A DNA stretch of 64,000 nucleotides, taken from positions 8,767-72,766 of the forward strand of contig JBBIKX010000001.1 of the NCBI GenBank assembly GCA_037445205.1, written 5' to 3'. The notes under the pieces were generated by a model that did no database searches, was not told where the DNA came from, and was given only the letters and a program-made list of their open reading frames with translations. The stretch comes from Candidatus Wildermuthbacteria bacterium. GTDB lineage: Bacteria > Patescibacteriota > Minisyncoccia > Minisyncoccales > PEYH01. A program made the translations under genes and the position numbers. The number at the start of each line of letters is the position of its first letter. Within the stretch, counting starts at the first letter, position 1. Shown one piece after another: positions 1-64,000 of this stretch.

Positions 1-121
1 GGGCGGAAAGGTGAAGGATTTGCCGGGCATAAGATATAAAATAGTAAGGGGAAGGCTGGATACTGCGGGCGTTGAGGGGAGGAAACAATCGCGCAGCAGG
101 TACGGCGCAAAGAAAGGATAA
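1..121 (+). CDS. rpsL: 30S ribosomal protein S12, C-terminal fragment (gene starts upstream of window)
   Basis: Frame 2 translates to [39 protein letters not shown], the conserved S12 C-terminus; followed by rpsG-fusA as in the str operon. Confidence 0.85.
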
Positions 122-131
122 TTTTTAGAAA

Positions 132-590
132 ATGTCAAAAAGCAAAAAGAAAAGAGAAGTTGATCCGGATTATCTTTATGGAAGCTCTACAGTTGCCAAG
201 CTCATTAATTACATAATGAGAAAGGGCAAAAAAACCACAGCCCAGAAAATTGTTTATGGCGCTTTTGAGGTTTTAAAAGAAAAAACCAAGAAAGATCCGC
301 TTGAGGTTTTTGAAAGCGCTTTGCAAAATGCAGCGCCGATTTTGGAGGTAAGACCAAAAAGGATTGGGGGAGCGACATATCAGGTGCCAGTGGAAGTAAC
401 GCCCAAAAGAAGATTGATTCTGGCAACTCGCTGGATTATAGCGGCTGCGAAAACAAGGAAGGGGCCTATGAAAAATAATCTGGCGACAGAGATTCTTGAA
501 GCGGCCAACAATACAGGATCGGCAATCAGAAAGAAAGAAAACACTCATAAAATGGCCGAGGCAAACCGCGCTTTCGCTCATTTTGCCTAA
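132..590 (+). CDS. rpsG: 30S ribosomal protein S7
   Basis: 152 aa; S7 family motifs; str operon context. Confidence 0.95.
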
Positions 591-651
591 TATGGTAAAT
601 ATTTGCATTTAAGGCAGAACTGCCTTTTTTAATTGTAAAATTATAAAACTT

Positions 652-2772
652 ATGCCAAGAACCCATTCCTTAGAAAGATATAGAAATATAGGCATTATTG
701 CCCACATTGACGCAGGAAAAACAACAGTTTCCGAACGCGTTTTATTTTACACGGGAATTTCTCACAAAATCGGAGAAGTTCATGAAGGAGCAACAATTAT
801 GGATTGGATGGAGCAGGAAAGGGAAAGGGGGATTACCATCACCGCGGCCGCCACCACTTGTTTTTGGGTTCCGGTTGAAAAAGAAACCGGACAGGATAAT
901 CAGGAAAGGCAAAAAAATCAGTATAGAATAAATATTATTGATACTCCCGGGCATATTGATTTTACAGCGGAGGTGCAGAGATCTTTGAGAGTGCTGGACG
1001 GGGCAGTGGTTGTGTTTGACGGAGTGGCGGGGGTTGAAGCGCAATCAGAAACCGTCTGGCGCCAAGCCGACAAGTTTAAAGTTCCAAGAGTCTGCTTCAT
1101 AAACAAATTAGACAGAATGGGCGCTTCGTTTGAAAACAGCCTGCAGTCAATTCGGGACAAGCTCACTCCCAATGCCGTGGCTATTCAAATTCCCATCGGC
1201 ATTGAATCCACTTTTAAAGGAGTGATAAATCTTATTACAATGAAGGCCTTAAGGTTTGAGGGAGAGCATGGAGAAAAAGTGATTATAGAAGAAATCCCTC
1301 AAGATTTGAAGGAAGAAGCGAATAAACGGAGAAAGCAAATGCTTGAAAAAATAGTTGCCGAAGATCATGATTTGCTTGAAAAATATCTGGCCAACCAAGA
1401 AATTTCTCCCTCAGAAATAAGAAACACCTTAAGAAAAAGCGTCATCAACTACAAATTAGTTCCCGTACTTTGTGGTTCCGCCCTGAAGAACAAAGGAGTG
1501 CAGGGATTGCTTGATGCCGTTATTTATTATCTTCCAAATCCTCTTGATTTGCCTCCGGTTCAGGGGACTGATCCAAAAACAGGAGAAATAGTTGAGAGAA
1601 AATCAGAAGACAATGAGCCATTTTCTGCTCTGGCTTTTAAAATTGCCACAGACCCATTCGTGGGAACATTAACTTATTTTAGAGTTTATTCAGGAACGCT
1701 TAAGGCGGGTTCCACTATTTTTAACACTACCACCCAAGAAAAAGTGCGACTTGGAAGAATTGTAAGAATGCATGCCAATCACAGAGAAGACATAACAGAG
1801 CTTTATGCGGGAGATCTGGCAGCGGCTGTCGGTTTAAAAAATGTAAGCACCGGTCATACTCTGTGCGATATGGATCGTTTGATCGTTCTTGAAAAAATAA
1901 CCTTTCCCGAGCCGGTTATTTCTATCAGAATTGAGCCCAAGACCAAGGCCGATCAGGAAAAAATGGATACTGCCCTTAGAAAATTGGCTGAAGAAGATCC
2001 GACTTTCAGAATTAAAGTTGATCCCGAAACTGAAGAGACCATTATTTCCGGCATGGGAGAACTTCATTTGGAAATTATCGTTGAAAGAATGAAAAGAGAA
2101 TTTCAGGTTGAAGCCAATGTTGGAAAACCCCAAGTTGCTTATAAAGAAACAATTACCATGCAGGCCGAAGCAGAAGGAAAATATATCAGGCAGAGTGGAG
2201 GCAGGGGGCAGTATGGTCATGTCTGGATTACTGTTGAGCCAAGAGAGAGGGGAGAAGGATATGAATTCGTTGATAAAATCAAGGGAGGCATTATTCCAAG
2301 AGAATTTATTCCCGCCGCAGAAAAAGGGATAAAAGAGGCGCTGGAGAAAGGAGTAGTCGCAGGGTACCCTTTGGTTGATATTTTGGTTACTCTTTTTGAT
2401 GGTTCTTTTCACGATGTCGATTCGTCGGAAGCTGCTTTTAAAATCGCAGGTTCCATTGCCCTGCAGGATGCGGTTAAAAAAGCAAAGCCGGTGCTTTTGG
2501 AGCCCGTTATGAAGCTTGAAGCGGCTTTTCCTTCGGAATATTTTGGAAGCGTAATCGGCGATTTAAATTCCCGGAGAGGAAAAGTCTTTGAGACGCTGGA
2601 CAGAATGAATTTAAAAATCGCCAGAGCATATCTGCCCTTGGCGGAAATGTTTGGCTATGCGACCACGATCAGATCATTGACTCAGGGGCGCGGATCATTT
2701 ACTATGGAATTTGACCATTATGCGCAGGTTCCATCAAACATCGCGCAAAATTTAATGGGAGTAAAAAAATAA
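652..2772 (+). CDS. fusA: Elongation factor G
   Basis: 706 aa; [13 protein letters not shown]1 motif, DTPGHIDF; EF-G domain order. Confidence 0.97.
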
Positions 2773-2776
2773 ACAT

Positions 2777-3049
2777 ATGGATTTCAGCTTGATTAAAAGA
2801 ATACTGGCCAAAGAAAAAACAAAAATTGTCATCGTGGAAAACGGCGTACCCACAATGATTATTTCAAGCATTGAAGATTATCTTTCAGGAGAAGAGAAAA
2901 CCGCCAAAGAAAAAATCGGCATGGAAAAAATCGGCATGGAGGAAAAAAAAGAAAGCTTTTTATCCGCTCCCAAGAGAGAAGAAGATGTTTTTTTGCCCAA
3001 AAGCGGGGAATTTACCGAGGAGCTGACTATTGATGATTTGCCTCTTTAG
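2777..3049 (+). CDS. Small acidic hypothetical protein; N-terminus resembles Phd/YefM antitoxin fold (weak)
   Basis: 90 aa ORF between fusA and tuf; N-terminal KIVIVENGVPTMIISSIEDY pattern; acidic C-terminal tail; contains EKIGMEKIGME tandem duplication. Confidence 0.4.
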   Translation: MDFSLIKRILAKEKTKIVIVENGVPTMIISSIEDYLSGEEKTAKEKIGMEKIGMEEKKESFLSAPKREEDVFLPKSGEFTEELTIDDLPL

Positions 3050-3093
3050 TGCTATATTCTGTATGAGCGTCACTTGATGATTGATTTCTGTTA

Positions 3094-3130
3094 TCAATCC
3101 TTGGGCGCAAAAAGGATTGACTTTTATTTT
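3094..3130 (+). terminator. Intrinsic terminator after small ORF (stem TCAATCCTT/AAGGATTGA plus T-run)
   Basis: 9-bp perfect stem, 9-nt loop, followed by CTTTTATTTT. Confidence 0.55.
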
Positions 3131-3144
3131 AAAAATAATATAAT
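3117..3144 (+). promoter_or_regulatory. Sigma70-like promoter for tuf (TTGACT - 16 nt - TATAAT)
   Basis: Near-consensus -35/-10 hexamers about 30 nt upstream of tuf ATG. Confidence 0.5.
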
Positions 3145-3172
3145 TAAAAAAAATTAAACAAAATTAATACAT

Positions 3173-4372
3173 ATGGCAGAAAAAGAAAAATTTGAGCGCA
3201 CAAAACCGCACCTTAATGTAGGAACCATTGGGCATGTTGATCATGGAAAAACTACACTAACGGCTGCAATTTTAAAAGTCCTGAAACTTAAGGGTCTTAG
3301 AGCGTCTGAAAAAGACGTTGATCAAATTGACTCGGCGCCGGAAGAAAAAGCGAGAGGACTTACAATCAACATCACTCACGTTGAATATGAAAGCGACAAA
3401 AGGCATTACGCCCACATTGACTGTCCGGGGCACGCCGATTACATCAAAAATATGATTACAGGCGCAGCCCAGATGGATGGGGCTGTTCTTGTTGTTTCAG
3501 CGGTGGATGGCCCGATGCCTCAAACTCGCGAACACATACTTTTAGCAAGACAGGTGGGCGTTCCCGCAATCGTTGTATTCTTAAACAAATGCGATTCGGT
3601 GGATGATCCAGAAATGATTAATCTTGTGGAATCTGAGATAAGAGAGCTTTTGAAGAAATATAATTTCCCCGGAGATCAGACTCCCATTATCAGGGGATCT
3701 GCGCTTAAAGCCCTTGAGGCAAAATCTGCTGATGATGAATCTGCAAAGCCCATTCTTGAATTGGCAAAAGCACTTGATGAACACGTGCCTGAGCCGGTCA
3801 GAGAAAAAGACAAGCCATTTTTAATGGCCGTTGAAGATGTTTTCTCAATTGCGGGCAGAGGCACTGTTGCTACAGGAAGAGTTGAAAGGGGAATGGTAAA
3901 ATCCGGCGAGGAAATAGAAATAGTCGGGATCAAGCCCACAAGCAAAACAACGGTTGTGAGCATTGAGATGTTTAATAAAATCCTTGACGAAGGATTTGCC
4001 GGAGACAATGTTGGAATTCTTTTAAGGGGTCTTAAAAAGGAGGACATCGAGAGAGGGCAGGTTTTGGCAAAAACCGGCTCAATCACCCCTCATGCCGAAG
4101 TTGATGCAGAGGTTTATATTTTGACAAAAGAAGAGGGCGGAAGACACACGCCGTTTTTTGCCGGCTACAAGCCCCAATTTTACGCCCGAACAGCGGATAT
4201 TACCGGAGAGGTGACTCTTCCTCAGGGAACAGAAATGGTTATGCCCGGTGATACCGTCAATTTGAAAATTAAATTGATTGTGCCGGTGGCCATTGAAGAA
4301 AAACAAAGATTTGCCATCAGAGAAGGAGGAAAAACAGTGGGCGCGGGAGTAGTCACAAAAATAATCAATTAG
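3173..4372 (+). CDS. tuf: Elongation factor Tu
   Basis: 399 aa; [22 protein letters not shown] motifs. Confidence 0.97.
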
Positions 4373-4396
4373 TTCTGGATTTTAAAAAATAAATAA

Positions 4397-4732
4397 ATGA
4401 TAGCCAAGAAAAAGCAAGAAGAAACAGTCAAGCCGCGACTTAGGATTAAGCTTAGGGCTTACGATTATAAAGTTTTAGACAAGAGCAGTCATCAAATAGT
4501 GGAAACTGCCTTGCGTCACGGCATTGAATTTTGCGGGCCTATTCCTTTGCCCACGGAAATTCACAAATACACCGTTAATCGCTCAAGCTTTATTCATAAA
4601 GACGCGAGAGAGCAGTTTGAAATGAGAATTCACAAAAGATTGATAGATGTTTCAAGCCCCAGCCAGAAGTTTATTGAAGCGCTGACAAGTCTGACTTTGC
4701 CGAGCGGAGTGGATGTACAGATCAAGATGTAG
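4397..4732 (+). CDS. rpsJ: 30S ribosomal protein S10
   Basis: 111 aa; RIKLRAYDYKVLD motif. Confidence 0.95.
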   Translation: MIAKKKQEETVKPRLRIKLRAYDYKVLDKSSHQIVETALRHGIEFCGPIPLPTEIHKYTVNRSSFIHKDAREQFEMRIHKRLIDVSSPSQKFIEALTSLTLPSGVDVQIKM

Positions 4733-4805
4733 AAAAAAGAGAAAAAATTAATTATGAGCAAATCATCTTAGGTTAAAAGAGGATTTTGGCAGCCACAAAG
4801 GTAAA

Positions 4806-4832
4806 ATACCGGGCGCAAAACCCGGTATTTCG
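4806..4832 (+). promoter_or_regulatory. Stem-loop (ATACCGGG/CCCGGTAT) plus U-tract between rpsJ and rplC; possible attenuator/terminator
   Basis: 8-bp perfect stem, 7-nt loop, then TTCGTTAAAAAG, in a 123-nt intergenic gap inside the S10 operon. Confidence 0.4.
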
Positions 4833-4855
4833 TTAAAAAGATATCAAAATAATTT

Positions 4856-5446
4856 ATGCCGTTTATCTTGGGAAAAAAAATTGGGATGGCGCAAGTGTGG
4901 CGGGACAAAAAGGTGGTGCCGGTTACAATTATCGGGGCCGGGCCTTGCGTTGTTACCCAATTAAAAAATCAGCGAAAAGACGGATATCAATCAATACAGA
5001 TCGGCTTTGAGAAAATCACCAAGGAAAAAAAGATTAAAAAAACGCAGAAAAACAAGCCATATAGATGGTTAAGGGAGTTCAAAAAAGATCCGGGCGAATA
5101 TAAGTTGGGCGATGTTCTGGACGTTTCAAGGTTTAAGATTGGAGAGAAAGTAAAGATTTCGGGCATTTCGAAAGGGAAAGGATTCCAGGGAGGAGTAAAA
5201 AGGTGGGGATTCGCGGGAAGGAATGCCACCCATGGAGTAAAGCATGAACATAGAACAATTGGTTCCACGGGGAGTTGTTTGCCCGAAAGAGTGAGAAAAG
5301 GAAAAAAAATGCCCGGCAGAATGGGACAGGACAGGATAACGGTAAAAAATCTGGAGATTATGGAAATTGATCAAGAGAAAAACTTGATTGCCGTCAAAGG
5401 AGCGGTTCCGGGCAGCAAAGATACATTATTAGAAATCAGGAATTAA
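4856..5446 (+). CDS. rplC: 50S ribosomal protein L3
   Basis: 196 aa; L3 family, operon position. Confidence 0.95.
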   Translation: MPFILGKKIGMAQVWRDKKVVPVTIIGAGPCVVTQLKNQRKDGYQSIQIGFEKITKEKKIKKTQKNKPYRWLREFKKDPGEYKLGDVLDVSRFKIGEKVKISGISKGKGFQGGVKRWGFAGRNATHGVKHEHRTIGSTGSCLPERVRKGKKMPGRMGQDRITVKNLEIMEIDQEKNLIAVKGAVPGSKDTLLEIRN

Positions 5447-5477
5447 ATAAAAACGGGGCAGTTTGTATTAAAATTTT

Positions 5478-6119
5478 ATGTTGACAGACGTTTACAATCA
5501 AAAAGGCGAAAAAACAGGGCAAGCGCAACTGCCCAAGGAGATTTTTGGAGTAAAATTCAGAGCTGATTTGGTGCATCAGGTGTTTTCTTCCATGGTTTCA
5601 AACAAAAGAAGGCCCATCGCTCACGCAAAAGACAGGGGAGAGGTGAGGGGCGGAGGGAAAAAGCCCTGGCGCCAGAAAGGAACGGGCAGGGCAAGACATG
5701 GTTCGATCAGGTCTCCTTTATGGAGAGGCGGCGGGGTTACTTTTGGTCCAAGAAACGAAAGAAATTTTAAAAAAAGCATACCTAAAAAAATGAAAAGGTC
5801 AGCGCTCTTTTCCGTTTTGTCAGCCAAATTAAAAGATAATGAAATTATTGTTTTAGATAATCTTTTCCTGAAAGAACCCAAAACAAAATTAATGGACGAA
5901 ATCCTTGATAATCTTAAAAAAGCCGGTTTAAAGCAAAAAAACTGCTTGATTATTCTTCCAAAAAAGGATAAAAATATAGGACTGGCAGCAAGGAATATCG
6001 CGAAAATAAAAACCGCCCAAATAAATAATTTTAACATTTTAGACATACTTTCGTTTAAATACCTGCTTTTTACAAAAGAAACCATCGGCGCGATGAAAGA
6101 AACATTGATAAAAGATTAA
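5478..6119 (+). CDS. rplD: 50S ribosomal protein L4
   Basis: 213 aa; operon position after L3. Confidence 0.93.
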   Translation: MLTDVYNQKGEKTGQAQLPKEIFGVKFRADLVHQVFSSMVSNKRRPIAHAKDRGEVRGGGKKPWRQKGTGRARHGSIRSPLWRGGGVTFGPRNERNFKKSIPKKMKRSALFSVLSAKLKDNEIIVLDNLFLKEPKTKLMDEILDNLKKAGLKQKNCLIILPKKDKNIGLAARNIAKIKTAQINNFNILDILSFKYLLFTKETIGAMKETLIKD

Positions 6120-6120
6120 T

Positions 6121-6525
6121 ATGGCTCCATTGAGAATTTTTAAACAAAAAAAAGAAAGCCCCAAAGAAAAAAAGAAAGAAGAAAAGAAAGAAACCGCAGA
6201 GAAGGTTGTCAAACAGGAAATTTCCAAACCAAGCAAAGTAAGAATGATTGCGTGGAGGGTTGTAAAAGCGCCTCATATTACAGAAAAGGCGACCATCGGG
6301 GAAGAAAGCCGCAGGTATATCTTTAAAATTTTTGAAAGGGCTAATAAGACTGAAACCAAAAAAGCCATTGAAGAAATTTTTAATGTGAAGGTTGAGAAAG
6401 TGAGGATTATTAATGTCCCAAGAAAAAAAAGACAGCGGGGAAGAGTGCGCGGATGGAAGGGGGGATATAAAAAAGCGATAGTGACGTTAAAAGAAGGATA
6501 TAAAATTGAAATTTTATCACGATGA
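6121..6525 (+). CDS. rplW: 50S ribosomal protein L23 (Lys-rich N-terminal extension)
   Basis: 134 aa; L23 core after K/E-rich N-terminus. Confidence 0.9.
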   Translation: MAPLRIFKQKKESPKEKKKEEKKETAEKVVKQEISKPSKVRMIAWRVVKAPHITEKATIGEESRRYIFKIFERANKTETKKAIEEIFNVKVEKVRIINVPRKKRQRGRVRGWKGGYKKAIVTLKEGYKIEILSR

Positions 6526-7352
6526 TAGGGTTTGGCAAAAAAAACATAAGCAGAGGGAAAAAGCTAAAAAGGATTGATCTTTCGGGATTATCTAAAAAGA
6601 AACCCCAAAAAAGCTTGATTTTTTCTTTGAAAAAAAAGTCGGGCAGAAATTTTCAGGGAAGGATTACAGTAAGGCATCGGGGCGGAGGATCAAAAAAATT
6701 TTATCGCATGATTGATTTTTCCCAGAAGAAAATGAACATTGCGGGAAAGGTAGCGGCCATTGAATATGATCCAAACAGGACGGCTTTTATTGCCTTGATA
6801 GAGTACCAAGACAAAACCAAGGGATATATTTTGGCTCCTCAAAAGCTGAAAGAGGGCGATGAGATAATAGTGTCTGAATCAGCGCCTATAAATCCCGCCA
6901 ACAGAATGAAGCTGAAAAATATACCCGTTGGAACAGAAGTCCATAACATTGAATTGCAGCCCTTTGGCGGGGGAAAAATTGTTCGCTCCGCGGGCAGCTC
7001 TGCAACTGTTTTGGCGCAGGAAGGAGGATATGCTCACCTTTTATTGCCCTCAAAAGAAATAAGGAAAATTCATAGCGAATGTTTTGCAAGCATCGGAGCG
7101 CTTTCTCATCAGGAGCATAGATTTATCCGCATTCCCAAAGCAGGCACGATGCGTCTTAAAGGCAGAAGGCCGCAGGTCAGGGGCACTGCGATGAATCCGG
7201 TTGATCATCCCCATGGCGGCGGAGAAGGAAGAACAGGAATTGGCATGCCCCATCCAAAAACTCCTTGGGGAAAGCCGGCCTTGGGAGTAAAAACAAGAAA
7301 GAGAAAACATACCAACCAGTTTATCCTTCAGAGAAGGTCAAAGAAAAAATAA
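6522..7352 (+). CDS. rplB: 50S ribosomal protein L2
   Basis: 276 aa; GRNxxGRITxRHRGGG motif. Confidence 0.95.
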   Translation: MIGFGKKNISRGKKLKRIDLSGLSKKKPQKSLIFSLKKKSGRNFQGRITVRHRGGGSKKFYRMIDFSQKKMNIAGKVAAIEYDPNRTAFIALIEYQDKTKGYILAPQKLKEGDEIIVSESAPINPANRMKLKNIPVGTEVHNIELQPFGGGKIVRSAGSSATVLAQEGGYAHLLLPSKEIRKIHSECFASIGALSHQEHRFIRIPKAGTMRLKGRRPQVRGTAMNPVDHPHGGGEGRTGIGMPHPKTPWGKPALGVKTRKRKHTNQFILQRRSKKK

Positions 7353-7388
7353 CAAACAACCAACAATTAATAAATTATTTTAATTATT

Positions 7389-7730
7389 ATGGCGAGATCA
7401 TTAAAGAAAGGCCCATACATTGATAAAAAACTGATAGAAAAGATTAAAAAAACTGCGCCGGATTCGAAAACCATTATCAAAACATGGGCAAGGGATTGCA
7501 CCATTGTTCCGGAGATGATCGGGCGGTCCATTAATGTCCATAACGGGAAAGATTTTATAACCGTAAAGATAAGCGAAGAAATGGTTGGACATAGATTGGG
7601 AGAGTTTTCGCCGACTACGAAATTCGTAAGGCATGGAGGGAAAATGCAGAGAGATTTAGAGGCAAAAACCGAAGCAAGGGCGTTGCCTCAAAAAGAGACA
7701 GCAGGATTGCCCAAAGATAACAAAAAATAA
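7389..7730 (+). CDS. rpsS: 30S ribosomal protein S19
   Basis: 113 aa; MARSLKKGPYID N-terminus. Confidence 0.95.
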   Translation: MARSLKKGPYIDKKLIEKIKKTAPDSKTIIKTWARDCTIVPEMIGRSINVHNGKDFITVKISEEMVGHRLGEFSPTTKFVRHGGKMQRDLEAKTEARALPQKETAGLPKDNKK

Positions 7731-7738
7731 TCGCTTGT

Positions 7739-8161
7739 ATGGAAAAAAAAGATGTAGTGGCAAAATTAAATCATTTGAGGGTCGCGCCAAGAAAAGCAAT
7801 GCTTGTGGTTGATTTGATAAGGGGAAAGTCAATTAAAGAGGCGCTTGCTGTTTTGGATTTAGCCAATAAAAAATCAGCCCTGCCCGTTAAGAAATTATTG
7901 AACTCCGCCCTTGCCAACGCTAAAAATAATTTTCATTTAAGCGAAGAAAATTTATATATTTCAAAAATAGTCGTCAATCAGGGCCCAAAATTAAAAAGGT
8001 GGATTGCAAGGTCAAGAGGGCAGGCAAATGAAATCCAGAAGAAGACCAGCCATATTATTCTCGTGCTTTCAGAAAAAAAGAAACCAAAAAGCCCAAAAGA
8101 AAGGAAAATTGACAAAGGCGATAAAAAGCAAATTAAAAATAAAAAGAAGTGGAATAAGTAG
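7739..8161 (+). CDS. rplV: 50S ribosomal protein L22 (Lys-rich C-terminal tail)
   Basis: 140 aa; L22 core; operon position. Confidence 0.93.
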   Translation: MEKKDVVAKLNHLRVAPRKAMLVVDLIRGKSIKEALAVLDLANKKSALPVKKLLNSALANAKNNFHLSEENLYISKIVVNQGPKLKRWIARSRGQANEIQKKTSHIILVLSEKKKPKSPKERKIDKGDKKQIKNKKKWNK

Positions 8162-8175
8162 CATTTATTTATCTT

Positions 8176-8874
8176 ATGGCACACAAGGCTAATCAAAAAA
8201 GTTTAAGAATTGGATATATCGAGGGTTGGGATTCGCGCTGGATAAGCAATCAAAAGTTTCCCAAATATCTGGAGGAGGATTTTTTGATCCGCCGATTTCT
8301 TGAGAAAAAGCTGAGAGATGGAGCGGTGGAGAAGATAGAGATAGAGCGTTTCCCCGGGAAATTGAATATTGCCATTAATACTGCCAGACCGGGCTTGATA
8401 ATCGGGAGGGGAGGAAGGGGAGTTGAGGATCTGAAGGTTGCCATAGAAAAACTTTTGCTCAAAAAAAATGATTCAAAAAAAGAAGCAAGAGGAGTAAGAA
8501 TAGAGATAAAGGAAATAAAGAATCCCTGGATCAGCGCTCCTGTTGTCGCCCAGTGGGCGGCCCAGAGAATAGAAAAAAGATTACCTTATAGAAGAGTGTT
8601 GAAAGAGGCATTATCCAGAGTGATTAATTATAAAGAAGTTCAGGGAGTAAAAATTGAAGTATCAGGGAGACTAAACGGAGTTACCATTGCAAGAAGGGAA
8701 TGGATGCAGAAAGGCAAATTGCCAAGGCAAACTCTGAGGGCAGATATTGATTATGGCTTTGCGCAGGCATATTGCACTTACGGAGTAATAGGAGTAAAAG
8801 TATGGATATATAAAGGAGAGAAGTTTCAACCCCAAGGATTAAAAAACCACAATGCTTTATCCAAAAAAGGTTAA
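8176..8874 (+). CDS. rpsC: 30S ribosomal protein S3
   Basis: 232 aa; KH domain region GLIIGRGG. Confidence 0.95.
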
Positions 8875-9259
8875 ATATAGGAAAATGCAGAGAGGAAAAA
8901 GCAAAGGCATAGAGAGCCGGGGCGTAGATTTGTCCTTTGGTCAGTTTGGATTGAAAGCGCTTGAAGCCCAGTGGATAACGGCGCGCCAGCTTGAAGCGGC
9001 AAGAAGAACAATAGTTTACTATCTTAGAAAGGGCGGAAAGCTTTGGATAAGAATTTTTCCCGATAAACCTGTTACCAGCAAAGGCGTTGAAGTTCCCATG
9101 GGCGGAGGGAAGGGAGCGGTAAGTCATTATGTTTTTTCCGTGAGGCCGGGTAGAATTATTTTTGAGTTGGCAGGCGTTGATGAAAGTATTGCGCGGGAAG
9201 CTTTCACAAAAGCGGCGGCAAAATTCCCCATTAAAACAAAGTTTATAAAAAAGGATTAA
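8852..9259 (+). CDS. rplP: 50S ribosomal protein L16
   Basis: 135 aa; [12 protein letters not shown]-terminus. Confidence 0.95.
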
Positions 9260-9325
9260 TCCCCGCGTCCGGAGGAGCATTGACAGAAACGGTAAAAATC
9301 ATTATGAAAGAGTTTTAAAATATAA

Positions 9326-9532
9326 ATGATAAAAACAAAGATAAAAGAATTAAGAAGTAAAAATAAAGAAGATTTAGGTCGGCTGCTTTTAAACTTGCGA
9401 GAAAAGCTAAGGCAATTAAAATTTGATTTGGCTTCGGGGAAAATTAAGAATGTAAGCGAAATAAGAAAAATAAGAAAAGAAATAGCCCAGATTTTGACGG
9501 TTCTTGAAGAACATACGGATCAAAAAGTTTAA
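9326..9532 (+). CDS. rpmC: 50S ribosomal protein L29
   Basis: 68 aa helical protein; operon position. Confidence 0.85.
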   Translation: MIKTKIKELRSKNKEDLGRLLLNLREKLRQLKFDLASGKIKNVSEIRKIRKEIAQILTVLEEHTDQKV

Positions 9533-9553
9533 TAATTTTTACATACAGCCAAT

Positions 9554-9787
9554 ATGGCAAAAAAGAAATTAATCGGAAAAATCGTCTCTTCTAAAATGCA
9601 GAAAACAGTCGTTGTAGAGGTTGAAAGAATGAAATTTCATTCCAAGTTTAAAGTGCGCCATAAAATGCATAAGAGGTATAAAGTTCATAATGAGGATCCA
9701 GAATATAAGGTGGGGGATAGGGTGATTATTGAAGAATCTTTGCCAATCAGCAAAGAAAAGAGATGGAGGATTATAAATAAGGTTTAA
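9554..9787 (+). CDS. rpsQ: 30S ribosomal protein S17
   Basis: 77 aa; operon position. Confidence 0.9.
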   Translation: MAKKKLIGKIVSSKMQKTVVVEVERMKFHSKFKVRHKMHKRYKVHNEDPEYKVGDRVIIEESLPISKEKRWRIINKV

Positions 9788-9815
9788 TTTTTAATTCAAG
9801 GCGATAATCAAAGCT

Positions 9816-10187
9816 ATGATTCAATTAAGAACAATGCTGACCGTTGCGGACAATACCGGAGCAAAAATAGTGCAGTGCATCCGTGTTTTGGGCGGGAGTA
9901 CGCGCCGATACGCTCGATTGGGTGATATCATAGTTGCGGCTGTCAAAAAAGCAGAACCAAGAAAAATTGTTAAAAACCACGAGGTAGTAAGGGCGGTAGT
10001 GGTCAGGCAAAGGAAAGCGTATAGAAGGGTTGATGGTTCTTACATAAAGTTTGATGAAAATGCGGTGGTGATTTTAGATGGCAAAACAAAAAATCCAAAA
10101 GGGGGGAGAATTTTCGGACCGATCCCCCGCGAGATAAAAGAAAAAGGTTTTGAAAAAATTATAACCCTTTCTCCGGAAGTTGTATAA
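9816..10187 (+). CDS. rplN: 50S ribosomal protein L14
   Basis: 123 aa; [17 protein letters not shown]. Confidence 0.95.
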
Positions 10188-10211
10188 ATTTAAGACGATA
10201 AACTAATTTTT

Positions 10212-10520
10212 ATGAAGTTGAAAAAAAGCGATACAGTATTAATAATATCGGGAGATGACAGGGCAAAGAAGGGAAAGATCATAAAAGTTATACCATCAAA
10301 GCAAAAAATTGTGGTGGAGGGCGTGAGCATTCAGAGGAGACATCAGAGGCCGAAAAAAGAAGGAGAAAAAGGGCAAATTGTAGAAAAGCCGGCGCCTATT
10401 TCTGCCTCTAATGCAAAATTGATTTGCCCGCGATGTCAAAAACCAACCATGATATCGCGAAAAATAATGCAGAATAAAAAAAGAAGAGTGTGTAAAAAGT
10501 GCAATCAAATGATTGACTAA
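10212..10520 (+). CDS. rplX: 50S ribosomal protein L24 with C-terminal Cys4 zinc-ribbon in place of the usual tail
   Basis: 102 aa; KOW N-terminus; C-terminal CPRC...CKKC. Confidence 0.85.
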   Translation: MKLKKSDTVLIISGDDRAKKGKIIKVIPSKQKIVVEGVSIQRRHQRPKKEGEKGQIVEKPAPISASNAKLICPRCQKPTMISRKIMQNKKRRVCKKCNQMID

Positions 10521-11088
10521 AGATATGACCGTAAGAATAAAAGAACAATTTGGAGAAAAGATAAACCTGAAAATGAAGGAGCTTTTTGGATATCGAAGCC
10601 GTCTTTCAGCGCCCAAGATAAAAAAGGTTGTTGTAAATGTCGGATTCGGAAATTTGGTGGCTAACAAATCAAAGCAAGAGAGAGAAAAAATATACGAAGA
10701 AATAGCCAAAGATTTAGCGATCATAACCGGGCAGAAACCGATTGCCACCAGAGCAAAAAAATCCATTGCGGCTTTTAAAGTAAGAAGCGGCATGGCTTTA
10801 GGCGCCAAAGTAACTCTTAGGCGCCAGAAAATGAATGATTTTTTGGAAAGATTGATTAATATCGCCCTTCCCCGCACAAGGGATTTTAAGGGCATTGATC
10901 TTAAATGTATTGATCAGGGAGGCAATTTGAATTTTGGAATTAAAGAGCAGATTTCTTTTCCCGAGATTGCCCCGGAAAAGATTAAAAGAATTTTTGGTTT
11001 TGAAATTACCATAGTGACAAGCGCAAAAAGCCCAAAAGAGGCGATAGAATTATTTAAACTGCTTGGCTTTCCCTTAAAAAATCAATAA
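10513..11088 (+). CDS. rplE: 50S ribosomal protein L5
   Basis: 191 aa; operon position. Confidence 0.93.
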   Translation: MTKDMTVRIKEQFGEKINLKMKELFGYRSRLSAPKIKKVVVNVGFGNLVANKSKQEREKIYEEIAKDLAIITGQKPIATRAKKSIAAFKVRSGMALGAKVTLRRQKMNDFLERLINIALPRTRDFKGIDLKCIDQGGNLNFGIKEQISFPEIAPEKIKRIFGFEITIVTSAKSPKEAIELFKLLGFPLKNQ

Positions 11089-11097
11089 GATTTAAAT

Positions 11098-11283
11098 ATG
11101 GCTACAGAAGCGCAAATATACAAATCTTTAAAAAATCCGAAATTCAGCTCAAGAATTATGAGAAGATGTTTTAGATGCGGAAGAAAAAAGGGATATCTGA
11201 GAAAATTTGGCCTTTGTAGAATTTGTTTCAGAGAATTAGCGCATAAAGGCCTTATTCCCGGAATCAGAAAATCAAGCTGGTAA
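11098..11283 (+). CDS. rpsN: 30S ribosomal protein S14, zinc-binding type Z
   Basis: 61 aa; [20 protein letters not shown] zinc motif. Confidence 0.9.
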
Positions 11284-11305
11284 ATTACATTTATTAAAAA
11301 AAGAT

Positions 11306-11692
11306 ATGGATTCAATCGCAGAAATGCTAATTAGGATAAAAAACGCCCAATCCGCAGGGAAGCCGACGGTGGATGTTGATTATTCTTCCGTAAAATATCA
11401 AATAGCGAATATTCTTGTAAAGAAGGATTTTCTTGAGGCGGTGGAGCGGAAATTCAAAAAGCAAAAAAAGTTTTTAAGATTAATTTTAAAATATGTAGAC
11501 AAAGAGCCGAAAATGAGGGGAGTAAAAAGGATTTCCAAGCCGGGGAGAAGAGTTTATTTGCCGTCTAAAAAAATAAAATCTTCAAAAGGAGTTTTTAGCG
11601 TTGTTATTGTCTCTACCTCTCAGGGGATAATGTCTCACATAGACGCGCGAAAGAAGAATTTGGGAGGAGAAATTATTTGTGAAGTCTGGTAA
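11306..11692 (+). CDS. rpsH: 30S ribosomal protein S8
   Basis: 128 aa; operon position. Confidence 0.93.
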   Translation: MDSIAEMLIRIKNAQSAGKPTVDVDYSSVKYQIANILVKKDFLEAVERKFKKQKKFLRLILKYVDKEPKMRGVKRISKPGRRVYLPSKKIKSSKGVFSVVIVSTSQGIMSHIDARKKNLGGEIICEVW

Positions 11693-11694
11693 AT

Positions 11695-12246
11695 ATGTCC
11701 CGCTTATCAAAAAAACCAATTGTTATTCCCGCCGGCATAGAAGCCGAGATTTTGCAAGGCACGATTAGGATAAAAGGCCCCAAGGGCGAGCTTTCTTTTA
11801 CTTTACATCCAAAGATAGAGATTTTAAAAGAGAGCAAAAAAATAAAAATTAAGACAAAAACCCTGACAAAGAAAACGAAATCTCTTTTGGGCCTTAGTAT
11901 AAGAATGATTTGCGCAATGATTGAGGGGGTTATTAAGGGATATGAAAAACAGTTAATAATAGAAGGAGTTGGATATAAGGCGAACGTAGAAGGAGAAGAT
12001 TTGATTTTGGAGGCGGGCTTCTCTCATAAGGTGAAAATGAAAATTCCCGAGGGCCTGAAAATAACTGTTGCCAAGAATGTTATCAGCATCTTGGGCGCAG
12101 ACAAGCAGGTTGTTGGCGAATTTGCCGCCAGAATTAAAAAAATAAAACCGCCCGAGCCGTATAAAGGAAAGGGGATTAGATATGCAAACGAAAAAATCAA
12201 AAAGAAATTTAGCAAAAAAGCAACTGCGGCCGCCAGCGCCGCTTAG
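11695..12246 (+). CDS. rplF: 50S ribosomal protein L6
   Basis: 183 aa; operon position. Confidence 0.93.
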   Translation: MSRLSKKPIVIPAGIEAEILQGTIRIKGPKGELSFTLHPKIEILKESKKIKIKTKTLTKKTKSLLGLSIRMICAMIEGVIKGYEKQLIIEGVGYKANVEGEDLILEAGFSHKVKMKIPEGLKITVAKNVISILGADKQVVGEFAARIKKIKPPEPYKGKGIRYANEKIKKKFSKKATAAASAA

Positions 12247-12262
12247 CGGATTCATATAAAAA

Positions 12263-12688
12263 ATGCCCAGCAAATTATCAAAAATTAAAAAAAGAATAAG
12301 AAGGCATAAAAGATGCAGAGCAAAGATTTTTGGCACGGCGCTAAAACCGCGACTTTGCGTTTTTCGCTCAAATAAACATATTTATGCGCAGTTGATTGAT
12401 GATGAAAAAAGAAAAGTATTGCTGTCGGCAAGCGATTTTGAAGTTAAGGGCCAAAAAAACAAAGCGCCATCTTTAAAAATTAAGGATAAAAACAAAAATG
12501 ATTCAAAAAAAGAGGATATTTTGCAAAGCGTTAAAAGGTCTATTGCTTATAAGGTTGGAGCTTTAATCGCCCAAAAAGCTTTTGCCAAAAAAATCAAAAA
12601 AATAGTCTTTGACAGGGGCGGATATAAATATCATGGCCGGGTTAGAGCGCTTGCAGAGGGAGCGCGCAACGAAGGTCTGGAATTTTAA
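12263..12688 (+). CDS. rplR: 50S ribosomal protein L18
   Basis: 141 aa; operon position. Confidence 0.9.
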   Translation: MPSKLSKIKKRIRRHKRCRAKIFGTALKPRLCVFRSNKHIYAQLIDDEKRKVLLSASDFEVKGQKNKAPSLKIKDKNKNDSKKEDILQSVKRSIAYKVGALIAQKAFAKKIKKIVFDRGGYKYHGRVRALAEGARNEGLEF

Positions 12689-12693
12689 TTTTT

Positions 12694-13170
12694 ATGGAAA
12701 AAAAAGGTTTTAGAAAATTTAATCAAAAGCCGGCGGATGATTTTGTTTCCGAGTTTTTGGAAGTGAGGAGGGTGACAAAGGTTACAACCGGAGGGAAGAA
12801 ATTAAGATTTCGCGGCATTGTTGTTATAGGCGATAAGAAGGGAAAGGTTGGTTTGGGAGTGGCAAAGGGAAAAGATGTCGCCCAGGCGATTGAAAAAGCA
12901 GAAGCATCGGCAAGAAAAAATATAATTGATGTGCCCATCGTTGAGGGAACCATACCGCACGAAGTTATGGCAAAATTCGGCGCGGCAGTTATTCTTTTAA
13001 GACCCCAAAGAAAAGGAAGGGGGTTGGTTGCGGGCGGAACAGTGAGGGTTATTTGTCAGCTTGCAGGCATTAAAAACATTTCTTCAAAAACCCTTGGAAC
13101 AACAAGAAACAAGCTGAATAACGCCCGGGCAACTCTTAGAGCGATAAAGCAATTAAGGATAAAAAAGTAG
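12694..13170 (+). CDS. rpsE: 30S ribosomal protein S5
   Basis: 158 aa; followed directly by L15 (no L30). Confidence 0.93.
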   Translation: MEKKGFRKFNQKPADDFVSEFLEVRRVTKVTTGGKKLRFRGIVVIGDKKGKVGLGVAKGKDVAQAIEKAEASARKNIIDVPIVEGTIPHEVMAKFGAAVILLRPQRKGRGLVAGGTVRVICQLAGIKNISSKTLGTTRNKLNNARATLRAIKQLRIKK

Positions 13171-13173
13171 TTT

Positions 13174-13617
13174 ATGCAAATTCACCAGATTAAGCCAAAA
13201 AATCCCCGCAAAAGGAAAAAACGGATCGGAAGGGGAGGCAAAAGAGGGGTTTTTTCCGGAAAGGGAACCAAAGGACAGAAATCGCGCGCAGGAAGAAGAA
13301 TGCAGCCCCTTATCAGAACCCTCATTAAAAAATATCCAAAACTCAGAGGATATAGCTTTAAGGCAAAAAATAAAAATCAAAATTCAAAAATCGCCGCTTT
13401 GAATATAGAAACCTTAGAAAAACAATTTCAAGACGGGGATAAGGTTTCTTTTAAGAGTTTGCTTGAAAAAAGAATAATTCGTAAAATAAAAGGAGCAGCG
13501 CCCAGAGTAAAAATTTTAGGAAGGGGCAATTTAAACAAAAAAATTACAATTGAAAAATGCATGGTTTCCAAAACCGCCCGGGAGAAAATTAAAAAAACGG
13601 GCGGAAAGATTTTATAA
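13174..13617 (+). CDS. rplO: 50S ribosomal protein L15
   Basis: 147 aa; Gly/Lys-rich N-terminus. Confidence 0.9.
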   Translation: MQIHQIKPKNPRKRKKRIGRGGKRGVFSGKGTKGQKSRAGRRMQPLIRTLIKKYPKLRGYSFKAKNKNQNSKIAALNIETLEKQFQDGDKVSFKSLLEKRIIRKIKGAAPRVKILGRGNLNKKITIEKCMVSKTAREKIKKTGGKIL

Positions 13618-13620
13618 TTT

Positions 13621-14913
13621 TTGAAAATGTGGTCTGGCAAGCTTTTACAAATTTTTAAAATACGCGATTTAAGGAAAAAGATTTTCTTCGTTTTGCTGAT
13701 TTTTATTGTTTTCAGAATGATGGCAAACATTCCCGCGCCGGGAGTAAATACGGAAAATTTAAAAGAATTCTTTCAAAGATTTCAGGTCTTTGGCCTGATG
13801 AATATTTTTGCGGGCGGGGCGATGGAAAATGTTTCTATCGCCATGCTTGGATTGGGTCCCTATATTACAGCTACCATTATTTTTCAGCTCTTAACCCTTA
13901 TTTTTCCAGCTCTTGAGAGAATGTATAAGGAAGAAGGCGATGCGGGGAGAAAAAAATTCAATCAATATGCAAGAATTGTAACTGTGCCGCTGGCTCTTGT
14001 TCAGGCATATGCGATGCTTTCCTTTTTTCAAAAACAGAACGCGGTGAGTTTTGATTCTTCGTTTTCTCTTTTGGCGTCTGTGGTGGCGGTGACGGCGGGC
14101 AGTATTTTTCTGATGTGGCTTGGAGAATTAATTACAACAAGGGGTATCGGCAATGGCGTATCCCTTTTAATTTTTGCGGGAATTGTCGCGCGCCTGCCCC
14201 TAAATATCTGGGAAATAATGGTGAAATGGGAACGTTCCCAAATTCCATTCTATGCTTTGTTTTTGGCATCAATATTCGCGATTATATTCGGAGTTGTTTT
14301 TGTGACAGAGGCCAGAAGGAATATTCCCGTCTCCTACGCCAAAAGGGTGAGAGGGTCAAAAATTTATGGAGGGGTTTCTACGTATCTTCCTATGAGTGTT
14401 AATCCTGCGGGGGTTATTCCGATTATTTTCGCCCTTTCCATTATGATTTTTCCGGGGATGATCGCTAATTTTTTAACGGGCGCAGGGGGCAAAGTTGGTC
14501 TTGTTGCTCAGGCAATAGCGAATTTTTTTGATCCCCAAAAACATCCCTTTGGGCATGGCGCTATGTATTTCGCCCTTGTTTTCATCTTCACATATTTTTA
14601 TACGATGGTTACTTTTGATCCCAAAACTATTTCTTCTAACTTGCAAAAAATGGGCGGATTTGTTCCCGGTATTAGGCCCGGAACATCAACGGTGCAACAT
14701 CTTTCATTCATACTGCACAGGGTTTTATTTATCGGAGCCCTTTTTCTAGCCGCGATCGCTGTCATGCCTTCTATTATTCAGGGAATAACAAGAATAACTG
14801 CTCTGCAGTTTCTAATCGGGGGTACTTCTGTTTTGATTATGGTGAGCGTTATTTTGGAAATGGTGAAGCAGATTAATTCTCAGCTCCAGATGCGGGAGTA
14901 CGAAACAATTTAA
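13621..14913 (+). CDS. secY: Preprotein translocase subunit SecY
   Basis: 430 aa, 10 TM. Confidence 0.95.
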   Translation: MKMWSGKLLQIFKIRDLRKKIFFVLLIFIVFRMMANIPAPGVNTENLKEFFQRFQVFGLMNIFAGGAMENVSIAMLGLGPYITATIIFQLLTLIFPALERMYKEEGDAGRKKFNQYARIVTVPLALVQAYAMLSFFQKQNAVSFDSSFSLLASVVAVTAGSIFLMWLGELITTRGIGNGVSLLIFAGIVARLPLNIWEIMVKWERSQIPFYALFLASIFAIIFGVVFVTEARRNIPVSYAKRVRGSKIYGGVSTYLPMSVNPAGVIPIIFALSIMIFPGMIANFLTGAGGKVGLVAQAIANFFDPQKHPFGHGAMYFALVFIFTYFYTMVTFDPKTISSNLQKMGGFVPGIRPGTSTVQHLSFILHRVLFIGALFLAAIAVMPSIIQGITRITALQFLIGGTSVLIMVSVILEMVKQINSQLQMREYETI

Positions 14914-14936
14914 TTGCGCCTCTTTTGACCTAAAAC

Positions 14937-15656
14937 ATGTCGGAGTTAAAAAAAATAGACAGCCAGAGGATTATTATTGTTATTGGACCTCCGGGATCGG
15001 GCAAGGGAACTCAGGCAATTCTTCTTGCCGATAAATTGGGGTTATATTATTTTGAAACAAGCAAAATAATAGAGCTTAACGTGATGAATGCAAAGAAAGG
15101 AGAGTGGCAGATGGTTGAGGGTAAAAAATATTTTCTTGAAAACGAAAAAATAATATGGGAGAAAGGGGGATTGTGCAGTCCGCCGATAGTAACTTTTTGG
15201 GTCAAGGAAAAAATTAAAAATTTGGCAAACGAAAATCAAGGTATTATTTTTGCGGGTAGTCCTAGAACTATTTACGAAGCAGAAAACCTAATGCCTCTGC
15301 TGGAAAAACTTTATAAAAAAGAAAATATCAAGATTGTTTTGTTAGATTTGCCCCCGGAGCAGACATTGTGGCGCAATTCAAGAAGAAAAATCTGCACATT
15401 AATGCGCCATCCGATTATTTATCATCAGGAAACAAAAAAACTGAAAATTTGCCCGCTCGACGGCTCTAAGCTGGTGACAAGAGTGGGGCTTGACAGTAAA
15501 AAATCAATCAAATTAAGAGTTGAACAGTATCAAATCAGAACCTTTCCGGTTATAGACTATCTCAAGAAAAACCAATACGAAGTTGTAAAGATAAACGCGA
15601 TGCCCGCTCCATCAATAGTTTTTTCCGATATTTGCGACGCACTTGATATAAAATGA
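14937..15656 (+). CDS. adk: Adenylate kinase (with internal insertion)
   Basis: 239 aa; IIVIGPPGSGKGTQA P-loop. Confidence 0.9.
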   Translation: MSELKKIDSQRIIIVIGPPGSGKGTQAILLADKLGLYYFETSKIIELNVMNAKKGEWQMVEGKKYFLENEKIIWEKGGLCSPPIVTFWVKEKIKNLANENQGIIFAGSPRTIYEAENLMPLLEKLYKKENIKIVLLDLPPEQTLWRNSRRKICTLMRHPIIYHQETKKLKICPLDGSKLVTRVGLDSKKSIKLRVEQYQIRTFPVIDYLKKNQYEVVKINAMPAPSIVFSDICDALDIK

Positions 15657-16405
15657 GAGAAATTCCCGTTAAAACCAAAGAAGAAATAGAAATTATGGCC
15701 AGGGCCGGAAAAATCCTGGCTTTAATTTTAGATTCTTTAAAAAAAGAGATTCGAGCCGGCATAAAAACAAAAGATTTAGACTTAAAGGCCCGTCAATTAA
15801 TTAATTTTTACAAAGCGAAGCCAGCTTTTCTGGGATACGATAATTTTCCGGCTGTTTTATGCGTTTCCGTGAACGACATAATCGTCCACGGAGTGCCCTC
15901 TGATCATCAATTAAAAACAGGGGATATTATAAGCCTGGATCTTGGAATAAAATATGGCGGTTTTTATGTTGATATGGCGGTTACGATGCCGGTTGGAAAA
16001 GTTGATTCCGAGGCCTTAAGATTGATAAAAACCACAAAAAAAGCGCTCAAAAGAGCAATCAAAAAAGTCAGGCCCGGGAACACTTTTGGCGATGTCAGCA
16101 ACACTATTCAAAGATATATTGAGAAGCGGGGATTTTTTGTGATAAAAGATCTGTGCGGGCATGGCATCGGGAAAAAGCTTCACGAACCGCCGGAAATTTT
16201 AAATTATGGCAAAAGAAAAACAGGTCCTTTGTTGCGCGAAGGAATGGTTTTTTGTATAGAGCCAATGGCTTCAATCAGCGCTGAAAAAACAAAAAAATCC
16301 GATGATATCTGCGGATACAAAACGATTGATGGATCTCTGTCCGCCCATTTTGAACATACAGTGGCAGTGACAAAAAATGGGGCAAGGATTCTCACTAAAA
16401 TTTGA
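15653..16405 (+). CDS. map: Methionine aminopeptidase type I
   Basis: 250 aa; pita-bread fold metal ligands. Confidence 0.93.
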   Translation: MREIPVKTKEEIEIMARAGKILALILDSLKKEIRAGIKTKDLDLKARQLINFYKAKPAFLGYDNFPAVLCVSVNDIIVHGVPSDHQLKTGDIISLDLGIKYGGFYVDMAVTMPVGKVDSEALRLIKTTKKALKRAIKKVRPGNTFGDVSNTIQRYIEKRGFFVIKDLCGHGIGKKLHEPPEILNYGKRKTGPLLREGMVFCIEPMASISAEKTKKSDDICGYKTIDGSLSAHFEHTVAVTKNGARILTKI

Positions 16406-16461
16406 CGATTGGATCATATTATATTACTATAAAGAATCCCAAAAAAGATAAGGAGGTAGTG
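16402..16461 (+). promoter_or_regulatory. Promoter (TTGACG - 17 nt - TACTAT) plus conserved leader ending in AAGGAGGTAG for cassette A
   Basis: Leader ATATTATATTACTATAAAGAATCCCAAAAAAGATAAGGAGGTAG is near-identical to the leader at 56351-56387. Confidence 0.45.
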
Positions 16462-16839
16462 ATGAGAAGGATAACGCTTTTAGTAGGACTAGTTCCGCTT
16501 TCGCTCTGCACGGTTTTGGCGAGTCATTTCCTTGAGCTGCGCGGTTTCCATTACGAGCAAGCCGCTGTCTTATTTCTTCCTTTCTTAATATGGCTGACCT
16601 TATTGCGGCTTGTGGAAGGGTCAAGGGCTTGGATAGCTTGGATCGGATTTGGAACCGCCAGCGCATTGGGCGGTTTCGTTGTTTTTTCGGTGGTTCTGCA
16701 TCATCTTGCAGAGTGGAAAATAGGCCTTTGTCTCATCATGTTAGTTGCCTACTGTTTTGCCTGTGGGTTCGTTGGCCTGCTTGGTTACGATATCTGGAAG
16801 CTACAGCGCCACAATCGCGACAAGAAGAAAAAATCGTAA
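16462..16839 (+). CDS. GC-rich small membrane protein (about 4 TM), cassette A
   Basis: 125 aa from ATG 16462, 8 nt after AAGGAGG; GC far above flanks; hydrophobic. Confidence 0.6.
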   Translation: MRRITLLVGLVPLSLCTVLASHFLELRGFHYEQAAVLFLPFLIWLTLLRLVEGSRAWIAWIGFGTASALGGFVVFSVVLHHLAEWKIGLCLIMLVAYCFACGFVGLLGYDIWKLQRHNRDKKKKS

Positions 16840-16882
16840 CAAAGCAGAGCCGGGCAGATGGGGAAATTGAGGTTGGGATGTC

Positions 16883-16916
16883 GGGGGCATAGCTAGGCCC
16901 CCTTTTTCTTTTTTTG
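16883..16916 (+). terminator. Intrinsic terminator (GGGGGC/GCCCCC stem plus T-run) ending cassette A
   Basis: GC hairpin followed by TTTTTCTTTTTTT. Confidence 0.55.
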
Positions 16917-16961
16917 AAAAAGATGATAGAATAAAAAAGATAAAGAATTAATTTAAAAAAA

Positions 16962-17696
16962 ATGAAACTATCAATAATTATTCCCGCGTACAACGAAGAA
17001 AAAAGACTGCCCAAAACGCTTTTATCGATAGATAAGCATTTGAAAGGACAATCTTATGAATATGAGATTATTGTTGTAAGCGATGGTTCAAAAGACGACA
17101 CCGCAAAGATGGCTAATGATTTAAAGCCCAATGTTTCAGGCCTGAAAGTGATTGACAACAAGGAAAATCACGGCAAGGGATATGTCGTGAGGCAGGGAAT
17201 GCTTGAGGCAAGAGGAGATTATCGCATTTTCAGCGATGCTGATAATTCTACCACCATTGATCAGGTTGAAAGAATGTGGCCTTGGTTTGAAAAAGGATAC
17301 GACATCGTCATAGGATCAAGAGATGTTGAGGGTTCTGTTTTAAATCCTCCCCAGCCCTGGCTCAGAAAAGTTATCTTTGGAGGAGGGTTCAAGCTGGTCA
17401 GAAAATTTATAATCGGCCTTTGGAATATAAATGATACCCAGTGCGGCTTTAAATGCTTTACAAAAAAAGCCGCGGAAGACATTTTCTCTTCTTCAAAAAT
17501 TGACGGCTTTGCGTTTGATGTGGAAATACTGGTTTTGGCGAAGAGAATGAAGCATAAAATCAAAGAAATACCAATTACCTGGATAAATGACGTTGAGTCA
17601 AAAGTGAAATTAAAACATGTTTTCAAAATGTTTTTGGAAATGCTTAAATTGAGAAAGGATTTAGTTTTTGGAAAATATGGAAAAAGAAGAATCTAA
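16962..17696 (+). CDS. Family 2 glycosyltransferase (dolichyl-/polyprenyl-phosphate sugar transferase-like)
   Basis: 244 aa; IIIPAYNEE...VVSDGSKDDT, DxD-type GT-A signatures. Confidence 0.8.
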   Translation: MKLSIIIPAYNEEKRLPKTLLSIDKHLKGQSYEYEIIVVSDGSKDDTAKMANDLKPNVSGLKVIDNKENHGKGYVVRQGMLEARGDYRIFSDADNSTTIDQVERMWPWFEKGYDIVIGSRDVEGSVLNPPQPWLRKVIFGGGFKLVRKFIIGLWNINDTQCGFKCFTKKAAEDIFSSSKIDGFAFDVEILVLAKRMKHKIKEIPITWINDVESKVKLKHVFKMFLEMLKLRKDLVFGKYGKRRI

Positions 17697-18726
17697 TCCA
17701 TTTCCGTCACAGCTGCGCTATGATTTGGTTTCAAAAGACTGGGTAATTATCGCCACGGGCCGGGCAAAAAAACCCCAGCTTTTTAAGCAGGCAAGAAAAC
17801 CCCAACAAGCAGTCAGGAGAAAAGATTGCCCATTTTGCAAAACAGAAACGCAATTGTTGCCCACCCTTGTTTTTTCCAATGGAAAAAGACAAGACCTGAA
17901 AAAAAACAATGGCAAAATTCCAAAAAATTGGACAACCGTCGTTATTCCCAACAAATACCCGGCCCTTTTACCCCACCCCGATCTTGGTAAAAAAATGGAA
18001 GGCGGGCTTTATCAAACAATGAACGCGGTCGGTTTTCACGAGGTTGTGGTTACCAGAAATCATCAAAAAACAATGGCAAAGTTTTCTTTAAAGGAAGCAA
18101 AAGAACTTATGGATGTTTATCAGGCAAGATATCTTGATTTAATGAAGAAAAAATTCGTAAATTATATTTCCATATTTCATAACCATGGCCAGGCGGCCGG
18201 CGCCTCCATAGAACATCCTCACTCTCAAATTATTACAACGCCCCTGATCGATTCGGATTTAAACAAAGCGCTTATCAACGGCCATAGATATTTTAAGAAA
18301 TTCAAAGAATGCATCTATTGCAGGATGAATAGATGGGAAATAAGAGCGAAAAAAAGAATTATTTTTGAAAATAAAAATTTTATTGCCGTTTGCCCTTTTG
18401 CCTCTAAAGCCGCTTTTCAGGTCATTATATCGCCCAAAAAACACCTTTCTTATTTTGAGCGAATAACAGAAAAAGAAAAAATTGATTTGGCAGATGCTTT
18501 TAGAACGGCTTGCGCAAAGCTTGAAAAAGGCCTAAATAGCCCCGCTTATAATTTTTATCTTCACACCGCCCCTTGCGACAGAAAAAAATATCCCTTTTAT
18601 CATTGGCACTGGACTATTATTCCCAAGACATCGACTTGGGCCGGTTTTGAAATCGGCACAAGAATTGAAATTTCCACCATTGAGCCCGAAAAAGCAGCGC
18701 AGTATTTAAGAGAACAAAGGACTTAA
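17668..18726 (+). CDS. galT: Galactose-1-phosphate uridylyltransferase-like HIT-family nucleotidyltransferase
   Basis: 352 aa; N-terminal RYDLVSKDWVIIATGRAKKP, CPFC zinc motif, HPHSQ active-site motif. Confidence 0.7.
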   Translation: MENMEKEESNPFPSQLRYDLVSKDWVIIATGRAKKPQLFKQARKPQQAVRRKDCPFCKTETQLLPTLVFSNGKRQDLKKNNGKIPKNWTTVVIPNKYPALLPHPDLGKKMEGGLYQTMNAVGFHEVVVTRNHQKTMAKFSLKEAKELMDVYQARYLDLMKKKFVNYISIFHNHGQAAGASIEHPHSQIITTPLIDSDLNKALINGHRYFKKFKECIYCRMNRWEIRAKKRIIFENKNFIAVCPFASKAAFQVIISPKKHLSYFERITEKEKIDLADAFRTACAKLEKGLNSPAYNFYLHTAPCDRKKYPFYHWHWTIIPKTSTWAGFEIGTRIEISTIEPEKAAQYLREQRT

Positions 18727-18840
18727 GTTTTTTGTAATGGGGAAAAATATATCTGGAAAGCATAGAGGGGGTTGGCACGAGATTTACGCTTGTTTTTCCG
18801 TTTGCAAGACAGAGCTACTTAAAATCAGCTCAAAAGTCTT

Positions 18841-19587
18841 ATGAATAAAACAATAATTATAGCAAACTGGAAATGCAATCCGAATTCTCTAAAAGAGGCA
18901 AAAAATATTTTTGGAAAAATCAAAAAATCCCTTAGCCGTTTTAAAAAGATAGAAATAGTGGTTTGCGCGCCATTTGTCTATCTTTTTTCTTTAAAAAATA
19001 TCGCGGGAGGGAATATTCTTCTGGGCGCCCAAGATGTTTTTTGGGAAGAGGGGGGAGCGTTTACAAGCCAAATTTCTTCTTTAATGCTTAAAGACGCCGG
19101 ATGCAAATACGTGATAATTGGCCATAGCGAAAGAAGGAGATTCGGAGAGAGCGATGTAACGATAAATAAAAAGATTAAGAAGGCGATTTCTTTTGGGTTA
19201 AATGTTATTTTTTGTGTTGGGGAAACAAAGGAGGAAAGAGAAAAAGGAAGGACGTTTGAAGCGGTGTCAGGGCAGTTAAAAATTGGGTTGGGCGGTGTAT
19301 CAAAAAACTTGACGAAAAATATCATTATCGCCTATGAGCCGGTTTGGGCGATAAATCCGGGAAAACCCTGTTTATATGACGACGCCATGACAATGAATAT
19401 TTTTATTAAAAAAAATCTTGTTAAAATTTTTGGAAAGAATTTTTCCCAGAAAATAAGAATAATTTACGGAGGGAGCGTTGATTCCCAAAACGCAAAAGAT
19501 TATATAGAAAAAACGCTTATGAAAGGATTATTGGTTGGATCCGCTTCTTTAACAGAAGATTTTATAAAGATAGCAAAAAAAATATAA
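18841..19587 (+). CDS. tpiA: Triosephosphate isomerase
   Basis: 248 aa; IIANWKCN, IIGHSERR, AYEPVWAI. Confidence 0.9.
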   Translation: MNKTIIIANWKCNPNSLKEAKNIFGKIKKSLSRFKKIEIVVCAPFVYLFSLKNIAGGNILLGAQDVFWEEGGAFTSQISSLMLKDAGCKYVIIGHSERRRFGESDVTINKKIKKAISFGLNVIFCVGETKEEREKGRTFEAVSGQLKIGLGGVSKNLTKNIIIAYEPVWAINPGKPCLYDDAMTMNIFIKKNLVKIFGKNFSQKIRIIYGGSVDSQNAKDYIEKTLMKGLLVGSASLTEDFIKIAKKI

Positions 19588-19635
19588 TTTCTTGTTTTCG
19601 CCTGACCTTTTTGATAGTATATACAAAGAAATTTT

Positions 19636-20145
19636 ATGAAAGACATAACTTTCGGAAGGTTTTTTAATCCCACAAAGGGCTATATTGATTTTTCAGAAGT
19701 TTTAAATGAAATCTTTTTTTATTTTCAGGAGAGGCCGGAAAAATTTTATGAAGTTGTTTTGGGCTGCGATTCGTCTTCCCAAAAAGAGCCATTTTTTCCT
19801 GTGGCCATTGTTGTTTTAAGAAGAGGGGAGGGCGGAAGGTTTTTTTTGAAAAAAATCAAATATCGCCATAGAAAATTTTATAATCATCAACAAAGGATTT
19901 TAGAAGAAGTTTTTTTGTCCTGTCAGATGGCGCTTATCATAAAAGATAGGATTAACAATGAAATCAGGGGGAAAATACCAAATTTAAAATTGGAATTTAA
20001 ATATATCCATGCCGATGTGGGAACAAATGGATTGACCCGCGATATGATAAAGGAAGTGGTTGGATTGATCAAGGGGAACGGATTCGAGGCAAAAATCAAG
20101 CCCGAATCTTTTGCGGCTACGATTGTAGCCGATCGCTACTCCTAA
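19636..20145 (+). CDS. Hypothetical protein, possibly DUF458/YkuK RNase H-like family
   Basis: 169 aa; GCDSS...VAIVVLRRGEGGRFF pattern; assignment from memory only. Confidence 0.55.
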   Translation: MKDITFGRFFNPTKGYIDFSEVLNEIFFYFQERPEKFYEVVLGCDSSSQKEPFFPVAIVVLRRGEGGRFFLKKIKYRHRKFYNHQQRILEEVFLSCQMALIIKDRINNEIRGKIPNLKLEFKYIHADVGTNGLTRDMIKEVVGLIKGNGFEAKIKPESFAATIVADRYS

Positions 20146-20164
20146 AAAATCAATAAAAAAGCCA

Positions 20165-21970
20165 ATGAACAGCGCAGGCAAGATTCGTCAAAAATTTCTT
20201 AAGTTTTTTGAAAAAAGGGGACACAAAATCGTGCCATCATCTTCTCTTTTGCCCGCTGACCCTTCCGTTCTTTTTACCACCGCCGGCATGCAGCAATTTA
20301 AGCCCTACTTTTTGGGGGAAGAATCGCCCCACGGGGACAAGACGACAAGCTGCCAGAAATGCTTGCGCACTTCAGATATAGAGAGCGTGGGCGATGAAAG
20401 CCATCTGACATTTTTTGAAATGCTTGGAAATTTCAGCTTCGGAACTTATTTTAAAAAAGAGACTATAAAGATGGCGATTGATTTTTTAGTTGAAGAATGT
20501 AAATTGCCGATTAAAAATATTTGGGTAACAGTTTTTGGAGGAGAGGCTGGTATGCCGCCGGATGAAGAATCTCCGAAAATCTGGCAGGAGATTGGGATTC
20601 CTCCAGAAAGAATTTATTCTTTTGGAAAAAAAGATAATTTTTGGGGGCCTACGGGAAAAGAAGGTCCCTGCGGCCCGACTACTGAAATCCACTATGATTT
20701 GAGAGGCGGTTTTTGTTCCAAAAAAGAAAAATGCATGCCCGGCTGTAAATGCCAGAGATTTGTAGAGGTTTGGAATTTGGTGTTTAACCAGCACTATCAA
20801 AATGAGGACGGAAGCCTTGAGGCGTTAAGAAAAATTGGAGTTGATACGGGTATGGGACTGGAAAGATTAACGATGATCCTCCAAAACAAAAAATCAGTTT
20901 TTGAATCAGATCTTTTTTGGCCGATAATGAAAGTGATTGAGTCCAATTGCAAAAAAAAATATGAAACAGCGCCAAGACATTTCAGAATTATTGGCGATCA
21001 CCTGAAGTCATCTTGTTTTCTGATATCAGAGGGGATAACGCCCTCTAAAATTGAAAGAGGATATGTTTTAAGGCGTCTTTTGAGAAGATCTATGCGTTAT
21101 GGTAAAATGATAGAGTTAAAAGAAGAAGGATGGAGGCAAATTCTTGGCCAGATAATTGATCTTTATAAAAAAGATTATCCCGATATTTTTTACAATCAAA
21201 AGAAAATTTTTTCCATAATATCCGAGGAAAAAAGCAGATTTGACAAAACAATTCAGGAGGGAATCAGGGATTTTGAGAGATTAATCGCCGATTCTAATGG
21301 AAAAATAACGGGCAAAGAGCTCTTTGATCTTTCTGCAACGCATGGCCTTCCCTTGGATTTGATTCAGGATATTGCTTTTGAGCGGGGCATTCAATTTGAT
21401 AAAGACGGCTTTAACAGGGCGTTAAAAAAACATCAGGAGGTTTCGCGCGCCGGAGCAAAGAAAAAATTTGGAGGTCTCGGGGTGGACAGTTTGGAAAATG
21501 AACAGGAAATCAAAGAAGCAAAAAAACTTCACACGGCAACCCATATTCTTCACGCCGCGCTAAGAGAAATTTTGGGCAAAGAGGTAAAACAGATGGGTTC
21601 TGACATTACTCCTCAGAGGTTAAGATTTGATTTCTCTTTTAAAAGAAAGCTTGAAAAAGACGAGCTTGAGAAGATAGAAAGCTTTGTAAATAAGAAAATT
21701 AAGGCAAATCTTTCGGTCTCTAAAAAAGCAATGCCCTTAAAAAAAGCCCTTAGCGTCGGAGCGCTCGCTTTTTTTAAAGAAAGGTATCCGCAAACCGTAA
21801 ATGTTTATTTGATAAGAGATCCAGAAGGCAAAGCGGGATTTCTTTCAAGGGAAATTTGCGCAGGTCCTCATGTAAACGGAACTTTAGAGATAGGAGGGTT
21901 TAAAATCCTCAAAGAAGAAGCAGTGGGTTTAGGAATCAGAAGAATCAGGGCAGTAGTCGGAAAAAAATAA
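20165..21970 (+). CDS. alaS: Alanyl-tRNA synthetase (compact: catalytic + editing, no C-Ala domain)
   Basis: 601 aa; TTAGMQQFKPYFLG; editing HxxxH (HTATHILH) and CAGPHV motifs. Confidence 0.93.
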   Translation: MNSAGKIRQKFLKFFEKRGHKIVPSSSLLPADPSVLFTTAGMQQFKPYFLGEESPHGDKTTSCQKCLRTSDIESVGDESHLTFFEMLGNFSFGTYFKKETIKMAIDFLVEECKLPIKNIWVTVFGGEAGMPPDEESPKIWQEIGIPPERIYSFGKKDNFWGPTGKEGPCGPTTEIHYDLRGGFCSKKEKCMPGCKCQRFVEVWNLVFNQHYQNEDGSLEALRKIGVDTGMGLERLTMILQNKKSVFESDLFWPIMKVIESNCKKKYETAPRHFRIIGDHLKSSCFLISEGITPSKIERGYVLRRLLRRSMRYGKMIELKEEGWRQILGQIIDLYKKDYPDIFYNQKKIFSIISEEKSRFDKTIQEGIRDFERLIADSNGKITGKELFDLSATHGLPLDLIQDIAFERGIQFDKDGFNRALKKHQEVSRAGAKKKFGGLGVDSLENEQEIKEAKKLHTATHILHAALREILGKEVKQMGSDITPQRLRFDFSFKRKLEKDELEKIESFVNKKIKANLSVSKKAMPLKKALSVGALAFFKERYPQTVNVYLIRDPEGKAGFLSREICAGPHVNGTLEIGGFKILKEEAVGLGIRRIRAVVGKK

Positions 21971-21979
21971 TTTTAAATT

Positions 21980-23215
21980 ATGGCCAATATAAAAATTTAT
22001 GATATACGTCCGCCAAGGAAAGTAAAAAAAATAAGCCCGGATAAGGAAGTTTTAAAACAGCCAAAAAAATCCGACGCGAAAGCAAATATCAAAAAAATAT
22101 CAATAATATTTATTTTTTTTATCATTCTTTCCTTGGTTGTCATACAATTTTTTAACGCCTCAAAAGCGACTATATCAATATGGCCAAAAACTCAGGAAAA
22201 TGAATATCAGGTTTTTATAACAGCCGTTCCTCAGCAAAAAGAATTTGATGTTCTTGCCCAAACAATTCCCGCAACTGTTTTAGAAAAAGAAGAAGTGTTA
22301 ATAAAGGAATTTCAGTCGCCCAAGATTAATATTGGAGAAAAAGCGAAGGGCACGATCCGCGTCCACAGCAAACATCATTTGCCGACAACCCTTATCGCCA
22401 ATACAAGATTTTTGTCTTCCACCGAACCGACCCGTCAATTCGTCGCTTTAAAGCGATTTACGGTTCCGGCGGGAGGTTACGTGGATGTGGATGTTGTCGC
22501 CAGCGAGGCGGGAAGCGATTATAACATAGGACCCTCCACTTTTTCCATTCCGGGATTAAGAAATTTTTCTCCTCCGGAACTGTATTATAATCTTTACGGA
22601 AAATCCTCGGAAGAAATGACAGGAGGCGGCAATAAGGAAATTTTTAAAATTGACAAAAAGGCTGTTGAAAAAGCAAAAGAGGTTGCAGAAAAAGAAGCCC
22701 GGGAAATGATACAAAAAGAATTAGAAAAGCTTGCCGGTCAAGACAAATTATTGCAAAAAAGCATTTATAAAGAAATATTAGAATCATCTGCGCCATCCGC
22801 CCAAGAGCAGGAACAAAAAGAATTTTTCACATACAAAGTAAAGATTAGGGGCAAGGCTTTGATTGTTAAAAATTCCCAACTTTCGGATTTCATTATAAAA
22901 TATCTTTCGCTTAAAATGCCTCGTGATAAAGATGTCAACAAAGAAAAAATTGCCATAAAAAATTTTTCTGAAAATATTGATAAGGAAAATAACATCACCA
23001 TTGATTTGACCATTGCGTCTTATATCTTTTCTAAAATAGAAGATATGGCTATAAAAGAGATGAGTCGCAACCAGAGAGTGTCTAACATCAAGCGATACTT
23101 AACAGAAATTTATCCCCAGATGCAAAAAGAGCCCAAAATCAAAACCTCTCCATTTTTTCTAAAAAAACTTCCCGAGAGCTCCGAAAGCGTGGAAATTCAA
23201 ATTAAATTCGAATGA
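21980..23215 (+). CDS. Hypothetical N-terminally membrane-anchored (predicted extracytoplasmic) protein
   Basis: 411 aa; single TM near residues 40-58; no recognisable domain. Confidence 0.7.
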   Translation: MANIKIYDIRPPRKVKKISPDKEVLKQPKKSDAKANIKKISIIFIFFIILSLVVIQFFNASKATISIWPKTQENEYQVFITAVPQQKEFDVLAQTIPATVLEKEEVLIKEFQSPKINIGEKAKGTIRVHSKHHLPTTLIANTRFLSSTEPTRQFVALKRFTVPAGGYVDVDVVASEAGSDYNIGPSTFSIPGLRNFSPPELYYNLYGKSSEEMTGGGNKEIFKIDKKAVEKAKEVAEKEAREMIQKELEKLAGQDKLLQKSIYKEILESSAPSAQEQEQKEFFTYKVKIRGKALIVKNSQLSDFIIKYLSLKMPRDKDVNKEKIAIKNFSENIDKENNITIDLTIASYIFSKIEDMAIKEMSRNQRVSNIKRYLTEIYPQMQKEPKIKTSPFFLKKLPESSESVEIQIKFE

Positions 23216-23218
23216 TGC

Positions 23219-23247
23219 TTGACCTTTTTGTGCAATATTGCTATACT
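23219..23247 (+). promoter_or_regulatory. Sigma70-like promoter for infA (TTGACC - 17 - TATACT)
   Basis: Hexamers with 17-nt spacing about 45 nt upstream of infA; TTGTC/GACAA inverted repeat follows. Confidence 0.45.
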
Positions 23248-23292
23248 TTTTTACATTGTCCGGATTTAAAAAGACAATTTAGGAAGTAGCAA

Positions 23293-23511
23293 ATGTCTAA
23301 AAACAAAGCCCACAAGGTAGACGGAATGGTAATTGAATCTCTGCCCAATGCAACTTTTAGGGTCAAGCTTGATGATGGAAGGGAAATTTTGGCGCATCTT
23401 GCGGGCAAATTAAGAATATATAGAATAAGGGTTCTGCCCGGAGACAGGGTTGTGGTAGAACTACCATCTTTACAAGACCTAAGAGGCAGAATCACATACA
23501 GAAAAAAATAA
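23293..23511 (+). CDS. infA: Translation initiation factor IF-1
   Basis: 72 aa; S1-like OB fold. Confidence 0.93.
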   Translation: MSKNKAHKVDGMVIESLPNATFRVKLDDGREILAHLAGKLRIYRIRVLPGDRVVVELPSLQDLRGRITYRKK

Positions 23512-23525
23512 AGTTTTTTTGAAAT

Positions 23526-23639
23526 ATGAAGGTGAGACCATCAGTAAAAAAAATTTGTCAAAAATGCAAAATCGTCAGAAGAAAAGGACGAATTTATGTT
23601 ATTTGCGAAAATAAAAAACATAAGCAAAGACAGGGATAA
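23526..23639 (+). CDS. rpmJ: 50S ribosomal protein L36 (zinc-ribbon type)
   Basis: Manual translation [37 protein letters not shown] (37 aa, below ORF-track cutoff); classic infA-rpmJ-rpsM order. Confidence 0.9.
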
Positions 23640-23641
23640 TT

Positions 23642-24031
23642 ATGGCCAGAATTTCAGGGATAAATCTCCCCGACAATAAAAAAATAGAAGTTGGATTGTC
23701 CTATATATACGGAATAGGCCCTTCTTTGAGCAAAAAAATTATAAAAGAGACCAAGATCAGCGCCGCTAAAAAAGTTTCTGAACTTAGCGCCGAAGAAGTC
23801 AGCAGAATTCAGGATTACATCATTAAAAACTTTAAAGTTGAGGGGGATTTGAAAAGAGAAACGATGATGAATATCAAAAGATTAAAGGAAATCAGTTGCT
23901 GGCGCGGGATAAGACATATAAAGAAATTGCCGACAAGAGGCCAGACTACCAGAGTGAATTCAAGAACCGTCAGGGGAAACGTGAGAAAGACGGTTGGTTC
24001 GGGGAGAAAACCGCCTCCCGCTCCTACCTAA
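23642..24031 (+). CDS. rpsM: 30S ribosomal protein S13
   Basis: 129 aa; MARISGINLP N-terminus. Confidence 0.95.
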   Translation: MARISGINLPDNKKIEVGLSYIYGIGPSLSKKIIKETKISAAKKVSELSAEEVSRIQDYIIKNFKVEGDLKRETMMNIKRLKEISCWRGIRHIKKLPTRGQTTRVNSRTVRGNVRKTVGSGRKPPPAPT

Positions 24032-24045
24032 TAAACTAAATTAAT

Positions 24046-24498
24046 ATGGGAAAGAAAAAAGTCATTAAACAAACAGAAGAAGAAGTTTTAAAAGAGAGAG
24101 AAGAGCTTGAAACAAAGATTCAAAAAATTTCTCCGACAAAATCAATAAAGAAGATTAATTCAGGCATAATTTTTATTACTTCTACTTACAATAATACAAT
24201 CCTTACGCTGACCGACCGCAAGGGCAATGTTTTGTCTTGGGTTAGCGCGGGCAAAATAGGATTTAGGGGGACAAAAAAAGGAACTCCTTACGCGGCGGTA
24301 AAAGCCGCAGAGGTTCTGGTTGGCGCAATAGAGAAAATAAAACTGGACGAGGTTGAGGTAAAGATAAAAGGCATTGGAACAGGCAGAGAATCAGCCCTGA
24401 GAACTTTAGCGGGAAGGGGAGTGAATATTGTTTCCATAGAAGACATCACACCTATTCCTCATAATGGTTGCAAAAGGCCCAAGCCCCGCAGAGTTTAA
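24046..24498 (+). CDS. rpsK: 30S ribosomal protein S11
   Basis: 150 aa; operon position. Confidence 0.95.
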   Translation: MGKKKVIKQTEEEVLKEREELETKIQKISPTKSIKKINSGIIFITSTYNNTILTLTDRKGNVLSWVSAGKIGFRGTKKGTPYAAVKAAEVLVGAIEKIKLDEVEVKIKGIGTGRESALRTLAGRGVNIVSIEDITPIPHNGCKRPKPRRV

Positions 24499-24524
24499 AC
24501 AACAAGGATTAATCATGGATAAAA

Positions 24525-25169
24525 ATGGAAAAAAAACCACAATGCAGAATTTGTAGAAGAAGGCAGAAAAAGCTTTTCTTAAAGGGAGATAAGTGCAATT
24601 CTCCCAAATGTCCCATTATAAAAAAACCATATCCCCCCGGCACGAAAAAGAAAAGAAGGATGGGCGGTTTTTCCGAATATGCCAAAGAGTTGCAGGAAAA
24701 GCAAAAATTAAAGAATTATTATAATTTAAGCGAGAAACAGCTTAATAAATACATCAAAGATATTTTGGAGAAAAGCCGCAAGGGATCTTGGAAGGCCCAA
24801 GACGCCACAGAATCTTTAATAAAAAGATTAGAATTGCGCTTGGACAACGTTGTTTATCAAATGGGATTGGCAGAATCAAGAAAGGCGGCCAAGCAAGTCG
24901 TTTCACATGGCCATCTTTGGGTTAATGGAAAATCAATAGACATACCCAGCATTGAACTTAAAAAGGGAGACAAGATAAGCGTTAGGCCCCATTCCCTTAA
25001 AAAGAATATATTCAAAGACAAGGAAGCTTTGATAAAAAAACATCAACCTCCAGTTTGGATTAAATTTGATGCGGAAAAGTGGAGCGGGGAAATTATTGGT
25101 TTCCCCTCGGTAGAGGTTGCGGCCCCGCCGGCGGATATTACTGTCGTTTTCGAATTCTATTCGAAATAA
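24525..25169 (+). CDS. rpsD: 30S ribosomal protein S4 (with N-terminal zinc ribbon)
   Basis: 214 aa; CRICRR...CNSPKC; S4 domain. Confidence 0.95.
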   Translation: MEKKPQCRICRRRQKKLFLKGDKCNSPKCPIIKKPYPPGTKKKRRMGGFSEYAKELQEKQKLKNYYNLSEKQLNKYIKDILEKSRKGSWKAQDATESLIKRLELRLDNVVYQMGLAESRKAAKQVVSHGHLWVNGKSIDIPSIELKKGDKISVRPHSLKKNIFKDKEALIKKHQPPVWIKFDAEKWSGEIIGFPSVEVAAPPADITVVFEFYSK

Positions 25170-25198
25170 AAATTTAAAATTAATTCATAAACAAAAAT

Positions 25199-26152
25199 AT
25201 GATTCCCTTGCCCACTATTATGAAAATAACGCAGAAAAATGAAAATTATGCTGAATTTATGATCGAGCCGCTTTATCCGGGATATGGCATTACTCTTGGC
25301 AATACTCTCCGCAGAGCGCTTTTTTCCTCGCTGGAGGGAGCGGCGCCGACAGAGGTTAAAATTAAGGGAGTGCAGCACGAATTCTCTACTATTCCGGGAG
25401 TCATAGAAGATGTGATTCACATTTGCTTAAACTTAAAAAAACTTAGATTCAAAATTTTTGGCGATGAACCAATAAGGGCAACGCTGAAAATAAAAGGGCA
25501 GAAAGAAGTAAAGGGGGGCGATTTTGAATTGCCTTCTCAACTGGAATTAGTGAATAAAAACCAGCATATCGCCAGTTTGACCAAAAAAGACGCAGAATTG
25601 GAAATGGAAATTATAGTGAAAAATGGCATTGGCTATGAAACCAGGGAAATGAGATCAAAGGAAAAACTGCCCGTAGGTCAAATATCACTGGATGCAATTT
25701 ATACACCCATAAGAAGGGTTAATTTCAGGATAGAAAATATGCGCTTTGGCGAAAGAACAGATTTTGATCGGTTATTTGTTGAAATTGAAACCGACGGCAC
25801 TATACAGCCCCAAGAAGCGCTTTTGAAAGCAAACGATGTTTTAATAAAGCATTTTCAATTTGTAGCCAATGAAGGGGTGGGATTTTTAACAGACAAGGCC
25901 TCGGAAGAGAAAAAAGAAAAAAAGAAAACTGCAAAAAAAGAAGAATTTCAAGATATTTCTAAAATGCCGATATCCCAGCTTAAGCTGTCCAACAGAACCA
26001 TTAATGCTTTGTCGGGCGCGCACATTAAGACAGTTGGAGGGCTTTTAAAGAAAAAAGAAAAAGATCTTCTTGGGCTTGAGGGCTTGGGGCAAAAGGGGAT
26101 TGAGGAAATCAAAAAAATACTAAAAACATTAGATATAGAGATAAAGAAATAG
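25199..26152 (+). CDS. rpoA: DNA-directed RNA polymerase subunit alpha
   Basis: 317 aa; NTD dimerisation and CTD. Confidence 0.95.
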   Translation: MIPLPTIMKITQKNENYAEFMIEPLYPGYGITLGNTLRRALFSSLEGAAPTEVKIKGVQHEFSTIPGVIEDVIHICLNLKKLRFKIFGDEPIRATLKIKGQKEVKGGDFELPSQLELVNKNQHIASLTKKDAELEMEIIVKNGIGYETREMRSKEKLPVGQISLDAIYTPIRRVNFRIENMRFGERTDFDRLFVEIETDGTIQPQEALLKANDVLIKHFQFVANEGVGFLTDKASEEKKEKKKTAKKEEFQDISKMPISQLKLSNRTINALSGAHIKTVGGLLKKKEKDLLGLEGLGQKGIEEIKKILKTLDIEIKK

Positions 26153-26158
26153 AGGTTT

Positions 26159-26509
26159 ATGTGGAAAAGAAAAAAAGGAAGAAAATTTCATAGAGAGAAA
26201 GATCAGAGGAAGGCCTTTATAAAGTCTTTGCTTGGGGCGTTGATTATGAAAGAAAGAATTGAAACAACGCAAGCCAGAGCCAAAGAAATTTCCGGATTGG
26301 CGGAGAAATTAATCACCAAAGCCAAAGCGGGAGGCTTAAGTTCAAGGAGATTAACATCCAAAATTTTATCATACAAAGCGTCCAAGAAATTATTTGAGAA
26401 ATTAGCGCCTCAATATAAAGACAGGAAAGGAGGATATACCAGAGTTTTAAAAACAGGTCATAGGAAAGGAGATGGCGCCAAAAAAGCAATTATTGAATTC
26501 GTAAAATAG
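26159..26509 (+). CDS. rplQ: 50S ribosomal protein L17
   Basis: 116 aa; after rpoA. Confidence 0.9.
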   Translation: MWKRKKGRKFHREKDQRKAFIKSLLGALIMKERIETTQARAKEISGLAEKLITKAKAGGLSSRRLTSKILSYKASKKLFEKLAPQYKDRKGGYTRVLKTGHRKGDGAKKAIIEFVK

Positions 26510-26513
26510 TTAT

Positions 26514-26888
26514 ATGAAAAGCATTATCAAGAGAAAAACACACATCATTGACGCCAAAGATCGATCGCTTGGGAGATTGGCCAGCGAAATTGCGCTTTTG
26601 CTTCAGGGAAAGCACAAACCCGATTACGCTCCTCACAAAGATATAGGCGATAGGGTAGTTATCAGAAATTTGGATAAAATTAAATTTAGCGGACGAAAAA
26701 TTGACAAGAAAAATTTTTACTATCACACAACTTTTCCCAAGGGCTTGAAAACAACCCCTCTTAGAAAGTTTTTGGAGAAAAACCCATTTAAAGTTTTAGA
26801 GCTGGCTGTTTTGGGAATGCTCCCCAAGAATAAACTTAGAAAAAGAATGATCAGCAGGTTAAAGATTGAAGATTTTTCTAAAAATTAA
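26514..26888 (+). CDS. rplM: 50S ribosomal protein L13
   Basis: 124 aa; L13-S9 pair. Confidence 0.93.
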   Translation: MKSIIKRKTHIIDAKDRSLGRLASEIALLLQGKHKPDYAPHKDIGDRVVIRNLDKIKFSGRKIDKKNFYYHTTFPKGLKTTPLRKFLEKNPFKVLELAVLGMLPKNKLRKRMISRLKIEDFSKN

Positions 26889-26893
26889 ATCAT

Positions 26894-27367
26894 ATGCCAA
26901 GAAAAAAAACTAAAAAAACAAAAGATCCGGTAAAAGTCAAGGCGAAAGAGGAATTGAAGCAGAAGAAAAGCAAAGAAGATCGCTATATAGAAGCTGTTGG
27001 TCGCCGAAAAAGAGCAATTGCAAGATTAAGATTTAAAAAACACGAAGGGAAGGAAATTTTTATAAACGATAAAAAATTATTTGAATATTTTCCCCCAAAA
27101 GAATTGCAAGAAATTGTTTTTTCTCCTCTTTACAAAATAAATCTTTCTGAAAACTTTAAAATTACAATCAAGGTCAAGGGCGGGGGAGTCCGCGCGCAGG
27201 CAGAGGCAATAAGGCATGCATTGGCGCGGGCGCTTGTTAAGAGCAATGAAGATTTCAAAAAAAGATTAAAAAAGGCAGGATTCCTTACGCGAGATCCCCG
27301 CGAAAGAGAAAGAAAAAAGTTTGGACTTAAGCGGGCAAGGAGAGCTCCGCAGTGGTCTAAACGATAA
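26894..27367 (+). CDS. rpsI: 30S ribosomal protein S9 (Lys-rich N-terminal extension)
   Basis: 157 aa; C-terminal ...GLKRARRAPQWSKR. Confidence 0.93.
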   Translation: MPRKKTKKTKDPVKVKAKEELKQKKSKEDRYIEAVGRRKRAIARLRFKKHEGKEIFINDKKLFEYFPPKELQEIVFSPLYKINLSENFKITIKVKGGGVRAQAEAIRHALARALVKSNEDFKKRLKKAGFLTRDPRERERKKFGLKRARRAPQWSKR

Positions 27368-27389
27368 AGACTTAATTTTTAAACGCAAC

Positions 27390-27415
27390 AAACCCCGCTC
27401 CTAAGCGGGGTTTTG
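27390..27415 (+). terminator. Intrinsic terminator after rpsI (CCCCGCT/AGCGGGG plus TTTT)
   Basis: 7-bp GC stem and U-tract. Confidence 0.6.
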
Positions 27416-27419
27416 GCAC

Positions 27420-27447
27420 TTGATCGCGGCTGAGAATAGGCTATAAT
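27420..27447 (+). promoter_or_regulatory. Sigma70-like promoter (TTGATC - 16 - TATAAT) for HTH gene
   Basis: Consensus -10, good -35, 20 nt upstream of ATG. Confidence 0.5.
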
Positions 27448-27467
27448 TAATGTAATTCGTAAAAATA

Positions 27468-27710
27468 ATGGAAAACAATCAAAAAGAGCCAAAAAAAATT
27501 CCGTTATTTAATACTTCAAGGCATGCAAGGAAAATAAAAGCGACAACTCTTTTAACGCCACAAGAAGTGGCAGAAAGATTAAGGTTAAAGCGCTCTACCA
27601 TTTGGGAATATATTCGCAAGGGAAAAATAAAAGCAATAAGATTCAATAAAAGAACTTGGCGCATTCTGGAAAAAGATCTTAATAGGTTTCTGAAGCAATG
27701 CAGGCGATAG
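27468..27710 (+). CDS. Small helix-turn-helix DNA-binding protein, excisionase/MerR-like (HTH_17-type)
   Basis: 80 aa; LLTPQEVAERLRLKRSTIWEYIRKGKIKAIRFNKRTWRI matches the excisionase-family HTH pattern. Confidence 0.65.
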   Translation: MENNQKEPKKIPLFNTSRHARKIKATTLLTPQEVAERLRLKRSTIWEYIRKGKIKAIRFNKRTWRILEKDLNRFLKQCRR

Positions 27711-27807
27711 ATATATTTTGCTATATTGACTCAGGTCAAATCAATCGTATCTGAACTTTTTGATTTCATATGGTTTTTTGGGCTTTTGTCCGGGCGCAGC
27801 AGTGAAT

Positions 27808-27840
27808 GCCCTCCGAGCAATCGGAGGGCTCTTCTTCTTT
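27808..27840 (+). terminator. Intrinsic terminator (GCCCTCCGA/TCGGAGGGC plus TCTTCTTCTTT)
   Basis: 9-bp perfect stem, GCAA loop. Confidence 0.6.
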
Positions 27841-27860
27841 CAAGAATTAAAATTTAAAAG

Positions 27861-29303
27861 CTATCTTAAAATCTCATTATTTGAATAAAACTTGTCTTTT
27901 TCCAAAACAAAAAGAGTTTTTTTCTCGCCAATCCATAAAATCTTTGCGTTGTTAAACTCTGATATTTGCCAGATATTGACCGGTTTTCTATCATCAATTT
28001 CTATTATAAAAATTCCGCTGCGCCCGGAAAAAATTAAATGATTCAAGCCCAGCCAAAAAATTTCATTCACTGGTTCCTTAAATTCAGCCAATTTGACGAT
28101 TTCCATTTCTTGGCGATGGGGTTGCTCATATTCTTTTTCTAAATAAAAAATTTCTATTTGATTGCCTTTCAAGATAGATATTTTTCTGTTTTCTTTATCC
28201 GCCAAAACCTTGTTTACATTTTCAGAGACTTTGTAAAAAATATGCGTTTTTGGATTTATATAGTAAAGATTCTCATCGCCCAGGACAAAAAACCGGGAAT
28301 TTGGGTAAGCAAAAATTTTATAACTTTTTTCATTCATTTCCAGGGGTTTCAAATTCAATATTTCCGAAACAATAATGATATGGTCTCTTATAAATGTTTT
28401 GTACAAAAAACCGCTGCTGCCCAGTAAAATCAAATCGCCGTTTAAAAAAGAAAAATCCATTATTTGGTCATCAAAAAAGGCTTCATTCATTAGCGATATT
28501 TGGTTAAGCTGTTCGTCAAGCGTCCAAAGGCGATCTTTTTTATTGTTTTTTACATCATCGCCGATAAAAACAATTTCGTTTTGATTTTGAGGATTAAATT
28601 TGGCTGATTTTAGGGAAAACTCAATTTCAATGGGAATTAATTTGTTTTGAGAGATATCTACTAAAAATATCCTTTTCTGTTTATCAAGGGCTGCCTCAAA
28701 AATAATTTTTTTTTCGTCCCCTGACCAGATGACTTCGTTTATGGTCAAAGATGTTTTTGGCTTTTTTATCTTGAAATGCGGGATTAGCTGGTCTTCTGAA
28801 AAAAGCTGGCTGATTTTCGAGTCAAAATGGCTCAATAGCAATATTCTCCTTTCTTCCTTTTCTGCTCCTTGGTCTGCGACAGAAAAACGCCCCGAGGGAG
28901 AGAAAAATATTTCTTTAATGTTTTCATAAGAAAAGGAAAAATTTATATTTTGAGGGATAAGAAGGATATTTTTCGCTTCAGTCACCATTGATTCTTCTAT
29001 GGTAAGAATTTTTTCCCATTTTTGATAATTATCCCTTTCTATCCTTATATGATAATCTCCGGGCAAAAGGTTATTCAAAAAAACCGAACTAAAAATTGGG
29101 TTTGTTTTTTTAATAAGGCGGTCGTTTATATAAATTTTGGCTGTTGATGGTTCGCTTTTAAGATAAAGTCCTCCCAAATGAACGATTTTATATGAAGCGA
29201 AATCAAAACGATATCCGTTTATATAAAAAAGAGTCAAGGGGGCGCAAGTTAAAAAAGCCAACGAAAGCGCTAAAAGCAGAATTTTTTTATGAAGCTTTTT
29301 CAT
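27861..29303 (-). CDS. Secreted/membrane-anchored PEGA-domain protein with beta-propeller-like repeats
   Basis: 480 aa; N-terminal signal/TM; PEGA-like segment KSEPSTAKIYINDRLI...LPGDYHIRIERDNY. Confidence 0.7.
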   Translation of the reverse strand: MKKLHKKILLLALSLAFLTCAPLTLFYINGYRFDFASYKIVHLGGLYLKSEPSTAKIYINDRLIKKTNPIFSSVFLNNLLPGDYHIRIERDNYQKWEKILTIEESMVTEAKNILLIPQNINFSFSYENIKEIFFSPSGRFSVADQGAEKEERRILLLSHFDSKISQLFSEDQLIPHFKIKKPKTSLTINEVIWSGDEKKIIFEAALDKQKRIFLVDISQNKLIPIEIEFSLKSAKFNPQNQNEIVFIGDDVKNNKKDRLWTLDEQLNQISLMNEAFFDDQIMDFSFLNGDLILLGSSGFLYKTFIRDHIIIVSEILNLKPLEMNEKSYKIFAYPNSRFFVLGDENLYYINPKTHIFYKVSENVNKVLADKENRKISILKGNQIEIFYLEKEYEQPHRQEMEIVKLAEFKEPVNEIFWLGLNHLIFSGRSGIFIIEIDDRKPVNIWQISEFNNAKILWIGEKKTLFVLEKDKFYSNNEILR

Positions 29304-29384
29304 AATTTAACTTATTCTATCATAAAATATCCTTTTTTGAAGCAATTGCCAAAAATGCTTTTTTAGTTTAAGATTAAAAAATCT

Positions 29385-30653
29385 ATGGACGAAAAATTTA
29401 TCATTGCCGGCAATAAACCGCTGAAAGGAGAAATTGAGGTCGGCGGCGCGAAAAACGCCACCTTTCCAATCTTGGCCGCCTCTCTTTTAACCGAAAAGCC
29501 ATGCGTTATAGACAATATACCTCTTATAGAAGACATTCTTAAAATGATAGAAATCATTAAAGAGTTGGGAGCAGAGGTTTTTTGGCTTGGAGATCGGAAG
29601 ATAAAGATCGTTGCGCGAAACATAGATCTTAAAAAACTAAACGAAGGTTTAGTGAAGAAATTAAGAGGATCGGTGCTTATTGCGGGATCTCTTTTGGCCC
29701 GATTTGGGGAAATAAAAATTCCCCAGCCGGGCGGATGTTTAATCGGCGCAAGGTCTATTTCCACCCACCTTGATTTATTTTCCCAATTGGGCGTAAAAAT
29801 AGATTTTCAGGATGATGGGTTTTTATTCCAAGCTCCTTTAAATATTTCTGCAAAAGAAGTTATTTTAAACGAATGCAGCGTTACTACCACCGAAAATGCC
29901 TTGCTTTTTCTCGCAAACAGACCGCAAGAAATTATTATTAAAAACGCTGATGGAGATTATCCCGTGCAAGAGCTGGCAAGGGTTTTGCAAAAAATGGGCG
30001 TCAAGATAGGGGGTTGGGGGACTCATACTATTTTGATTAAGGGAGCTAAAAAATTAGAGGGATTTGAACATAAAATAATGTATGATCCTTTAGAAGCAGG
30101 GACGTTTATTCTGCTTGCCGCAGCCACCAAGAGCAATATAATTATAAAAAATGTTGAGTTCAGATTTTTGGAAATGGTCTTGAAAAAATTAAAAGATTTC
30201 GGATTGCCGTTCGAAATTATTGATGAGAAAACAATTAAAGTTAGTCCGTGGCATCATTTAATTTTGGACAAATTGCAGGCTCTTCCGTACCCGGGCCTGC
30301 CCACAGACCTTCTGCCATTATTTGGCGTTTTGGCTACTCAGGCCGAGGGGCTGACGCTTTTACACGATCCTCTTTATGAAAATAGATTGAAATATTTAGA
30401 AGAATTAAATAAAATGGGAGCGCAGATTATTTTTGCCGATCCTCATCGGGCGATTGTAAAAGGTCCTACTGCGCTTTTTGGGATAGAAATTAACAGTCCG
30501 GATATAAGAGGCGGGGCTTCCCTGATTGTCGGCGCCTTGCTCGCCAAGGGGAAGACAATCATAAGTAATATTCATCAGATAGACAGGGGATACGAAAAAA
30601 TTGAAGAAAAGCTTCAAAAAATCGGCGCTGATATAAAAAGAGTAAAAGAATAA
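29385..30653 (+). CDS. murA: UDP-N-acetylglucosamine 1-carboxyvinyltransferase
   Basis: 422 aa; KGEIEVGGAKNA, EPSP-synthase fold. Confidence 0.93.
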   Translation: MDEKFIIAGNKPLKGEIEVGGAKNATFPILAASLLTEKPCVIDNIPLIEDILKMIEIIKELGAEVFWLGDRKIKIVARNIDLKKLNEGLVKKLRGSVLIAGSLLARFGEIKIPQPGGCLIGARSISTHLDLFSQLGVKIDFQDDGFLFQAPLNISAKEVILNECSVTTTENALLFLANRPQEIIIKNADGDYPVQELARVLQKMGVKIGGWGTHTILIKGAKKLEGFEHKIMYDPLEAGTFILLAAATKSNIIIKNVEFRFLEMVLKKLKDFGLPFEIIDEKTIKVSPWHHLILDKLQALPYPGLPTDLLPLFGVLATQAEGLTLLHDPLYENRLKYLEELNKMGAQIIFADPHRAIVKGPTALFGIEINSPDIRGGASLIVGALLAKGKTIISNIHQIDRGYEKIEEKLQKIGADIKRVKE

Positions 30654-30671
30654 TCCAAAACAATAAAAATT

Positions 30672-31679
30672 ATGATTGTAAGAAAAATAGGAATAGATCT
30701 GGGGACCTGCAATTCATTGGTTTATATTCCCAAAAAAGGAGTGATGCTTAATGAGCCGACAGTTGTTGCCGTATCTATGGATGATAATAAAATTTTGGCG
30801 GTAGGCAGGGCGGCCAAAGAAATGACGGGCCGCACGCCAGATACTATAAGAGTTTATCGCCCTCTAAAAGATGGCGTAATCGCCGATTATACGGTCACTT
30901 TGGTGATGCTTAAATATTTTATTAACAGCACAAAACCATGGTATCAGGTTTTTAAGCCAGAACTTGTTATTTCTGTGCCTGCGGGTATTACCTCCACCGA
31001 AAAGAGAGCAGTGATAGAGGCTGCTATGGAAGCGGGCGCAAAGGCGGCTTATGTCGCAAAAGAACCCATTTTGGCAGCCATAGGGGCCGGTATCCCCATT
31101 AACAGCTGTTCGGGCCATCTGATCATTGATATTGGCGGAGGAACCACAGAGGTGGCTGTTATATCTCTTGGCGGGATAGTAACCGCGCATTCGGTGCGTA
31201 TGGCGGGAGATAAAATGAATGCGGCCATATCCGACTATATAAAAAAGAAATACAACTTGGCGATAGGCGAACAAACCGCAGAAGATATAAAAATAAAAAT
31301 CGGCACTGCTCTTTCTGAAAGAAAAGAAATGTTTATAGAGGCAAAAGGAAGAGATTTGATTTCCGGACTTCCAAGGGTGATAAAATTTTCATCAAATGAG
31401 GTATGCGAGGCCATTTCAAACGTTTTAAGCGATATAGTTCAGGCAGTAAAAATGGTTTTAAAAGAAACGCCCCCTGAGCTTGCCGCAGATATTATGGATA
31501 AGGGGATGGTGCTTTCCGGAGGCGGTGCGCTGCTCAGGAACATAGATCAATTAATTGCGAAAATGACAGGAGTGCCTTGTTTTGTGGCGGATGAACCGCT
31601 ATTTTGCGTTGTAAAAGGAACGGGAGTGGTTTTGGAAAATTTGGAGACATATAAAAAGAGCATTATGACAAAACATTAA
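30672..31679 (+). CDS. mreB: Rod shape-determining protein MreB (paralog 1)
   Basis: 335 aa; IGIDLGTCNSLVY, actin-fold motifs. Confidence 0.9.
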   Translation: MIVRKIGIDLGTCNSLVYIPKKGVMLNEPTVVAVSMDDNKILAVGRAAKEMTGRTPDTIRVYRPLKDGVIADYTVTLVMLKYFINSTKPWYQVFKPELVISVPAGITSTEKRAVIEAAMEAGAKAAYVAKEPILAAIGAGIPINSCSGHLIIDIGGGTTEVAVISLGGIVTAHSVRMAGDKMNAAISDYIKKKYNLAIGEQTAEDIKIKIGTALSERKEMFIEAKGRDLISGLPRVIKFSSNEVCEAISNVLSDIVQAVKMVLKETPPELAADIMDKGMVLSGGGALLRNIDQLIAKMTGVPCFVADEPLFCVVKGTGVVLENLETYKKSIMTKH

Positions 31680-31686
31680 TAATTTT

Positions 31687-32598
31687 ATGATTATAGGACA
31701 CCAAAAAGAATGGGAGTTCTTAAAAAAAAGCGCAGAGAAAAGAAGCTTATCCCATGCCTATCTTTTTTATGGGCCCCAAAGCGTGGGCAAGAGGAAAGTG
31801 GCAATGGAATTTGCAAAATATCTTAATTGTAAAGATCATATTAAAAATAACCCATGCCAGAAGTGCATAGTCTGTTATCAGATAGAAGGAAAATTTTATC
31901 CGGACCTGTCTTTGGTGGAAAAAAAATTGGACGAACAAGCAATAGGCATAGAGCAGATAAAAGATTTAAAAGCGAAACTTTCTTTATCCTGCGCTCTTGA
32001 AGGTCATAAGACAGCGATAATTGATCAAGCCCATCTTATGACCCACGATGCGCAAAACGCCCTTTTAAAACAGCTAGAAGAACCCAAAGGCAAAACGATT
32101 ATTATCTTGATTGCAGAGCATCCTCATCGTCTTCTGGGAACAGTTCTTTCAAGATGCCAAAAAATAAGATTTTCCCCCGTGCCTTCATATTTAATAAAAG
32201 AATATTTTCCGAAAAACGAAGCGTTAAAAGAAAATCATTTATATGCATTGGGGAGGCCCGGAATTGTTTTTGGTGCCTTAGCCAATCCCCAAACAGACGC
32301 CAAAAGAAAAAAACTGGAACAAGATATGATACAATTAAAACAGGCAAGTTTTCATGAAAGATTCTCTTATGCAAAAAAAATAATTAAAAACGGCGGGGAA
32401 ATCTCTGAAATATTTGGAATTTGGATTCTTTATCTAAGAAACCTTATGCAAAATTATTTAGAGAAGAAAAAAAACAATATTTGGAATTTAAAAGAATTAA
32501 GAAAAATTATATCTTTGGCTCAGGAAATGCAACATCTTATAGATACCTCTAATGTGAACAAACAATTAGCGCTAGAATTATTTTTAATGGAAATATGA
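31687..32598 (+). CDS. holB: DNA polymerase III delta-prime subunit
   Basis: 303 aa; AYLFYGPQSVGKRKVA Walker A, zinc-module C-x2-C. Confidence 0.85.
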   Translation: MIIGHQKEWEFLKKSAEKRSLSHAYLFYGPQSVGKRKVAMEFAKYLNCKDHIKNNPCQKCIVCYQIEGKFYPDLSLVEKKLDEQAIGIEQIKDLKAKLSLSCALEGHKTAIIDQAHLMTHDAQNALLKQLEEPKGKTIIILIAEHPHRLLGTVLSRCQKIRFSPVPSYLIKEYFPKNEALKENHLYALGRPGIVFGALANPQTDAKRKKLEQDMIQLKQASFHERFSYAKKIIKNGGEISEIFGIWILYLRNLMQNYLEKKKNNIWNLKELRKIISLAQEMQHLIDTSNVNKQLALELFLMEI

Positions 32599-33149
32599 AC
32601 AATTTAGTGAACAATTTTAAAAACGAGATGGAAAAAATATCAACTTTTTTTAGAAACGAATTGCAAAGATTAAGAACGGGCAGAGCGAGCCCCCTCATCG
32701 TGGAAGATATTTTAGTGGATTGTTACAACACAAAAATGAAGTTAAAACAGGTGGCGGCTATTTCTTGTCCGGAGCATCGCCAGATTCTTATCCAACCATG
32801 GGACAGGACAATCACAGAGCATATTGTTAAAGCCCTTAGCGCAAGCGATCTTGGCACAAGTCCGATTGTAGACAAGCAGTTTATCAGGATTAACTTGCCC
32901 TCGCTCACAGAAGAGTTTCGCAAGAATTTAATAACCCAGATTTCCAGAAAAGAAGAAGAATCCAGGGAGGCAATTAGAAAATGGAGAGATTATTTCTTAA
33001 AAGAATTACAAAAGCAGTTTCAAGAAAAGCAGATTTCCGAAGACGATAAATTCAGGACAAAAGATGAAATACAAAAAATAGTGGATGAATACAACAAAAA
33101 ATTAGCGGATATTGCCAAATTAAAAGAAAAAGAAATTTTAGAATCCTAA
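32595..33149 (+). CDS. frr: Ribosome recycling factor
   Basis: 184 aa; RRF family. Confidence 0.93.
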   Translation: MNNLVNNFKNEMEKISTFFRNELQRLRTGRASPLIVEDILVDCYNTKMKLKQVAAISCPEHRQILIQPWDRTITEHIVKALSASDLGTSPIVDKQFIRINLPSLTEEFRKNLITQISRKEEESREAIRKWRDYFLKELQKQFQEKQISEDDKFRTKDEIQKIVDEYNKKLADIAKLKEKEILES

Positions 33150-33152
33150 TTT

Positions 33153-34274
33153 ATGATTGCTTTTATCGTTGCTATTTTTATTTTAAGCTTCCTTATTTTT
33201 ATCCACGAACTTGGGCATTTTCTTGCCGCAAAAAAAGCCAATATTTTGGTTGAAGAGTTTGGATTTGGATACCCGCCAAGAATATTTGGAAAGAAAATCG
33301 GCGAAACGATATATTCGCTAAACATTATTCCCTTCGGGGGTTTTGTAAAAATCAGGGGAGAGAGCGGGCCCTTAGAAGACAAAAATGCGGACAAAAGGAG
33401 TTTTTTCTTGCAAAAGCCAAAAATGAAGGCAAAAATTCTTTTAGCGGGCGTTTTGGCGAACGCTTTTTTGGCGGTAGTTATTTTTTATTTTATTCTGATA
33501 AGCCAAAATTTCTCCTTTCATCTTCCGTCTTTTTATAATCATCGCTTTATTTTCGGGGAGCAGAAAAGTTTTCCCGCAGTGGCGCTGGTGCTTGATGATT
33601 CCCCCGCCCAAGAATCAGGGCTTAGGATATACGATTTGATTATTTCAGCCAATGATCAGTATATTTCAGGTGCCCGTCAATTTATTGATTTTATCAACCA
33701 AAGAAAGGGCGAGACAGTCGCGCTTCATGTTAGGAATTTAAATGATAATCTGGAAAAGACGATTATGGTGTCTTTGCCTATCAATGCGCCAGATAAAAAA
33801 GTCTTGGGGGCGGGAATTCAGGATATGATAAATATAAGATACAATTCTGGCTTAGAAAAAATCTTTTCGGGATTTTTTCATTCAATTAATATCATTGATT
33901 ATTCCTTCGCCATCTCGGGAAATTTGATTAAACAATCATTTGCTACAAAAGAGATAGCTCCTCTCGCGAATTTGGCAGTAGGTCCGGTGGGCATAATCGC
34001 TTTGACAAAAAATATTCTTAGCGGAGGGGTTTTGGCGCTTTTGAATTTCTTGGCAATTTTTTCGCTGGGCTTGGCGCTGGTAAACGTCCTGCCCATTCCG
34101 GCGGCAGACGGGGGAAGATTGGTTTTTGTAGCATATGAGGCCATATTCAAAAAAACCGCTCCGCCTAAATTTGAAAGGAATTTCAACCTTGTGGGATATA
34201 TTTTCCTTATTGTATTGTCAATTATCATCGCCGCAAAAGATATTATCCAATTTAGGGATATTTTATTTAAATAA
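33153..34274 (+). CDS. rseP: Site-2 protease RseP-like zinc metalloprotease (with PDZ)
   Basis: 373 aa; HELGHFLAAK HExxH in TM; PDZ-like middle. Confidence 0.85.
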   Translation: MIAFIVAIFILSFLIFIHELGHFLAAKKANILVEEFGFGYPPRIFGKKIGETIYSLNIIPFGGFVKIRGESGPLEDKNADKRSFFLQKPKMKAKILLAGVLANAFLAVVIFYFILISQNFSFHLPSFYNHRFIFGEQKSFPAVALVLDDSPAQESGLRIYDLIISANDQYISGARQFIDFINQRKGETVALHVRNLNDNLEKTIMVSLPINAPDKKVLGAGIQDMINIRYNSGLEKIFSGFFHSINIIDYSFAISGNLIKQSFATKEIAPLANLAVGPVGIIALTKNILSGGVLALLNFLAIFSLGLALVNVLPIPAADGGRLVFVAYEAIFKKTAPPKFERNFNLVGYIFLIVLSIIIAAKDIIQFRDILFK

Positions 34275-34286
34275 CCTTGTTTTTAT

Positions 34287-35540
34287 ATGAGGCAATCGCA
34301 ATTATTTTATAAAACAGAAAAAGTTTTGCCGGACAAAAAAGAGGCGATATCCCATGAGCTTTTAAAAAAAGCCGGCTTTATAAACCAATTGGCTTCAGGG
34401 CTTTATAGTTTATTGCCGCTGGGGTTTTTAGTCCATAAAAAAATTGAAAATATCATTCGCGAAGAAATGAAGAATATCGGCGCCCAAGAAGTATTTTTGC
34501 CCGCCCTGCAGCCAAAAGAAATTTGGGAAAAGACAAAAAGATGGAATACTATTGATCCTCCGCTCTTTAAGCTAAAAGACAGGCACCAAAAAGAATTTGC
34601 CCTTGGGTCTACGCATGAGGAAGTAATCAGCGATCTTGCGCGCCTTAAAATTAAATCTTACCGAGATTTGCCGGCGGCGCTTTTTCAGATTCAAACAAAA
34701 TTCAGAAACGAATTAAGATTTTCCGGGGGTCTTTTAAGGGCCAGAGAGTTTGTTATGAAAGATCTTTACAGCTTCCATCGAGATAAAGAAGATTTTGAGA
34801 AATATTATAAAAAGGCTATGGGCGCCTATCTTAAAATTTTTAAGCGATGCGGACTTAGGGCGGTTGTAACAGAAGCTTCGGGACAGGGATTTACAAAATC
34901 CGCTACTCACGAATTTCAGATTTTAACGCCGGCCGGCGAAGATAAAATAATTTTTTGCAAAAATTGTGCTTTTTCTCAAAATCAAGAAATCGCCCGGCAA
35001 AATGAAGGAGAAAAATGTTTAAATTGCAATAAGGGCGTTTTAGAGCTTAAGAGGGGAATAGAGGTGGGAAACATTTTTCCTTTGGAAGATAAGTATTCCA
35101 ATGATTTTGACCTTTATTTTGTTGATAAAGACAATAAAAAAAAGCCCGTTATTATGGGATGTTATGGAATCGGACTGGGAAGGTTGATGGCCGCCGCTGT
35201 TGAGATAAACTGCGATAAAAAAGGAATTGTCTGGCCAAAAGAGATAGCGCCCTACAGCGTGCATTTGCTTGCCATAGATTTAAAAGATAAAAAAGTTTTT
35301 CATCAGGCGGAAAGTTTTTATCAAAGTTTACAAGGCGCGGGTATGGGGGTATTATATGACGACAGACCGCAGACAAGCGCAGGAGAGAAATTTTTTGAAT
35401 CAGATTTGATAGGGATACCCAAAAGAATTGTTATCAGCAAAAAAACGCTGGGCGGGAATAAAATAGAATTAAAAGAGCGAAAGAGCGACAATTTGAAACT
35501 GATCAGCCGGAAACAGGCGTTAGGAGAATTAAAATTATGA
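34287..35540 (+). CDS. proS: Prolyl-tRNA synthetase (short form without editing insertion)
   Basis: 417 aa; class II aaRS motifs. Confidence 0.9.
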   Translation: MRQSQLFYKTEKVLPDKKEAISHELLKKAGFINQLASGLYSLLPLGFLVHKKIENIIREEMKNIGAQEVFLPALQPKEIWEKTKRWNTIDPPLFKLKDRHQKEFALGSTHEEVISDLARLKIKSYRDLPAALFQIQTKFRNELRFSGGLLRAREFVMKDLYSFHRDKEDFEKYYKKAMGAYLKIFKRCGLRAVVTEASGQGFTKSATHEFQILTPAGEDKIIFCKNCAFSQNQEIARQNEGEKCLNCNKGVLELKRGIEVGNIFPLEDKYSNDFDLYFVDKDNKKKPVIMGCYGIGLGRLMAAAVEINCDKKGIVWPKEIAPYSVHLLAIDLKDKKVFHQAESFYQSLQGAGMGVLYDDRPQTSAGEKFFESDLIGIPKRIVISKKTLGGNKIELKERKSDNLKLISRKQALGELKL

Positions 35541-36604
35541 TAAAAAATTTATTTTCAAACTTTGGAAAAGATATTGCCATAGATCTGGGTACGGCCAATA
35601 CGCTGGTTTATGTGAAAGGAGAGGGGATAGTAATTCGGGAACCCTCGGTTGTGGCGCTCAACCAAAAAACTGGAAAAATTTTGGCAATTGGACAAGAGGC
35701 AAAGAAAATGATCGGCCGCACGCCTTCCCATATTTTGGCAATCAAACCGCTAAGGAATGGCGTCATATCCGATTTTGAAGTGGCAGAGCAGATGTTAAGG
35801 TATTTTATTCAGAAATCATATAAAAGGAATATTGTTTTTCCAAGGCCCCGAATTATTATTGGCATTCCATGCGGGCTGACAGACGTAGAAAGAAGGGCAG
35901 TCAGAGATGCCGCAAAAAATACCGGAGCAAAAAGCGTATTCTTGGTGGAACAGCCGATGGCCAGCGCAATCGGCGCAAGGCTGCCCGTTAACGACCCCGG
36001 AGGAAATTTTGTTGTTGACATTGGGGGAGGCACTACTGAAATAGCCGTTATATCTCTTGGCGGGATAGTTCTTTCCAAGAGCTTGAAAATCGCGGGAGAT
36101 AAATTAAACGACGATATCATCAATTATGTCCAAGAAGAATATCGTCTTTTGATAGGGGAAAGAACCGCAGAGCAGATAAAAATGCATCTTGGAAGCGCTT
36201 GCCATGTAAAAGAAAAAGAAGGCGCTCCCGTAAAAAAGGAATTGCCAATGAGGGGGCGAAATCTTATTACCGGCCTTCCCGAAGAAGTAATTATTACGCA
36301 AGATGACGTGCGCAGGTCTCTTGAGAAATCAATAAAAGAGGTTGTTATGGCAGTAAAGGATACAATCGAGGCAACCCCTCCCGAGCTTGTTTCCGATATT
36401 ATGACTAAAAATATTTATCTCTCAGGAGGAGGAGCGCTTTTGAAGGGAATAGATGTTTTGATATCAAAGGAAACGAGGATTCCGACAAAAATTGTGGAAG
36501 ATCCCTTAACTGCGGTTGTGAGAGGTGCGGGCATGGTTTTGGAAAATCTTGAGATATTCAAAGATGTTTTAACCCAGCCCCAAGAAGTTCAGATTCCGCA
36601 ATAA
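35537..36604 (+). CDS. mreB: Rod shape-determining protein MreB/Mbl (paralog 2)
   Basis: 355 aa; IAIDLGTANTLVYV. Confidence 0.9.
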   Translation: MIKNLFSNFGKDIAIDLGTANTLVYVKGEGIVIREPSVVALNQKTGKILAIGQEAKKMIGRTPSHILAIKPLRNGVISDFEVAEQMLRYFIQKSYKRNIVFPRPRIIIGIPCGLTDVERRAVRDAAKNTGAKSVFLVEQPMASAIGARLPVNDPGGNFVVDIGGGTTEIAVISLGGIVLSKSLKIAGDKLNDDIINYVQEEYRLLIGERTAEQIKMHLGSACHVKEKEGAPVKKELPMRGRNLITGLPEEVIITQDDVRRSLEKSIKEVVMAVKDTIEATPPELVSDIMTKNIYLSGGGALLKGIDVLISKETRIPTKIVEDPLTAVVRGAGMVLENLEIFKDVLTQPQEVQIPQ

Positions 36605-36611
36605 TAAAAAA

Positions 36612-36899
36612 ATGATCACAGAAAAAGAAGTAATACATATTGCAGGGCTCGCGCGCATTAATCTTTCAGAAAAAGAAATTGAAAAGATGAAAAATGAACT
36701 TTCTTTGATTTTGGAATACATCAAGAAATTAAAAGAGCTTGATTTAGAAAATGTTTTGCCGACCACGCACTGCGCGGAATTAAAAAATATTACAAGAGAG
36801 GACATTTCGTCCAAAAGAGACGAGAGGGTGGCTGACTCTTTAAAAAATCTGGCTCCTCAAAAAGAGCAGAAATATATTAAAACAAAATCAGTTTTTTGA
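36612..36899 (+). CDS. gatC: Asp/Glu-tRNA amidotransferase subunit C
   Basis: 95 aa; precedes gatA. Confidence 0.85.
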   Translation: MITEKEVIHIAGLARINLSEKEIEKMKNELSLILEYIKKLKELDLENVLPTTHCAELKNITREDISSKRDERVADSLKNLAPQKEQKYIKTKSVF

Positions 36900-36900
36900 A

Positions 36901-38340
36901 ATGAATTTTTCTGACCTATCTATAAAGGAGATTCATAATGGGTTAAAAAGCAAAAAATTTTCCTGCCGGGAGTTAACCGATTTTTATTTGAGCAAAATTG
37001 AAGAGTGGAATCCGAAAATCAATGCCTATCTTTGGATTTTTTTTGATCAGGCGCGCTATCTTGCTCAAGAAATTGATGAATTAATAGCGCAGGAGAAAGA
37101 GATCCATCTTCTTTCGGGAATTCCCTGCGCGATCAAAGACAATATTGCAATAAGGGGCCAAAAAGCGAGCGCCGGCTCCAAAATACTCAAAAATTATATT
37201 GCACCCTATGATGCGTTCGTTATAGAAAAGTTGAAGTCAAAAAATAGCGTTATACTCGGGAAAACTAATTTAGATGAGTTTGCGGTGGGCTCTTCGGGAG
37301 AACATTCCGCATACGGGCCCACAAAAAATCCCTTAGACCATAAACTTGTTCCGGGCGGATCATCTTCGGGATCAGCGGCGGCAGTCAGCCAAAAAATGTG
37401 CGTTTTTTCATTGGGTTCGGACACGGGCGGATCCGTGAGGCAGCCCGCCTCATTTTGCGGAGTTGTGGGATTAAAACCAACCTATGGGGCGGTTTCTCGG
37501 CATGGATTGATAGCTATGGCTTCATCGCTGGATCAAATAGGCCCCATCGCAAAAACAGTTGAAGATGCAGAAATCGTTTTTGAGGCGATTAGAGGACAAG
37601 ACAAAATGGATTCAACCAGCTTTGAAAAAAAAGAAGAAGATTTTGAAAAGAAGCTTCAGGCAGAGAAATTTAAAATCGGAATCGTGAAAGAAGGGATGGG
37701 CGAGGGGATAGACAATGAAGTTCTTGCGTCTTTTAAAAAAACGATAGAAAATATAAGAAAAGAAGGAGTCAGCCTGGAAGAAATTAGCCTGCCCCACCTG
37801 CATTACGGACTCGCCTGTTATTATATTTTGATGACTGCGGAAGTTTCAAGCAATCTTGCAAGGTATGATGGAATAAAATATGGCCAATCAAAGAAAGACG
37901 CAAAAAATCTTTTAGATATTTATTTTGAAACAAGGAAAGAGTTTTTTGGACCGGAGGTGAAGCGAAGAATAATGCTTGGGACTTACTGTCTGTCATCGGG
38001 CTATTACGAGTCTTATTATTTAAAAGCCCAAAGAACAAGGACAAAAATAGTAGAGGATTTCAAAAGCGCATTCAAAAAAGTGGATTTGCTGTTAATGCCC
38101 ACCTCCTCCACTCTTCCATTCAGATTGGGCGAGAGGATAGACAATCCTTTGTCAATGTATCTTGCAGATTTGTTAACCGTTCCTGTTAATCTTTCAGGGC
38201 TTCCCGCCATTTCCATCCCTTTCAAGGACAAAAAGAAATTTCCGATAGGCATTCAGCTTATTGCTCCGGCCTTTGGAGAAAAAAAGATATTTGAATTTGG
38301 AAAATTTTTTGAGAAAATATGTCAATCCAAAACAACATAA
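36901..38340 (+). CDS. gatA: Asp/Glu-tRNA amidotransferase subunit A
   Basis: 479 aa; amidase signature GGSSGGSAAAV. Confidence 0.93.
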   Translation: MNFSDLSIKEIHNGLKSKKFSCRELTDFYLSKIEEWNPKINAYLWIFFDQARYLAQEIDELIAQEKEIHLLSGIPCAIKDNIAIRGQKASAGSKILKNYIAPYDAFVIEKLKSKNSVILGKTNLDEFAVGSSGEHSAYGPTKNPLDHKLVPGGSSSGSAAAVSQKMCVFSLGSDTGGSVRQPASFCGVVGLKPTYGAVSRHGLIAMASSLDQIGPIAKTVEDAEIVFEAIRGQDKMDSTSFEKKEEDFEKKLQAEKFKIGIVKEGMGEGIDNEVLASFKKTIENIRKEGVSLEEISLPHLHYGLACYYILMTAEVSSNLARYDGIKYGQSKKDAKNLLDIYFETRKEFFGPEVKRRIMLGTYCLSSGYYESYYLKAQRTRTKIVEDFKSAFKKVDLLLMPTSSTLPFRLGERIDNPLSMYLADLLTVPVNLSGLPAISIPFKDKKKFPIGIQLIAPAFGEKKIFEFGKFFEKICQSKTT

Positions 38341-38945
38341 TCAATATTCCCAATTACGATTTTGAGGGGTTATTTTCTTATCTTTTAAGGATTGTTCAGG
38401 GATTTAAAATTCCCTTCATTGTTGTTTCTTTAATATTGCTTGCCGGAATTGTATATTTTATGGTTTTTACGGATTATCTTTATTACAAATACTTTGAGCA
38501 ATGGGAGGAATATACCAAATGGAAAGCGATGCATAAAATTCCCCGCAGAAAAAAAAGGAAAATCATCCAAAAGGAAAATCCGCTCTCCATGGCGCCGTCC
38601 CTGCCCGCAGAAGAGTCAATCATAAAAGAATCAAAACCGCCGGGGGAGTGGGAAAGGATTTTTGAAAAGCTTAAAAGCCAAAAAGGCATTGATTATAAAT
38701 TGGCGCTTGTTGACGCAGACAGATTGCTTGCCAAAAAATTAGAAGAAGCGGGAATCGCGGGAAGGAATTTAGATCAGCAAATAGAAAATGTTCCTCCGGA
38801 TTTTAAAATGGATTTGTCCCAGATTAAAAAGGCGCGAAATCTTTTAAAAGAGGTATTTTTGGAAGAAAAAAAGAAGACTGCGAAAAGCTCTGTTAAAGAG
38901 GCAATTGAGGTGTATAAAAATGCGTTTGACGCAGTAAAAATTTGA
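38319..38945 (+). CDS. Hypothetical membrane-anchored protein
   Basis: 208 aa; one TM; overlaps gatA end by 22 nt. Confidence 0.6.
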   Translation: MSIQNNIINIPNYDFEGLFSYLLRIVQGFKIPFIVVSLILLAGIVYFMVFTDYLYYKYFEQWEEYTKWKAMHKIPRRKKRKIIQKENPLSMAPSLPAEESIIKESKPPGEWERIFEKLKSQKGIDYKLALVDADRLLAKKLEEAGIAGRNLDQQIENVPPDFKMDLSQIKKARNLLKEVFLEEKKKTAKSSVKEAIEVYKNAFDAVKI

Positions 38946-38976
38946 TTTTTTCTAAAAATCAATATATAAATACGAT

Positions 38977-39050
38977 AGCGGGGTGGACCAGTAGTAGGTC
39001 GCGGGTCTCATAAGCCCGAAGCGTTGGTGCAATTCCAGCCCCCGCTACCA
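38977..39050 (+). tRNA. tRNA-Met (anticodon CAT; could be initiator, elongator or Ile2-lysidine type) with encoded CCA
   Basis: Hand-folded cloverleaf: acceptor AGCGGGG/CCCCGCT, anticodon loop CTCATAA, ends ACCA. Confidence 0.85.
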
Positions 39051-39084
39051 GTTTAAAAATAAAAAATTTTAATTTTTCTCTGTG

Positions 39085-39156
39085 GCCGGTGTAGCTCAGT
39101 GGCAGAGCAAACGTTTCATAAGCGTTGGGTCGTTGGTTCAATTCCAACCACCGGCA
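39085..39156 (+). tRNA. tRNA-Met (anticodon CAT), second copy/isoacceptor, no encoded CCA
   Basis: Acceptor GCCGGTG/CACCGGC, anticodon loop TTCATAA, T-loop TTCAATT. Confidence 0.85.
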
Positions 39157-39175
39157 AAAATTGAGAATATATTAT

Positions 39176-39250
39176 GGACCCATGGTGTAGCCCGGTTAAC
39201 ACATCTCCCTGTCACGGAGAAGATCAGGGGTTCAAATCCCCTTGGGTCCG
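39176..39250 (+). tRNA. tRNA-Asp (anticodon GTC)
   Basis: Acceptor GGACCCA/TGGGTCC, anticodon loop CTGTCAC, T-arm AGGGG-TTCAAAT-CCCCT. Confidence 0.9.
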
Positions 39251-39253
39251 CAA
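39235..39253 (+). repeat. Direct repeat copy 1 (AATCCCCTTGGGTCCGCAA) = 3' end of tRNA-Asp; putative attL
   Basis: Identical 19-mer recurs at 40465-40483. Confidence 0.7.
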
Positions 39254-39305
39254 TACGAGATTTGTCAAAGATTCTGTTTCGCAATCAACGCGGAAGTGAC
39301 AATTT

Positions 39306-40373
39306 ATGAAAATTTCTGATTTAAATTTTAGTAATTTCAATAGACAAATTAAATTTTCAATGAAAGCAATACTAAGCGATTTTAAATATTTCTATTTATC
39401 GATTTTTTTCTTTGGAATTCTTTTGTTTTTCATTCCTGAAATTTGTAGCGCTAATTTCCTTATAGGAGGATTTTTTATGTATAGTTTCTCTTTGTTGGCG
39501 CCCGTTATTTTCACGGGCGTTTGGGCCATAGAAGCCTTAACTATCAAGAATAAATTAGGGGGGACGCCACAAAAAGCACTATTTACTGCTTTAGTGGTAA
39601 ATTTGGCCACCAGCCTATCGGGCTTTGTTTTGGTTAAAAAAAACTTCTTGGCGGAATACACCCTATATAACGAATCTCTTACATTAATGATTTTTTTCCT
39701 TCTATCTGTTTTTGTTGAAATGTTAATGTTGCATTTTTGCTATAGAGAAGAATCTTGGCATAAAGTAATTATTGCTAGCTTTTTAATGAATCTGAAATCT
39801 TACTTTTTTTTAGCGTTTTTCTTGATAGGAGATTTTACAATCATAGGCGGGGCTATTATTTTAGTTATTGTCGTCCCCTATTTTTTCACAAAAGCTTTTA
39901 GGATGTTAGCCCCGGACAGAGAGTTTTTAAAATTTTTTAAAATAAGATCAGGCATCTTAATTCATTTCCTTTCCATTGTTCTAATCGGTTTGGTGTTTAT
40001 AGGAACCATAAAGGCGATAGATAAAGCGTTTCTTAAGCAAAGAAGAGAGGTGATAAAAGAGCATGAGGTAATGTCTAACATGCTTCAGATAAGCTCCAAG
40101 GCAGAATTGATCTATGCATACAAAGGAAGTTATGAATCATTAAATTGCGACTATGACGAAGAAATAAAAAGTGCTTGCAAGAATATTGAAAAGAAGACAG
40201 GCGCCAGGCTCACTATTCATACATCTGAAAACAGATATTGCGCCTATATTAAATTAATTTATTCTGAAAAATGGTATTGCGCAGATAATATTTCTGGACT
40301 TATCCCTGGGAAAATTAATATTAATCCCTCTATTTTGGGGTATTGTGATGGTAAGACTTTTATTTGTCCATAA
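39306..40373 (+). CDS. Polytopic membrane protein with Cys-rich C-terminal extracytoplasmic domain (island 1 cargo)
   Basis: 355 aa; 6-8 TM then a about 100-aa domain with 8 Cys. Confidence 0.7.
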   Translation: MKISDLNFSNFNRQIKFSMKAILSDFKYFYLSIFFFGILLFFIPEICSANFLIGGFFMYSFSLLAPVIFTGVWAIEALTIKNKLGGTPQKALFTALVVNLATSLSGFVLVKKNFLAEYTLYNESLTLMIFFLLSVFVEMLMLHFCYREESWHKVIIASFLMNLKSYFFLAFFLIGDFTIIGGAIILVIVVPYFFTKAFRMLAPDREFLKFFKIRSGILIHFLSIVLIGLVFIGTIKAIDKAFLKQRREVIKEHEVMSNMLQISSKAELIYAYKGSYESLNCDYDEEIKSACKNIEKKTGARLTIHTSENRYCAYIKLIYSEKWYCADNISGLIPGKININPSILGYCDGKTFICP

Positions 40374-40464
40374 ATATTAGCTTATTTGTAAGAATTAGAT
40401 GTGTTGTCCACAATTTTTTAGAGTAAAAATAATTGATTAATTTTTCCATCGGTATCAGATTATT

Positions 40465-40483
40465 AATCCCCTTGGGTCCGCAA
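40465..40483 (+). repeat. Direct repeat copy 2 of tRNA-Asp 3' end; putative attR of island 1 / attL of island 2
   Basis: Perfect 19-nt match to 39235-39253; the GC-rich block starts immediately after. Confidence 0.7.
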
Positions 40484-40503
40484 CGATACAAATTTCTTAC
40501 CTT

Positions 40504-40531
40504 AAAGCCGCGCTCCAGCGTGGCTTTTTTT
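40504..40531 (+). terminator. Intrinsic terminator (AAAGCC GCGCT..AGCGT GGCTTT plus T7)
   Basis: GC-rich hairpin and TTTTTTT directly after the repeat. Confidence 0.55.
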
Positions 40532-40589
40532 GGTTGAAATTTTTTTTGATTCTGATAGATTGAAAAAATAACCAAAAGGAGGTGAGACA

Positions 40590-41588
40590 GTGTCTTGCGA
40601 TACAGCCGTTATCGTGAATGTGCAGGCGGGCGCGGGAATGACTCGCTGGAAGTTGGCGCATCTTATGCGCCAGTTAAACCGCATTCTTTCTGTGCCCAAG
40701 AGTTGTGTCTGGCTGACTCGGGAAACCGGCGAGAGCAGCGCCACATCCCTGGCATCTTTTGCCCAAAGCAGAGGGGCCAAAGCAGTGATTGTCTTTGGCG
40801 GAGACGGCACGGTTCATCAGGCAGTAAACGGCCTGAAACTGCCCGATCCTTCAATCTCTGTTGGCATTGTGCCCTGCGGTACGGCCAACGTGGTTGCTTC
40901 CTGCCTTGGAATGCCAAGAAATGTCAAAGCGGCGCTGGAAGTCATAAGGGCCGGAATGACAAGAAAGATCGATCTGGGAATCCTGGAGGGAGATGGCCTT
41001 CCAAGATACGCGGTTTCCACGCTAAGCGTGGGACTTGACGCGATGATAAACGAACTGGCGCATCGTGTTAAGCCCCTGTTTCGGAAATACCATCTGCCAT
41101 CCATCTTGGGCTACATTCCGCCTCTTCTTAGATACACTCTTAATGAAGTTCCGCTCTACGATGTAGCTGTCAAAAAGGATGGATTGGTTTTTTGCGAAAG
41201 GATATCCTTTCTGGCAGTAACAAACACTCCATGGTATGGAGGCGGATTGGTGGACAGAACTGCCAAGCTTGACGACGGGCTGTTTAACATGATATGCGCC
41301 AGAAAGATCAGGTCCCGCGATCTTCCCTGGTGGATGTTTCAGATGTGGCAGGGAAATCACATCTATTATCCCAAGGTTTTTCTGCCCTGCTCTTCGTTTT
41401 CAGGATTAAGCATAAGTTCTGACTTTCCCTTGCCCGCGCAGATTGACGGACAGATTCTGCCCGCCCGGAAGAACATCGCAATCTCTGTCGTTCCCCGCCT
41501 CCTGCAGGTTTTCGCACCTTTGCCCCAACCAGAAAGAACAAAGCATTCTGGTTGGGGTTGTTTTTTTGATATGTCCAGGTTCAGATAG
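40590..41588 (+). CDS. Lipid kinase of the YegS/BmrU/DgkB family (diacylglycerol-kinase catalytic domain)
   Basis: 332 aa, GTG start 8 nt after AGGAGGTG; VIVFGGDGTVHQAVNGL (GGDG) and VTNTPWYGGGL; about 57% GC. Confidence 0.8.
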   Translation: MSCDTAVIVNVQAGAGMTRWKLAHLMRQLNRILSVPKSCVWLTRETGESSATSLASFAQSRGAKAVIVFGGDGTVHQAVNGLKLPDPSISVGIVPCGTANVVASCLGMPRNVKAALEVIRAGMTRKIDLGILEGDGLPRYAVSTLSVGLDAMINELAHRVKPLFRKYHLPSILGYIPPLLRYTLNEVPLYDVAVKKDGLVFCERISFLAVTNTPWYGGGLVDRTAKLDDGLFNMICARKIRSRDLPWWMFQMWQGNHIYYPKVFLPCSSFSGLSISSDFPLPAQIDGQILPARKNIAISVVPRLLQVFAPLPQPERTKHSGWGCFFDMSRFR

Positions 41589-41647
41589 ATATTGACCAAA
41601 ATATTCTTTTATGATATAATTTGGATATCCTAAGGAGGTGATGCGTG

Positions 41648-41815
41648 ATGAAGGCGGGTATAGTGATTTTCCGGCATACACAAGTAGAAACGCTGCAGGC
41701 GACGGTTAACGCGTTTCTCAAGGTTCACGCTCCACATATGGAGAACCTTGAGCATCAGCTGGTAGTGACTCCAGACGGCACTATCGTCTTGACCCTGCTT
41801 TATCGGGCTAAGTAG
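41648..41815 (+). CDS. Small GC-rich hypothetical protein (55 aa)
   Basis: Manual translation MKAGIVIFRHTQVETLQATVNAFLKVHAPHMENLEHQLVVTPDGTIVLTLLYRAK; TAAGGAGGTG SD 6 nt upstream; below ORF-track cutoff. Confidence 0.5.
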   Translation: MKAGIVIFRHTQVETLQATVNAFLKVHAPHMENLEHQLVVTPDGTIVLTLLYRAK

Positions 41816-41837
41816 GGTTCGTAAGGAGGGAGGAACG

Positions 41838-42101
41838 ATGCGTAAGCTCTTTGCGGCGATTGTCGGACTCTACCGTCGGCTCTGGATGATTGAGCCCCGC
41901 CGTTTCAAACGGGGACAAATCATCCAGTTCGAAGACTGGCGCGATGGCATTAGAGTTGCCAAAGCCAGATACCTGGTTCTCGGCAATACACCCTCCGAGA
42001 AGAGGTACGTCCTGGAGGGTGTTGGGCCCGGCAACAAGGGGAGGCGCGAGCGCCTTCGCTTCCGCTGGGTTGACAAACACGCACATTTGGTGCGCGGCTG
42101 A
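41838..42101 (+). CDS. GC-rich hypothetical basic protein (87 aa)
   Basis: GTAAGGAGGGAGG SD; no known domain. Confidence 0.55.
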   Translation: MRKLFAAIVGLYRRLWMIEPRRFKRGQIIQFEDWRDGIRVAKARYLVLGNTPSEKRYVLEGVGPGNKGRRERLRFRWVDKHAHLVRG

Positions 42102-42111
42102 AATGCCTGTT

Positions 42112-42155
42112 CCGCCCGGGACTAAGGAGGAGTTCCGGGCGGTTGTTGTTTTTTG
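42112..42155 (+). terminator. Intrinsic terminator (CCGCCCGG/CCGGGCGG plus TTGTTGTTTTTTG)
   Basis: 8-bp GC stem, long loop, U-tract after the 87-aa ORF. Confidence 0.6.
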
Positions 42156-42204
42156 ATGAAGTTTCTGGTATCGTATCAAGTATCGCACATTGGGAGGTGG
42201 AACG

Positions 42205-42348
42205 GTGCACAAATGGGTAATCTTTGCGGTAGTGGTGATCCCAAGCATTCTCATCGGTTCCCTTATCTGCCTTTTCCAAGGAAAGGGCAGAAGAGTGTGG
42301 TCCTTCGCTAAGGGGAGAGTCTTTGCTTGGGCGGAAACGGATTGGTGA
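42205..42348 (+). CDS. Tiny hydrophobic membrane peptide (47 aa), GTG start
   Basis: VHKWVIFAVVVIPSILIGSLICLFQGKGRRVWSFAKGRVFAWAETDW; GGGAGGTGG SD 5 nt upstream; hairpin AACCGGC...GCCGGTT downstream. Confidence 0.4.
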   Translation: MHKWVIFAVVVIPSILIGSLICLFQGKGRRVWSFAKGRVFAWAETDW

Positions 42349-42352
42349 ACAC

Positions 42353-42369
42353 AATCCTCTTGGCACTTG
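42353..42369 (+). repeat. Degenerate third copy of the tRNA-Asp 3' repeat (AATCCTCTTGGCACTTG, 11/17 match) at the right edge of the GC-rich island
   Basis: Aligned by eye to AATCCCCTTGGGTCCGC; sits where GC-rich DNA reverts to AT-rich. Confidence 0.3.
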
Positions 42370-42439
42370 TTAACCGGCGCATCTTCTGATGGGCCGGTTC
42401 ATCTTTTAACAAAAAATGCTCCATTTTTTGATTTGATTT

Positions 42440-43519
42440 TTGTTTGTTTTTGAATTAGAATTAATATATAAAATGGATTTAAAAAGCATTAAAAAGAAAG
42501 CAAAAAAGGAGATTGAATCGGCAAAAGATTCTGTTGCGCTAAAGCATATTTTTCAAGATTTTTTCGGCAAAAAGGGCGAGATTGCCGTCATTTTAAGCTC
42601 TCTTAAAAATCTTCCCCAAAAAGAAAGAAAGGACAAGGGAAAAATTATAAATGAAGTAAAAAAAGAGGTTCTGGAAATGATTGCAAAAAAAGAAAATAAT
42701 TTGAAAAAAATTGAGGCGGCTTTGGACGCAAAAGAGGAGTGGATTGATATAAGCTTTCCCTCAAAAAAAATTCCTCTGGGACATCTTCACCCCCTTACCC
42801 AAGCCAGAAGAAAAACAGAGGAAATTTTTGAAAAACTTGGATTTTCTGTGATTGAAGGACCCCAGATAGAAACAGAGTGGTATAATTTTGACGCCCTAAA
42901 CATTCCCAAAGATCATCCCGCGCGGGACAGGTGGGACACTTTTTGGCTCAGGGAGTCAGAAAGTCAAAAGTCAAAGGTCAAAAGTCAAAGGTTATTGTTA
43001 AGAACCCACACAAGTCCGGTTCAAATCCGCTATATGGAAAAAAACAATCCTCCCTTGCGGATTATTGTTCCAGGCAGAATATTCAGATACGAGGCGACAG
43101 ACGCTTCTCATGAAATAAACTTTTACCAGCTGGAAGGATTAATGGTTGATTCAAAAGTAACCCTTGCCGACTTTAAAGGAGTGATGGAAAAATTTTTCCA
43201 GATGTTTTTTGGCGATGAGGCCAAGATCCGGCTAAGGCCCAGCTATTTTCCCTTTACCGAACCGAGCGTTGAAATTGATATTAGCTGCCGGATATGCAAA
43301 CAAGAGGGATGCAGCGCTTGCGGCCGGAAGGGCTGGGTTGAAATAGCGGGCGCAGGCATGGTTCACCCAAATGTTTTTAAAGCAGCCAACCTTAACCCTA
43401 AAAATTGGCAGGGATTTGCGTTTGGAATAGGTCTTGATAGGTTGGCTATGATGAAATACAGGATTAATGATATAAGATTGTTCTATGGGGGAGATCTGCG
43501 GTTTCTTGAGCAATTTTAA
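42440..43519 (+). CDS. pheS: Phenylalanyl-tRNA synthetase alpha subunit
   Basis: 359 aa; class II motifs; internal ESQKSKVKSQ insert encoded by a short tandem repeat. Confidence 0.93.
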   Translation: MFVFELELIYKMDLKSIKKKAKKEIESAKDSVALKHIFQDFFGKKGEIAVILSSLKNLPQKERKDKGKIINEVKKEVLEMIAKKENNLKKIEAALDAKEEWIDISFPSKKIPLGHLHPLTQARRKTEEIFEKLGFSVIEGPQIETEWYNFDALNIPKDHPARDRWDTFWLRESESQKSKVKSQRLLLRTHTSPVQIRYMEKNNPPLRIIVPGRIFRYEATDASHEINFYQLEGLMVDSKVTLADFKGVMEKFFQMFFGDEAKIRLRPSYFPFTEPSVEIDISCRICKQEGCSACGRKGWVEIAGAGMVHPNVFKAANLNPKNWQGFAFGIGLDRLAMMKYRINDIRLFYGGDLRFLEQF

Positions 43520-43528
43520 TTTAACATA

Positions 43529-45595
43529 ATGATATTTTCGTATAACTGGATACAGTCATTTTTTACTGAAAAACTGCCCAAGCCTCAAGCATTGGCAGAG
43601 CTTTTGGAGCTTCACAGCTTTGAAGTAAAAGAGACAAAAAAAATCGGGAGAGATTTTTCGCTTGATATAGATATAATGCCGAACAGGCCCGACTGTTTTT
43701 CTCATTTGGGCATTGCAAGAGAATGTTCTGCCATTCTTGGATTAAAAACCAAGAATAATCAGCCAAAAATAGTTTCAGAATTTTCGTTTAAAAATCTCAA
43801 AAAGAAATCTAATCTGATTTCCGTGGAAATTAAAGATCAAAACGATTGTTTTAGATATACGGGGGCGTTTGTCGGGGGCATTAGTGTTGGTTTTTCTCCG
43901 AAATGGATGCAGCAAAGACTTTCCGTTTGCAATATTCAGCCGATTAACGGCATAGTTGATGTGGCGAACTACACAATGCTTGAAACGGGCCAGCCCATAC
44001 ATATTTTTGATTATGATAAAATCGCGGGCAAAAAAATTGTCGTAAGACGCGCCCGAAAAAACGAGAAAATTTCCGCTCTTGATGGGAAAGAATATAGCCT
44101 CGATCAGGATATTTTGGTAATTTCCGATGAAAAACAACCTTTGGCGATAGCGGGAATTAAAGGCGGAAATATCGCAGCAATTGACGAAAAAACAAAAAAC
44201 ATCTTTATTGAATCCGCGACTTTTGACCCTTTGGTTATAAGAAAGGCGTCTTATAAGCTGAAATTGAAAACAGATGCTTCTTTGAGATTTGAGCACGGGC
44301 TTGATTACAATATGACGGAATCGGCGATCAATAAAGCGATATCTTTTGTAAAAAAAACTTCGTCCAAGGATGCTAAAATTTTCAAAATAGATATTTTTGA
44401 GAAGTGTCCGCCCAAAAAAATTATAAAACTTGATTTTAACTTTGCAGAAAAACTCTTGGGCGTAAAAATTTCTCCAAAAAATACAGAGAACATATTAAAA
44501 ACGCTTGGAATAAAAGTTTTTAAAAAAACGAACAGCACTTTTGATTTAGAGATTCCCTTTGAAAGGGGCGATCTCTGCCTGCCCTCCGACATCGCGGAAG
44601 AAATTATAAGAATTTACGGATTAGAAAGAATAAAACCCACTTTGCCCCTTGGAGTTTTAGTCCCTCCCCAAAAAAACGACGAACTTTTTTGGGAAAACCA
44701 GGTTAAAAATTCTTTGAAAGAAATGAATTTCTTTGAAATTTACAATTATTCTTTCATCAAAAAAAACGATGGAAAAAATTATTTTTCTCTTGTTGAGCTT
44801 GAAAATCCGGCAAGCGAACAATTCCAATATCTCAGGCCAACGCTTTTAACGGGGCTTATAGAAAATTTAAAAATCAACACTCCAAATTACAAGGAAATAA
44901 AAATTTTTGAGCTGGAAAAAGTTTTCCAAAAATCAATCAGCGGAGAAATTTTTGAAAAGAAAATGTTGTCTGGCCTGATTTGGGAAAAAGGGGCAAAAAA
45001 GGGGAGATTGGAAAACGAATTCGCCCATATCAAGGGAATTTTAGACACGCTTTTGAATAATTTGGGGATAAGCGATTATTATTTTAACGAATACAAACCA
45101 AATCCTTCGGAGATGAAATTATCATTTTGGGATAAAAACCGCGTAGCAGAAATTTCTCTTATGAGCGGGAAAAAAATTGGATTTCTGGGAGCGATTTCTT
45201 TGGATATTCTTGGGGGCTATAAAATTGAGGAACCGGTTATGGCTTTTGACATAGATTTTGAAAAGCTTTGGACGGAGTGCAGCGAAGAGTGCGAATATCG
45301 TCCTGCCTCAAATTATCCCTGCGCTATACGCGATATTGCGGTTTTAGTTCCAAGAGAAACAAAAATAGGCGAGGTTTTAAATGCAATACAGAAAGCCGGC
45401 GGAGAAAAGATAAGAGATGTGGATTTGTTTGATTTCTACGAGGGGTCTCAAATTCCCCAAGGAAAGAAGAATCTTGCATTCCATATCATATTTCAATCAG
45501 ACGATAAAACATTAAGCGGCAAGGAAGTTGATTCATTGCATAAAAAAATAATCGGTTTTCTTGAGAAAAAAGAAGGATGGGCGGTGAGAAAATAA
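43529..45595 (+). CDS. pheT: Phenylalanyl-tRNA synthetase beta subunit (compact)
   Basis: 688 aa; B3/B4 and B5 domains; follows pheS. Confidence 0.93.
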   Translation: MIFSYNWIQSFFTEKLPKPQALAELLELHSFEVKETKKIGRDFSLDIDIMPNRPDCFSHLGIARECSAILGLKTKNNQPKIVSEFSFKNLKKKSNLISVEIKDQNDCFRYTGAFVGGISVGFSPKWMQQRLSVCNIQPINGIVDVANYTMLETGQPIHIFDYDKIAGKKIVVRRARKNEKISALDGKEYSLDQDILVISDEKQPLAIAGIKGGNIAAIDEKTKNIFIESATFDPLVIRKASYKLKLKTDASLRFEHGLDYNMTESAINKAISFVKKTSSKDAKIFKIDIFEKCPPKKIIKLDFNFAEKLLGVKISPKNTENILKTLGIKVFKKTNSTFDLEIPFERGDLCLPSDIAEEIIRIYGLERIKPTLPLGVLVPPQKNDELFWENQVKNSLKEMNFFEIYNYSFIKKNDGKNYFSLVELENPASEQFQYLRPTLLTGLIENLKINTPNYKEIKIFELEKVFQKSISGEIFEKKMLSGLIWEKGAKKGRLENEFAHIKGILDTLLNNLGISDYYFNEYKPNPSEMKLSFWDKNRVAEISLMSGKKIGFLGAISLDILGGYKIEEPVMAFDIDFEKLWTECSEECEYRPASNYPCAIRDIAVLVPRETKIGEVLNAIQKAGGEKIRDVDLFDFYEGSQIPQGKKNLAFHIIFQSDDKTLSGKEVDSLHKKIIGFLEKKEGWAVRK

Positions 45596-45631
45596 CTTCA
45601 AAATTAAGTTTTGATAATAAAAATATAATAT

Positions 45632-47557
45632 ATGACAAAAAAAGATAAGGCCTCGGAGGGTTATAGTGCAAAAGATATTTTTGTATTGAAAGGATTGGAG
45701 CCGGTGCGCAAAAGACCGGCGATGTATATTGGCTCAACGGGGCCAGACGGGCTTCATCATCTAATTTGGGAATGTTTGGACAATGCCATTGATGAGGCGA
45801 TGGGAGGATACGCTACAGAAATTGAAGTGGTTTTATTGCCCAAAAACCGGGTAAAGGTTACTGACAACGGCCGCGGGATTCCTGTTGATATTCATCCCCA
45901 GACCAAAAAATCTGCCCTTGAAACGGTGATGACGACCCTTCATGCAGGCGCAAAATTTGACAGGAAAGTATACCAAATTTCAGGGGGACTGCATGGAGTC
46001 GGAGTTTCTGTCGTATGCGCTCTTTCTTCCTGGATGAGGGTTGAAGTATGCCGTCAGGGACATCGCCATTCCCAAGAATACGAGAAAGGCAAGCCCCAGA
46101 CGAAAGTGAAAAAAGAAGGAACTTGCAGACAATCCGGCACCGCTGTAATTTTTGATGCCGACCCGGAAATTTTTTCTCAAATCAAATATGACAGAAAAAG
46201 GGTCATTTCTCATTTGAGGAGACAGGCATATCTTACAAAAGGCGTGAGAATAAAATTCAAGGATTTGCGCGAAGGAGAATTTGAATACACTTTTTATTTT
46301 GAAGGCGGGCTCCGTTCCTACATAAAGTTTTTAATCGGCAACAATACTCCTCTTCATCAGGGCGTTTTTTACGTCCAAAAGGAAAAGGACGGAATTATTT
46401 CAGAGGCCGTATTCCAGTATACGCAGGAAAGAGAGGGCTGGGAGGAGGGTTTCGCGAATAACATTTATACAGTTGAGGGAGGTAGCCATTTAACCGGCTT
46501 TCGCTCCGCCTTAACGCGCAGCCTGAATGATTACGCCAAAAAGAATAACTACATAAAACCAGAAGAAGATGGTTTTTCCGGCCAAGACGTGAGAGAGGGT
46601 TTGAACGCGGCTGTTTCCGTGAAAATTAAAGAACCGCAGTTTGAGGGCCAGACAAAAACAAAACTTGGAAATCCCGAGGCAAAATCGGCGGTAGAGTCAG
46701 TTGTGGGAGAGGTGCTCAGCGATTTTTTGGAGAGAAATCCCCAAGATGCCCGGTTAATTGTGGAAAATTGTCTTTTAGCCGCAAAAGCGCGTCAGGCGGC
46801 AAGGGCGGCGCGCCAGACAATCCTTCGCAAGGGTATTTTAGATGGATTGAGCCTTCCCGGAAAACTGGCCGATTGCATTATGCGCAATCCGAGCCAAGCA
46901 GAGCTTTTTATCGTAGAGGGAGAGAGCGCGGGCGGCTCTGCAAAAATGGGAAGAGATAGGAAATTTCAGGCGATCCTCCCCCTTAGGGGAAAAATTTTAA
47001 ATGTTGAAAGGGCGAGGCTTGATAAAATTTTGTCATCTGAAGAAATCAAAGCGCTTGTAATTGCATTAGGCACTGCCATTTCTCAGGATTTTGAAATAGA
47101 CAAGATAAGGTATCATAGGATTATCATTATGACCGATGCGGATGTAGATGGCGCTCATATAAGAACTCTTCTTTTAACGCTTTTTTACAGATATTTTAAG
47201 CCGGTGATAGATATGGGATATCTTTATATCGCCCAGCCTCCGCTTTATAAAATCCAATCGGGAAAGATTGTAAAATATGCCTACACAGAGGGTCAGAAAG
47301 AAAAATTCATAAAAGAGATCCAGAAAGGAGAAGTGAAAAATATTAATATACAAAGGTATAAAGGTTTGGGAGAAATGAACCCCGATCAGCTCTGGGAAAC
47401 GACAATGAATCCTTCCCAGAGAATGTTAATGCGGGTAGCAATTGAAGAGGCCAAAGAAGCCGATAAGATATTTGATATTCTGATGGGCAAGGAGGTTTTT
47501 CCAAGAAAAAAATTCATTCAGGCGCACGCCAAAAGCGTCAAAAACTTAGATATTTAA
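45632..47557 (+). CDS. gyrB: DNA gyrase subunit B
   Basis: 641 aa; GHKL ATPase, TOPRIM EGDSAGG, PLRGKILNVE. Confidence 0.95.
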   Translation: MTKKDKASEGYSAKDIFVLKGLEPVRKRPAMYIGSTGPDGLHHLIWECLDNAIDEAMGGYATEIEVVLLPKNRVKVTDNGRGIPVDIHPQTKKSALETVMTTLHAGAKFDRKVYQISGGLHGVGVSVVCALSSWMRVEVCRQGHRHSQEYEKGKPQTKVKKEGTCRQSGTAVIFDADPEIFSQIKYDRKRVISHLRRQAYLTKGVRIKFKDLREGEFEYTFYFEGGLRSYIKFLIGNNTPLHQGVFYVQKEKDGIISEAVFQYTQEREGWEEGFANNIYTVEGGSHLTGFRSALTRSLNDYAKKNNYIKPEEDGFSGQDVREGLNAAVSVKIKEPQFEGQTKTKLGNPEAKSAVESVVGEVLSDFLERNPQDARLIVENCLLAAKARQAARAARQTILRKGILDGLSLPGKLADCIMRNPSQAELFIVEGESAGGSAKMGRDRKFQAILPLRGKILNVERARLDKILSSEEIKALVIALGTAISQDFEIDKIRYHRIIIMTDADVDGAHIRTLLLTLFYRYFKPVIDMGYLYIAQPPLYKIQSGKIVKYAYTEGQKEKFIKEIQKGEVKNINIQRYKGLGEMNPDQLWETTMNPSQRMLMRVAIEEAKEADKIFDILMGKEVFPRKKFIQAHAKSVKNLDI

Positions 47558-47561
47558 GGTT

Positions 47562-49058
47562 ATGAGCTATATTGTTAAAATAATATTTTTTTGGAAAAGA
47601 ATTTATTTGCTGATAATGATTATCTGTTTTTCTTTATTCGCAGAGTTTGCGTTGGCAGAAGAAATTAAACAAGAAATATATGTCCCCAAAATAGAAATAG
47701 GCGATGGAATTACTCATTTAGCCAGAAAAACAATAATTGAATTTATAAAAAGAGAGGGTATTGACCCCAGAATTACGGTTCCGCACTTGGTTTATATTGA
47801 GGATCGTCTTGCGATAGAAAAAGGAAAGAAAACTATTTATTTAAAAGATTTTTCGCCAATAAATTTTTCCAGTGAAGAAATATCTAGGGCGATAAATAAA
47901 GCGTTGCTGCTTAACGAAAAGCAGATTTTAAGCTTAGAGCACTACGCTCTGTCCGTAAGCGCATATTTTGACTTAATAGTTAATAATAAGTTGCGGTTTA
48001 ATATAAAAAAAATTTCCGATTATAATTTGCCCCAGATAACCGGATTAGGATATCGCTTTATTGTTTACAAAGACAATATTTTTTTATTAGACATAGAGAA
48101 AAAAATAATGATTTTAGATATAGCGAATTCTAAAACCCCGAAGTTAATTGCCGAATTTTCTCCACCCCCTGGGGCTCGATGTAATAATCTTGCCTCTCTA
48201 CAAGACAATTTGATCGCTCTTTTTTGCTGGAATTCTTTTTCCGAGAGAATAATCTATTTTCTCGAGGTAGACAATCCTTTTGATTTGAAAATTATTTCAG
48301 AGTATAAGTTCGGCAAGGGAAATCTTATGGGAAATGCCGCTATAAAAGATTCTTTGCTTTTTTTGAGCGATTATAATCTATTTGAGGCAATAGACGTAGG
48401 CGATATTAAAACACCAAAATTAATTTTTAAACATGAATTTGATGATAGCTTTGAGCCGGTGAATATAACAAAAAAAGATAATCTTTTAATAGTCGGCTAT
48501 GATAAAAACTCTCCCCAGATCTTATGGTTGTTTGATGCCAAAAATTTTGAAATAAAAGAATTAGAAATACAAAACGAGAAAGCGATAAAACATCGCTATT
48601 TTTGGAGAAGCAGGGAAGGAAAAAACTGGCTCTTGGGTTCGCCCAGTATTTATTATTATTTTCCTTCATTGCTATTTATCAACTCCAAGGATATTTCTTT
48701 GGGAAAAAATAGCGGAATCTTGAACGTTAAGCCCTTTGAATTTCAATGTCCTTTATTAGAAAATCCAATTTTTGACTATGATAGCAAAGATGATGTCGTA
48801 TATCTTTATGTTCGCAGCCGCTATTTGAGAGACCCGACAAACAATATAACAGAATGTTGTGATGAGAATCTTTATATTTTGGATTTTAATGCTATTGGAG
48901 AAGAGCCACTAAAAGAGATTATAAATATCGGAAAATCCCCAGTTCTATTTAAAAATATGAACCTACAAAAGAGTAGATTATTTACTGTAACCGACTCCTT
49001 AACGACTTCTTGGCAAAAACTGGAAATTTATCAATTAATAAAAACTATCCATCCTTGA
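47562..49058 (+). CDS. Secreted beta-propeller protein with LVIVD-like repeats
   Basis: 498 aa; N-terminal TM/signal; repeated ...D(I/V)xxxKTPKLI... blades. Confidence 0.7.
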   Translation: MSYIVKIIFFWKRIYLLIMIICFSLFAEFALAEEIKQEIYVPKIEIGDGITHLARKTIIEFIKREGIDPRITVPHLVYIEDRLAIEKGKKTIYLKDFSPINFSSEEISRAINKALLLNEKQILSLEHYALSVSAYFDLIVNNKLRFNIKKISDYNLPQITGLGYRFIVYKDNIFLLDIEKKIMILDIANSKTPKLIAEFSPPPGARCNNLASLQDNLIALFCWNSFSERIIYFLEVDNPFDLKIISEYKFGKGNLMGNAAIKDSLLFLSDYNLFEAIDVGDIKTPKLIFKHEFDDSFEPVNITKKDNLLIVGYDKNSPQILWLFDAKNFEIKELEIQNEKAIKHRYFWRSREGKNWLLGSPSIYYYFPSLLFINSKDISLGKNSGILNVKPFEFQCPLLENPIFDYDSKDDVVYLYVRSRYLRDPTNNITECCDENLYILDFNAIGEEPLKEIINIGKSPVLFKNMNLQKSRLFTVTDSLTTSWQKLEIYQLIKTIHP

Positions 49059-49092
49059 CAGGGAATAAAAGAGGGATTATTCTAAAGCAATA

Positions 49093-49114
49093 AGCCCCAA
49101 AAAAGGGCTTTTAA
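49093..49114 (+). terminator. Intrinsic terminator (AGCCC/GGGCT plus T-run)
   Basis: Short hairpin and TTTT after the LVIVD gene. Confidence 0.5.
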
Positions 49115-49163
49115 AAAATGCGTTTATCGTCCTAAATTCCCCCTAGATTCTTTTAATAAAAAT

Positions 49164-49364
49164 ATGAATTTCTCATCTTTTCCCAAAAAGATCCTTAATT
49201 ATTTCAAAGAGGTCAAAACAGAAACAAAAAAAGTCAATTGGCCTACAAAAAAAGAAGCGACTAAATACACCTTAATTGTTATTGCTGTTATTGTTGTTGT
49301 TTCTGTCTTTCTGGGCTTTTTGGACATTATTTTTACCCTTATTTTAGATAAATTCATTTTTTAA
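49164..49364 (+). CDS. secE: Preprotein translocase subunit SecE
   Basis: 66 aa; single C-terminal TM; precedes nusG. Confidence 0.85.
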   Translation: MNFSSFPKKILNYFKEVKTETKKVNWPTKKEATKYTLIVIAVIVVVSVFLGFLDIIFTLILDKFIF

Positions 49365-49367
49365 ACT

Positions 49368-49913
49368 ATGCCCAAGCAACAATTGCCCGAACAGCGAAAA
49401 TGGTACGCAATCCACACATATTCGGGATATGAAGATGCGGTTTCAAGAAATCTCAAGCAGAGGATTGAGTCTTTGGGAATGGAAGATAAAATTTTCAGCG
49501 TTCTGGTTCCCAAAGAAAAAAAAATTAAAATTAAGAACGGAAAACGATATTCCATTGAAGAAAAAATTTATCCGGGATATGTTTTGGTAGAAATGATTGT
49601 CACAGACGATTCTTGGTATGTGGTCAGAAACACTCCCAATGTTACGGGATTCGTCGGCGCTGGCACTACGCCCGTGCCTCTTTCCGAAGAGGAAATATCG
49701 GTTCTGAAAAATAGGATGGAGGGAGAGACGCCCAAATACCAGATAAGTTTTAAAATAAGCGACCATGTAAAAATTATTGATGGCCCTTTCAAAGATTACG
49801 AAGGAAAGGTTTCAGAAATAAATCAAGACGAGGGAAAAATTAAGGTAATGATAAATCTATTTGGAAGAGATACGCCAGTTGAATTAGATTCCCTGCAAGC
49901 CAAAAAAATATGA
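49368..49913 (+). CDS. nusG: Transcription antitermination factor NusG
   Basis: 181 aa; NGN and KOW domains. Confidence 0.93.
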   Translation: MPKQQLPEQRKWYAIHTYSGYEDAVSRNLKQRIESLGMEDKIFSVLVPKEKKIKIKNGKRYSIEEKIYPGYVLVEMIVTDDSWYVVRNTPNVTGFVGAGTTPVPLSEEEISVLKNRMEGETPKYQISFKISDHVKIIDGPFKDYEGKVSEINQDEGKIKVMINLFGRDTPVELDSLQAKKI

Positions 49914-49990
49914 TTCCCGCCTTCGGCAGGACCCCGTCTTTCTCTAACGAGAAATTATGATTCCCGCCTTCGGCAGGACCCCGTCTTTCT
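49909..49990 (+). repeat. Tandem direct repeat: 35-nt unit TATGATTCCCGCCTTCGGCAGGACCCCGTCTTTCT x2 (period 47 nt) in the nusG-rplK spacer
   Basis: Copies at 49909-49943 and 49956-49990; each opens a mini-[14 protein letters not shown]... Confidence 0.7.
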
Positions 49991-50006
49991 AAAAACTTTA
50001 AAAATT

Positions 50007-50429
50007 ATGAAAAAAATACAAACAAAAGTTAAACTCCATATCGCCGCCGCTCAGGCTAATCCCGCCCCTCCTATCGGTCCCGCCCTTGCGCAACACGGAA
50101 TAAACATCGCTGACTTTTGCCAGAAGTTTAATGCCGCAACTAAAAATCTGGCAGGTTATCAGATTCCTGTTGAAATATCAATATACGAGGACAGGACTTT
50201 TAATTTTAAAATAAAACAGCCCCTTGTCAGCGATCTTTTAAAAAAGGCAGCGGGCATTGAGAAAGGGTCGGGCGAGCCGAATAAAATTAAGGCTGGAATA
50301 ATCACCAAAGAGCAGTTAAAAGAGATTGCCCAGAAGAAATTAGACGATTTAAACACAAAAAACATTGATGCCGCAATGAAAATTATTGAAGGACAGGCAA
50401 GATCAATGGGAATTGAAATTAAAAATTAG
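50007..50429 (+). CDS. rplK: 50S ribosomal protein L11
   Basis: 140 aa; [14 protein letters not shown] motif. Confidence 0.95.
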
Positions 50430-50434
50430 TTTTT

Positions 50435-51265
50435 ATGACCCAGTTTGACGAGCAGTATAAACAAGCAATCTGGGAAGTAATGAACGGAGGTACGGAAATT
50501 TACAGCGCAAGACAGAAATGTCATACCAAAGCTTTTCCGGGCATAACCTTTAATTTAGACAAAGGATTTCCTCTGCTTACTTTGAGAAAAATTCCTGTTA
50601 AAATTTTTGTCGCTGAACAATTCTGGTTTTTGATGGGCGAAAAAGACCCCAAGGTTTTTTTAAAAAAATTTACTGCCATATGGGATGATTTTGCCGATCA
50701 AAATGGATTAGTTTTGGGCGCTTATGGCTATCGCTGGAGGAAGCATTTTGGGAAAGATCAAATAGCCAATTTGTTGAGCCTTCTTTCCCAGGATCCAAGT
50801 TCGCGTCACGGAGTTGTGGTGGCGTGGGATCCCTCAGACGACATCAGGACCCTTGATTCAAAAAAGAAAAACGTTCCCTGCCCCTATACTTTCACTGTTA
50901 ATATTATCGGCAATAAGCTTCATATTCATATTATTATAAGGTCAAACGATATGATTCTTGGCTGTCCTCACGATATTGCGGGATTTGCGCTTTTGCAAAG
51001 GATTTTGGCCGGAAAGCTGGGGGTAAAGACAGGAAAGCTTACTTGTTCCATCAGCAATGCCCACATTTACGATATTCATTACAATGCGGCATGGGAGATG
51101 CTTGAAAGAAAAAACAATCATCCCGAAATTATTTTGGACGCAGAAGAAAATTGGTTTGACAGGGCGGAGAAGGGAGATGAATCGCTTGCTCAAGAAATTA
51201 TAGATACCATTGCAAGACAATATAGCCCGATGAATCCCATTAAGGGCTTAAAAATTATTTTATAA
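50435..51265 (+). CDS. thyA: Thymidylate synthase (ThyA type)
   Basis: 276 aa; folate-dependent TS motifs. Confidence 0.93.
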   Translation: MTQFDEQYKQAIWEVMNGGTEIYSARQKCHTKAFPGITFNLDKGFPLLTLRKIPVKIFVAEQFWFLMGEKDPKVFLKKFTAIWDDFADQNGLVLGAYGYRWRKHFGKDQIANLLSLLSQDPSSRHGVVVAWDPSDDIRTLDSKKKNVPCPYTFTVNIIGNKLHIHIIIRSNDMILGCPHDIAGFALLQRILAGKLGVKTGKLTCSISNAHIYDIHYNAAWEMLERKNNHPEIILDAEENWFDRAEKGDESLAQEIIDTIARQYSPMNPIKGLKIIL

Positions 51266-51270
51266 ATTAT

Positions 51271-51777
51271 ATGAAAATAATTTTAGTAATGGCAATCACG
51301 CTTGATGGGAAAATTGCCAAGACAAAAGACCATTTTCCAAACTGGACGTCAAAGGAGGATAAAAACTTCTTTGCCAAAATTTCAAAAAAGCACAAGGTCG
51401 TCTTAATGGGAAAGAACACTTTTGATACCTTCAAAAAACCGCTCAAAGACAGATTAAATGTGGTTTTTACAAATAAAAAAAATCTGGCGAAGATAAAAAA
51501 TGTAATGTGGGTTTCGGGCAAAATAAGTCCGATTTTAAAAAAGCTGGAAAAGAGGGGATATAAATCGGCGGTTCTTGGCGGAGGAGCAATGTTGAACGCA
51601 GAGTTCTTAAAGGAAAAATTGATAGATGAGGTTATAGTCACAATCAATCCCAAAATCTTTGGGCGAGGGATATCTTTGTTTGAAGGAGATTTTGATATTG
51701 ATTTAAAACTTTTAAAAGTGGAAAATATTAATAAAGATACGATAGCTCTTCGTTATAGGCCGGTGTTTTGTAATTAA
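51271..51777 (+). CDS. folA: Dihydrofolate reductase
   Basis: 168 aa; MKIILVMAITLDGKIA N-terminus; adjacent to thyA. Confidence 0.85.
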   Translation: MKIILVMAITLDGKIAKTKDHFPNWTSKEDKNFFAKISKKHKVVLMGKNTFDTFKKPLKDRLNVVFTNKKNLAKIKNVMWVSGKISPILKKLEKRGYKSAVLGGGAMLNAEFLKEKLIDEVIVTINPKIFGRGISLFEGDFDIDLKLLKVENINKDTIALRYRPVFCN

Positions 51778-51786
51778 ATTAAAAAT

Positions 51787-52443
51787 ATGCCCCTATCAAA
51801 ACCTGAAATCATAAAATCCATCCAAGAAGAGAAAATTAAATTTGAACCGTCTCTTGATAAATTTCAGCTTCAGCCCCATTCCATTGATTTGCGGCTTGGT
51901 TGGAATTTTTATATACCAAAAAACTGGGCAATCACGGAAAAGGGAAGGGTTGGCGTAAGTATTGATTATTTGGACACGCAATCCCAAAAAGACAACTTTG
52001 ATTTAATCAAATTAAAACCCGGTCAGTATTTTGAAATTTTGCCAAAAGAATTCATTATTGCTTCGACAATGGAAAAGGTGGTTATAGAAGCCGATAAGCT
52101 AATGGCATTGTTGTATCCCAGAAGCTCTTTTACAAGAAAAGGGTTGTTCATTGCCAGCGGAATCGTTGATGTAAAATACAGCGGATATCTGGCTCTTTCA
52201 GTGATAAACAATACAGAAACCCAGATTATAAGGCTATATCCGGGCGAAAGAGTGTGCCAGCTGGTCTTTCATTTTTTAAGCTCTGCTTTGTCGCCAGAAG
52301 AGGCAATTAAGCACGGGATAAGCGATTCCAAATATTTAAAAGCGGCTCCTTATTCTCTTGAGGCAAAAAGCGACAATCAGGAAGAAATAGATCTAATCAG
52401 ATTTGGAAAGATTGGCGAATTGAAAGAAAAATTCAAATTATAA
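51787..52443 (+). CDS. dcd: dCTP deaminase
   Basis: 218 aa; dUTPase-like fold. Confidence 0.9.
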   Translation: MPLSKPEIIKSIQEEKIKFEPSLDKFQLQPHSIDLRLGWNFYIPKNWAITEKGRVGVSIDYLDTQSQKDNFDLIKLKPGQYFEILPKEFIIASTMEKVVIEADKLMALLYPRSSFTRKGLFIASGIVDVKYSGYLALSVINNTETQIIRLYPGERVCQLVFHFLSSALSPEEAIKHGISDSKYLKAAPYSLEAKSDNQEEIDLIRFGKIGELKEKFKL

Positions 52444-52449
52444 AAGCCG

Positions 52450-52908
52450 ATGGGAAAAGAAGGAATAAAATATCCCTATTTGCCGGAAGCAAGAGAAATA
52501 AAATTTGTTTCAGAAAAAAATATTTTTATCAGGGAGGCGAAGAAAATTTGCAAAAAGAAAGGATGCATTGCGCATCCAACAGGGGCGGTTTTGGTCAAAA
52601 AGAATAAAATCATAGGGAAGGGGACTAACGCCGCAAAAAAAATAAAAGATTGTCCAAGGGCTTTGAAAAAAAGCAAGACCGGCCAAGATTATCATTTATG
52701 CAAAAAAATTTGCCTGCAGGAAGGACACGCAGAAGCGATGGCGATTAAAAGCGCAAAAGAAAAAAAGGAGAAAATCAGAGGAGCAGATTTATATCTTTAT
52801 GGCCATTGGTGGTGCTGTAAAGATTGTTGGGATAAAATCATCAAAGAAGGGATAGGAGAGGTTTATTTAATTGAAAACGCTTTTGATAAATTTCATAAGC
52901 GAATATGA
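52450..52908 (+). CDS. Deoxycytidylate (dCMP) deaminase, CDA zinc family
   Basis: 152 aa; HAEAMAI and CCKDC zinc ligands. Confidence 0.8.
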   Translation: MGKEGIKYPYLPEAREIKFVSEKNIFIREAKKICKKKGCIAHPTGAVLVKKNKIIGKGTNAAKKIKDCPRALKKSKTGQDYHLCKKICLQEGHAEAMAIKSAKEKKEKIRGADLYLYGHWWCCKDCWDKIIKEGIGEVYLIENAFDKFHKRI

Positions 52909-53540
52909 AAAAAAATCCTTATCTTGGAAAATTCATAGTTTTTGAAGGGCTGGACGGGTCCGGACAAAGCACCCAAGCATCAAAACTGGTGGATTATTTC
53001 AATGAAAAAAACCAGATATTTAAATTTGGGCATACCGGAGCGCATCTTACCAAAGAGCCGACATCCGGAATTATTGGAGGATTAATCAGGGGCCAGCTAT
53101 CTTTTGACTGGAAATCTTCTCAAGAATGCCTCCAGCTTTTATTTGCGGCAGATCGGGCGTACCATCTAGAAAAGGAGATTTTGCCTCTTTTGGAAATGGG
53201 CGTAACGGTGGTTTGCGATCGTTATTTTTTTTCTTCTTGCGCCTTCGGGGCGCTGGAGGCCGATCAGGAATGGCTTTTAAAAATCAATGAAAAGTTTCTT
53301 TTGCCTGATTTGATATTCCTGCTTGCTGTTTCTCCCAAAATCTGCATTGAAAGAATAAAAAGAAATCGTTTTGAAATAAATCTTTTTGAAAACGAAGAAA
53401 TATTAAAAAATGTGTGGGAGAAATACTTGATATTGGCACATCAAAATAAAAACACGCATATTATAGACGGGGAACGGCCGATCAATGAGATTTTTGAGGA
53501 GATTAAAGAAATAACTGATAGGAAATTTAACCAACGATGA
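52905..53540 (+). CDS. tmk: Thymidylate kinase
   Basis: 211 aa; FIVFEGLDGSGQSTQ P-loop. Confidence 0.9.
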   Translation: MKKNPYLGKFIVFEGLDGSGQSTQASKLVDYFNEKNQIFKFGHTGAHLTKEPTSGIIGGLIRGQLSFDWKSSQECLQLLFAADRAYHLEKEILPLLEMGVTVVCDRYFFSSCAFGALEADQEWLLKINEKFLLPDLIFLLAVSPKICIERIKRNRFEINLFENEEILKNVWEKYLILAHQNKNTHIIDGERPINEIFEEIKEITDRKFNQR

Positions 53541-55024
53541 TAAATTCATCAAAAAAATATATTCCCGTCATCGGGCTTGAAATACATACGGAATTAAAAA
53601 CTAATTCCAAAATGTTTTGCGGGTGCAAAAACGATTCGCAGGAAAAAGAAGCGAATTTGAATATTTGTCCTGTTTGCATGGGTCATCCCGGCACTCTCCC
53701 CGTTATAAACAAAACAGCGATTCGTTTTGTCATAAAAACAGGGATTGCTCTGAATTGTAAAATTACAAAAGAGTCGCGATTTGAAAGAAAAAATTATTTT
53801 TATCCCGATCTTCCAAAAGGATATCAGATTTCTCAATACAAAGAGCCGTTTTGTTTTAATGGCTTTTTAAAAATAAATAATAAAAAAATAAGAATTAGAA
53901 GGGTTCATTTGGAAGAAGATACTGCCCGCCTGATACACTCCAAAAATGGATATTCGCTGATTGATTTCAACCGCGCCGGCATTCCTTTAATGGAGCTTGT
54001 AACGGAGCCGGACATAGAATCTTCTAAAGAGGCATCAGACTTCGCAAAAAAACTTCAGTTGATCCTGAGATATTTAAATGTTTCCAGCGCTGACATGGAA
54101 AAAGGGCAATTGAGAGTGGAGGCAAATATTTCATTAATAAACGCAAATTTTAAAGCAAAAAACGCAAAACTAGGAACAAAGGTGGAGATCAAAAATTTAA
54201 ATTCGTTTAGGGCAGTTGAGAGGGCGATAGAATATGAAATAGAAAGGCAAAAGGAGTTACTATTAAATGATGAGAGGGTGGCGCAGGAAACAAGAGGATG
54301 GGATCCTCAATCAGAAAGAACCTTTCCCCAGAGAGAAAAAGAAGAGGCGCATGATTACCGCTACTTTCCAGAGCCGGATTTGCCCCAGATTTATATAAAA
54401 AAAGACTATCTGGAGGCGATAAAAAAAGGAATTCCCGAACTTCCCGATCAAAAAATAAAAAGATTAAAAGAAGAATTTTTTGTTAACGAACAATCAGCCC
54501 AGATTCTTGTCTCTAACAGAGATTTAAGCGAGTATTTTGAAAAATCGGCAAGCGAGCTTTTAAGATGGTCAAAAGACAAAAGATTAGATCAAAAGAGCCA
54601 AAAAGAATTGATACAGAGCGCCGCCAACTATCTTTTGACAGATTTACTCGGCTGTCTTTCAGGGAAAGAATTTTCAGAAAAAGATTTTCCCATAACGCCT
54701 GAAAATTTCGGAGAGTTTATCGCTCTTGTCCGCGATAAAAAATTCACAAGCAAAATGGCAAAAATTCTTTTAGGAGAGATGTTTGATTCCGGCCAAGATC
54801 CCTCAACCATAATAAAAAAAAGAGGATTAATCCAGACGGACAACGAAGATGAGATTAAAAAAATAGTGCAAAAAATAATTTCATCAAATCCTCGGGCATT
54901 TGAAGATTATAAAAAAGGAAAAGAAAATGCTCTTCAATTCATGATTGGACAAATGATGAAAGAAACTAAAGGCACTATAAATCCCCAGATGGCAAAGAAA
55001 GCGTTGATTGATTTTTTAAAATAA
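53537..55024 (+). CDS. gatB: Asp/Glu-tRNA amidotransferase subunit B
   Basis: 495 aa; IGLEIHTELKT...MFCGC N-terminus. Confidence 0.95.
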   Translation: MINSSKKYIPVIGLEIHTELKTNSKMFCGCKNDSQEKEANLNICPVCMGHPGTLPVINKTAIRFVIKTGIALNCKITKESRFERKNYFYPDLPKGYQISQYKEPFCFNGFLKINNKKIRIRRVHLEEDTARLIHSKNGYSLIDFNRAGIPLMELVTEPDIESSKEASDFAKKLQLILRYLNVSSADMEKGQLRVEANISLINANFKAKNAKLGTKVEIKNLNSFRAVERAIEYEIERQKELLLNDERVAQETRGWDPQSERTFPQREKEEAHDYRYFPEPDLPQIYIKKDYLEAIKKGIPELPDQKIKRLKEEFFVNEQSAQILVSNRDLSEYFEKSASELLRWSKDKRLDQKSQKELIQSAANYLLTDLLGCLSGKEFSEKDFPITPENFGEFIALVRDKKFTSKMAKILLGEMFDSGQDPSTIIKKRGLIQTDNEDEIKKIVQKIISSNPRAFEDYKKGKENALQFMIGQMMKETKGTINPQMAKKALIDFLK

Positions 55025-55135
55025 TATATAATACTTAAAATCCAGAATAAGGAGGTGGTCGCCGGGATACAGTCCAAAGAGGGCGAGGGGCGTTTTCGGA
55101 AGCAAAACCGGATCTTTCTTGCGAAAGGAGCATCG

Positions 55136-55333
55136 ATGCCAGCAGTAAATCTTGTTAACGTGGCGAGGTCATTGCCGGACGAAGAGGCGGAGAGGCTTTT
55201 GCTCATCGAGCAAAGCAATCCTGATTGCCTCAGGGCGCTTTTTGCGGTCGTTCTGAGCGCCGGAACGCTGGAAAAAGCTGTTCCTCTGATCCAACGAGTT
55301 CTTGCTGGCGCACCCTTGTTTCCGGGCGGATGA
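55136..55333 (+). CDS. GC-rich small hypothetical protein (65 aa), cassette C
   Basis: MPAVNLVNVARSLPDEEAERLLLIEQSNP...; AAAGGAG SD 7 nt upstream; second AAGGAGGTGG at 55050; shares locus with the miaA 3' end on the opposite strand. Confidence 0.45.
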   Translation: MPAVNLVNVARSLPDEEAERLLLIEQSNPDCLRALFAVVLSAGTLEKAVPLIQRVLAGAPLFPGG

Positions 55334-56341
55334 AACTGGATGGGGCTCCCTTCGGGAGCCCCCTTGTTTTGTTAAAAAAGTATTTATTATTTTTCTGGCT
55401 TTTTTTTTATCCCCAACCCAATTTACTCTTTTGTCTTTTTTAAACCAGGTTATTTGTCTTTTGGCGTAACTTTCAATTGCTTTTTGGAGCATTCCGACCA
55501 TTTCATCATAGCCAATTTTTTTTTGAAGATAGCAAGCAATATATCTGTATTCCAATCCAAATTCTTCAAGCCGTTTCCAGGAAACGCCGTCTTTTCTTAG
55601 CGCTCTGACCTCTTTTATCATCCCCTGATTTAATCTTTTGTATAGCCGTTTTCTGATTAAATTTTTTAGCTCTTTTTTTTCTTTCTTGATGCCGATAATG
55701 AGCAAATCAAACAATTGGCTTTTTTTTATGACGGGTACCGGTTTTTTTGATTTCAAAACTATTTCAATTGCCCGGATTAATCTGCGGGGATTTTTTTTAT
55801 CAATAATTTTTGCCCGCCGCGGGTCCAGTTTTTTTAACATTTGATAAAGCTGGTTTGGCAATTTTTTTTCCAGTTTTTTCCTTAATTTCCAGTCCGGCGG
55901 AATTTTTGGGATGACGATTCCGTCAACGACTGATTGAATATAGAATCCGGTGCCGCCGCAAAGAATGGGCAGCTTATTTCTCTTATGGATTTCCCTTATT
56001 TTTTTTAATGCCATTTTTTGATACTGGGCGACCGTAAATTTCCTTTTTGGAGAAGCAACATCCAAAAGATGATGTTGGATGCCTCTATAAAGATATGACT
56101 GTTTTGAAATTTGAGATTTAGGACTTGGAGTTTGTTTAGAAATTAGAAATTTGGAATTAGAAATTTTATCTCGTGGAACCTTCCCGGTTCCGATATCCAT
56201 TTTGCGATAAACCTGACGGGAATCGGCCGAAATCACCTCTCCGTTAAAATTTTTTGCCAGTGCTACCGCCAAATCGCTTTTTCCCGAAGCAGTGGGTCCA
56301 AGAATAACTAACAATATTTTTCGGTCCGTTTTTTTTGACAT
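55169..56341 (-). CDS. miaA: tRNA dimethylallyltransferase with about 75-aa aberrant C-terminal extension read through a GC-rich cassette
   Basis: 390 aa; ILGPTASGKSDLA P-loop; canonical C-terminus (...RQITWFKK...) reached about 75 aa before the stop. Confidence 0.88.
   Translation of the reverse strand: MSKKTDRKILLVILGPTASGKSDLAVALAKNFNGEVISADSRQVYRKMDIGTGKVPRDKISNSKFLISKQTPSPKSQISKQSYLYRGIQHHLLDVASPKRKFTVAQYQKMALKKIREIHKRNKLPILCGGTGFYIQSVVDGIVIPKIPPDWKLRKKLEKKLPNQLYQMLKKLDPRRAKIIDKKNPRRLIRAIEIVLKSKKPVPVIKKSQLFDLLIIGIKKEKKELKNLIRKRLYKRLNQGMIKEVRALRKDGVSWKRLEEFGLEYRYIACYLQKKIGYDEMVGMLQKAIESYAKRQITWFKKDKRVNWVGDKKKARKIINTFLTKQGGSRREPHPVSSARKQGCASKNSLDQRNSFFQRSGAQNDRKKRPEAIRIALLDEQKPLRLFVRQ
55342..55374 (+). 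terminator. Intrinsic terminator with UUCG tetraloop (GGGGCTCCC-TTCG-GGGAGCCCC plus CTTGTTTTGTT)
   Basis: 9-bp GC stem, TTCG loop, U-tract; lies inside the extended miaA reading frame on the other strand. Confidence 0.6.
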
Positions 56342-56387
56342 AATCCCAAGAATATTATATCATTATAAATCCCAAAAAGGAGGTGGT
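56335..56387 (+). promoter_or_regulatory. Promoter (TTGACA - 17 - TATCAT) plus conserved leader and AAGGAGGTGG for cassette B
   Basis: Consensus -35; leader ATATTATATCATTATAAATCCCAAAAAGGAGGTGG is near-identical to the cassette A leader. Confidence 0.45.
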
Positions 56388-56389
56388 TA

Positions 56390-56683
56390 ATGTCGTATTA
56401 TTTAGCAATAATGTTTATGTTGCTAAGCGCAGGCTTTGCAAGTGCGGGGTTTAGGGTGATCCGTTATGCCCTTCGAGGAAAGCTGACAGGCACTATGCTT
56501 GATAGAGGCATGATACTCGGTACTGTCATCGTGCTTGTTGGAGTGGGGCTCGCCACGATTCCCATCATCTTCCAGAGCGGGATAAGATGGTGGTGTCTTG
56601 CGCTGGCGCTTGTGGAGGCAGTGGTCTGTATTGGGCTCTGGATGCTGCATGTCTTCTCGTCTGCGTCAATGGATTCACCCTAA
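56390..56683 (+). CDS. GC-rich small membrane protein (3 TM), cassette B
   Basis: 97 aa; strong SD; about 50% GC; opposite orientation between miaB and miaA. Confidence 0.6.
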   Translation: MSYYLAIMFMLLSAGFASAGFRVIRYALRGKLTGTMLDRGMILGTVIVLVGVGLATIPIIFQSGIRWWCLALALVEAVVCIGLWMLHVFSSASMDSP

Positions 56684-56694
56684 GGCGTGGATTG

Positions 56695-56730
56695 CGAGGG
56701 CTCTCTTGTGCGGGGGCCCTCCTTTTTTAT
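56695..56730 (+). terminator. Intrinsic terminator (GAGGGC/GCCCTC plus T6) ending cassette B; the miaB stop codon sits in its T-tract
   Basis: GC hairpin and TTTTTT. Confidence 0.55.
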
Positions 56731-58061
56731 TCCATCAATTTTCCTCTCAGTCCGTATGGACCAATGTTTATTATTTTGGCTTTAACAAAATTTCCTAAAA
56801 TATTTTTATCTGATTTCAATCTAATGGTTTGATAATGCCTTGTTTTTCCGACATAAAAATCATTTTTTTTGGTGAGTATCAAAACTTCCGCGGTTTTTTT
56901 AAAAAACTTCTTGTTAAAATTTAAAATGGTTTTTTTTAATACTTTGAATAATTCTTTTTCTCTTGTTTTTTTCTTAAAGTTGGGGACATCGTCGTTTAAA
57001 TGAAGGGCGGCTGTTTGAGGCCTTTTAGAATAAGCCGCAATATATCCAAACGCAAATCCGATTTTTTCAAAATTATTTTTTGTATTTTCAAATTGTTTTT
57101 TGGTCTCGCCGGGAAATCCTACAATTACATCAGAAGATACAGCCACTTCTTTTTCGATGCCGCATCTGTATTTTTTAAAATTATTTCTTATTTTTTTAAT
57201 AAGCGCTTTATATTGAGATACAGTGTAGGGCCTATTCATTTTTTTAAGGATTTCATTGTCTCCTGATTGAATTGGAAGATTAATATAGGGCGTTACTTTA
57301 TGGCATTTTGCCATTGTTTTAATTAGTTCGTCGCTTAAATCTTTTGGATGAGAAGAGGTAAATCTTATCCAAAAATTCCCCTCAATATCATTTATCATTT
57401 TAAGAAGCGTTGGAAAATTTATTTCTTTTTCTTTTTTCACTTTAAGGTTTGTGTTTTGGATTTTACCATTATAGGAATTGACATTCTGTCCCAACAGCCA
57501 TACTTCTTTTGCTCCGCTTAAAACGGCCTTTTTTATTTCACAAATAATATCTTGGGCCGGCCTTGAGATTTCTTTTCCTCTTACATAAGGTACGACGCAA
57601 TAACTGCAGAAATTATTGCACCCGGTCATTATCGGAATATAGGCAACAACAGGGGATTGATATTTAGGCATTAATTCAAAATAGTGTTTTTTTTTGAATT
57701 CAACCGACCTAATTTTAAAACCAAGCTTTTTTAATATCTCGGGCAATTTGGGAAGCTCATTTATGTCAAAGATTTCATCGCAGAATTTATTAAGTTCTTT
57801 TTTGTCTTTTTCTAAGATACATCCCGTTAAAATAATTTTATATTTTATATTTTTATTTTCATATTTGAGCCTTATCTTTTTAATTCGAGCGCTTGCTCGA
57901 TCTATCGCCGACTGTCTGACTGAACAGATATTAAACACTATCAAATCCACCCCATCGCATTTATTGGCATGATTAAATCCTGATTTTTCCAAAACGCCTG
58001 CGATTCTTTCGGAGTCAGATTTATTCATTTGGCACCCAAAAGTGATAATATGATATTTCAT
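56727..58061 (-). CDS. miaB: tRNA methylthiotransferase (MiaB/RimO radical-SAM family)
   Basis: 444 aa; MTTF CxxxC and radical SAM CNNFCSYC motifs, TRAM C-terminus. Confidence 0.9.
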   Translation of the reverse strand: MKYHIITFGCQMNKSDSERIAGVLEKSGFNHANKCDGVDLIVFNICSVRQSAIDRASARIKKIRLKYENKNIKYKIILTGCILEKDKKELNKFCDEIFDINELPKLPEILKKLGFKIRSVEFKKKHYFELMPKYQSPVVAYIPIMTGCNNFCSYCVVPYVRGKEISRPAQDIICEIKKAVLSGAKEVWLLGQNVNSYNGKIQNTNLKVKKEKEINFPTLLKMINDIEGNFWIRFTSSHPKDLSDELIKTMAKCHKVTPYINLPIQSGDNEILKKMNRPYTVSQYKALIKKIRNNFKKYRCGIEKEVAVSSDVIVGFPGETKKQFENTKNNFEKIGFAFGYIAAYSKRPQTAALHLNDDVPNFKKKTREKELFKVLKKTILNFNKKFFKKTAEVLILTKKNDFYVGKTRHYQTIRLKSDKNILGNFVKAKIINIGPYGLRGKLME

Positions 58062-58092
58062 ATCTTTTCTTTAAGATAAACGCTAAAGAATA

Positions 58093-58536
58093 TTATTCTC
58101 CGATTATTTGAATCTGGATATTTCTTTTTTTAGGATAAGCGAGTTCTATGAAAAGAATGCTCTGCCATAAGCCGAGCTGCAGCTTTCCTTCAATTATATT
58201 TAGGCAGACGCTTGTTGGTATATGCAATGCTCTGCAATGAGAGTGGGCGTTCGGTTTCTCATCCGGACACATATTTACGGTTCTTATTTCAAAATTATTG
58301 TGATTATACGCTTTATTTTTCGGAGAACAATGCTCTAAGTGTTCTTTAATGTCCTGTAAAAGCAACGGTTCGTTTTCATTTACAAAAACAGAGGCGGTTG
58401 TGTGAAGAGACTGAATATTAATAATTCCGTTTTTTACCGCAGTTTTTTTGGTTATTTCTTTAATCCTTTCCGTGATATCGATAATTTGAAGTTCTTCGAC
58501 GGTATCAATAGAGATAATCGAATTTTTGATAATCAT
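58093..58536 (-). CDS. YjbQ/UPF0047 family protein (secondary thiamine-phosphate synthase-like)
   Basis: 147 aa; HTTASV motif, size typical. Confidence 0.75.
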   Translation of the reverse strand: MIIKNSIISIDTVEELQIIDITERIKEITKKTAVKNGIINIQSLHTTASVFVNENEPLLLQDIKEHLEHCSPKNKAYNHNNFEIRTVNMCPDEKPNAHSHCRALHIPTSVCLNIIEGKLQLGLWQSILFIELAYPKKRNIQIQIIGE

Positions 58537-60287
58537 TTTTTTTCTTTGATTTCTTTTTTTATTTTTTCAATGAAATCACGCAATGAAATAACACCTAAAT
58601 TTCCTTTTTCTCTGCTTCTCATGCTTATTTTTTGTTCTTTTTCTTCTTTATCCCCGGCAACAACAACGTAAGGAATTTTTTGAATTTCAGCTTCCCTTAT
58701 TTTTTTAGAAAGCGTTTCATTATCGTCTTTAATTTCCACTCTGATACTTTCTTTTTCTAATGCGTTTTTTATTCCTTGGGAATAAATCAAATGCCTTTGA
58801 GCAATCGGCATTATTGAAACCTGGACCGGAGAAAGCCAAAGGGGCAAAGCGCCTTTATAATGCTCTAATAAAAACGCAATGGTTCTTTCAATCGCGCCGA
58901 TTGAAGAACGATGAATCACAATCGGTTCTTTTTTTGAGCCGTCTTGGTCGATATAAGAAAGATTGAATCTTTTTGAGGCTAAAAAATCGTATTGCACGGT
59001 AAAAGCGGTTTCTTCTTTGCCGGCGAAATTTTTTATTTGAATATCTATTTTGGGCCCATAGAAAGCGGCTTCACCCTTTGCCTCAAAAAAAGGAGATTTT
59101 CTTTCGATTAAAACATCTCGCAAAATATTTTCCGCGAGAAGCCAGGATTTTTTATCCTGATAATATTTTTTAGCATTTTTTAGGTCGCCCAAAGACAATC
59201 TGTATCTGTAATTTTTATTTTTTTCCAAGCCCAGGGCGAAAGATACGCATTCTATCAAATCCAGAACTTTTTTAATTTCTTCTTTTGCCATTTCTTTTTG
59301 GCAGATGATATGGGAATCCGCCAAACAAAAAGATCGCACCCTCATCAGACCGGTTAATTCCCCGGATTTTTCGTATCTATACTGCTTTGCCAATTCGGCC
59401 AAGCGGAAAGGAAGATCTCTGTAAGATCTTGGAGCGTCAAGGTAAAGTTGATAATGATGCGGGCAGGTCATTGGTCTTAGAATCAGCTTTTCTTCGTCAA
59501 CCTGCATCACTGGATACATCGCATCTTTATAATAAGGGTAATGTCCGGAAACTTCATATAGAGCAACGCGAGCCAGATCGGGTGTGTAAATATGCATATA
59601 GCCCCTTTTAATTTCTTCTTCAACTATAAACCTTTCCAGTTCTCTTCTGATTATTGATCCCTTGGGCGTGAAAAGGGGTAATCCTTTGCCTACCAATTCG
59701 GAGAATGTGAACAAATTAAGCTTTTTTCCAATTATCCTATGGTCTCTTTTTTCCGCTTCTTTAATCAGTTCAAAGTGATTATCCAGTTCTTTTTTATTTT
59801 TAAAAGCAACCCCATAAATTCTTGTCATCATTTTATTCTTTTCGCTGCCCCTCCAATAAGCGCCCGCAATCTTAGTTAATTTAAAACAATCTTCTGGAAT
59901 TTCTTTTGTTGATTTTATATGCGGACCTCCGCACAAATCAATAAAATTTCCTGATTCATATATCGTAACCATTTTTTCTTTAAGCTCTTTGATCAGTTCA
60001 ATTTTATACGGTTGATTTTTAAAGATCTTTTTTGCTTCAATTTTAGAAACAAATCTTTTTTTAAATTTGATATTTTGTCGAATTAATTCTTTCATTTTTG
60101 TCTCAATTCTTGATAAATCATCAACGCTAAATCCGCTCCCATCTGAAGTCGTAGCGGGCAAGTCAAAATCATAATAAAATCCATTTTCAATAACCGGACC
60201 TATGCCAAACTTTGCTTTAGGATAAAGTTCTTTAACCGCATGCGCCATTATATGCGCCAGCGAATGTCTGATGGTGTCTAATTTCAT
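58533..60287 (-). CDS. thrS: Threonyl-tRNA synthetase (no N-terminal TGS domain)
   Basis: 584 aa; HSLAHIMAHAV editing motif; class II core. Confidence 0.95.
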   Translation of the reverse strand: MKLDTIRHSLAHIMAHAVKELYPKAKFGIGPVIENGFYYDFDLPATTSDGSGFSVDDLSRIETKMKELIRQNIKFKKRFVSKIEAKKIFKNQPYKIELIKELKEKMVTIYESGNFIDLCGGPHIKSTKEIPEDCFKLTKIAGAYWRGSEKNKMMTRIYGVAFKNKKELDNHFELIKEAEKRDHRIIGKKLNLFTFSELVGKGLPLFTPKGSIIRRELERFIVEEEIKRGYMHIYTPDLARVALYEVSGHYPYYKDAMYPVMQVDEEKLILRPMTCPHHYQLYLDAPRSYRDLPFRLAELAKQYRYEKSGELTGLMRVRSFCLADSHIICQKEMAKEEIKKVLDLIECVSFALGLEKNKNYRYRLSLGDLKNAKKYYQDKKSWLLAENILRDVLIERKSPFFEAKGEAAFYGPKIDIQIKNFAGKEETAFTVQYDFLASKRFNLSYIDQDGSKKEPIVIHRSSIGAIERTIAFLLEHYKGALPLWLSPVQVSIMPIAQRHLIYSQGIKNALEKESIRVEIKDDNETLSKKIREAEIQKIPYVVVAGDKEEKEQKISMRSREKGNLGVISLRDFIEKIKKEIKEKK

Positions 60288-60329
60288 AACGATTAATTAT
60301 ATTATTAATTTTTCAGGATTTTTTCAAAT

Positions 60330-61928
60330 TTAGGAAAGAGGGATATTGATGTAAAACAAAGAACCCTTCTCTGTTTTTTTGGGGGTTGCCCAGACAATTC
60401 CCCTATGAAGTTCGGTAAACTTTCTTGCGATATAAAGACCCAGCCCCGCCCCTCCTGTCCAGCTTTCTTCGCCCGCTTTTCCCCGCATAAAGCTTTGGAA
60501 GAGATTTGCAGCTTCTTCTTCGCTCATTCCAAGCCCCGTGTCAGAAATTTTTATAAGCGCCCTGTTTTCTTTAACAGTGCTGATAATTTCTATCCCGCCC
60601 TTCTCTGTGTATTTGATTGCGTTATCAATAATATTTATAAAAACCTGCCTTATTTTTTCTTTGTCTAACGACATTAAAGGAAGAGGAATATTCTTTTTAT
60701 ATCTTAAATACAGATCTTTCTGATGGGCGGCAATTTTTAATTGTTCCACCACTTCTCCAATTAAATCCTCAAGCGAGGTTTTTTCAATGTTCATTTCCAT
60801 TTTTCCCGCTTCAATCCGGGAGATGTCTAAAAGATCCTGCACAAGCTTATTAAGCTGGGAAACCACCTGAAAAGAATTTTTTATTGGTTTTTTGATTCCC
60901 CGCGAAACTTCTCCGTAGTTTTCTTCAAGAACCATTGAAAGGTAGCCGCGAACGATGGTTAAAGGGGTTCTCAATTGGTGCGAGGCAATAGAAATAAATT
61001 CTGTTTTCGCCTTGTCCAGCTCCGATAATTTTTCATAAGCAATTTTCAGTTTTTTCGCCATTTCCTCCATTTCTTTCCTCTGCTTTATTTCCCTGAGAAC
61101 GCTTCTTATAAGCAAAACTCCAAAAATCAAAAAAACAAAAAACACAAATCCCTTCCACATATACTGCCAGAGGTGAACCGCGTCAAAAATGTTAAAAAAC
61201 AAAACGATGCTTATAATGCCTACAATCAGGGCGGCAATTACAACCTTTATGTCAAAAAGTCGGTGCTTGACGATGGCATAGGAGAGTATTAGCGGGTAAA
61301 ACGCAACAAAAAAATTTCCATAGGGCGGAAAAGAAATTCCATACCACAATGGAAAATTTGTTGCGCCCCCTCCAAACCCAATTATTATTGCCAGAAAAAT
61401 ATATTTTATCTGGTTGCGGATATCGTTAGATGATTTTTTATAGACTTTTAAAAGTTCGTAGCAGGTGTAAGCAATTATCGCGCCGTATGCCCCAAAAAGA
61501 TAAATGGTGTAGACAGGTCCGGCTATCGGCCACCAGGGAAAATTAAGCTGGGGTTTTACATTTTTTACAAAAAGAGGGCTGAAGCTGAATAGAAATAAAA
61601 TTGCTGTAAGCAGGTATCCAGAAATAATGACCGCCCTTCTTTTTTTATGTAAATCATAAATTGTAAAAATCCAATGAAGGAATGTTATCGGTATGAAAGT
61701 TGATCCAATACTTAAGCATTTCGCCCAAAATAACGCAGTTTCTTTATTAAGACTTAGCTGCCAGAAACCGTAACTGACTCCCCAAAAAACAAGCGCGACA
61801 TTCATTAGCAAAAAAGTTTTATGGGAAAGCTTTTTTGGATTTTTATAGAATACAAAAAAACCGAAAATTATAGCCGATAGTCCGTTGATAAAACCAGATA
61901 AAGCGAATATATTCATATACAAAAACAA
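60330..61928 (-). CDS. Membrane sensor histidine kinase (multi-TM sensor, HisKA, HATPase_c); no cognate regulator in window
   Basis: 532 aa; about 6 N-terminal TM; ASHQLRTPLT H-box; G1/G2 boxes. Confidence 0.85.
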   Translation of the reverse strand: MFLYMNIFALSGFINGLSAIIFGFFVFYKNPKKLSHKTFLLMNVALVFWGVSYGFWQLSLNKETALFWAKCLSIGSTFIPITFLHWIFTIYDLHKKRRAVIISGYLLTAILFLFSFSPLFVKNVKPQLNFPWWPIAGPVYTIYLFGAYGAIIAYTCYELLKVYKKSSNDIRNQIKYIFLAIIIGFGGGATNFPLWYGISFPPYGNFFVAFYPLILSYAIVKHRLFDIKVVIAALIVGIISIVLFFNIFDAVHLWQYMWKGFVFFVFLIFGVLLIRSVLREIKQRKEMEEMAKKLKIAYEKLSELDKAKTEFISIASHQLRTPLTIVRGYLSMVLEENYGEVSRGIKKPIKNSFQVVSQLNKLVQDLLDISRIEAGKMEMNIEKTSLEDLIGEVVEQLKIAAHQKDLYLRYKKNIPLPLMSLDKEKIRQVFINIIDNAIKYTEKGGIEIISTVKENRALIKISDTGLGMSEEEAANLFQSFMRGKAGEESWTGGAGLGLYIARKFTELHRGIVWATPKKTEKGSLFYINIPLS

Positions 61929-61983
61929 ATCCCCCGGAGGTGCGTTAGTTCATTTTAACACCTTTTGGGGGATAGAGACAACG

Positions 61984-62859
61984 TTATGCTGGTTTATAGA
62001 CACGGTTTACCAGCACTTGGCGGGCAAACGTCACCCTCCATGTCGGGCCTACGAATCCGACTTCCCGGAGCAGTTGTTCCCATTGCGGAATTGCGAGGAA
62101 GGTGTATGTTCCTTCTTTTCCCTTTCTTTGTATTTCAAGGGCGTGACGAAGTATGCTTGTGCCCTGAAGAATTCGGCTAAAATCCCGATTTCTTATGTAG
62201 GGCAGAGGATTGAGCATGTCAGGAAGAGAAGCGACAAACACCCATTGGAAGTGAACGTTTTGTCTGGGAGTAGACCAGACGATATGTCCTCCGGGCTTGA
62301 GCACCCTATGCATCTCTCTGAAAACTTCCCTCATGGCCCTTATGCCTTTTTCGCTTCGAAAGTCAGTTGCATAGGGGATAACTAAATTTGCGATAATTCC
62401 ATCAAAGTGGTTATCGTCGAAGGGAAGTTCTTCGCCAAGATGAGCGAAAACAAGATGCATGGGCAACGTGGGGTGAAGAGATTGCGTTTTCCGCGCCGGA
62501 TCAAGAACTATATCCAGACCAACTACCAATTTGATAGTTCTGCCGGATTTGTTCCATGCCAAGAGAGCCATCTTGGCGGGTCCGCAGCCTACATCCAGCC
62601 AAACTTCGTTAGCTTTGGGCTGGATTAATCCGGCGACTGTCGTTGTAAGGTTGTGGTAGGGTCTTGCCTTTTCCAGGTTTTTGTAAATCCTTGCGTAATC
62701 CCTCCAAAACGCCAACTCTTGTCCCCAAGAGCGGATCCTTCCTCTTGTGAAGGGCGAAAGCCCGTTCTCATTTGCTTCCAGCCACTCTTCTATGCTCTCC
62801 GTGCTTAATCCTTCTCCAAAGCACGGCCCAAGGATCTCTGATATGCTTTTGGTTTTCAT
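61984..62859 (-). CDS. GC-rich class I SAM-dependent methyltransferase (small-molecule/UbiE-like rather than DNA MTase)
   Basis: 291 aa; LDVGCGPAKMA motif I; no (D/N)PP(Y/F); own TTGACA-17-TATAAA promoter and AAGGAGGTAAGGA SD upstream. Confidence 0.8.
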   Translation of the reverse strand: MKTKSISEILGPCFGEGLSTESIEEWLEANENGLSPFTRGRIRSWGQELAFWRDYARIYKNLEKARPYHNLTTTVAGLIQPKANEVWLDVGCGPAKMALLAWNKSGRTIKLVVGLDIVLDPARKTQSLHPTLPMHLVFAHLGEELPFDDNHFDGIIANLVIPYATDFRSEKGIRAMREVFREMHRVLKPGGHIVWSTPRQNVHFQWVFVASLPDMLNPLPYIRNRDFSRILQGTSILRHALEIQRKGKEGTYTFLAIPQWEQLLREVGFVGPTWRVTFARQVLVNRVYKPA

Positions 62860-62939
62860 TCCTTACCTCCTTGCTTGCCCGATAAATCAAAGGGCTGTGT
62901 TTATTTTTTATAGCCGTATAGCAGGAATTTGTCAATTTT

Positions 62940-64000
62940 CTATTCTTCAATGATTTCTTCTATTTCCTCGGCAATAATTTTTGGGATTTCGTTTTCAAAA
63001 TTAACGCGGCCCGAAATGAAAACAACTTTATTTTCCTGCAGGGCGGCCGGATTTTTTTCAATGATGCTTGGAAAAATAACCGTTTCTATTTTCTCTGAAA
63101 GGTCCTCAATTTCAACAAAAAGCATTGGTTTGCCGTTCTTGGTGATAATTCTTTTTATTTTGTTGATGAGTCCGCCAATCTTTATTCTGGTCCCCGGCAT
63201 AATTTTTTTGACAAACGAGATGGGAAAATTATTTTCTTTATTTACGCCATTTTGGTAAATCTTTACTATGGGAGTTGTTTTTTCAGCGATTATTTTCTCC
63301 ATAGACCTTAGAGGATGTCCGGAAATATAAAGGCCCAGCAGTTCTTTTTCCCACAAAAGCTTTTCTTTTTCATGGGCATCTTGGCAATCTTCCATTTTCA
63401 GGCCGGGATTAATTTTGGGCAATCCGTCAAAAAGCCCTTTTTGCCCGTTAGATTTTGACTTTTTAAGCTCTCTATTATATTCAAGCAATCTCTCCAAATT
63501 TTTCAAAAGCTTGTTTCTTTTTTCGAGGTTGTCAAAAGCTCCCGCCTTGATAAGCGCCTCCATTGATTTTTTATTGAGATCTTTGCAATCTATGCGATGG
63601 ATAAAATCGCTGATTGATTGGTACTTGCCATTTGATTTTCGTTCTTTGACGATTGTTTCTACGATATTGTGCCCCACGTTCTTAATCGCCAAAAGCCCAA
63701 AGCGGATCTGATTTTTTCCTACCACGCTGAAGTTTTCAAAGCTTTCATTGATGTCGGGACCAAAAACTTCAATTTTCATTCTTTTGCATTCTTCCAAAAG
63801 AAAAGCGATTCTTTCCACGTCCTGTTTTTCGCAAGCCAAAACAGACGCCATAAACTCCACCGGAAAATGCGCTTTTAAATACGCGGTTTGATGCGCAATT
63901 GTCGCGTATCCGACGCTGTGGCTTTTGTTGAATCCATAACTTGCGAACGGCAAAAACCATTGCCATATTTTCTGGGCGATTTCTTTTTTAATGTCTTGAG
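62940..64000 (-). CDS. dnaE: DNA polymerase III alpha subunit, C-terminal portion (gene continues beyond window end)
   Basis: YGFNKSHSVGYA motif; reading frame stays open upstream to the window edge; OB-fold tail. Confidence 0.85.
   Translation of the reverse strand, partial: QDIKKEIAQKIWQWFLPFASYGFNKSHSVGYATIAHQTAYLKAHFPVEFMASVLACEKQDVERIAFLLEECKRMKIEVFGPDINESFENFSVVGKNQIRFGLLAIKNVGHNIVETIVKERKSNGKYQSISDFIHRIDCKDLNKKSMEALIKAGAFDNLEKRNKLLKNLERLLEYNRELKKSKSNGQKGLFDGLPKINPGLKMEDCQDAHEKEKLLWEKELLGLYISGHPLRSMEKIIAEKTTPIVKIYQNGVNKENNFPISFVKKIMPGTRIKIGGLINKIKRIITKNGKPMLFVEIEDLSEKIETVIFPSIIEKNPAALQENKVVFISGRVNFENEIPKIIAEEIEEIIEE

Follow-up and report, generated by a model that had tools for sequence, protein, structure and literature searches.

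The 64,000-nt stretch of Candidatus Wildermuthbacteria DNA analysed here (the window) raises the question of whether its genes begin translation in two different ways and, if so, whether the Shine-Dalgarno (SD) motifs of a GC-rich minority mark horizontally acquired DNA or are a trait that the host maintains.

Two classes of gene start

The 20 nt upstream of the start codon of 78 curated genes were scored by duplex energy with the anti-SD 5'-ACCUCCUUA-3'; the SD reference is the complement of the canonical 16S tail, TAAGGAGGTGAT, from which the host's own tail may differ. The energies are bimodal. Seven genes, starting at 16462, 40590, 41648, 41838, 42205, and 56390 on the + strand and at 62859 on the - strand, carry an SD match of 8-12 nt lying 4-9 nt from the start codon, with energies of -11.5 to -13.5 kcal/mol and GC of 0.48-0.58. 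The remaining 71 score -8.6 kcal/mol or weaker, mostly above -4, and their GC is 0.28-0.45. The split of SD strength by per-gene GC is clean (strong SDs in 7/7 of the GC-rich class vs 0/71 of the others; Fisher exact p = 3e-9), confirming that the dichotomy is real. The SD-led genes also differ in codon usage, preferring NNC over NNU and AAG over AAA, with GC3 at 0.50-0.68 vs 0.38 ± 0.04 in native genes; in every unit, GC3 exceeds the native maximum.

The preliminary description had proposed that native genes lack an AGGAGG-like motif, as is typical of many CPR bacteria, and both statements hold. Duplex scores (kcal/mol) were +0.9 for fusA, +1.7 for tuf (the two lie within 652..4372, + strand, behind AT-rich leaders), -3.1 for rpsJ, -0.9 for rplC, -3.5 for secY, -1.4 for murA, and +0.6 for gyrB (45632..47557, + strand), the anchor used in fetching relatives; infA, rpmJ, and rpsZ, added to the 78-gene scan, were likewise without an SD. 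The many low-GC genes with SDs that would have spoken against the dichotomy did not appear, even when up to 40 alternative in-frame starts were tried per ORF; the sole extra match was an internal GGAGGAGG in rpsC. Across 124 related loci, most of them from CPR, strong-SD genes make up a median fraction of 0. Native starts have a signature of their own: U occupies position -1 in 73% of genes, A reaches 0.45-0.61 over positions -3 to -7, and G is at most 0.15, in AT-rich leaders such as ttataaaactt ATG. The start regions of the SD-led units are more structured (mean MFE -4.4 vs -2.0 kcal/mol for native genes).

Two further statements required amendment. Perfect SDs of 7-10 nt had been assigned to all seven GC-rich ORFs and a methyltransferase; this stands for six ORFs and the methyltransferase, but the ORF at 55136 has only AAAGGAG (-9.4 kcal/mol with a 13-nt tail). 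Similarly, the inserts do carry long SDs, but not one shared perfect motif: the exact 9-mer AAGGAGGTG occurs at only four sites in the window. All four are on the + strand, ~13-fold above the 0.31 expected from shuffled sequences, and none of 100 shuffles reached four.

Architecture of the SD-led units

Each GC-rich block comprises its own sigma-70-like promoter, SD, ORF, and intrinsic terminator; promoter and terminator matches coincide with the unit boundaries, and the step in GC starts at the SD and stops at the terminator. The first unit (all + strand) has a promoter-like leader at 16406..16461 with the SD TAAGGAGGT (16450-16458) 4 nt from the start, a predicted membrane protein of 125 aa at 16462..16839 (GC 0.48, GC3 0.52), and a terminator of the form GGGGGC...GCCCCC followed by a T-run, identified by sequence, at 16884..16915. 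The protein is an orphan: it has no Pfam match, and a search of 5.8e9 proteins returned only itself and one homologue of 83% identity.

The lipid-kinase island, with its parts between 40534 and 42348, is also on the + strand. A TG-extended promoter-like TTGAAA-16-TAGATT and the SD AAGGAGGTGA (40576-40585, 4 nt to the start) occupy 40534..40585, ahead of a YegS/DAGK-type lipid kinase of 332 aa (40590..41588; GC 0.52, GC3 0.55; Pfam DAGK_cat 5e-25 and YegS_C). A second TG-extended promoter-like site, TTGACC-17-TATAAT, is the top sigma-70-type match in a scan of 39-57 kb and lies at 41592..41642 with the 12-nt SD TAAGGAGGTGAT, 5 nt from the start of a 55-aa ORF (41648..41815, GC 0.51). This ORF lies in the variable middle of the island and is absent from the related locus L004 and different in L003. 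At 41822..42101, the SD TAAGGAGGGAGG (TAAGGAGG, 8 nt to the start) precedes an Arg-rich ORF of 87 aa (41838-42101, GC 0.58), which is followed by a terminator with a 12-bp stem containing nine GC pairs (42112..42152). The last element, at 42192..42348, is the SD GGGAGGTG (GGAGGTG, 5 nt to the start) with a 47-aa single-TM peptide beginning (V/M)HKW (42205-42348).

Two units lie near 55-57 kb on the + strand. At 55004..55060, a promoter-like TTGATT-17-TATAAT is followed by an orphan perfect SD, TAAGGAGGTGGTC; its 9-mer at 55049 has no ATG, GTG, or TTG at a working distance, the lone in-frame GTG falling within the motif, and relative to the 55136 ORF it lies 78 nt further upstream. The shorter SD of that ORF, AAAGGAG, and the GC-rich 65-aa ORF itself (55136-55333), which overlaps the miaA ORF's 3' tail in antisense, span 55124..55333, and a terminator (GGGGCTCCC TTC GGGAGCCCC, then a T-run) follows at 55342..55372. 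The next unit has a promoter-like TTGACA-17-TATCAT and AAGGAGGTG (56377-56385, 4 nt to the start) at 56335..56385, an orphan predicted membrane protein of 97 aa at 56390..56683 (GC 0.51, GC3 0.56) without a Pfam match or a true homologue among 1.84e9 representative proteins, and a terminator at 56696..56731. On the - strand, a class I SAM methyltransferase of 291 aa (61984..62859; GC 0.49, GC3 0.50; Pfam Methyltransf_11 and related families) has upstream of it, at 62865..62935, the SD AAGGAGGT (62865-62872, 5 nt to the start) and a promoter-like TTGACA-17-TATAAA (62907-62935); it is paired with a downstream HisKA_7TM histidine kinase (60330-61928).

Age and inheritance of the units

The dichotomy had been put forward as a strong marker of horizontal transfer. 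This receives only partial support, and none from the two traceable genes, the lipid kinase and the methyltransferase, which are syntenic, diverge together with their neighbours, and keep their SDs; for the orphan ORFs at 16462 and 56390, a recent origin is possible. Kinase orthologues occupy the matching site, between a gatCA/tRNA cluster and pheST-gyrB, in L003, L004, and L179, with the SDs GGGAGGTGAGATT, AAGAGGTGAGATT, and AAAAAGGAGGAGGTAAGAG, respectively. Kinase amino acid identity tracks that of pheT (0.52/0.77 vs 0.46/0.80), and its fourfold-site match of 0.46 is within the 0.37-0.47 of native genes. The family is clade-restricted, its best matches elsewhere being at most 36% identical, and the kinase is possibly an ancient acquisition. 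In the window, L003 (GAGGGGGGTGAAATA ATG), and L004 (GGAGGAGGTGAAATC ATG) alike, an SD leads the small peptide, though the intergenic DNA of the window and L003 cannot be aligned by blastn. The methyltransferase has ~75 homologues of 41-59% identity. In L170, it is 59% identical, in the order dnaE-MTase-HisKA_7TM-thrS-yjbQ-miaB, where neighbouring genes are 48-62% identical; in L173, L176, and L178, its divergence tracks that of the adjacent histidine kinase. An SD leads it in the window, L170, L173, and L178, L176 alone lacking one, while the GC of the gene ranges over 0.29-0.49 across these five. Long-term vertical residence of both genes is shown.

Retention of the SD in both families is independent of GC: the L179 kinase (GC3 0.27, native-like) and the L173 and L178 methyltransferases (GC 0.29 and 0.37) are compositionally native and yet SD-led, and the SD is therefore not a passive relic of recent import. 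Because the SD is kept in ~10/12 orthologous cases, against a background of ~3.5% strong SDs in low-SD loci (62/1776 genes), its retention is far beyond chance. In other Parcubacteria, too, the few SD-led genes have accessory roles, being pyrE/D/F-like in L006, ThiF/ThiS in L009, and radical-SAM in L178.

The 16462 unit matches the sister genome L085 at 92-98% identity, whereas its flanking genes reach 78-83% (the upstream intergenic region is 98%, the flanking map gene 83%), which suggests a recent exchange. Nine synonymous and 21 non-synonymous codon differences separate the two copies of the ORF, a near-neutral pattern that counts against the two-mode reading favored below.

It is unlikely that the GC-rich blocks as a whole are recent imports from a GC-richer, SD-using donor, with SDs that are unselected baggage possibly unread by the host ribosome. 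Their atypical GC and codon usage, self-contained promoters and terminators, the two orphan ORFs, the tRNA cluster adjoining the kinase island, and the sister-genome similarity of the 16462 unit, which is flanked by a 14-nt imperfect direct repeat, would all fit. However, kinase and methyltransferase are syntenic, and co-diverge, where neighbours have fallen to 46-62% identity; their SDs persist in lineages with AT-rich, native-like copies; neither an integrase nor a transposase nor any viral relative turned up; and no close donor is visible for a kinase so restricted to its clade. The source is of course a metagenome-assembled contig, and beyond this nothing specific speaks for a chimera assembled from GC-rich foreign reads, or for native starts mis-called in a way that masks SDs, to both of which we give almost no credence. 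Unit junctions are reproduced in independent Logan contigs of SRR11582151 and in the sister MAG and are therefore not assembly artefacts; synteny is kept in diverged relatives, and the alternative starts unmasked no native SDs.

Initiation modes and the host ribosome

We favor, with some confidence, a small-genome, Parcubacteria-type CPR bacterium in which two gene-specific modes of initiation coexist, the SDs being selected and long kept. Housekeeping genes, mostly in long operons, would need no SD, starting translation on leaders that are AT-rich, little structured, and depleted in G/C, with U at -1 and A-rich from -3 to -7. Stand-alone accessory units would rely on canonical SD:anti-SD pairing that is unusually long (8-12 bp) and lies 4-9 nt from the start; the class would include the lipid kinase together with a small membrane peptide and small ORFs that vary, the methyltransferase coupled to the 7TM histidine kinase, and the orphan small membrane proteins. 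A strong SD may offset the more structured, GC-rich start regions. GC-richness would be secondary and lineage-specific rather than the cause of the SD, and may reflect DNA that came from a foreign source in ancient times and has ameliorated only in part, or a recombination-linked GC bias. Against the two-mode reading, a GC3 above the native maximum is left unaccounted for by vertical inheritance through saturating divergence, the perfect SD at 55049 has no start, and the small ORFs are only putatively expressed.

The preliminary description aptly asked whether a ribosome with otherwise minimal anti-SD use translates these genes efficiently. An SD that selection maintains gene by gene would imply a working anti-SD, and conservation of the SD argues that the ribosome here retains a canonical 16S 3' tail and makes use of it. 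No rRNA was found in the fetched relative loci (169 of 181 scanned). It counts against the two-mode reading that no more than 48% of Parcubacteria had a detected anti-SD motif, and that those without one overlap a uL1-lacking group (Tsurumaki et al. 2022, PMC9297842). The genome seems to belong to that group. It shares the broad lineage, with uL30 missing between rpsE and rplO and with thyA rather than rplA coming next after rplK. A reduced anti-SD role would fit the SD-less native genes; mRNA SD usage, outside the scope of that study, was examined here. The conserved perfect SDs argue for a functional canonical tail in at least this lineage; otherwise they would be paradoxical.

Two rivals concern how the SDs are read. 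Natives may avoid SDs because, as in Bacteroidia, the 16S tail is normally unavailable or the anti-SD altered, which we find doubtful; it is equally doubtful, taken jointly with this, that SD-led genes are read by a ribosome subpopulation or under set conditions, the SD then marking envelope and signalling genes for regulation. Strict avoidance by natives beside a few conserved genes with extreme 8-12-nt SDs is consistent with such gating, as are the functional leanings of these genes (a lipid kinase, several membrane peptides, a methyltransferase beside a 7TM histidine kinase, and, in the sister genome L086, a region-4 sigma-70 protein with CAAAGGAGGTGAAT), the anti-SD anomaly of uL1-lacking Parcubacteria (PMC9297842), and the SD-led rpsU of Flavobacterium, translated by bS21-lacking ribosomes (PMC9976891, PMC13000453, PMC7797042). 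As to 16S tail, bS21, bS18, bS6, and expression, however, the argument is by analogy, and an intact, free anti-SD plus SD-independent initiation, as in many mixed-usage bacteria, would be simpler. That AAGGAGGTG-like motifs act mainly on the RNA, as 5' stabilizers of the Bacillus STAB-SD type or as binding sites of another factor, is very improbable. The 55049 motif does lie ~10-20 nt from a predicted transcript 5' end without a start codon, and the identical 15-mer in L170, AAAGGAGGTGGTTAA, precedes only a 3-codon ORF, ahead of a real small ORF; but all other motifs are 4-9 nt from the start of a conserved or long ORF, leader structure is unremarkable (z = 0.25) with no Rfam match, and STAB-SD, needing 30S binding, would itself require the anti-SD.

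One close known system is translation initiation in the Bacteroidia, including Flavobacterium, where ribosomes are blind to the SD, leaders are A-rich and 'Kozak-like', and a few genes, rpsU among them, are SD-led (PMC7797042, PMC9976891, PMC13000453). Genome-wide absence of SDs, A-rich upstream context, and a tiny extended-SD minority conserved across relatives are shared. Here, however, the phylum is CPR, the SD-led genes are GC-rich, compositionally distinct, accessory envelope and signalling genes rather than rpsU or prfB, and native starts have a strong U at -1; the likeness is one of sequence, sequestration of the anti-SD by bS21/bS18/bS6 being a Bacteroidia feature. Phage 'morons' similarly combine a sigma-70-type promoter, an ORF, and an intrinsic terminator at deviant GC between conserved genes, but the present units lie outside any prophage, have no viral relatives that we found, and in at least two cases are not sporadic additions but ancient residents, held in synteny and passed on vertically. 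Mixed-RBS genomes and the 'atypical gene' classes of GeneMarkS-2 (PMC6028130) also unite more than one upstream signal and a class of atypical composition in one genome; here, unlike there, the two features coincide almost perfectly, and the SD state is heritable per gene family across lineages.

Shine-Dalgarno sites and gene composition in the window

Seventy-eight genes of the window were curated, and the 20 nt preceding each start codon were scored, as duplex energy, against the anti-Shine-Dalgarno (anti-SD) sequence. The resulting energies are bimodal: seven genes (the ORFs at 16462, 40590, 41648, 41838, 42205 and 56390, and the minus-strand SAM methyltransferase [MTase] gene at 61984-62859) lie at -11.5 to -13.5 kcal/mol, and the remaining 71 of the 78 are at -8.6 or weaker, mostly near zero. 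The seven are exactly the set with a GC content of at least 0.48 (Fisher's exact p = 3e-9 for the association of SD with GC over the 78 genes). The preliminary description had reported two initiation regimes in this DNA, and the scan against gene GC bears this out, strong SDs standing before 7/7 GC-rich genes and 0/71 of the AT-richer, here called native, genes. Within working distance, no native gene reaches -9 kcal/mol, and four of the 71 reach -6 or stronger, compared with 10% of random 20-mers. The SD is also lacking at infA, rpmJ and rpsZ, and no SD concealed by a wrong start call was found on the native genes when each ORF was allowed as many as 40 other in-frame starts.

The further claim, that a perfect SD precedes every listed GC-rich ORF as well as the MTase, stands for these seven genes and fails for the 55136 ORF, which is led by AAAGGAG only; the perfect motif at 55049 lies 78 nt further upstream. 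"Perfect" must itself be qualified, as the exact 9-mer AAGGAGGTG has only four occurrences, all on the coding strand (0.31 expected), and its copy at 55049 has no usable start codon. The motifs match the full tail complement TAAGGAGGTGATC exactly over 7-12 nt, and the match ends 4-8 nt before ATG, GTG or TTG, a spacing kept by every motif of the GC-rich units except the orphan at 55049. With the 13-nt canonical tail, duplex energies of the units range from -12.8 to -19.4 kcal/mol (-9.4 for the 55136 ORF).

Native starts have a context of their own: 73% have U at -1, the A frequency over -3 to -7 is 0.45-0.61, G is at no more than 0.15, and C is scarce; local structure is weak there (mean MFE over -20 to +20 of -2.0 kcal/mol, versus -4.4 for the units). 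The U at -1 and the A-rich stretch from -3 to -7 may together be a lineage-specific start signal for SD-independent initiation.

At 64 kb and 39% GC, the window carries housekeeping genes in a long co-directional run, among them rpsG-fusA-tuf, the S10/spc/alpha ribosomal operons, secY-adk-map, murA, mreB, gatCAB, pheST and gyrB, and further secE-nusG-rplK, a thyA-folA-dcd-tmk block, miaA/miaB, thrS and dnaE. The uL30 gene is missing between rpsE and rplO (12694-13617), and rplK is followed directly by thyA rather than by rplA-rplJ-rplL (50007-51265), a junction also present in L003 and L004, two loci of diverged relatives from the samples SRR21427515 and SRR8371833; the gap and the junction are consistent with the uL1-lacking subgroup of Parcubacteria. 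The nearest species representatives by gyrB are Parcubacteria/Paceibacteria MAGs (69-73% identity), and closer gyrB relatives (86%) were found solely as Logan contigs. Gene content, the uL30 and rplA gaps, and the gyrB relatives thus indicate a CPR bacterium as the source, probably one of the uL1-lacking Parcubacteria. Junctions around the GC-rich blocks recur in independent Logan contigs (SRR11582151) and in the sister MAG GCA_964383555.1, and the blocks are therefore not assembly chimeras.

Inheritance and age of the SD-led genes

The product of the 40590 gene is a YegS/DAGK-type lipid kinase and that of 61984 a class I SAM methyltransferase; the other unit ORFs, most of which encode small proteins predicted to lie in the membrane, had no Pfam match. 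The SD is kept in four of four lineages for the kinase, in three of three for the MHKW peptide (42205), and in four of five for the MTase. Before the kinase it reads AAGGAGGTGA in the window's own genome (gene GC 0.52), GGGAGGTGAGATT in L003 (0.50), AAGAGGTGAGATT in L004 (0.45), and AAAAAGGAGGAGGTAAGAG in the more distant locus L179, where the gene is native-like in composition (GC 0.38, GC3 0.27). The MHKW peptide is conserved and SD-led in the window, L003 and L004, and the intergenic DNA around it is unalignable between the window and L003. The MTase is preceded by AAGGAGGT in the window (GC 0.49), GAGGAGGTGAGG in L170 (0.44), AAAGGAGGTGAG in L178 (0.37, in a genome of 0.34), and TGGAGGTAAAAAA in L173 (0.29, in a genome of 0.29), these again being loci of diverged relatives; L176 is the sole SD-less case among the five. 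Strong-SD genes make up about 3.5% of genes in low-SD loci, and retention against this background must be selected, although the reckoning is rough because the lineages are related. In these comparisons, the SD goes with the gene family and not with GC content, and SD state is a heritable trait of particular gene families, even at native composition. The near-perfect coupling of SD and GC in a CPR genome and the per-family inheritance of the SD across lineages are, in combination, what is new here.

Across 107 low-SD loci, the mean GC of strong-SD genes exceeds that of the other genes by 3.6 points (p = 2e-8). Where examined, SD-led genes elsewhere are accessory: pyrE/pyrD/pyrF-like genes in Ca. 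Paceibacter normanii, ThiF/ThiS-like genes in a Minisyncoccales MAG, and a radical-SAM gene in L178. Another SD-led GC-rich member of the class lies upstream of rpsL-rpsG in the sister genome, outside the window (L086, 5591-6397, minus strand): a 268-aa sigma-70 region-4 protein (GC 0.49, GC3 0.51) with CAAAGGAGGTGAAT before its ATG.

The GC-rich, SD-led state had been read as a strong marker of horizontal transfer. As for deviant composition, that reading stands, since the units show the atypical base composition and codon usage of genomic islands, but it does not extend to recent transfer of the kinase or MTase. Kinase orthologues occupy the same site in L003 and L004, in the order gatCA, hypothetical gene, tRNAs, kinase, pheS-pheT-gyrB, and in L179 the kinase is directly upstream of pheS. 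Kinase identity is 0.52 between the window and L003 and 0.77 between L003 and L004, compared with 0.46 and 0.80 for pheT, and its fourfold-site match of 0.46 is inside the native range of 0.37-0.47; synteny and matching divergence together indicate that the kinase has been co-inherited with its neighbors since these lineages split. Likewise, L170 keeps the order dnaE-MTase-HisKA_7TM-thrS-yjbQ-miaB, with 59% identity to the window for the MTase and 48-62% for its neighbors, and the MTase and adjacent histidine kinase are 51 and 50% identical in L173, 48 and 47% in L176, and 58 and 61% in L178. Both genes are thus present in diverged relatives rather than patchy at their sites, and show no incongruence with flanking genes, congruence being judged throughout by pairwise identity. 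Replacement of the MTase by a GC-rich xenologue was considered and rejected, as the MTase has diverged in step with dnaE, the histidine kinase, thrS and miaB. The MTase family has about 75 members, and distant homologues, two of them named Sungbacteria, bear an extra PlsC-type acyltransferase domain (PF01553), which hints at a lipid-related role; by its family make-up, the MTase looks like a Parcubacteria gene and not an outside import. On these sequence comparisons, recent transfer of either gene is not supported, and a GC-rich gene with a perfect SD in an SD-poor CPR genome should not be equated with recent foreign DNA. A horizontal origin of the orphan ORFs is plausible, as is acquisition of the kinase as an ancient event.

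A phage origin of the units was also rejected, as no viral relatives of the kinase or MTase were found. No integrase or transposase adjoins any unit in the window; AT-rich inverted repeats around the 55049 unit may be due to chance. The units are like phage morons in having their own promoter, a factor-independent terminator and deviant composition, but differ in lacking a prophage context, their neighbors being ribosomal, tRNA-synthetase and replication genes.

Probable reading of the SD by the ribosome

No 16S rRNA gene was found in the window (Rfam) or in the fetched loci (conserved 16S/23S oligonucleotides). Tsurumaki et al. 2022 (PMC9297842) detected an anti-SD motif in just 48% of Parcubacteria, and there is overlap between the lineages without it and the uL1-lacking group. 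Pairing of the unit SDs is not confined to GGAGG but takes in the TAA and GTGAT that flank it in the canonical tail, and this extended complementarity makes the 16S 3' end the likely SD partner. Conservation of the SDs, taken with this pairing, indicates that the ribosomes of this lineage very probably read them, which is an indirect answer to the question, raised in the preliminary description, of whether a ribosome with otherwise minimal anti-SD use translates these genes efficiently. SD reading by such reduced ribosomes bears on the published claim of anti-SD loss in many uL1-lacking Parcubacteria.

The closest functional analogue of the two regimes is found in Bacteroidia, where native genes are SD-less with A-rich leaders, the anti-SD is sequestered by the ribosome through bS21/bS18/bS6, and very few genes (rpsU) retain strong SDs, in a regulatory role (PMC7797042, PMC9976891, PMC13000453). 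The native genes of the window are Bacteroidia-like in that the SD is depleted and the start region is A-enriched and weakly structured; rpsU, rpsR and rpsF are absent from the 64-kb window. The best explanation, to which we give somewhat better than even chances, is that a stable, selected minority of genes uses SD-dependent initiation beside the SD-independent initiation of the rest. A 16S tail of ...GAUCACCUCCUUA, if it is so in this lineage, would favor that explanation, whereas a tail truly lacking CCUCC would make the conserved SDs a genuine paradox. It is rather improbable that the ribosome does not normally engage SDs, its tail being either altered, as in reports on uL1-lacking Parcubacteria, or gated, as in Bacteroidia, and that the conserved 8-12-nt SDs mark a small translational regulon turned on by a specialized state of the ribosome. 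Such a regulon would comprise the lipid kinase, the membrane peptides, the MTase beside its 7TM kinase and the sigma-like factor; GC-richness would be a by-product of a separate expression or recombination regime, and the system would be the first of its kind outside Bacteroidia, in an ultra-small symbiont.

The small SD-led ORFs are probably real genes, and the units form a compact gene set in which to ask if SD strength serves CPR bacteria as a regulatory tag. Annotation of CPR MAGs needs two RBS models; gene finders already provide for mixed RBS classes and for atypical genes as a class (PMC6028130).

Architecture and surroundings of the units

Each GC-rich block is a self-contained expression unit, with a promoter-like site, SD, ORF and intrinsic terminator. 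The top sigma-70-type promoter matches in a scan of 39-57 kb sit immediately upstream of SDs, with predicted promoters TTGACC-17-TATAAT at 41592, TTGACA-17-TATCAT at 56335, TTGATT-17-TATAAT at 55004 and TTGAAA-16-TAGATT at 40534; that of the MTase is TTGACA-17-TATAAA. The strongest intrinsic terminators lie immediately 3' of ORFs (42112, 55342 and 56696), and a GGGGGC/GCCCCC hairpin followed by a T-run closes the 16462 unit. The promoters are AT-rich; GC content steps up at the SD and falls back at the terminator. No known RNA family matched the GC-rich blocks beyond noise in Rfam.

GC3 of the eight ORFs is 0.50-0.68, against a native maximum of 0.47 (mean 0.38, sd 0.04), the codon shift being mainly to NNC over NNU, AAG over AAA, and CTG/CTC over TTA. 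This shift follows no ribosomal-protein bias because the genome shows essentially none. Expression-linked codon optimization was discarded as the source of the high GC3, since codon usage of the ribosomal-protein genes, tuf and fusA equals that of other native genes and does not correlate with the unit shift (r = 0.17). That GC3 remains elevated in vertically inherited genes is a compositional puzzle. It may reflect an ancient import that has not fully ameliorated, GC-biased gene conversion in accessory loci that recombine often, or selection acting on the mRNA; gene conversion would fit the 16462 unit, which is 92-98% identical to the sister genome between flanking genes at 78-83%.

Over 15231-17240, identity to the sister genome (L085) is a mosaic: 99% at the adk 3' end, 83% in map, 78% in the GT2 gene, and 92-98% across the 16462 unit and the intergenic regions. 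This pattern indicates that homologous recombination between strains is frequent. A 14-nt imperfect direct repeat (AAAAAAGATAAGGA / AAAAAAGATAAAGA) flanks this unit at 16441-16454 and 16933-16946, both copies just upstream of start codons; it may be a target duplication or a copied leader, or the two may match by chance in A-rich DNA. The 16462 protein has a single homologue among 5.8 billion proteins, and the 56390 protein has none among 1.84 billion representatives.

The orphan motif at 55049 has a counterpart in L170 (about 15600-15660, minus strand), where the 15-mer AAAGGAGGTGGTTAA is identical to it, and the shared AAAAGGAGGTGGTTAA (window 55048-55060) precedes a three-codon ORF (MLV*). 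A small ORF led by AAAGGAGCAT follows the orphan motif by about 65 nt in the window and about 55 nt in L170, which suggests a conserved leader device, e.g., a standby site or a STAB-SD-like stabilizer; the 55039-55145 leader has no unusual structural stability. The miaA ORF here extends about 70 codons beyond its conserved end (55169-55380, minus strand), the extension running antisense to the GC-rich 55136 unit and its terminator hairpin up to the stop, and L170 has miaB and miaA as a single fused gene of 745 aa.

The kinase island has a tRNA-Met, tRNA-Met, tRNA-Asp cluster (38977-39251) 1.3 kb upstream, with an AT-rich orphan membrane-protein gene (39306-40373) in between; in L003, the kinase comes more directly after the tRNA region. 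The segment from the kinase to the MHKW peptide or pheS varies by lineage and is GC-rich in the window, L003 and L179, with two ORFs in the window (41589-42204), one unrelated-looking 114-aa ORF in L003 (11015-11590), none in L004 (1171-1440), and GC-rich, hairpin-rich DNA in L179 (1094-1727). The MTase and the HisKA_7TM histidine kinase are a conserved adjacent pair in several Parcubacteria lineages, namely in the window (60330-62859, minus strand), L170, L176 and L178. Between fusA and tuf, a 90-aa ORF (2777-3049) of native AT-rich composition and without an SD has a sub-threshold Phd/YefM antitoxin match (E = 0.007), and the sister genome (L086) has an 85-aa counterpart at this site.

What the first reader, a model, noticed from the sequence alone, without database searches (positions are those of the whole stretch)
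16402..16916. Autonomous GC-rich mini-cassette A: promoter, conserved leader, small 4-TM membrane protein, terminator, inserted between map and the r-protein/infA block
A self-contained unit of about 500 bp (TTGACG-17-TACTAT promoter, AAGGAGGTAG RBS, 125-aa hydrophobic ORF, GGGGGC/GCCCCC terminator) has much higher GC than its flanks. Its 45-nt promoter-leader is almost identical to that of cassette B at 56351-56387. That implies a dispersed family of related insertion cassettes encoding small membrane proteins, a feature type I would not expect in a streamlined CPR genome.
Basis: seen in the sequence. Interest (0 to 1): 0.75.

Follow-up and report, generated by a model that had tools for sequence, protein, structure and literature searches.

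The report
GC-rich accessory membrane-protein gene cassette
This is a real, self-contained small gene for a four-helix membrane protein, foreign in composition and carrying a ribosome-binding site that the organism's core genes lack; it fills a variable slot in a tiny-genome (CPR) bacterium, and nothing shows it to be a copy of a mobile element family.

Summary
Window 16402-16916 contains TTGACG-17-TACTAT, AAGGAGGT, a 125-aa four-TM ORF (16462-16839) and a GGGGGC/GCCCCC+T terminator. GC is about 0.50, against 0.387 for the window. Its promoter-leader recurs only at cassette B (56335-56389).

Proteins A and B are not homologous (hhalign probability 0.1%). There are no terminal repeats, no recombinase and no further leader copies in about 187 kb of this and related DNA. 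What A and B share is a reused promoter/5'UTR module.

The larger pattern is different. The window holds 8 GC-rich genes (GC3 0.50-0.68) in 6 units. All 8 have a strong Shine-Dalgarno site (about -12 kcal/mol), while 71 core genes have essentially none (mean -1.3; p=2.5e-7). Eight related Paceibacteria contigs show the same split.

The map|GT2 slot is empty in two relatives. Others hold a 26%-identical allele of A, a decayed remnant, or an unrelated two-gene cassette.

A evolves fast (dN/dS 0.70 against 0.05-0.26 for core genes). It has no homologue outside three contigs.

Best reading: a moron-like, horizontally acquired, dispensable envelope-protein unit. Its biochemical function is unknown.

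The parts
16402..16430 (+). Cassette A promoter: -35 TTGACG (overlaps the map stop codon TGA at 16403-16405), 17-nt spacer, -10 TACTAT
   Evidence: Consensus scan; sequence. The same -35/stop-codon overlap is seen in relative L038. Predicted only; no transcript data.
16416..16457 (+). Promoter/5'UTR module shared with cassette B (ATATTATATTACTATAAAGAATCCCAAAAAAGATAAGGAGGT), ending in the Shine-Dalgarno site AAGGAGGT (16450-16457)
   Evidence: 98% identical in the sister genome. Duplex with the anti-SD is -12.4 kcal/mol.
16462..16839 (+). CDS of protein A: 125 aa, four TM helices, basic C-terminal tail (QRHNRDKKKKS). Predicted topology N-in/C-in by my reading of the charge distribution.
   Evidence: Orthologue 83% identical in GCA_964383555.1. 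Divergent allele (26-28% identity, same four TM positions) in L038. dN/dS 0.70.
16840..16916 (+). GC-rich 3'UTR (16840-16882, GC 0.56), intrinsic terminator hairpin GGGGGC-N8-GCCCCC (16883-16902) and T-run
   Evidence: The stem is conserved while the loop changes in the sister genome.
56335..56389 (+). Cassette B promoter (TTGACA-17-TATCAT) and leader with AAGGAGGTGG. The -35 overlaps the start codon of miaA on the opposite strand, and the minus strand of this stretch carries TATAAT boxes facing miaA.
56390..56683 (+). CDS of protein B: 97 aa, three TM-like segments, unrelated to A
   Evidence: Orthologue 89% identical in the sister genome. dN/dS 0.98.
56696..56731 (+). Cassette B intrinsic terminator (10-bp stem, then T-run). 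Its 3' arm plus T-run is perfectly complementary to the A-run plus SD of the same unit (56374-56383 / 56718-56727).
55004..55365 (+). Cassette C: TTGATT-17-TATAAT promoter overlapping the gatB 3' end, GC-rich leader beginning AAGGAGGTGG, 65-aa soluble ORF (55136-55333), terminator hairpin. Hypervariable between sister genomes.
   Evidence: 26% aa identity, where flanks are about 94% nt identical.
40535..42400 (+). GC-rich island of three further SD-led units: D (lipid kinase, DAGK_cat/YegS_C, 40590-41588), E (56 aa plus 87 aa, 41645-42101) and F (47-aa single-TM, 42205-42348). Each has its own promoter-like site and terminator hairpin.
61984..62940 (-). Unit G: GC-rich SAM methyltransferase gene with TTGACA-17-TATAAA promoter and AAGGAGGT SD
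   Evidence: dN/dS 0.65.

Best explanation
Cassette A is a genuine, independently expressed accessory gene.

How it is built and expressed:
- A near-consensus sigma-70 promoter, whose -35 is built into the end of map, drives a short AT-rich leader.
- A consensus Shine-Dalgarno site directs translation of a 125-aa, four-helix inner-membrane protein with a basic cytoplasmic tail.
- A GC-rich hairpin terminator ends the transcript just upstream of the conserved promoter of the next core gene (GT2).

What class it belongs to:
- It is one of at least 8 genes in 6 units in this window. Relatives have more at the same slot.
- These genes are compositionally distinct (GC 48-58% against 38.7%; GC3 0.50-0.68) and SD-led, and they are embedded among core genes that have no SD at all.
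- The organism is a Paceibacteria-type CPR bacterium.

Most likely history (inferred):
- The GC-rich body (ORF plus terminator) was acquired horizontally from a GC-richer, SD-using source.
- It landed in a permissive gap between transcription units, in the way phage 'morons' do.
- It was fitted with, or kept, an AT-rich local-type promoter module that was also reused in front of the unrelated cassette B.
- It has since been inherited within its clade as a dispensable, fast-evolving gene. Its alleles are swapped by homologous recombination through the conserved flanks, and it sometimes decays.

Most likely role (inferred, low confidence): a non-essential envelope protein under arms-race or relaxed selection. 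Possibilities are phage exclusion, toxin immunity, or contact with the host cell of this presumably episymbiotic bacterium.
For: Shown:
- All expression signals are present.
- The unit occurs in three independent assemblies in the same context.
- Protein-level conservation: four TM segments sit at the same positions in A, its 83% orthologue and the 26% allele in L038. Conserved motifs include LVG, GF..E, H..EW and DI(W/R).
- T-rich coding strand, as expected for a membrane protein (AT skew -0.45).
- The RNA fold is not unusual (z -0.70) and there is no Rfam hit.
- Foreign composition at synonymous sites and in the 3'UTR but not in the promoter. Native membrane proteins (SecY, a 355-aa protein, the 7TM histidine kinase) are not GC-rich.
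- SD split in the window: 8/8 cassette genes have a duplex of -8.2 or stronger (7 of 8 are -11.5 or stronger). The 71 core genes average -1.3, Fisher p=2.5e-7.
- SD split in eight related contigs: 8/8 slot genes against 3/117 core genes at or below -8, Mann-Whitney p=1.7e-6.
- Slot variability: empty in L044 and L046; A-type in the window, L002 and L038; remnant in L039; unrelated two-gene cassette in L040, L043 and L045.
- Fast evolution: dN/dS is 0.70 for A, 0.98 for B and 0.65 for G, against 0.05-0.26 for ten core genes. A against L038 has dN 0.87 where Map has 0.11.
- Allele exchange: L002 Map is 91% identical to L038 Map but their A proteins are about 26% identical. Window Map is 83% identical to both, yet window A is 83% identical to L002 A.
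- ORFan status: only one other cluster among 5.8 billion proteins and 1.8 billion representatives.
- Promoter reuse.
- Taxon: the best named Map homologues are Pacebacteria, Paceibacterota or Parcubacteria. There is no uL30 gene between the S5 and L15 genes, and no uL1 gene after L11.
Against: - No donor was identified. No homologue of A, B or C was found in phage, plasmid, viral-contig or metagenome collections.
- Cassette types track clades, so a single ancient origin followed by in-situ divergence cannot be separated from import.
- dN/dS near 1 over the short comparison (30 and 21 substitutions) is also what a non-functional sequence would give.
- The promoter, terminator, transcription and translation are all predictions.
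- If this lineage has lost the 16S anti-SD, as PMC9297842 reports for most uL1-lacking Parcubacteria, the SD could not work as I assume. The 16S gene is not in the window, so I could not check.
- The functional guess (envelope, defence or host contact) has no direct support. PADLOC, PHROGs, Pfam, NCBIfam and PDB are all negative.
Confidence: 0.6

Rival explanations
1. A is a native, lineage-specific, fast-evolving gene and not an import. It arose or has long resided at this slot. Its GC-richness, strong promoter and SD reflect selection for very high or specially controlled expression, not foreign origin.
For: - Cassette type follows the Map clades.
- The -35/map-stop overlap is shared by the window and L038.
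- The promoter/leader has host-like AT content and resembles the neighbouring native GT2 leader (14-nt repeat).
- Ribosomal-protein genes also show slightly raised GC3 (0.43-0.47).
- No donor was found.
Against: - The GC excess extends into the untranslated 3'UTR, and to G-ending and C-ending codons alike.
- Ribosomal proteins, the classic highly expressed genes, have no SD here.
- Unrelated genes (a lipid kinase, a methyltransferase, soluble and membrane ORFans) share the same composition-plus-SD signature.
- Two relatives have an empty slot.
- Allele relationships are incongruent with the flanks.
Confidence: 0.2
2. One reading: A and B are members of a dispersed family of mobile insertion cassettes that carry a common 5' end and deliver small membrane-protein genes around the genome.
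For: - A shared 45-nt promoter-leader is found only at A and B.
- Both are GC-rich, both encode small multi-TM proteins, and both lie between core genes.
- An imperfect 14-nt direct repeat flanks A (16441-54 / 16933-46).
- The slot is empty in some relatives.
Against: - The proteins are not homologous.
- There are only two copies in 64 kb plus 123 kb of relatives and none elsewhere.
- No inverted terminal repeats, attC sites or recombinase.
- The flanking repeat arises in 6% of local-composition shuffles and is absent in L038.
- A and B are syntenic in the sister genomes.
- The other five GC-rich cassette genes lack this leader.
Confidence: 0.08
3. A is decaying foreign DNA with no current function. 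The intact ORF is the by-product of GC-rich sequence having few stop codons and of the short time since import.
For: - dN/dS is 0.70-0.98 with substitution counts matching neutrality.
- The remnant in L039 shows such units do decay.
- No homologues.
- The anti-SD may be absent in this lineage (PMC9297842).
Against: - The A-type ORF, its four TM segments, the SD and the terminator all survive between alleles that are only 26% identical (dN 0.87).
- The two-gene cassette stays intact at 36-44% identity in three or four genomes.
- The promoter/leader is 98% conserved while flanking genes are 78-83% conserved.
- The second half of A has dN/dS 0.38.
Confidence: 0.09
4. The GC-rich segment is a structured non-coding RNA gene, a common cause of GC peaks in AT-rich genomes, and the ORF is incidental.
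For: - A discrete GC-rich block bounded by a promoter and a terminator.
- Nucleotide identity to the sister genome is higher than in the flanks.
- dN/dS is near 1.
Against: - No Rfam match even at E up to 10.
- Folding energy is not different from shuffles (z -0.70).
- A perfect SD lies 4 nt from an ATG that opens an ORF filling the whole block.
- The L038 allele is alignable only at the protein level and keeps the same TM architecture.
- The same signal architecture precedes clear protein genes D and G.
Confidence: 0.03

Closest known systems
Phage 'morons' (Hendrix/Juhala concept, as summarised in PMC2920897)
   Same: - A single gene or small gene set inserted between genes that are adjacent in relatives.
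- Own promoter and factor-independent terminator.
- GC content different from the surroundings.
- Insertion hot spots where different units occupy the same position.
- Often small membrane proteins, toxin-antitoxin pairs or methylases.
All of these are seen here.
   Different: - Morons are defined in phage or prophage genomes. This unit sits in the core chromosome between map and a conserved glycosyltransferase block, next to the ribosomal-protein/secY/adk operon, with no phage genes nearby and no PHROG hits.
- Here the units also differ from the host in translation-initiation signal (SD against none), which is not part of the moron concept.
Putative mobile promoters / promoter reuse (Matus-Garcia et al. 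2012, PMC3488235; PMC3575422)
   Same: A highly similar promoter/5'UTR lies upstream of two non-homologous genes in one genome.
   Different: - The shared stretch is short (about 45 nt, in three blocks with two indels). It does not reach the 50-100 nt at 80% identity or more used to define those families.
- The family has only two members.
- In B the same DNA doubles as the divergent promoter region of miaA.
Strain-variable chromosomal islets / replacement-type flexible islands exchanged by homologous recombination (general concept; from my own knowledge)
   Same: A conserved-flank slot holds divergent alleles or unrelated content. Allele relationships are incongruent with the flanks, and sequence identity along the chromosome is mosaic.
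   Different: Very small scale (0.3-1.1 kb; one or two genes). The content is ORFan small proteins, not surface-polysaccharide or defence clusters.
Small phage/prophage membrane proteins (holins, superinfection-exclusion proteins) and bacteriocin immunity proteins (from my own knowledge)
   Same: Size (about 100-130 aa), 3-4 TM helices, a basic C-terminal tail in A, rapid evolution, and an accessory, stand-alone transcription unit.
   Different: No sequence or profile similarity to any such family (Pfam, PHROGs, PADLOC, PDB). No neighbouring lysin, toxin or phage gene.

Membership tests
Phage moron | Inserted between two genes that are adjacent in related genomes; variably present | tested here: met
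   L044 and L046 have map and GT2 separated by only 110-120 nt (terminator plus promoter). Other relatives hold different content.
Phage moron | Own promoter and factor-independent terminator | tested here: met
   TTGACG-17-TACTAT and a 6-bp all-GC hairpin followed by a T-run. Sequence prediction only.
Phage moron | Nucleotide composition different from neighbouring genes | tested here: met
   GC 0.48-0.51 and GC3 0.52, against 0.387 for the window and about 0.38 GC3 for core genes.
Phage moron | Resides in a phage or prophage genome | tested here: not met
   The flanks are secY-adk-map and GT2/GalT/tpiA/alaS. No PHROG hit for A. No relative in viral contigs or phage records.
Putative mobile promoter family (PMC3488235) | Upstream regions of 50-100 nt with at least 80% identity | tested here: not met
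   The shared part is about 45 nt: 16/18, 11/11 and 6/6 matches in three blocks with two indels.
Putative mobile promoter family (PMC3488235) | Downstream genes are not homologous | tested here: met
   BLASTP E 2.7; hhalign probability 0.1%.
Integron gene cassette | Promoterless ORF followed by an attC recombination site, near an integron integrase | tested here: not met
   A has its own promoter. The only 3' structure is a simple terminator hairpin. No integrase was recognised among the window ORFs examined; the Pfam scan covered only selected ORFs, not all of them.
IS / MITE-type mobile element | Terminal inverted repeats and target-site duplication; multiple copies | tested here: not met
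   No terminal inverted repeats. One imperfect 14-nt flanking direct repeat, which arises in 6% of shuffles. Only two leader copies.
Type I toxin-antitoxin toxin | Hydrophobic peptide usually under 60 aa, with an overlapping antisense RNA | tested here: not met
   125 aa with four TM segments. The only minus-strand promoter-like site (16442-16413) points away from the ORF. Antisense RNA is not testable here.
Holin | Small protein with at least one TM segment and a charged C-terminus, belonging to a holin family and encoded next to an endolysin | tested here: not met
   TM segments and a basic tail are present. There is no Pfam or PHROG holin match, and the neighbours are map and GT2.
Structured ncRNA (any Rfam family) | Match to a covariance model, or unusually stable fold | tested here: not met
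   No hit at the gathering threshold. The best sub-threshold E-values are 0.11-0.92, to unrelated eukaryotic and mycobacterial families. Fold z-score -0.70.

The most novel reading that the evidence does not exclude
In this family of Paceibacteria (CPR), translation initiation may be partitioned by gene class.
- Core genes, including ribosomal proteins, are SD-independent. The lineage shows the uL1-absent gene order that PMC9297842 links to loss of the 16S anti-SD.
- A pool of GC-rich, rapidly turning-over accessory cassettes (A, B, C, D-F, G here; the map-slot cassettes in relatives) uniformly keeps a consensus SD and a full -35/-10 promoter across alleles that have diverged to 26-44% identity.

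This could mean one of two things. Either the cell runs a second, SD-dependent initiation mode reserved for accessory genes, giving separate control of them. Or the cassettes are continually re-imported from an unrecognised GC-richer mobile element or partner organism in which SD initiation is the rule.
Probability: 0.15. Interest if true: 0.8.

Novelty: new variant of a known kind. Interest (0 to 1): 0.5.

Why it matters
CPR/Patescibacteria genomes are usually described as streamlined, and their many small hypothetical membrane proteins are treated as an undifferentiated mass.

In one Paceibacteria family, a subset of these genes forms a recognisable class: GC-rich, SD-led, promoter-and-terminator-bounded, slot-variable and fast-evolving. 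Three simple sequence criteria separate this class cleanly from the SD-less core genome. This has three practical consequences.

1. It gives a way to pick out the accessory, probably interaction-related gene pool in such genomes.
2. It warns that gene callers trained on the SD-less core may mis-start these genes, and the reverse.
3. It makes a published puzzle directly testable: whether Parcubacteria reported to lack the anti-SD still use SD pairing. The genome supplies its own internal contrast set.

For cassette A taken alone the result is modest. It is an ORFan membrane-protein islet, not a new mobile element.

Tried and rejected
1. Homology of A and B: BLASTP and hhalign found none.
2. Family assignment of A, B, C, E and F: Pfam, NCBIfam, PADLOC, PHROGs and PDB sequence searches gave nothing above noise.
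3. Remote homologues of A: the word-indexed search of 5.8 billion proteins and the full HMMER scan of 1.8 billion representatives found only the sister orthologue.
4. ncRNA: Rfam at gathering and E up to 10, plus fold z-scores, were negative for A. B gave z -2.45, explained by pairing of its SD with its terminator.
5. Further leader copies:
   - The looser pattern in genome contigs gave 31 single, unrelated hits in diverse bacteria. These are generic -10/leader/SD arrangements with no similarity to the window.
   - The viral scan gave 2 chance hits.
   - The strict pattern in metagenomes gave 0.
   - The nhmmer profile against the window and 123 kb of relatives found only the orthologous sites.
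6. Phage or plasmid origin: the search for related loci on viral contigs for the A family and for the soluble slot family, on metagenomes for the A family, and tblastn against phages and plasmids all found nothing. The lipid kinase D has only distant (23-28%) phage matches.
7. Mobile-element ends: the repeat search found only low-complexity matches. The 14-nt flanking repeat is not significant at 6% of shuffles.
8. Structure: AlphaFold with a 2-sequence alignment gave pLDDT 60. I did not run a fold search because a model of that quality gives meaningless matches.
9. I tried to extend beyond the window through the methyltransferase gene, but only a 5.8-kb Logan contig came back.
Full report
**What is there**

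- TTGACG-17-TACTAT lies at 16402-16430.
- AAGGAGGT lies at 16450-16457.
- The ATG is at 16462 and opens a 125-codon ORF that ends at 16839.
- A GGGGGC-N8-GCCCCC hairpin at 16883-16902 is followed by a T-run.
- The -35 hexamer contains the stop codon of map (TGA at 16403-16405).
- GC in 200-nt windows rises from about 0.39 to 0.49-0.51 inside the unit and falls to 0.285 just after it. The window mean is 0.387.

The second unit, B, has the same anatomy.
- Promoter: TTGACA-17-TATCAT at 56335-56363.
- Ribosome-binding site: AAGGAGGTGG.
- ORF: 97 codons at 56390-56683.
- Terminator: a 10-bp hairpin at 56696-56721.

**The shared leader is real but short**

- ATATTATATYAYTATAAA occurs exactly at A and B and nowhere else in 64 kb. 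The shuffles, scored at up to three mismatches, averaged 0.81 matches.
- TATAA-N0-4-ATCCCAAAAA occurs twice, against 0 expected.
- An nhmmer profile of the two leaders scores A and B at E 2.8e-13 and 6.2e-11. The next hit is at E 1.4, and cassette C's leader is fourth at E 2.
- In 123 kb of related contigs the profile finds only the orthologous A and B sites.
- The match consists of three blocks (16/18, 11/11 and 6/6) separated by two indels. 'Almost identical' is therefore too strong.

**It is a protein gene, not an RNA gene**

- No Rfam family matches, even at E up to 10.
- The predicted transcript folds no better than shuffles (z -0.70).
- The ORF fills the whole GC-rich block, and its coding strand is T-rich, as membrane-protein genes are.
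- Hydropathy gives four TM-like segments (6-24, 33-51, 61-79, 82-100). AlphaFold gives four helices, at low confidence (pLDDT 60).
- A divergent allele in relative L038 is the strongest evidence. It aligns only at the protein level (26-28% identity; pairwise E 3e-4). It keeps the four segments at the same positions and the motifs LVG, GF..E, H..EW and DI(W/R).

**A and B are not a protein family**

- BLASTP finds nothing (E 2.7) and hhalign gives probability 0.1%.
- A has four TM-like segments and a basic tail. B has three and no basic tail.
- Neither protein matches Pfam, NCBIfam, PADLOC, PHROGs or PDB.
- Each has just one other cluster among 5.8 billion proteins. That cluster comes from the sister genome GCA_964383555.1, at the syntenic position.
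- A full HMMER scan of 1.8 billion representatives with the A profile returned only that orthologue.

**The organism**

The best named homologues of Map are from Candidatus Pacebacteria, Paceibacterota, Parcubacteria or Patescibacteria. S5 and L15 are adjacent with no uL30 gene between them. L11 is followed by thyA, not by the uL1 gene. These gene orders fit a CPR bacterium of the uL1-lacking Parcubacteria type described in PMC9297842.

**The larger pattern: a class of GC-rich, SD-led units in an SD-less genome**

A per-gene table shows eight genes with GC3 of 0.50-0.68:
- A and B;
- C, at 55136-55333;
- D, a DAGK_cat/YegS_C lipid kinase at 40590-41588;
- E1 and E2, at 41645-42101;
- F, at 42205-42348;
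- G, a SAM methyltransferase at 61984-62859 on the minus strand.

All eight have a strong SD. The duplex with the anti-SD is -8.2 to -13.1 kcal/mol, mean -11.9. A promoter-like site and a hairpin terminator bound A, B, C and each unit of the D-F island; for G only the promoter was clear.

The 71 other genes, ribosomal proteins included, have essentially no SD. Their mean is -1.3, and only 4 are at or below -6 (Fisher p = 2.5e-7).

The GC excess of the cassettes involves G-ending and C-ending codons alike. In A it extends into the 3'UTR (0.56). The promoter/leader is AT-rich (0.30). Native membrane proteins are not GC-rich. Hydrophobic amino-acid content therefore does not explain the composition.

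**The slot is variable across relatives**

I fetched the map neighbourhood from nine further contigs, with Map identity of 68-83% to the window. The map|GT2 gap has the following states.
- A-type 4-TM gene: the window, L002 and L038.
- AT-rich remnant keeping only TM1 and the tail: L039.
- Unrelated two-gene cassette: L040, L043 and L045. The first gene encodes a soluble protein of about 125-165 aa. The second encodes a protein of about 105 aa with a weak DUF4258-like N-terminus.
- First gene of that cassette only, because the contig ends: L041 and L042.
- Nothing: L044 and L046, where 110-120 nt hold only a terminator and the conserved GT2 promoter.

Every occupied slot is GC-richer than its genome, except the decayed remnant in L039 (slot GC 0.30, locus 0.31). 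Each of the eight called slot genes has a strong SD (mean -12.7). Of 117 flanking core genes, only 3 reach -8, and the mean is -1.43 (Mann-Whitney p = 1.7e-6). Hairpin terminators close the slot in every contig that reaches its right-hand end.

**Evolutionary behaviour**

Against the sister genome:
- dN/dS is 0.70 for A, from 21 non-synonymous and 9 synonymous changes. It is 0.89 in the first half of the gene and 0.38 in the second.
- dN/dS is 0.98 for B and 0.65 for G.
- Ten core genes give 0.05-0.26.
- The A promoter/leader is 98% identical and the A CDS 92%. The flanking map and GT2 genes are 83% and 78% identical, and adk just upstream is 99%. The chromosome is a recombination mosaic.

Three further observations:
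- Cassette type follows the three Map clades. That argues for one acquisition per clade and against active hopping.
- Within clade I the alleles are incongruent with the flanks. L002 Map is 91% identical to L038 Map, yet their A proteins are about 26% identical. The window's A is 83% identical to L002's.
- Cassette C behaves the same way. Its flanks are about 94% identical, but the encoded proteins are only 26% identical.

**Mobility hallmarks are absent**

- There are no terminal inverted repeats or attC-like sites, and no recombinase was recognised among the ORFs examined.
- An imperfect 14-nt direct repeat (AAAAAAGATAA[G/A]GA) brackets A. It arises in 6% of local-composition shuffles and is absent from L038.
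- Scans of public genomes, viral contigs and metagenomes found only chance matches to the leader, and no relatives of A.

**Interpretation**

The anatomy and comparative pattern match, point for point, the criteria used for phage 'morons': inserted between adjacent genes, own promoter and terminator, deviant GC, hot spots with different occupants (PMC2920897). The exception is location. These units sit in the core chromosome, not in a phage.

The shared A/B leader is best described as promoter reuse in the sense of Matus-Garcia et al. (PMC3488235). It falls short of their length and identity threshold.

My best explanation is therefore a moron-like, horizontally acquired, dispensable accessory gene. 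It encodes a fast-evolving inner-membrane protein, is maintained and exchanged by recombination through conserved flanks, and is driven by a locally reused promoter module. I put confidence at about 0.6.

The specific role is inference from size, topology, turnover and analogy only. Candidates are an envelope protein involved in phage exclusion, toxin immunity or host contact.

**Rivals**

| Rival | Confidence |
|---|---|
| Native fast-evolving gene with no import | 0.2 |
| Non-functional decaying import | 0.09 |
| ncRNA gene | 0.03 |

**The open puzzle**

PMC9297842 reports that the 16S anti-SD motif is missing in about half of Parcubacteria. It says this loss largely coincides with the uL1-lacking group, which the gene order here suggests this organism belongs to.

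If that holds for this genome, a perfectly conserved SD on every accessory cassette is unexpected, and it persists across alleles only 26-44% identical. Two readings follow: a retained SD-dependent mode reserved for these genes, or continual re-import from an SD-using pool. The 16S gene is not in the window, and I could not retrieve it.

**Verdict**

- Observation: confirmed.
- Interpretation: partly supported.
- Novelty: a new variant of a known kind, namely moron-like islets plus promoter reuse in a CPR chromosome.
- Interest: cassette A alone is ordinary. The genome-wide SD/GC split it led to is the interesting part. Interest 0.5.

Noticed in passing
window, all genes (e.g. 4397-13617 r-protein block): Core genes, including all ribosomal-protein genes, have no Shine-Dalgarno sequence. 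The mean anti-SD duplex is -1.3 kcal/mol over 71 genes. The same holds for 117 core genes in eight related contigs.
   Followed up: yes
window 55004-55365 (cassette C) and 55169-56341 (-): Cassette C lies between gatB and miaA and is hypervariable: 26% aa identity to the sister genome's version, although the flanks are about 94% identical. In this genome miaA has lost its usual stop codon. It reads 73 codons further, antisense through C (390 aa, against 317 aa in the sister genome).
   Followed up: partly
window 40535-42400: A 1.9-kb GC-rich island (GC up to 0.58) lies 1.3 kb downstream of a tRNA-Met/Met/Asp cluster (38977-39251) and just before pheS. It holds three SD-led units: a DAGK/YegS-type lipid kinase, two small soluble ORFs (56 and 87 aa) and a 47-aa single-TM ORF. 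No integrase is present.
   Followed up: partly
window 61984-62940 (-): A GC-rich (0.49) class I SAM methyltransferase gene with a TTGACA-17-TATAAA promoter and AAGGAGGT SD lies between dnaE and a 7TM histidine kinase. dN/dS against the sister genome is 0.65, where neighbouring genes give 0.07-0.14.
   Followed up: partly
window 47562-49058: A 498-aa ORF (AT-rich, GC 0.32; no Pfam hit, no SD) after gyrB is absent from the sister genome (L003 jumps from window 47565 to 49028). Not all strain-specific genes belong to the GC-rich/SD class.
   Followed up: no
window 12694-13617 and 50007-51265: There is no uL30 gene between the S5 and L15 genes, and no uL1 gene after L11 (thyA follows). PMC9297842 associates this gene order with CPR and with the Parcubacteria subgroup that often lacks the 16S anti-SD.
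   Followed up: partly
window 16917-16961; L038-L046 equivalents: In the window and all eight relatives that reach this site, the GT2 gene downstream of the slot has a conserved extended -10 promoter (TGnTA[T/G/A]AAT) with no recognisable -35 and an SD-less A/T leader. The cassettes instead use -35/-10 promoters, which may be a second difference in signal type between core and accessory genes.
   Followed up: no
window 16441-16454 and 16933-16946: An imperfect 14-nt direct repeat (AAAAAAGATAA[G/A]GA) brackets cassette A. The left copy runs into A's SD and the right copy lies in the GT2 leader. ATAAAGAAT is also duplicated (16429 / 16940). It could be a trace of how the A leader was built from the local GT2 leader, but it arises in 6% of shuffles.
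   Followed up: partly
window 56374-56383 and 56718-56727: In cassette B the A-run plus SD (AAAAAGGAGG) is perfectly complementary to the 3' arm plus T-run of its own terminator (CCTCCTTTTT). The minimum-energy fold pairs them, and the transcript folds better than shuffles (z -2.45). This could occlude the SD or pair the mRNA ends. It is not seen in the other cassettes.
   Followed up: partly
L040 5134-5888; L043 6869-7691; L045 3886-4808: The alternative occupant of the map|GT2 slot is a two-gene unit. The first gene encodes a soluble protein of about 125-165 aa with conserved YVIARI / PxKGLxYY / AAIL motifs. The second encodes a protein of about 105 aa whose N-terminus (MKxVxTxHxxRRxLER) weakly resembles the DUF4258 toxin family (E 0.11). 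It may be a toxin-antitoxin-like pair. In L043 both genes carry the identical RBS string AAGGAGGTGAGAGAGAATG.
   Followed up: partly
window 15231-17236 vs L002: Identity to the sister genome is sharply mosaic over 2 kb: adk 99%, map 83%, cassette A 92-98%, GT2 78%. This indicates frequent homologous recombination among these Paceibacteria.
   Followed up: partly
L003 10310-11894: In the sister genome GCA_964383555.1 no gene is called where miaB lies (window 56727-58061), although the DNA aligns at about 87%. miaB may be disrupted there.
   Followed up: no

Follow-up and report, generated by a model that had tools for sequence, protein, structure and literature searches.

The 64-kb stretch of DNA analyzed here (the window) probably carries a single CIME-like cassette without an integrase, which was inserted next to an old, vertically inherited lipid-kinase block. 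The cassette, a 1,211-bp insert that we call element A (39254-40464), is an ordinary site-specific integration scar that lacks a recombinase, and it represents a known kind of element. An earlier note on this DNA had proposed two tandem elements at the tRNA-Asp gene. For the AT-rich element A the proposal is borne out by the direct repeat, the intact tRNA and empty sites in relatives, whereas for the GC-rich kinase island it is not.

The tRNA-Asp locus and its direct repeat

All window features are given in window positions and lie on the + strand. The insertion target, a tRNA-Asp(GTC) gene, occupies 39176-39251 according to ARAGORN (39176-39250 in Rfam, with 67.9 bits to the tRNA model) and follows two tRNA-Met(CAT) genes found by both programs at 38977-39050 and 39085-39156. 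The earlier note claimed that the last 19 nt of tRNA-Asp recur exactly at 40465-40483, and an exact match search with AATCCCCTTGGGTCCGCAA returned precisely two copies, an attL-like core at 39235-39253 (copy 1) and an attR-like core at 40465-40483 (copy 2), both on the + strand and far above chance. Allowing up to three mismatches still gave two matches in the window against 0.03 expected from shuffles. Tested as a dispersed repeat, the 19-mer is confined within the window to these two tRNA-Asp-linked copies, and it had no match among the viral contigs searched. Within the T-loop TTCAAAT, the first base of the repeat is the third from the end. Its edges are sharp, with identity outside at the random level (15/59 upstream and 18/59 downstream). 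Despite the insertion the tRNA gene is intact by both ARAGORN and Rfam, and with a 19/19 flanking repeat element A has both of these properties of a tRNA-integrative element.

Element A is missing from the same locus in three relatives with co-linear flanks (L082, L083 and L084). In these genomes tRNA-Asp is followed directly by a hairpin and T-run, a TTGAAA...TAAATT promoter, an SD sequence and the kinase gene. When the tRNA was joined to what follows copy 2, the resulting virtual empty site was co-linear with all three in alignment. As tRNA-Asp runs straight into the post-copy-2 sequence there, the insertion is precise and lineage-specific, the comparison being with genomes distant from the window (PheS ~62% identity). 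The counterpart by position of the terminator that directly follows tRNA-Asp in relatives is a hairpin and T-run at 40504-40532, shifted 1.23 kb by the insertion; the tRNA cluster and its terminator are now separated by the cargo gene. The perfect repeat, the intact tRNA and this precise absence in relatives uphold the earlier reading of the AT-rich element with its Cys-rich membrane protein as a tRNA 3'-end integration scar.

The tRNA-Met/tRNA-Met/tRNA-Asp cluster lies upstream of pheS in 38 of 80 related genomes. In the window pheS (42473-43519, from Pfam and synteny) forms the conserved right-hand anchor of the slot. The tRNA-Asp/pheS gap, which ranges from 86 bp to 5.4 kb across the 38 syntenic relatives, is a variable slot and a recombination hot spot. 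It had been expected that unoccupied relatives would have pheS right after tRNA-Asp; this holds for 10 of the 38 (gaps of 86-213 bp), but the nearest relatives read tRNA-Asp, kinase, pheS. Three genomes (L049, L063 and L067) carry additional copies of the tRNA-Asp 3' end, and in L067 the tRNA 3' end is the same as in the window and the repeat starts 2 nt off the window's start.

The cargo gene and its recombinase-linked homologues

The sole ORF of element A in the ORF list, gene A (39306-40373; GC ~0.32), has an uncertain start at 39306, 39360 or 39477. Its product is a polytopic membrane protein whose C-terminal domain is conserved and contains six Cys, and has no match in Pfam, PHROG or NCBIfam. 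Seven homologues were found and aligned. No terminator lies between the stop codon of gene A and repeat copy 2, and there is no further copy of element A anywhere in the window. In agreement with the earlier note, no integrase was found in the 64-kb window when all its six-frame ORFs were searched by phmmer with two tyrosine and one serine recombinase queries, and the gene map of the window is all housekeeping. Recombinase, excisionase and transfer genes are absent from both element A and the window, and thus no integrase sits inside element A beside the att site.

The closest homologue of gene A (64-65% amino acid and 76% nucleotide identity) occurs in another Parcubacterium, represented by two independent assemblies (L087 and L092). 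Nucleotide similarity to L092 is limited to 39295-40382, the ORF plus 11 and 9 nt. In both assemblies the homologue adjoins a 517-aa protein with Resolvase, Recombinase and Zn_ribbon_recom domains, which abuts the 3' end of tRNA-Asp on the opposite strand. This protein matches PHROG 95, an integrase family, at 3.7e-74, and in NCBIfam its top matches are CcrA and CcrB, below their cut-offs. Beside tRNA-Asp, XerC/D-like tyrosine recombinases were seen in just two genomes, the distant relatives L018 and L031, and no repeats accompany them.

Of the eight informative contexts of gene A and its homologues, four are directly 3' of a tRNA gene: tRNA-Asp in the window and again in L087/L092, tRNA-Val in L088/L089/L094/L095 and tRNA-Ala in L098. 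The end blocks of the elements in L092, L094 and L098 are conserved among them. The left arm of element A (39254-39294) weakly resembles the block that follows the tRNA 3' end in the recombinase-bearing relatives (the 's' block), with 22/33 positions identical in an alignment anchored at the tRNA end (p ~0.003 against L092 and 0.04 against L098, uncorrected for eight tests). An nhmmer profile of the 's' block did not reach the window, and the right arm of element A has no similarity to the conserved right-end block of the family. The homology of element A to the recombinase-bearing cargo relative in L087/L092 is confined to the ORF and the weak left-arm match. Repeat geometry also differs, as the repeat in L092 combines the terminal 8 nt of the tRNA 3' end with 46 nt of flank at 91% identity and is not a 19-bp segment from mid T-loop.

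The lipid-kinase block and rival accounts of the locus

Between 40.5 and 42.4 kb the GC content in 200-nt windows is ~0.47-0.585, compared with ~0.3-0.4 around it. The block opens with a lipid-kinase module (40534-41567; Pfam, NCBIfam and promoter scan) that comprises a promoter-like site (40534-40561), a DAGK_cat+YegS_C kinase gene (40590-41588) and a terminator hairpin (41523-41558) followed by a T-run. Its boundaries are common to L085 (75.7% nucleotide identity over 40529-41567) and to L086 (96.1% over 40526-41632). A strain-variable module of two ORFs follows (41592-42152; ORF list and promoter/terminator scan), with a promoter-like site at 41592-41620, ORFs of 56 aa (41645-41815) and 87 aa (41838-42101) and a terminator at 42112-42142. 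The 96%-identical strain L086 departs from the window after 41632, and a search of 5.8 billion sequences returned no homologue of the 87-aa protein. The last unit encodes a small transmembrane peptide (42190-42348; probable start GTG 42205, 'HKW...LFQGKGRR') with positional homologues in L082 and L083. Its terminator, a hairpin and T-run at 42372-42407 (hairpin proper 42372-42399), is the true end of the GC-rich block as judged from sequence and from comparison with L082-L084. The pheS upstream region kept in relatives begins at ~42420.

The kinase block is an old, vertically inherited and compositionally odd resident, and there is no second island. Orthologues of the kinase occupy the tRNA-Asp/pheS slot of L082, L083 and L084 without flanking repeats, and their divergence follows that of PheS, PheT, GatA and GyrB. 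Identity between the window and L082 is 54.5% for the kinase, 61.7% for PheS, 48.2% for PheT and 69.0% for GatA; between L082 and L083 it is 77.2% for the kinase, 84.2% for PheS and 79.7% for PheT. Vertical inheritance follows from the shared slot together with this tracking of housekeeping genes. Remoter homologues of the kinase (33%) also lie just upstream of pheS, in L074 and L025. The earlier note had named as evidence against its reading the same genes in related genomes without flanking repeats, and this is the situation of the kinase in L082-L084.

It is therefore unlikely that there are two tandem islands, such that the kinase block, too, entered an ancestor through the tRNA-Asp att site and AATCCTCTTGGCACTTG at 42353-42369 is its decayed attR. 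The composition of the kinase block is indeed foreign (GC 0.52-0.55 versus 0.39; GC3 0.55 versus 0.41), the slot is a hot spot, and the kinase module recurs with its discrete boundaries in a different context in L085. The first 11 nt of the alleged third repeat copy also match the repeat at 10/11 positions, a level reached only once more on either strand besides the exact copies. The earlier note gave its coordinates correctly, but the match of 11/17 positions is at background and does not support an att scar: the window has 23 sites with at least 11/17 on the + strand, counting the two exact copies, and 35 on the - strand, of which three are inside the kinase island. The local alignment score between the tRNA and the island end was equaled by 29/500 shuffles for a 173-nt region and 82/500 for a 370-nt region, which gives p 0.06-0.16 once the choice of length is accounted for. 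Nor does the site lie exactly where the GC-rich DNA ends, as had been stated. It sits past the stop codon of the final small ORF (42346-42348) but before the terminator hairpin, and hence within the last transcription unit, ~40-50 nt inside the GC-rich block and upstream of the island's own last terminator instead of at a junction with host DNA. No tRNA-like scar was found at the island end in L082-L084. With a right repeat at chance level and a kinase that is syntenic in L082-L084 and congruent with host genes in its divergence, we rejected 40484-42407 as a tRNA-integrative element.

Entry of element A itself could in principle have proceeded without a site-specific recombinase, by homologous or homology-facilitated illegitimate recombination on tRNA sequence, Campbell-type through the 19-bp identity, from a relative that already had gene A next to its tRNA-Asp. 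The window is free of recombinases, and the weak resemblance of the left arm to the post-tRNA-Asp sequence of the L092/L008 lineage would fit a fragment from a donor tRNA-Asp locus. We regard this route as quite improbable, since 19 bp is very short for a RecA-dependent crossover and both repeat copies are of the window type, unlike the donor-type tRNA-Asp 3' end (..CACCCCCGCCA). A site-specific mechanism is further indicated by the recurrence of tRNA-Asp 3'-end repeats in other genomes and by the dedicated serine recombinase of the closest cargo relative. Copy 2 is very unlikely to be the last remnant of a second tRNA-Asp gene left by segmental duplication and decay, an idea for which the gene A-like cargo of L098, located between two complete tRNA-Ala(TGC) genes, offers a parallel. 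Just upstream of copy 2 the 19/19 identity gives way to 15/59, this upstream region does not align with the 5' part of the tRNA (local alignment p ~0.77), and decay is not expected to leave a perfect 19-mer beside random sequence. Hardly credible at all is a transposon target-site duplication or an assembly chimera, even though a single-gene insert flanked by a direct repeat might suggest one. Element A ends without terminal inverted repeats (best inverted match 6 nt, p 0.97), no transposase was found in the ORF list or by Pfam and PHROG, and target-site duplications are not typically 19 bp long. L001, an independent Logan assembly, agrees with the window at 12,812/12,813 positions, and syntenic host genes resume on both sides of the insert.

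Relation to known elements and proposed history

Classical tRNA-integrating islands and prophages range from kilobases to more than 100 kb and normally have a tyrosine integrase gene next to attL. Sublocation classes of tRNA integration were reportedly described by Williams in 2002. As in these elements, the identity block of element A spans the 3' part of the tRNA, which is thereby regenerated, and a direct repeat marks the far end; unlike them, element A has no integrase. SCCmec and the ccr-less pseudo-SCC elements at rlmH/orfX are large-serine-recombinase cassettes of 20-60 kb in Staphylococcus. SCC cassettes are bounded by 15-20-bp direct repeats of a conserved gene's 3' end and can form tandem stacks, and some of them carry no recombinase; they usually require both CcrA and CcrB. 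Element A likewise lacks a recombinase and is flanked by a repeat of a conserved gene's 3' end, but the SCC target is protein-coding, and size, host and the usual pair of recombinases set SCC apart.

The ssrA-specific genomic islands of Dehalococcoides (McMurdie et al. 2011, PMC3146451) have direct repeats of ~20 bp of the RNA gene's 3' end that start mid T-loop, and form arrays in a highly variable region on the downstream side of the target gene. Their integrase, a CcrB-like large serine recombinase, is encoded on the reverse strand next to attL, and 15 islands without an integration module were read as cis-mobilizable; the same paper draws the CcrB comparison with SCCmec (PMC3146451). The window's repeat, 19 bp of the tRNA 3' end starting mid T-loop, falls in the ~15-20-bp range of target 3'-end repeats of SCC and ssrA islands, element A is likewise integrase-less, and the recombinase in L092/L087 has the same arrangement beside the closest cargo homologue. 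Element A differs in its target (tRNA-Asp, not tmRNA), its 1.2 kb with one gene and its CPR host. A CcrB/DsiB-like large serine recombinase next to attL is absent from the window and present only in L087 and L092, the L092 protein does not reach the CcrA/B cut-offs of NCBIfam, and DsiA/ParB/RecF-like module genes were not seen. The CIMEs of Firmicutes (Pavlovic et al. 2004; review PMC5704250) are by definition decay products of ICEs or IMEs and are mobilized by a neighboring ICE. Element A shares with them attL/attR-like repeats of the target 3' end as its bounds, the lack of integration and transfer genes and a locus that permits accretion into tandem arrays. Unlike CIMEs, it has no known conjugative or mobilization partner. 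Its descent from a larger element by decay, like its mobilization, is putative.

The host is a Parcubacteria/Nealsonbacteria-like CPR bacterium with the conserved order tRNA-Met/tRNA-Met/tRNA-Asp/pheS/pheT. We propose that in the ancestor of the window lineage the slot already held the GC-rich lipid-kinase operon, which has descended vertically since. A small circular or otherwise mobilized DNA with one cargo gene would later have entered by site-specific recombination. Its attachment site would have matched tRNA-Asp exactly over the last ~17 nt and a further 2-3 nt of flank, with the crossover somewhere in the 19-bp identity that starts mid T-loop. Integration would thus have regenerated an intact tRNA (copy 1) and displaced the original tRNA 3' end (copy 2), together with the tRNA operon terminator, 1.23 kb downstream. 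Because neither element A nor the window holds a recombinase, the action of one at this step is something that we infer, and the CIME-like cassette would be decayed or non-autonomous, dependent for any movement on a recombinase provided in trans. The enzyme was most likely a CcrB/DsiB-like large serine recombinase, as the closest cargo homologue travels with one at tRNA-Asp. For large serine recombinases a 2-bp crossover is usually enough, and a tyrosine integrase would fit the 19-bp perfect identity equally well. The recombinase-linked cassette family of the relatives is a more interesting lead than the cassette in the window.

The tRNA-Asp 3' repeat and the insert it bounds

The tRNA-Met, tRNA-Met, tRNA-Asp(GTC) cluster lies on the forward strand at 38977-39251, with ARAGORN and Rfam in agreement; Rfam finds only these three tRNAs in the region, the remainder being sub-threshold noise. 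The 19-mer AATCCCCTTGGGTCCGCAA is present, without a mismatch, at both 39235-39253 and 40465-40483. It begins with the last three T-loop bases and runs through the 3' T-stem, 3' acceptor strand and discriminator into 2-3 flanking bases. A window search thus confirmed the exact recurrence claimed in the earlier note (0.03 expected by chance). No further match was returned at up to three mismatches, and with two copies only the 19-mer is not, within the window, the common dispersed repeat that the same note had named as an alternative. Beyond the 19-mer itself the copies show no relationship (flank identity 15/59 upstream and 18/59 downstream), which rules out that the second copy is a decayed second tRNA. 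In L001, an independent Logan assembly spanning 33773-46585, 12,812 of 12,813 positions are identical to the window, so the arrangement is not an assembly accident. No inverted repeats were found at the ends of the 1,211-bp insert (39254-40464, hereafter element A; p 0.97).

The sole ORF between the repeats, gene A, lies on the forward strand at 39306-40373, its start being uncertain, and its GC content of 0.32 is similar to that of the host (0.39). The predicted product is a polytopic membrane protein with a conserved Cys-rich C-terminal domain, which is probably extracytoplasmic; the C-terminus gives the impression of resembling a type IV pilin. No family match was found in Pfam, PHROGs or NCBIfam. 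The AlphaFold model has a mean pLDDT of 60, and neither a Foldseek search of the PDB nor a phmmer search of PDB sequences with the C-terminal domain returned anything meaningful. No encoding contig was found by exact look-up of either the 355-aa ORF or its recorded 298-aa version, P0121. The first ~67 nt of the frame (39306-39372) lie upstream of the start used in most homologues and are 88% identical to L092, a JGI contig in which the counterpart belongs to an inverted repeat; this stretch may be a conserved non-coding site instead of coding sequence.

A hairpin followed by a T-run lies directly after the second copy of the repeat (40504-40532), and no terminator was found between gene A and that copy. 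We joined the window tRNA-Asp to the sequence after the second copy (GATCAGGGGTTCAAATCCCCTTGGGTCCGCAA meeting CGATACAAATTTCTTACC) and aligned this virtual empty site with L082, L083 and L084, the long contigs that carry the closest homologues of the neighboring lipid kinase. The virtual site is co-linear with all three through the tRNA, hairpin/T-run, TTGAAA...TA(A/G)ATT promoter, SD and kinase start (alignment A3). The insertion has therefore put gene A in the middle, with the tRNA cluster on one side and its terminator on the other. The virtual circle junction of element A would read CATCGGTATCAGATTATT, AATCCCCTTGGGTCCGCAA and TACGAGATTTGTCAAAG in succession. The perfect repeat and the intact tRNA would fit recombination of an element-borne site with the tRNA-Asp 3' end. 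We consider it likely that element A is a 1.2-kb, single-gene, recombinase-less cassette, with site-specific recombination into the tRNA-Asp 3' end as its most probable mode of entry.

Phmmer searches of the 64-kb window, using as queries two XerC/D-like tyrosine recombinases from relatives (L018 and L031) and the serine recombinase of L087, an ENA contig, returned no recombinase, and the ORF map contains housekeeping genes only. The absence of an integrase reported in the earlier note is thus borne out within these 64 kb. A tyrosine integrase is a possible mover of element A, since identity blocks of 19 bp are likewise characteristic of islands with tyrosine integrases. A phage or plasmid origin found no support: neither the kinase nor the 19-mer matched viral contigs, the gene A protein matched no phage, and the whole region matched no plasmid. 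The geometry of element A closely parallels that of the Dehalococcoides ssrA islands, which form tandem arrays and include 15 without an integration module, interpreted as cis-mobilizable (PMC3146451). It also fits well the definition of a cis-mobilizable element, in which attL and attR are kept and the integration genes are lost (PMC5704250).

The GC-rich kinase block and the alleged third repeat

The GC-rich block (~0.47-0.585 GC) that follows can be divided into three self-contained units. The first (40534-41567) is a DAGK_cat/YegS_C lipid kinase that has a promoter-like site and a terminator of its own, the second (41592-42152) is a pair of ORFs of 56 and 87 aa, and the third (42190-42407) is a 52-aa transmembrane peptide with its terminator. 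pheS starts at 42473. The closest kinase homologues (53-55% amino acid identity), on L082-L084, occupy the same place between tRNA-Asp and pheS, the L083 contig beginning inside the tRNA, and in L082 and L083 the small transmembrane peptide has a positional homologue too. More distant kinases (33%) lie just upstream of pheS in two other relatives, L074 and L025. In the L082, L083 and L084 set, the kinase is once more GC-elevated, to differing extents: its GC is 0.50, 0.45 and 0.39 against 0.33-0.38 for the hosts, and its GC3 is 0.49, 0.41 and 0.29 against 0.35, 0.28 and 0.25 for pheS.

Kinase pairwise identities track those of housekeeping genes. Between the window and L082 the kinase is 54.5% identical, compared with 61.7% for PheS, 48.2% for PheT, 69.0% for GatA and 86.1% for GyrB; the values are 77.2% against 84.2% (PheS), 79.7% (PheT) and 94.5% (GyrB) between L082 and L083, and 60.6% against 77.2% (PheS) and 83.6% (GatA) between L082 and L084. 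Orthologues in the same slot, with divergence congruent with host genes, rule out recent acquisition of the block. On these comparisons the simplest reading is that an ancestor already had the kinase here and passed it on vertically; the kinase may have been acquired horizontally long ago, with no att scar left. The kinase block cannot be shown to be an island. Of the two tandem elements that the earlier note had proposed, the AT-rich one carrying the Cys-rich membrane protein holds up as a precise insertion relative to L082-L084, but the GC-rich one does not, its kinase being found in the same slot in relatives.

The degenerate third copy, AATCCTCTTGGCACTTG (42353-42369), had been taken as a further att scar. 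It matches the repeat at 11 of 17 positions, equally good matches number 23 and 35 on the two strands of the window, and shuffled local alignments give p ~0.06-0.16. Nor does it sit exactly where GC-rich DNA ends, as had been claimed: it falls inside the block, between the small-peptide stop codon and that unit's terminator. In L084, which has no peptide unit, the kinase terminator runs directly into the conserved region upstream of pheS; no tRNA-like remnant was found at the block end in L082-L084. On statistical grounds, from its location and because relatives show no equivalent, we reject it as an attR and regard the third repeat as noise.

L086, from the sister sample SRR11582140, is 96% identical to the window over the kinase; the two part (L086:1070-1142) right at the end of GGATATCCTA (41632), immediately beyond the promoter-like site, so the 56-aa/87-aa module (41633-42150) is strain-variable. 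The 87-aa protein is an ORFan with no homologue in 5.8 billion sequences. Another contig, L085, has a kinase module, promoter and terminator included, that is 72% identical and lies in a different context (L085:1-1544), preceded by 374 nt of GC-rich sequence with no tRNA and no Rfam match, which suggests that the kinase unit is able to relocate as a module. Two other GC-elevated ORFs in the AT-rich window may be foreign genes: 56390-56683, encoding a 97-aa membrane-like protein (GC 0.51, no Pfam match), and 61984-62859, encoding a 291-aa SAM-methyltransferase (GC 0.49).

The tRNA-Asp/pheS slot in relatives

The PheS relatives of the window are Parcubacteria/Nealsonbacteria-type MAGs with identities of at most 66%. 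In 38 of 80 relatives the tRNA-Met/tRNA-Met/tRNA-Asp cluster lies ahead of pheS on the same strand, a few having a single tRNA-Met, and the distance from tRNA-Asp to pheS ranges from 86 bp to 5.4 kb. Unoccupied relatives with pheS right after tRNA-Asp had been anticipated; ten genomes are essentially empty in this way (86-213 bp), but in the closest kinase relatives, L082-L084, the kinase lies between. The 59 gap ORFs include 11 phosphoribosyltransferases, 10 OMP decarboxylases and 4 dihydroorotate dehydrogenases (pyr genes), and much of the variable slot content is not mobile DNA. Two of the gap ORFs are XerC/D-like tyrosine recombinase genes that directly follow tRNA-Asp on the opposite strand, in L018 (138-1007) and L031 (4916-5752), succeeded by pyrF-pyrE-pheS, with no flanking repeats detected at either.

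Statistically significant extra copies of the tRNA-Asp 3' end were found in three relatives: two of 22 nt (L049:2615-2680), three of 12-13 nt (L063:1595-1722) and two of 78 nt with a 35-nt spacer (L067:6863-7053). Spacers in these arrays are 29-58 nt, with no genes between copies. In L067 the 3' half of the tRNA is identical to that in the window, and the starts of the two repeats are offset by 2 nt. These copies identify the tRNA-Asp 3' end as a recurrent recombination point in the clade.

Gene A homologues and tRNA-associated cassettes

Seven homologues of gene A were detectable, and a scan of JGI metagenomes added nine loci. The closest, in L087 and L092, are 64-65% identical in amino acids and 76% in nucleotides, over window positions 39295-40382 only. 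In both, a 517-aa Resolvase+Recombinase+Zn_ribbon_recom protein is encoded on the opposite strand abutting the tRNA-Asp 3' end, with gene A next. This protein matches the PHROG 95 integrase family (3.7e-74), and its top NCBIfam matches are CcrA/CcrB/XisF, all below cut-off. Recombinase-less gene A cassettes are found where tRNA-Val directly precedes the homologue, in L088, L089, L094 (5890-7170) and L095, and between two tRNA-Ala(TGC) genes upstream of 23S rRNA in L098 (52-2307), a locus that also has a 5'-half tRNA fragment.

All three contexts share a right-end block composed of a GC hairpin, AAAATCAAGATTTTCG, TCAAAATAGGTTCGAC, ~15 nt and CCCRCCA, and every tRNA-Val and L098 cassette bears its TCAAAATAGGTTCGAC-N15-CCCRCCA portion. 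The terminal 5-8 nt of the block are identical to the extreme 3' end of the adjoining tRNA. Its conserved 16-mer had 25 matches in viral contigs, all in unrelated coding sequence. A left block, "s", directly follows the tRNA in both L092 and L098. A solo s lies after tRNA-Asp in the otherwise empty L008 (7804-7890; nhmmer 2.6e-11), where it adds an encoded CCA to the tRNA, and is missing from the sister genome L012 (7840-7875); it may be the footprint of a lost cassette. The left arm of element A aligns with s from the tRNA end onward at 22/33 positions (p ~0.003, uncorrected), and its right arm has no similarity to the right-end block.

L092 (1-5365) and L087 (1-3134) carry three consecutive single-gene segments by tRNA-Asp, encoding the serine recombinase, gene A and a 609-aa DUF2330/lectin-like protein, and long inverted repeats bracket each segment, with lengths of 63+20 nt, 201 nt (97%) and 116 nt (100%). 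Every junction repeats a single composite site, made up of the right block (a), the tRNA 3' end (t) and the left block (s), and the orientation alternates. The pattern is probably real because it is seen in two independent assemblies, and it could represent an inversion or shuffling system.

Our conclusion is that the cargo is part of a group of tRNA-associated cassettes with a link to a large serine recombinase; that element A itself is a member is only suggested. Rather more doubtfully, these loci might make up an undescribed family in Parcubacteria (CPR) of 1.2-3 kb single-cargo cassettes at the extreme 3' ends of tRNA Asp, Val and Ala, with a T-arm/acceptor-like right block (AAAATCAAGATTTTCG-TCAAAATAGGTTCGAC-N15-CCCRCCA) and a left s, moved by a CcrB-like large serine recombinase that some members encode, with element A as a diverged, recombinase-less member.

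As far as the window goes, the biology is ordinary: an att scar that lacks an integrase, in an under-studied phylum. It also holds a caution for island calling: a GC-rich block beside a tRNA, with an apparent degenerate repeat, proved to be an old and, on the simplest reading, vertically inherited resident. Little has been charted of the mobile elements of CPR/Patescibacteria or of the routes by which genomes this small acquire surface and membrane genes. The locus offers a clean, base-pair-resolved case of gene gain at a tRNA 3' end and ties a membrane-protein cargo to a serine-recombinase-associated cassette family at several tRNAs. That family, with its conserved ends and the alternating sites of L092 and L087, is a more novel lead than element A. 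If the family is real, the alternating sites around single genes would mean that the same enzyme might also invert or shuffle cassettes, and the tRNA-Asp/pheS slot would serve as an acceptor site for cassettes, much as an SCC or integron platform does.
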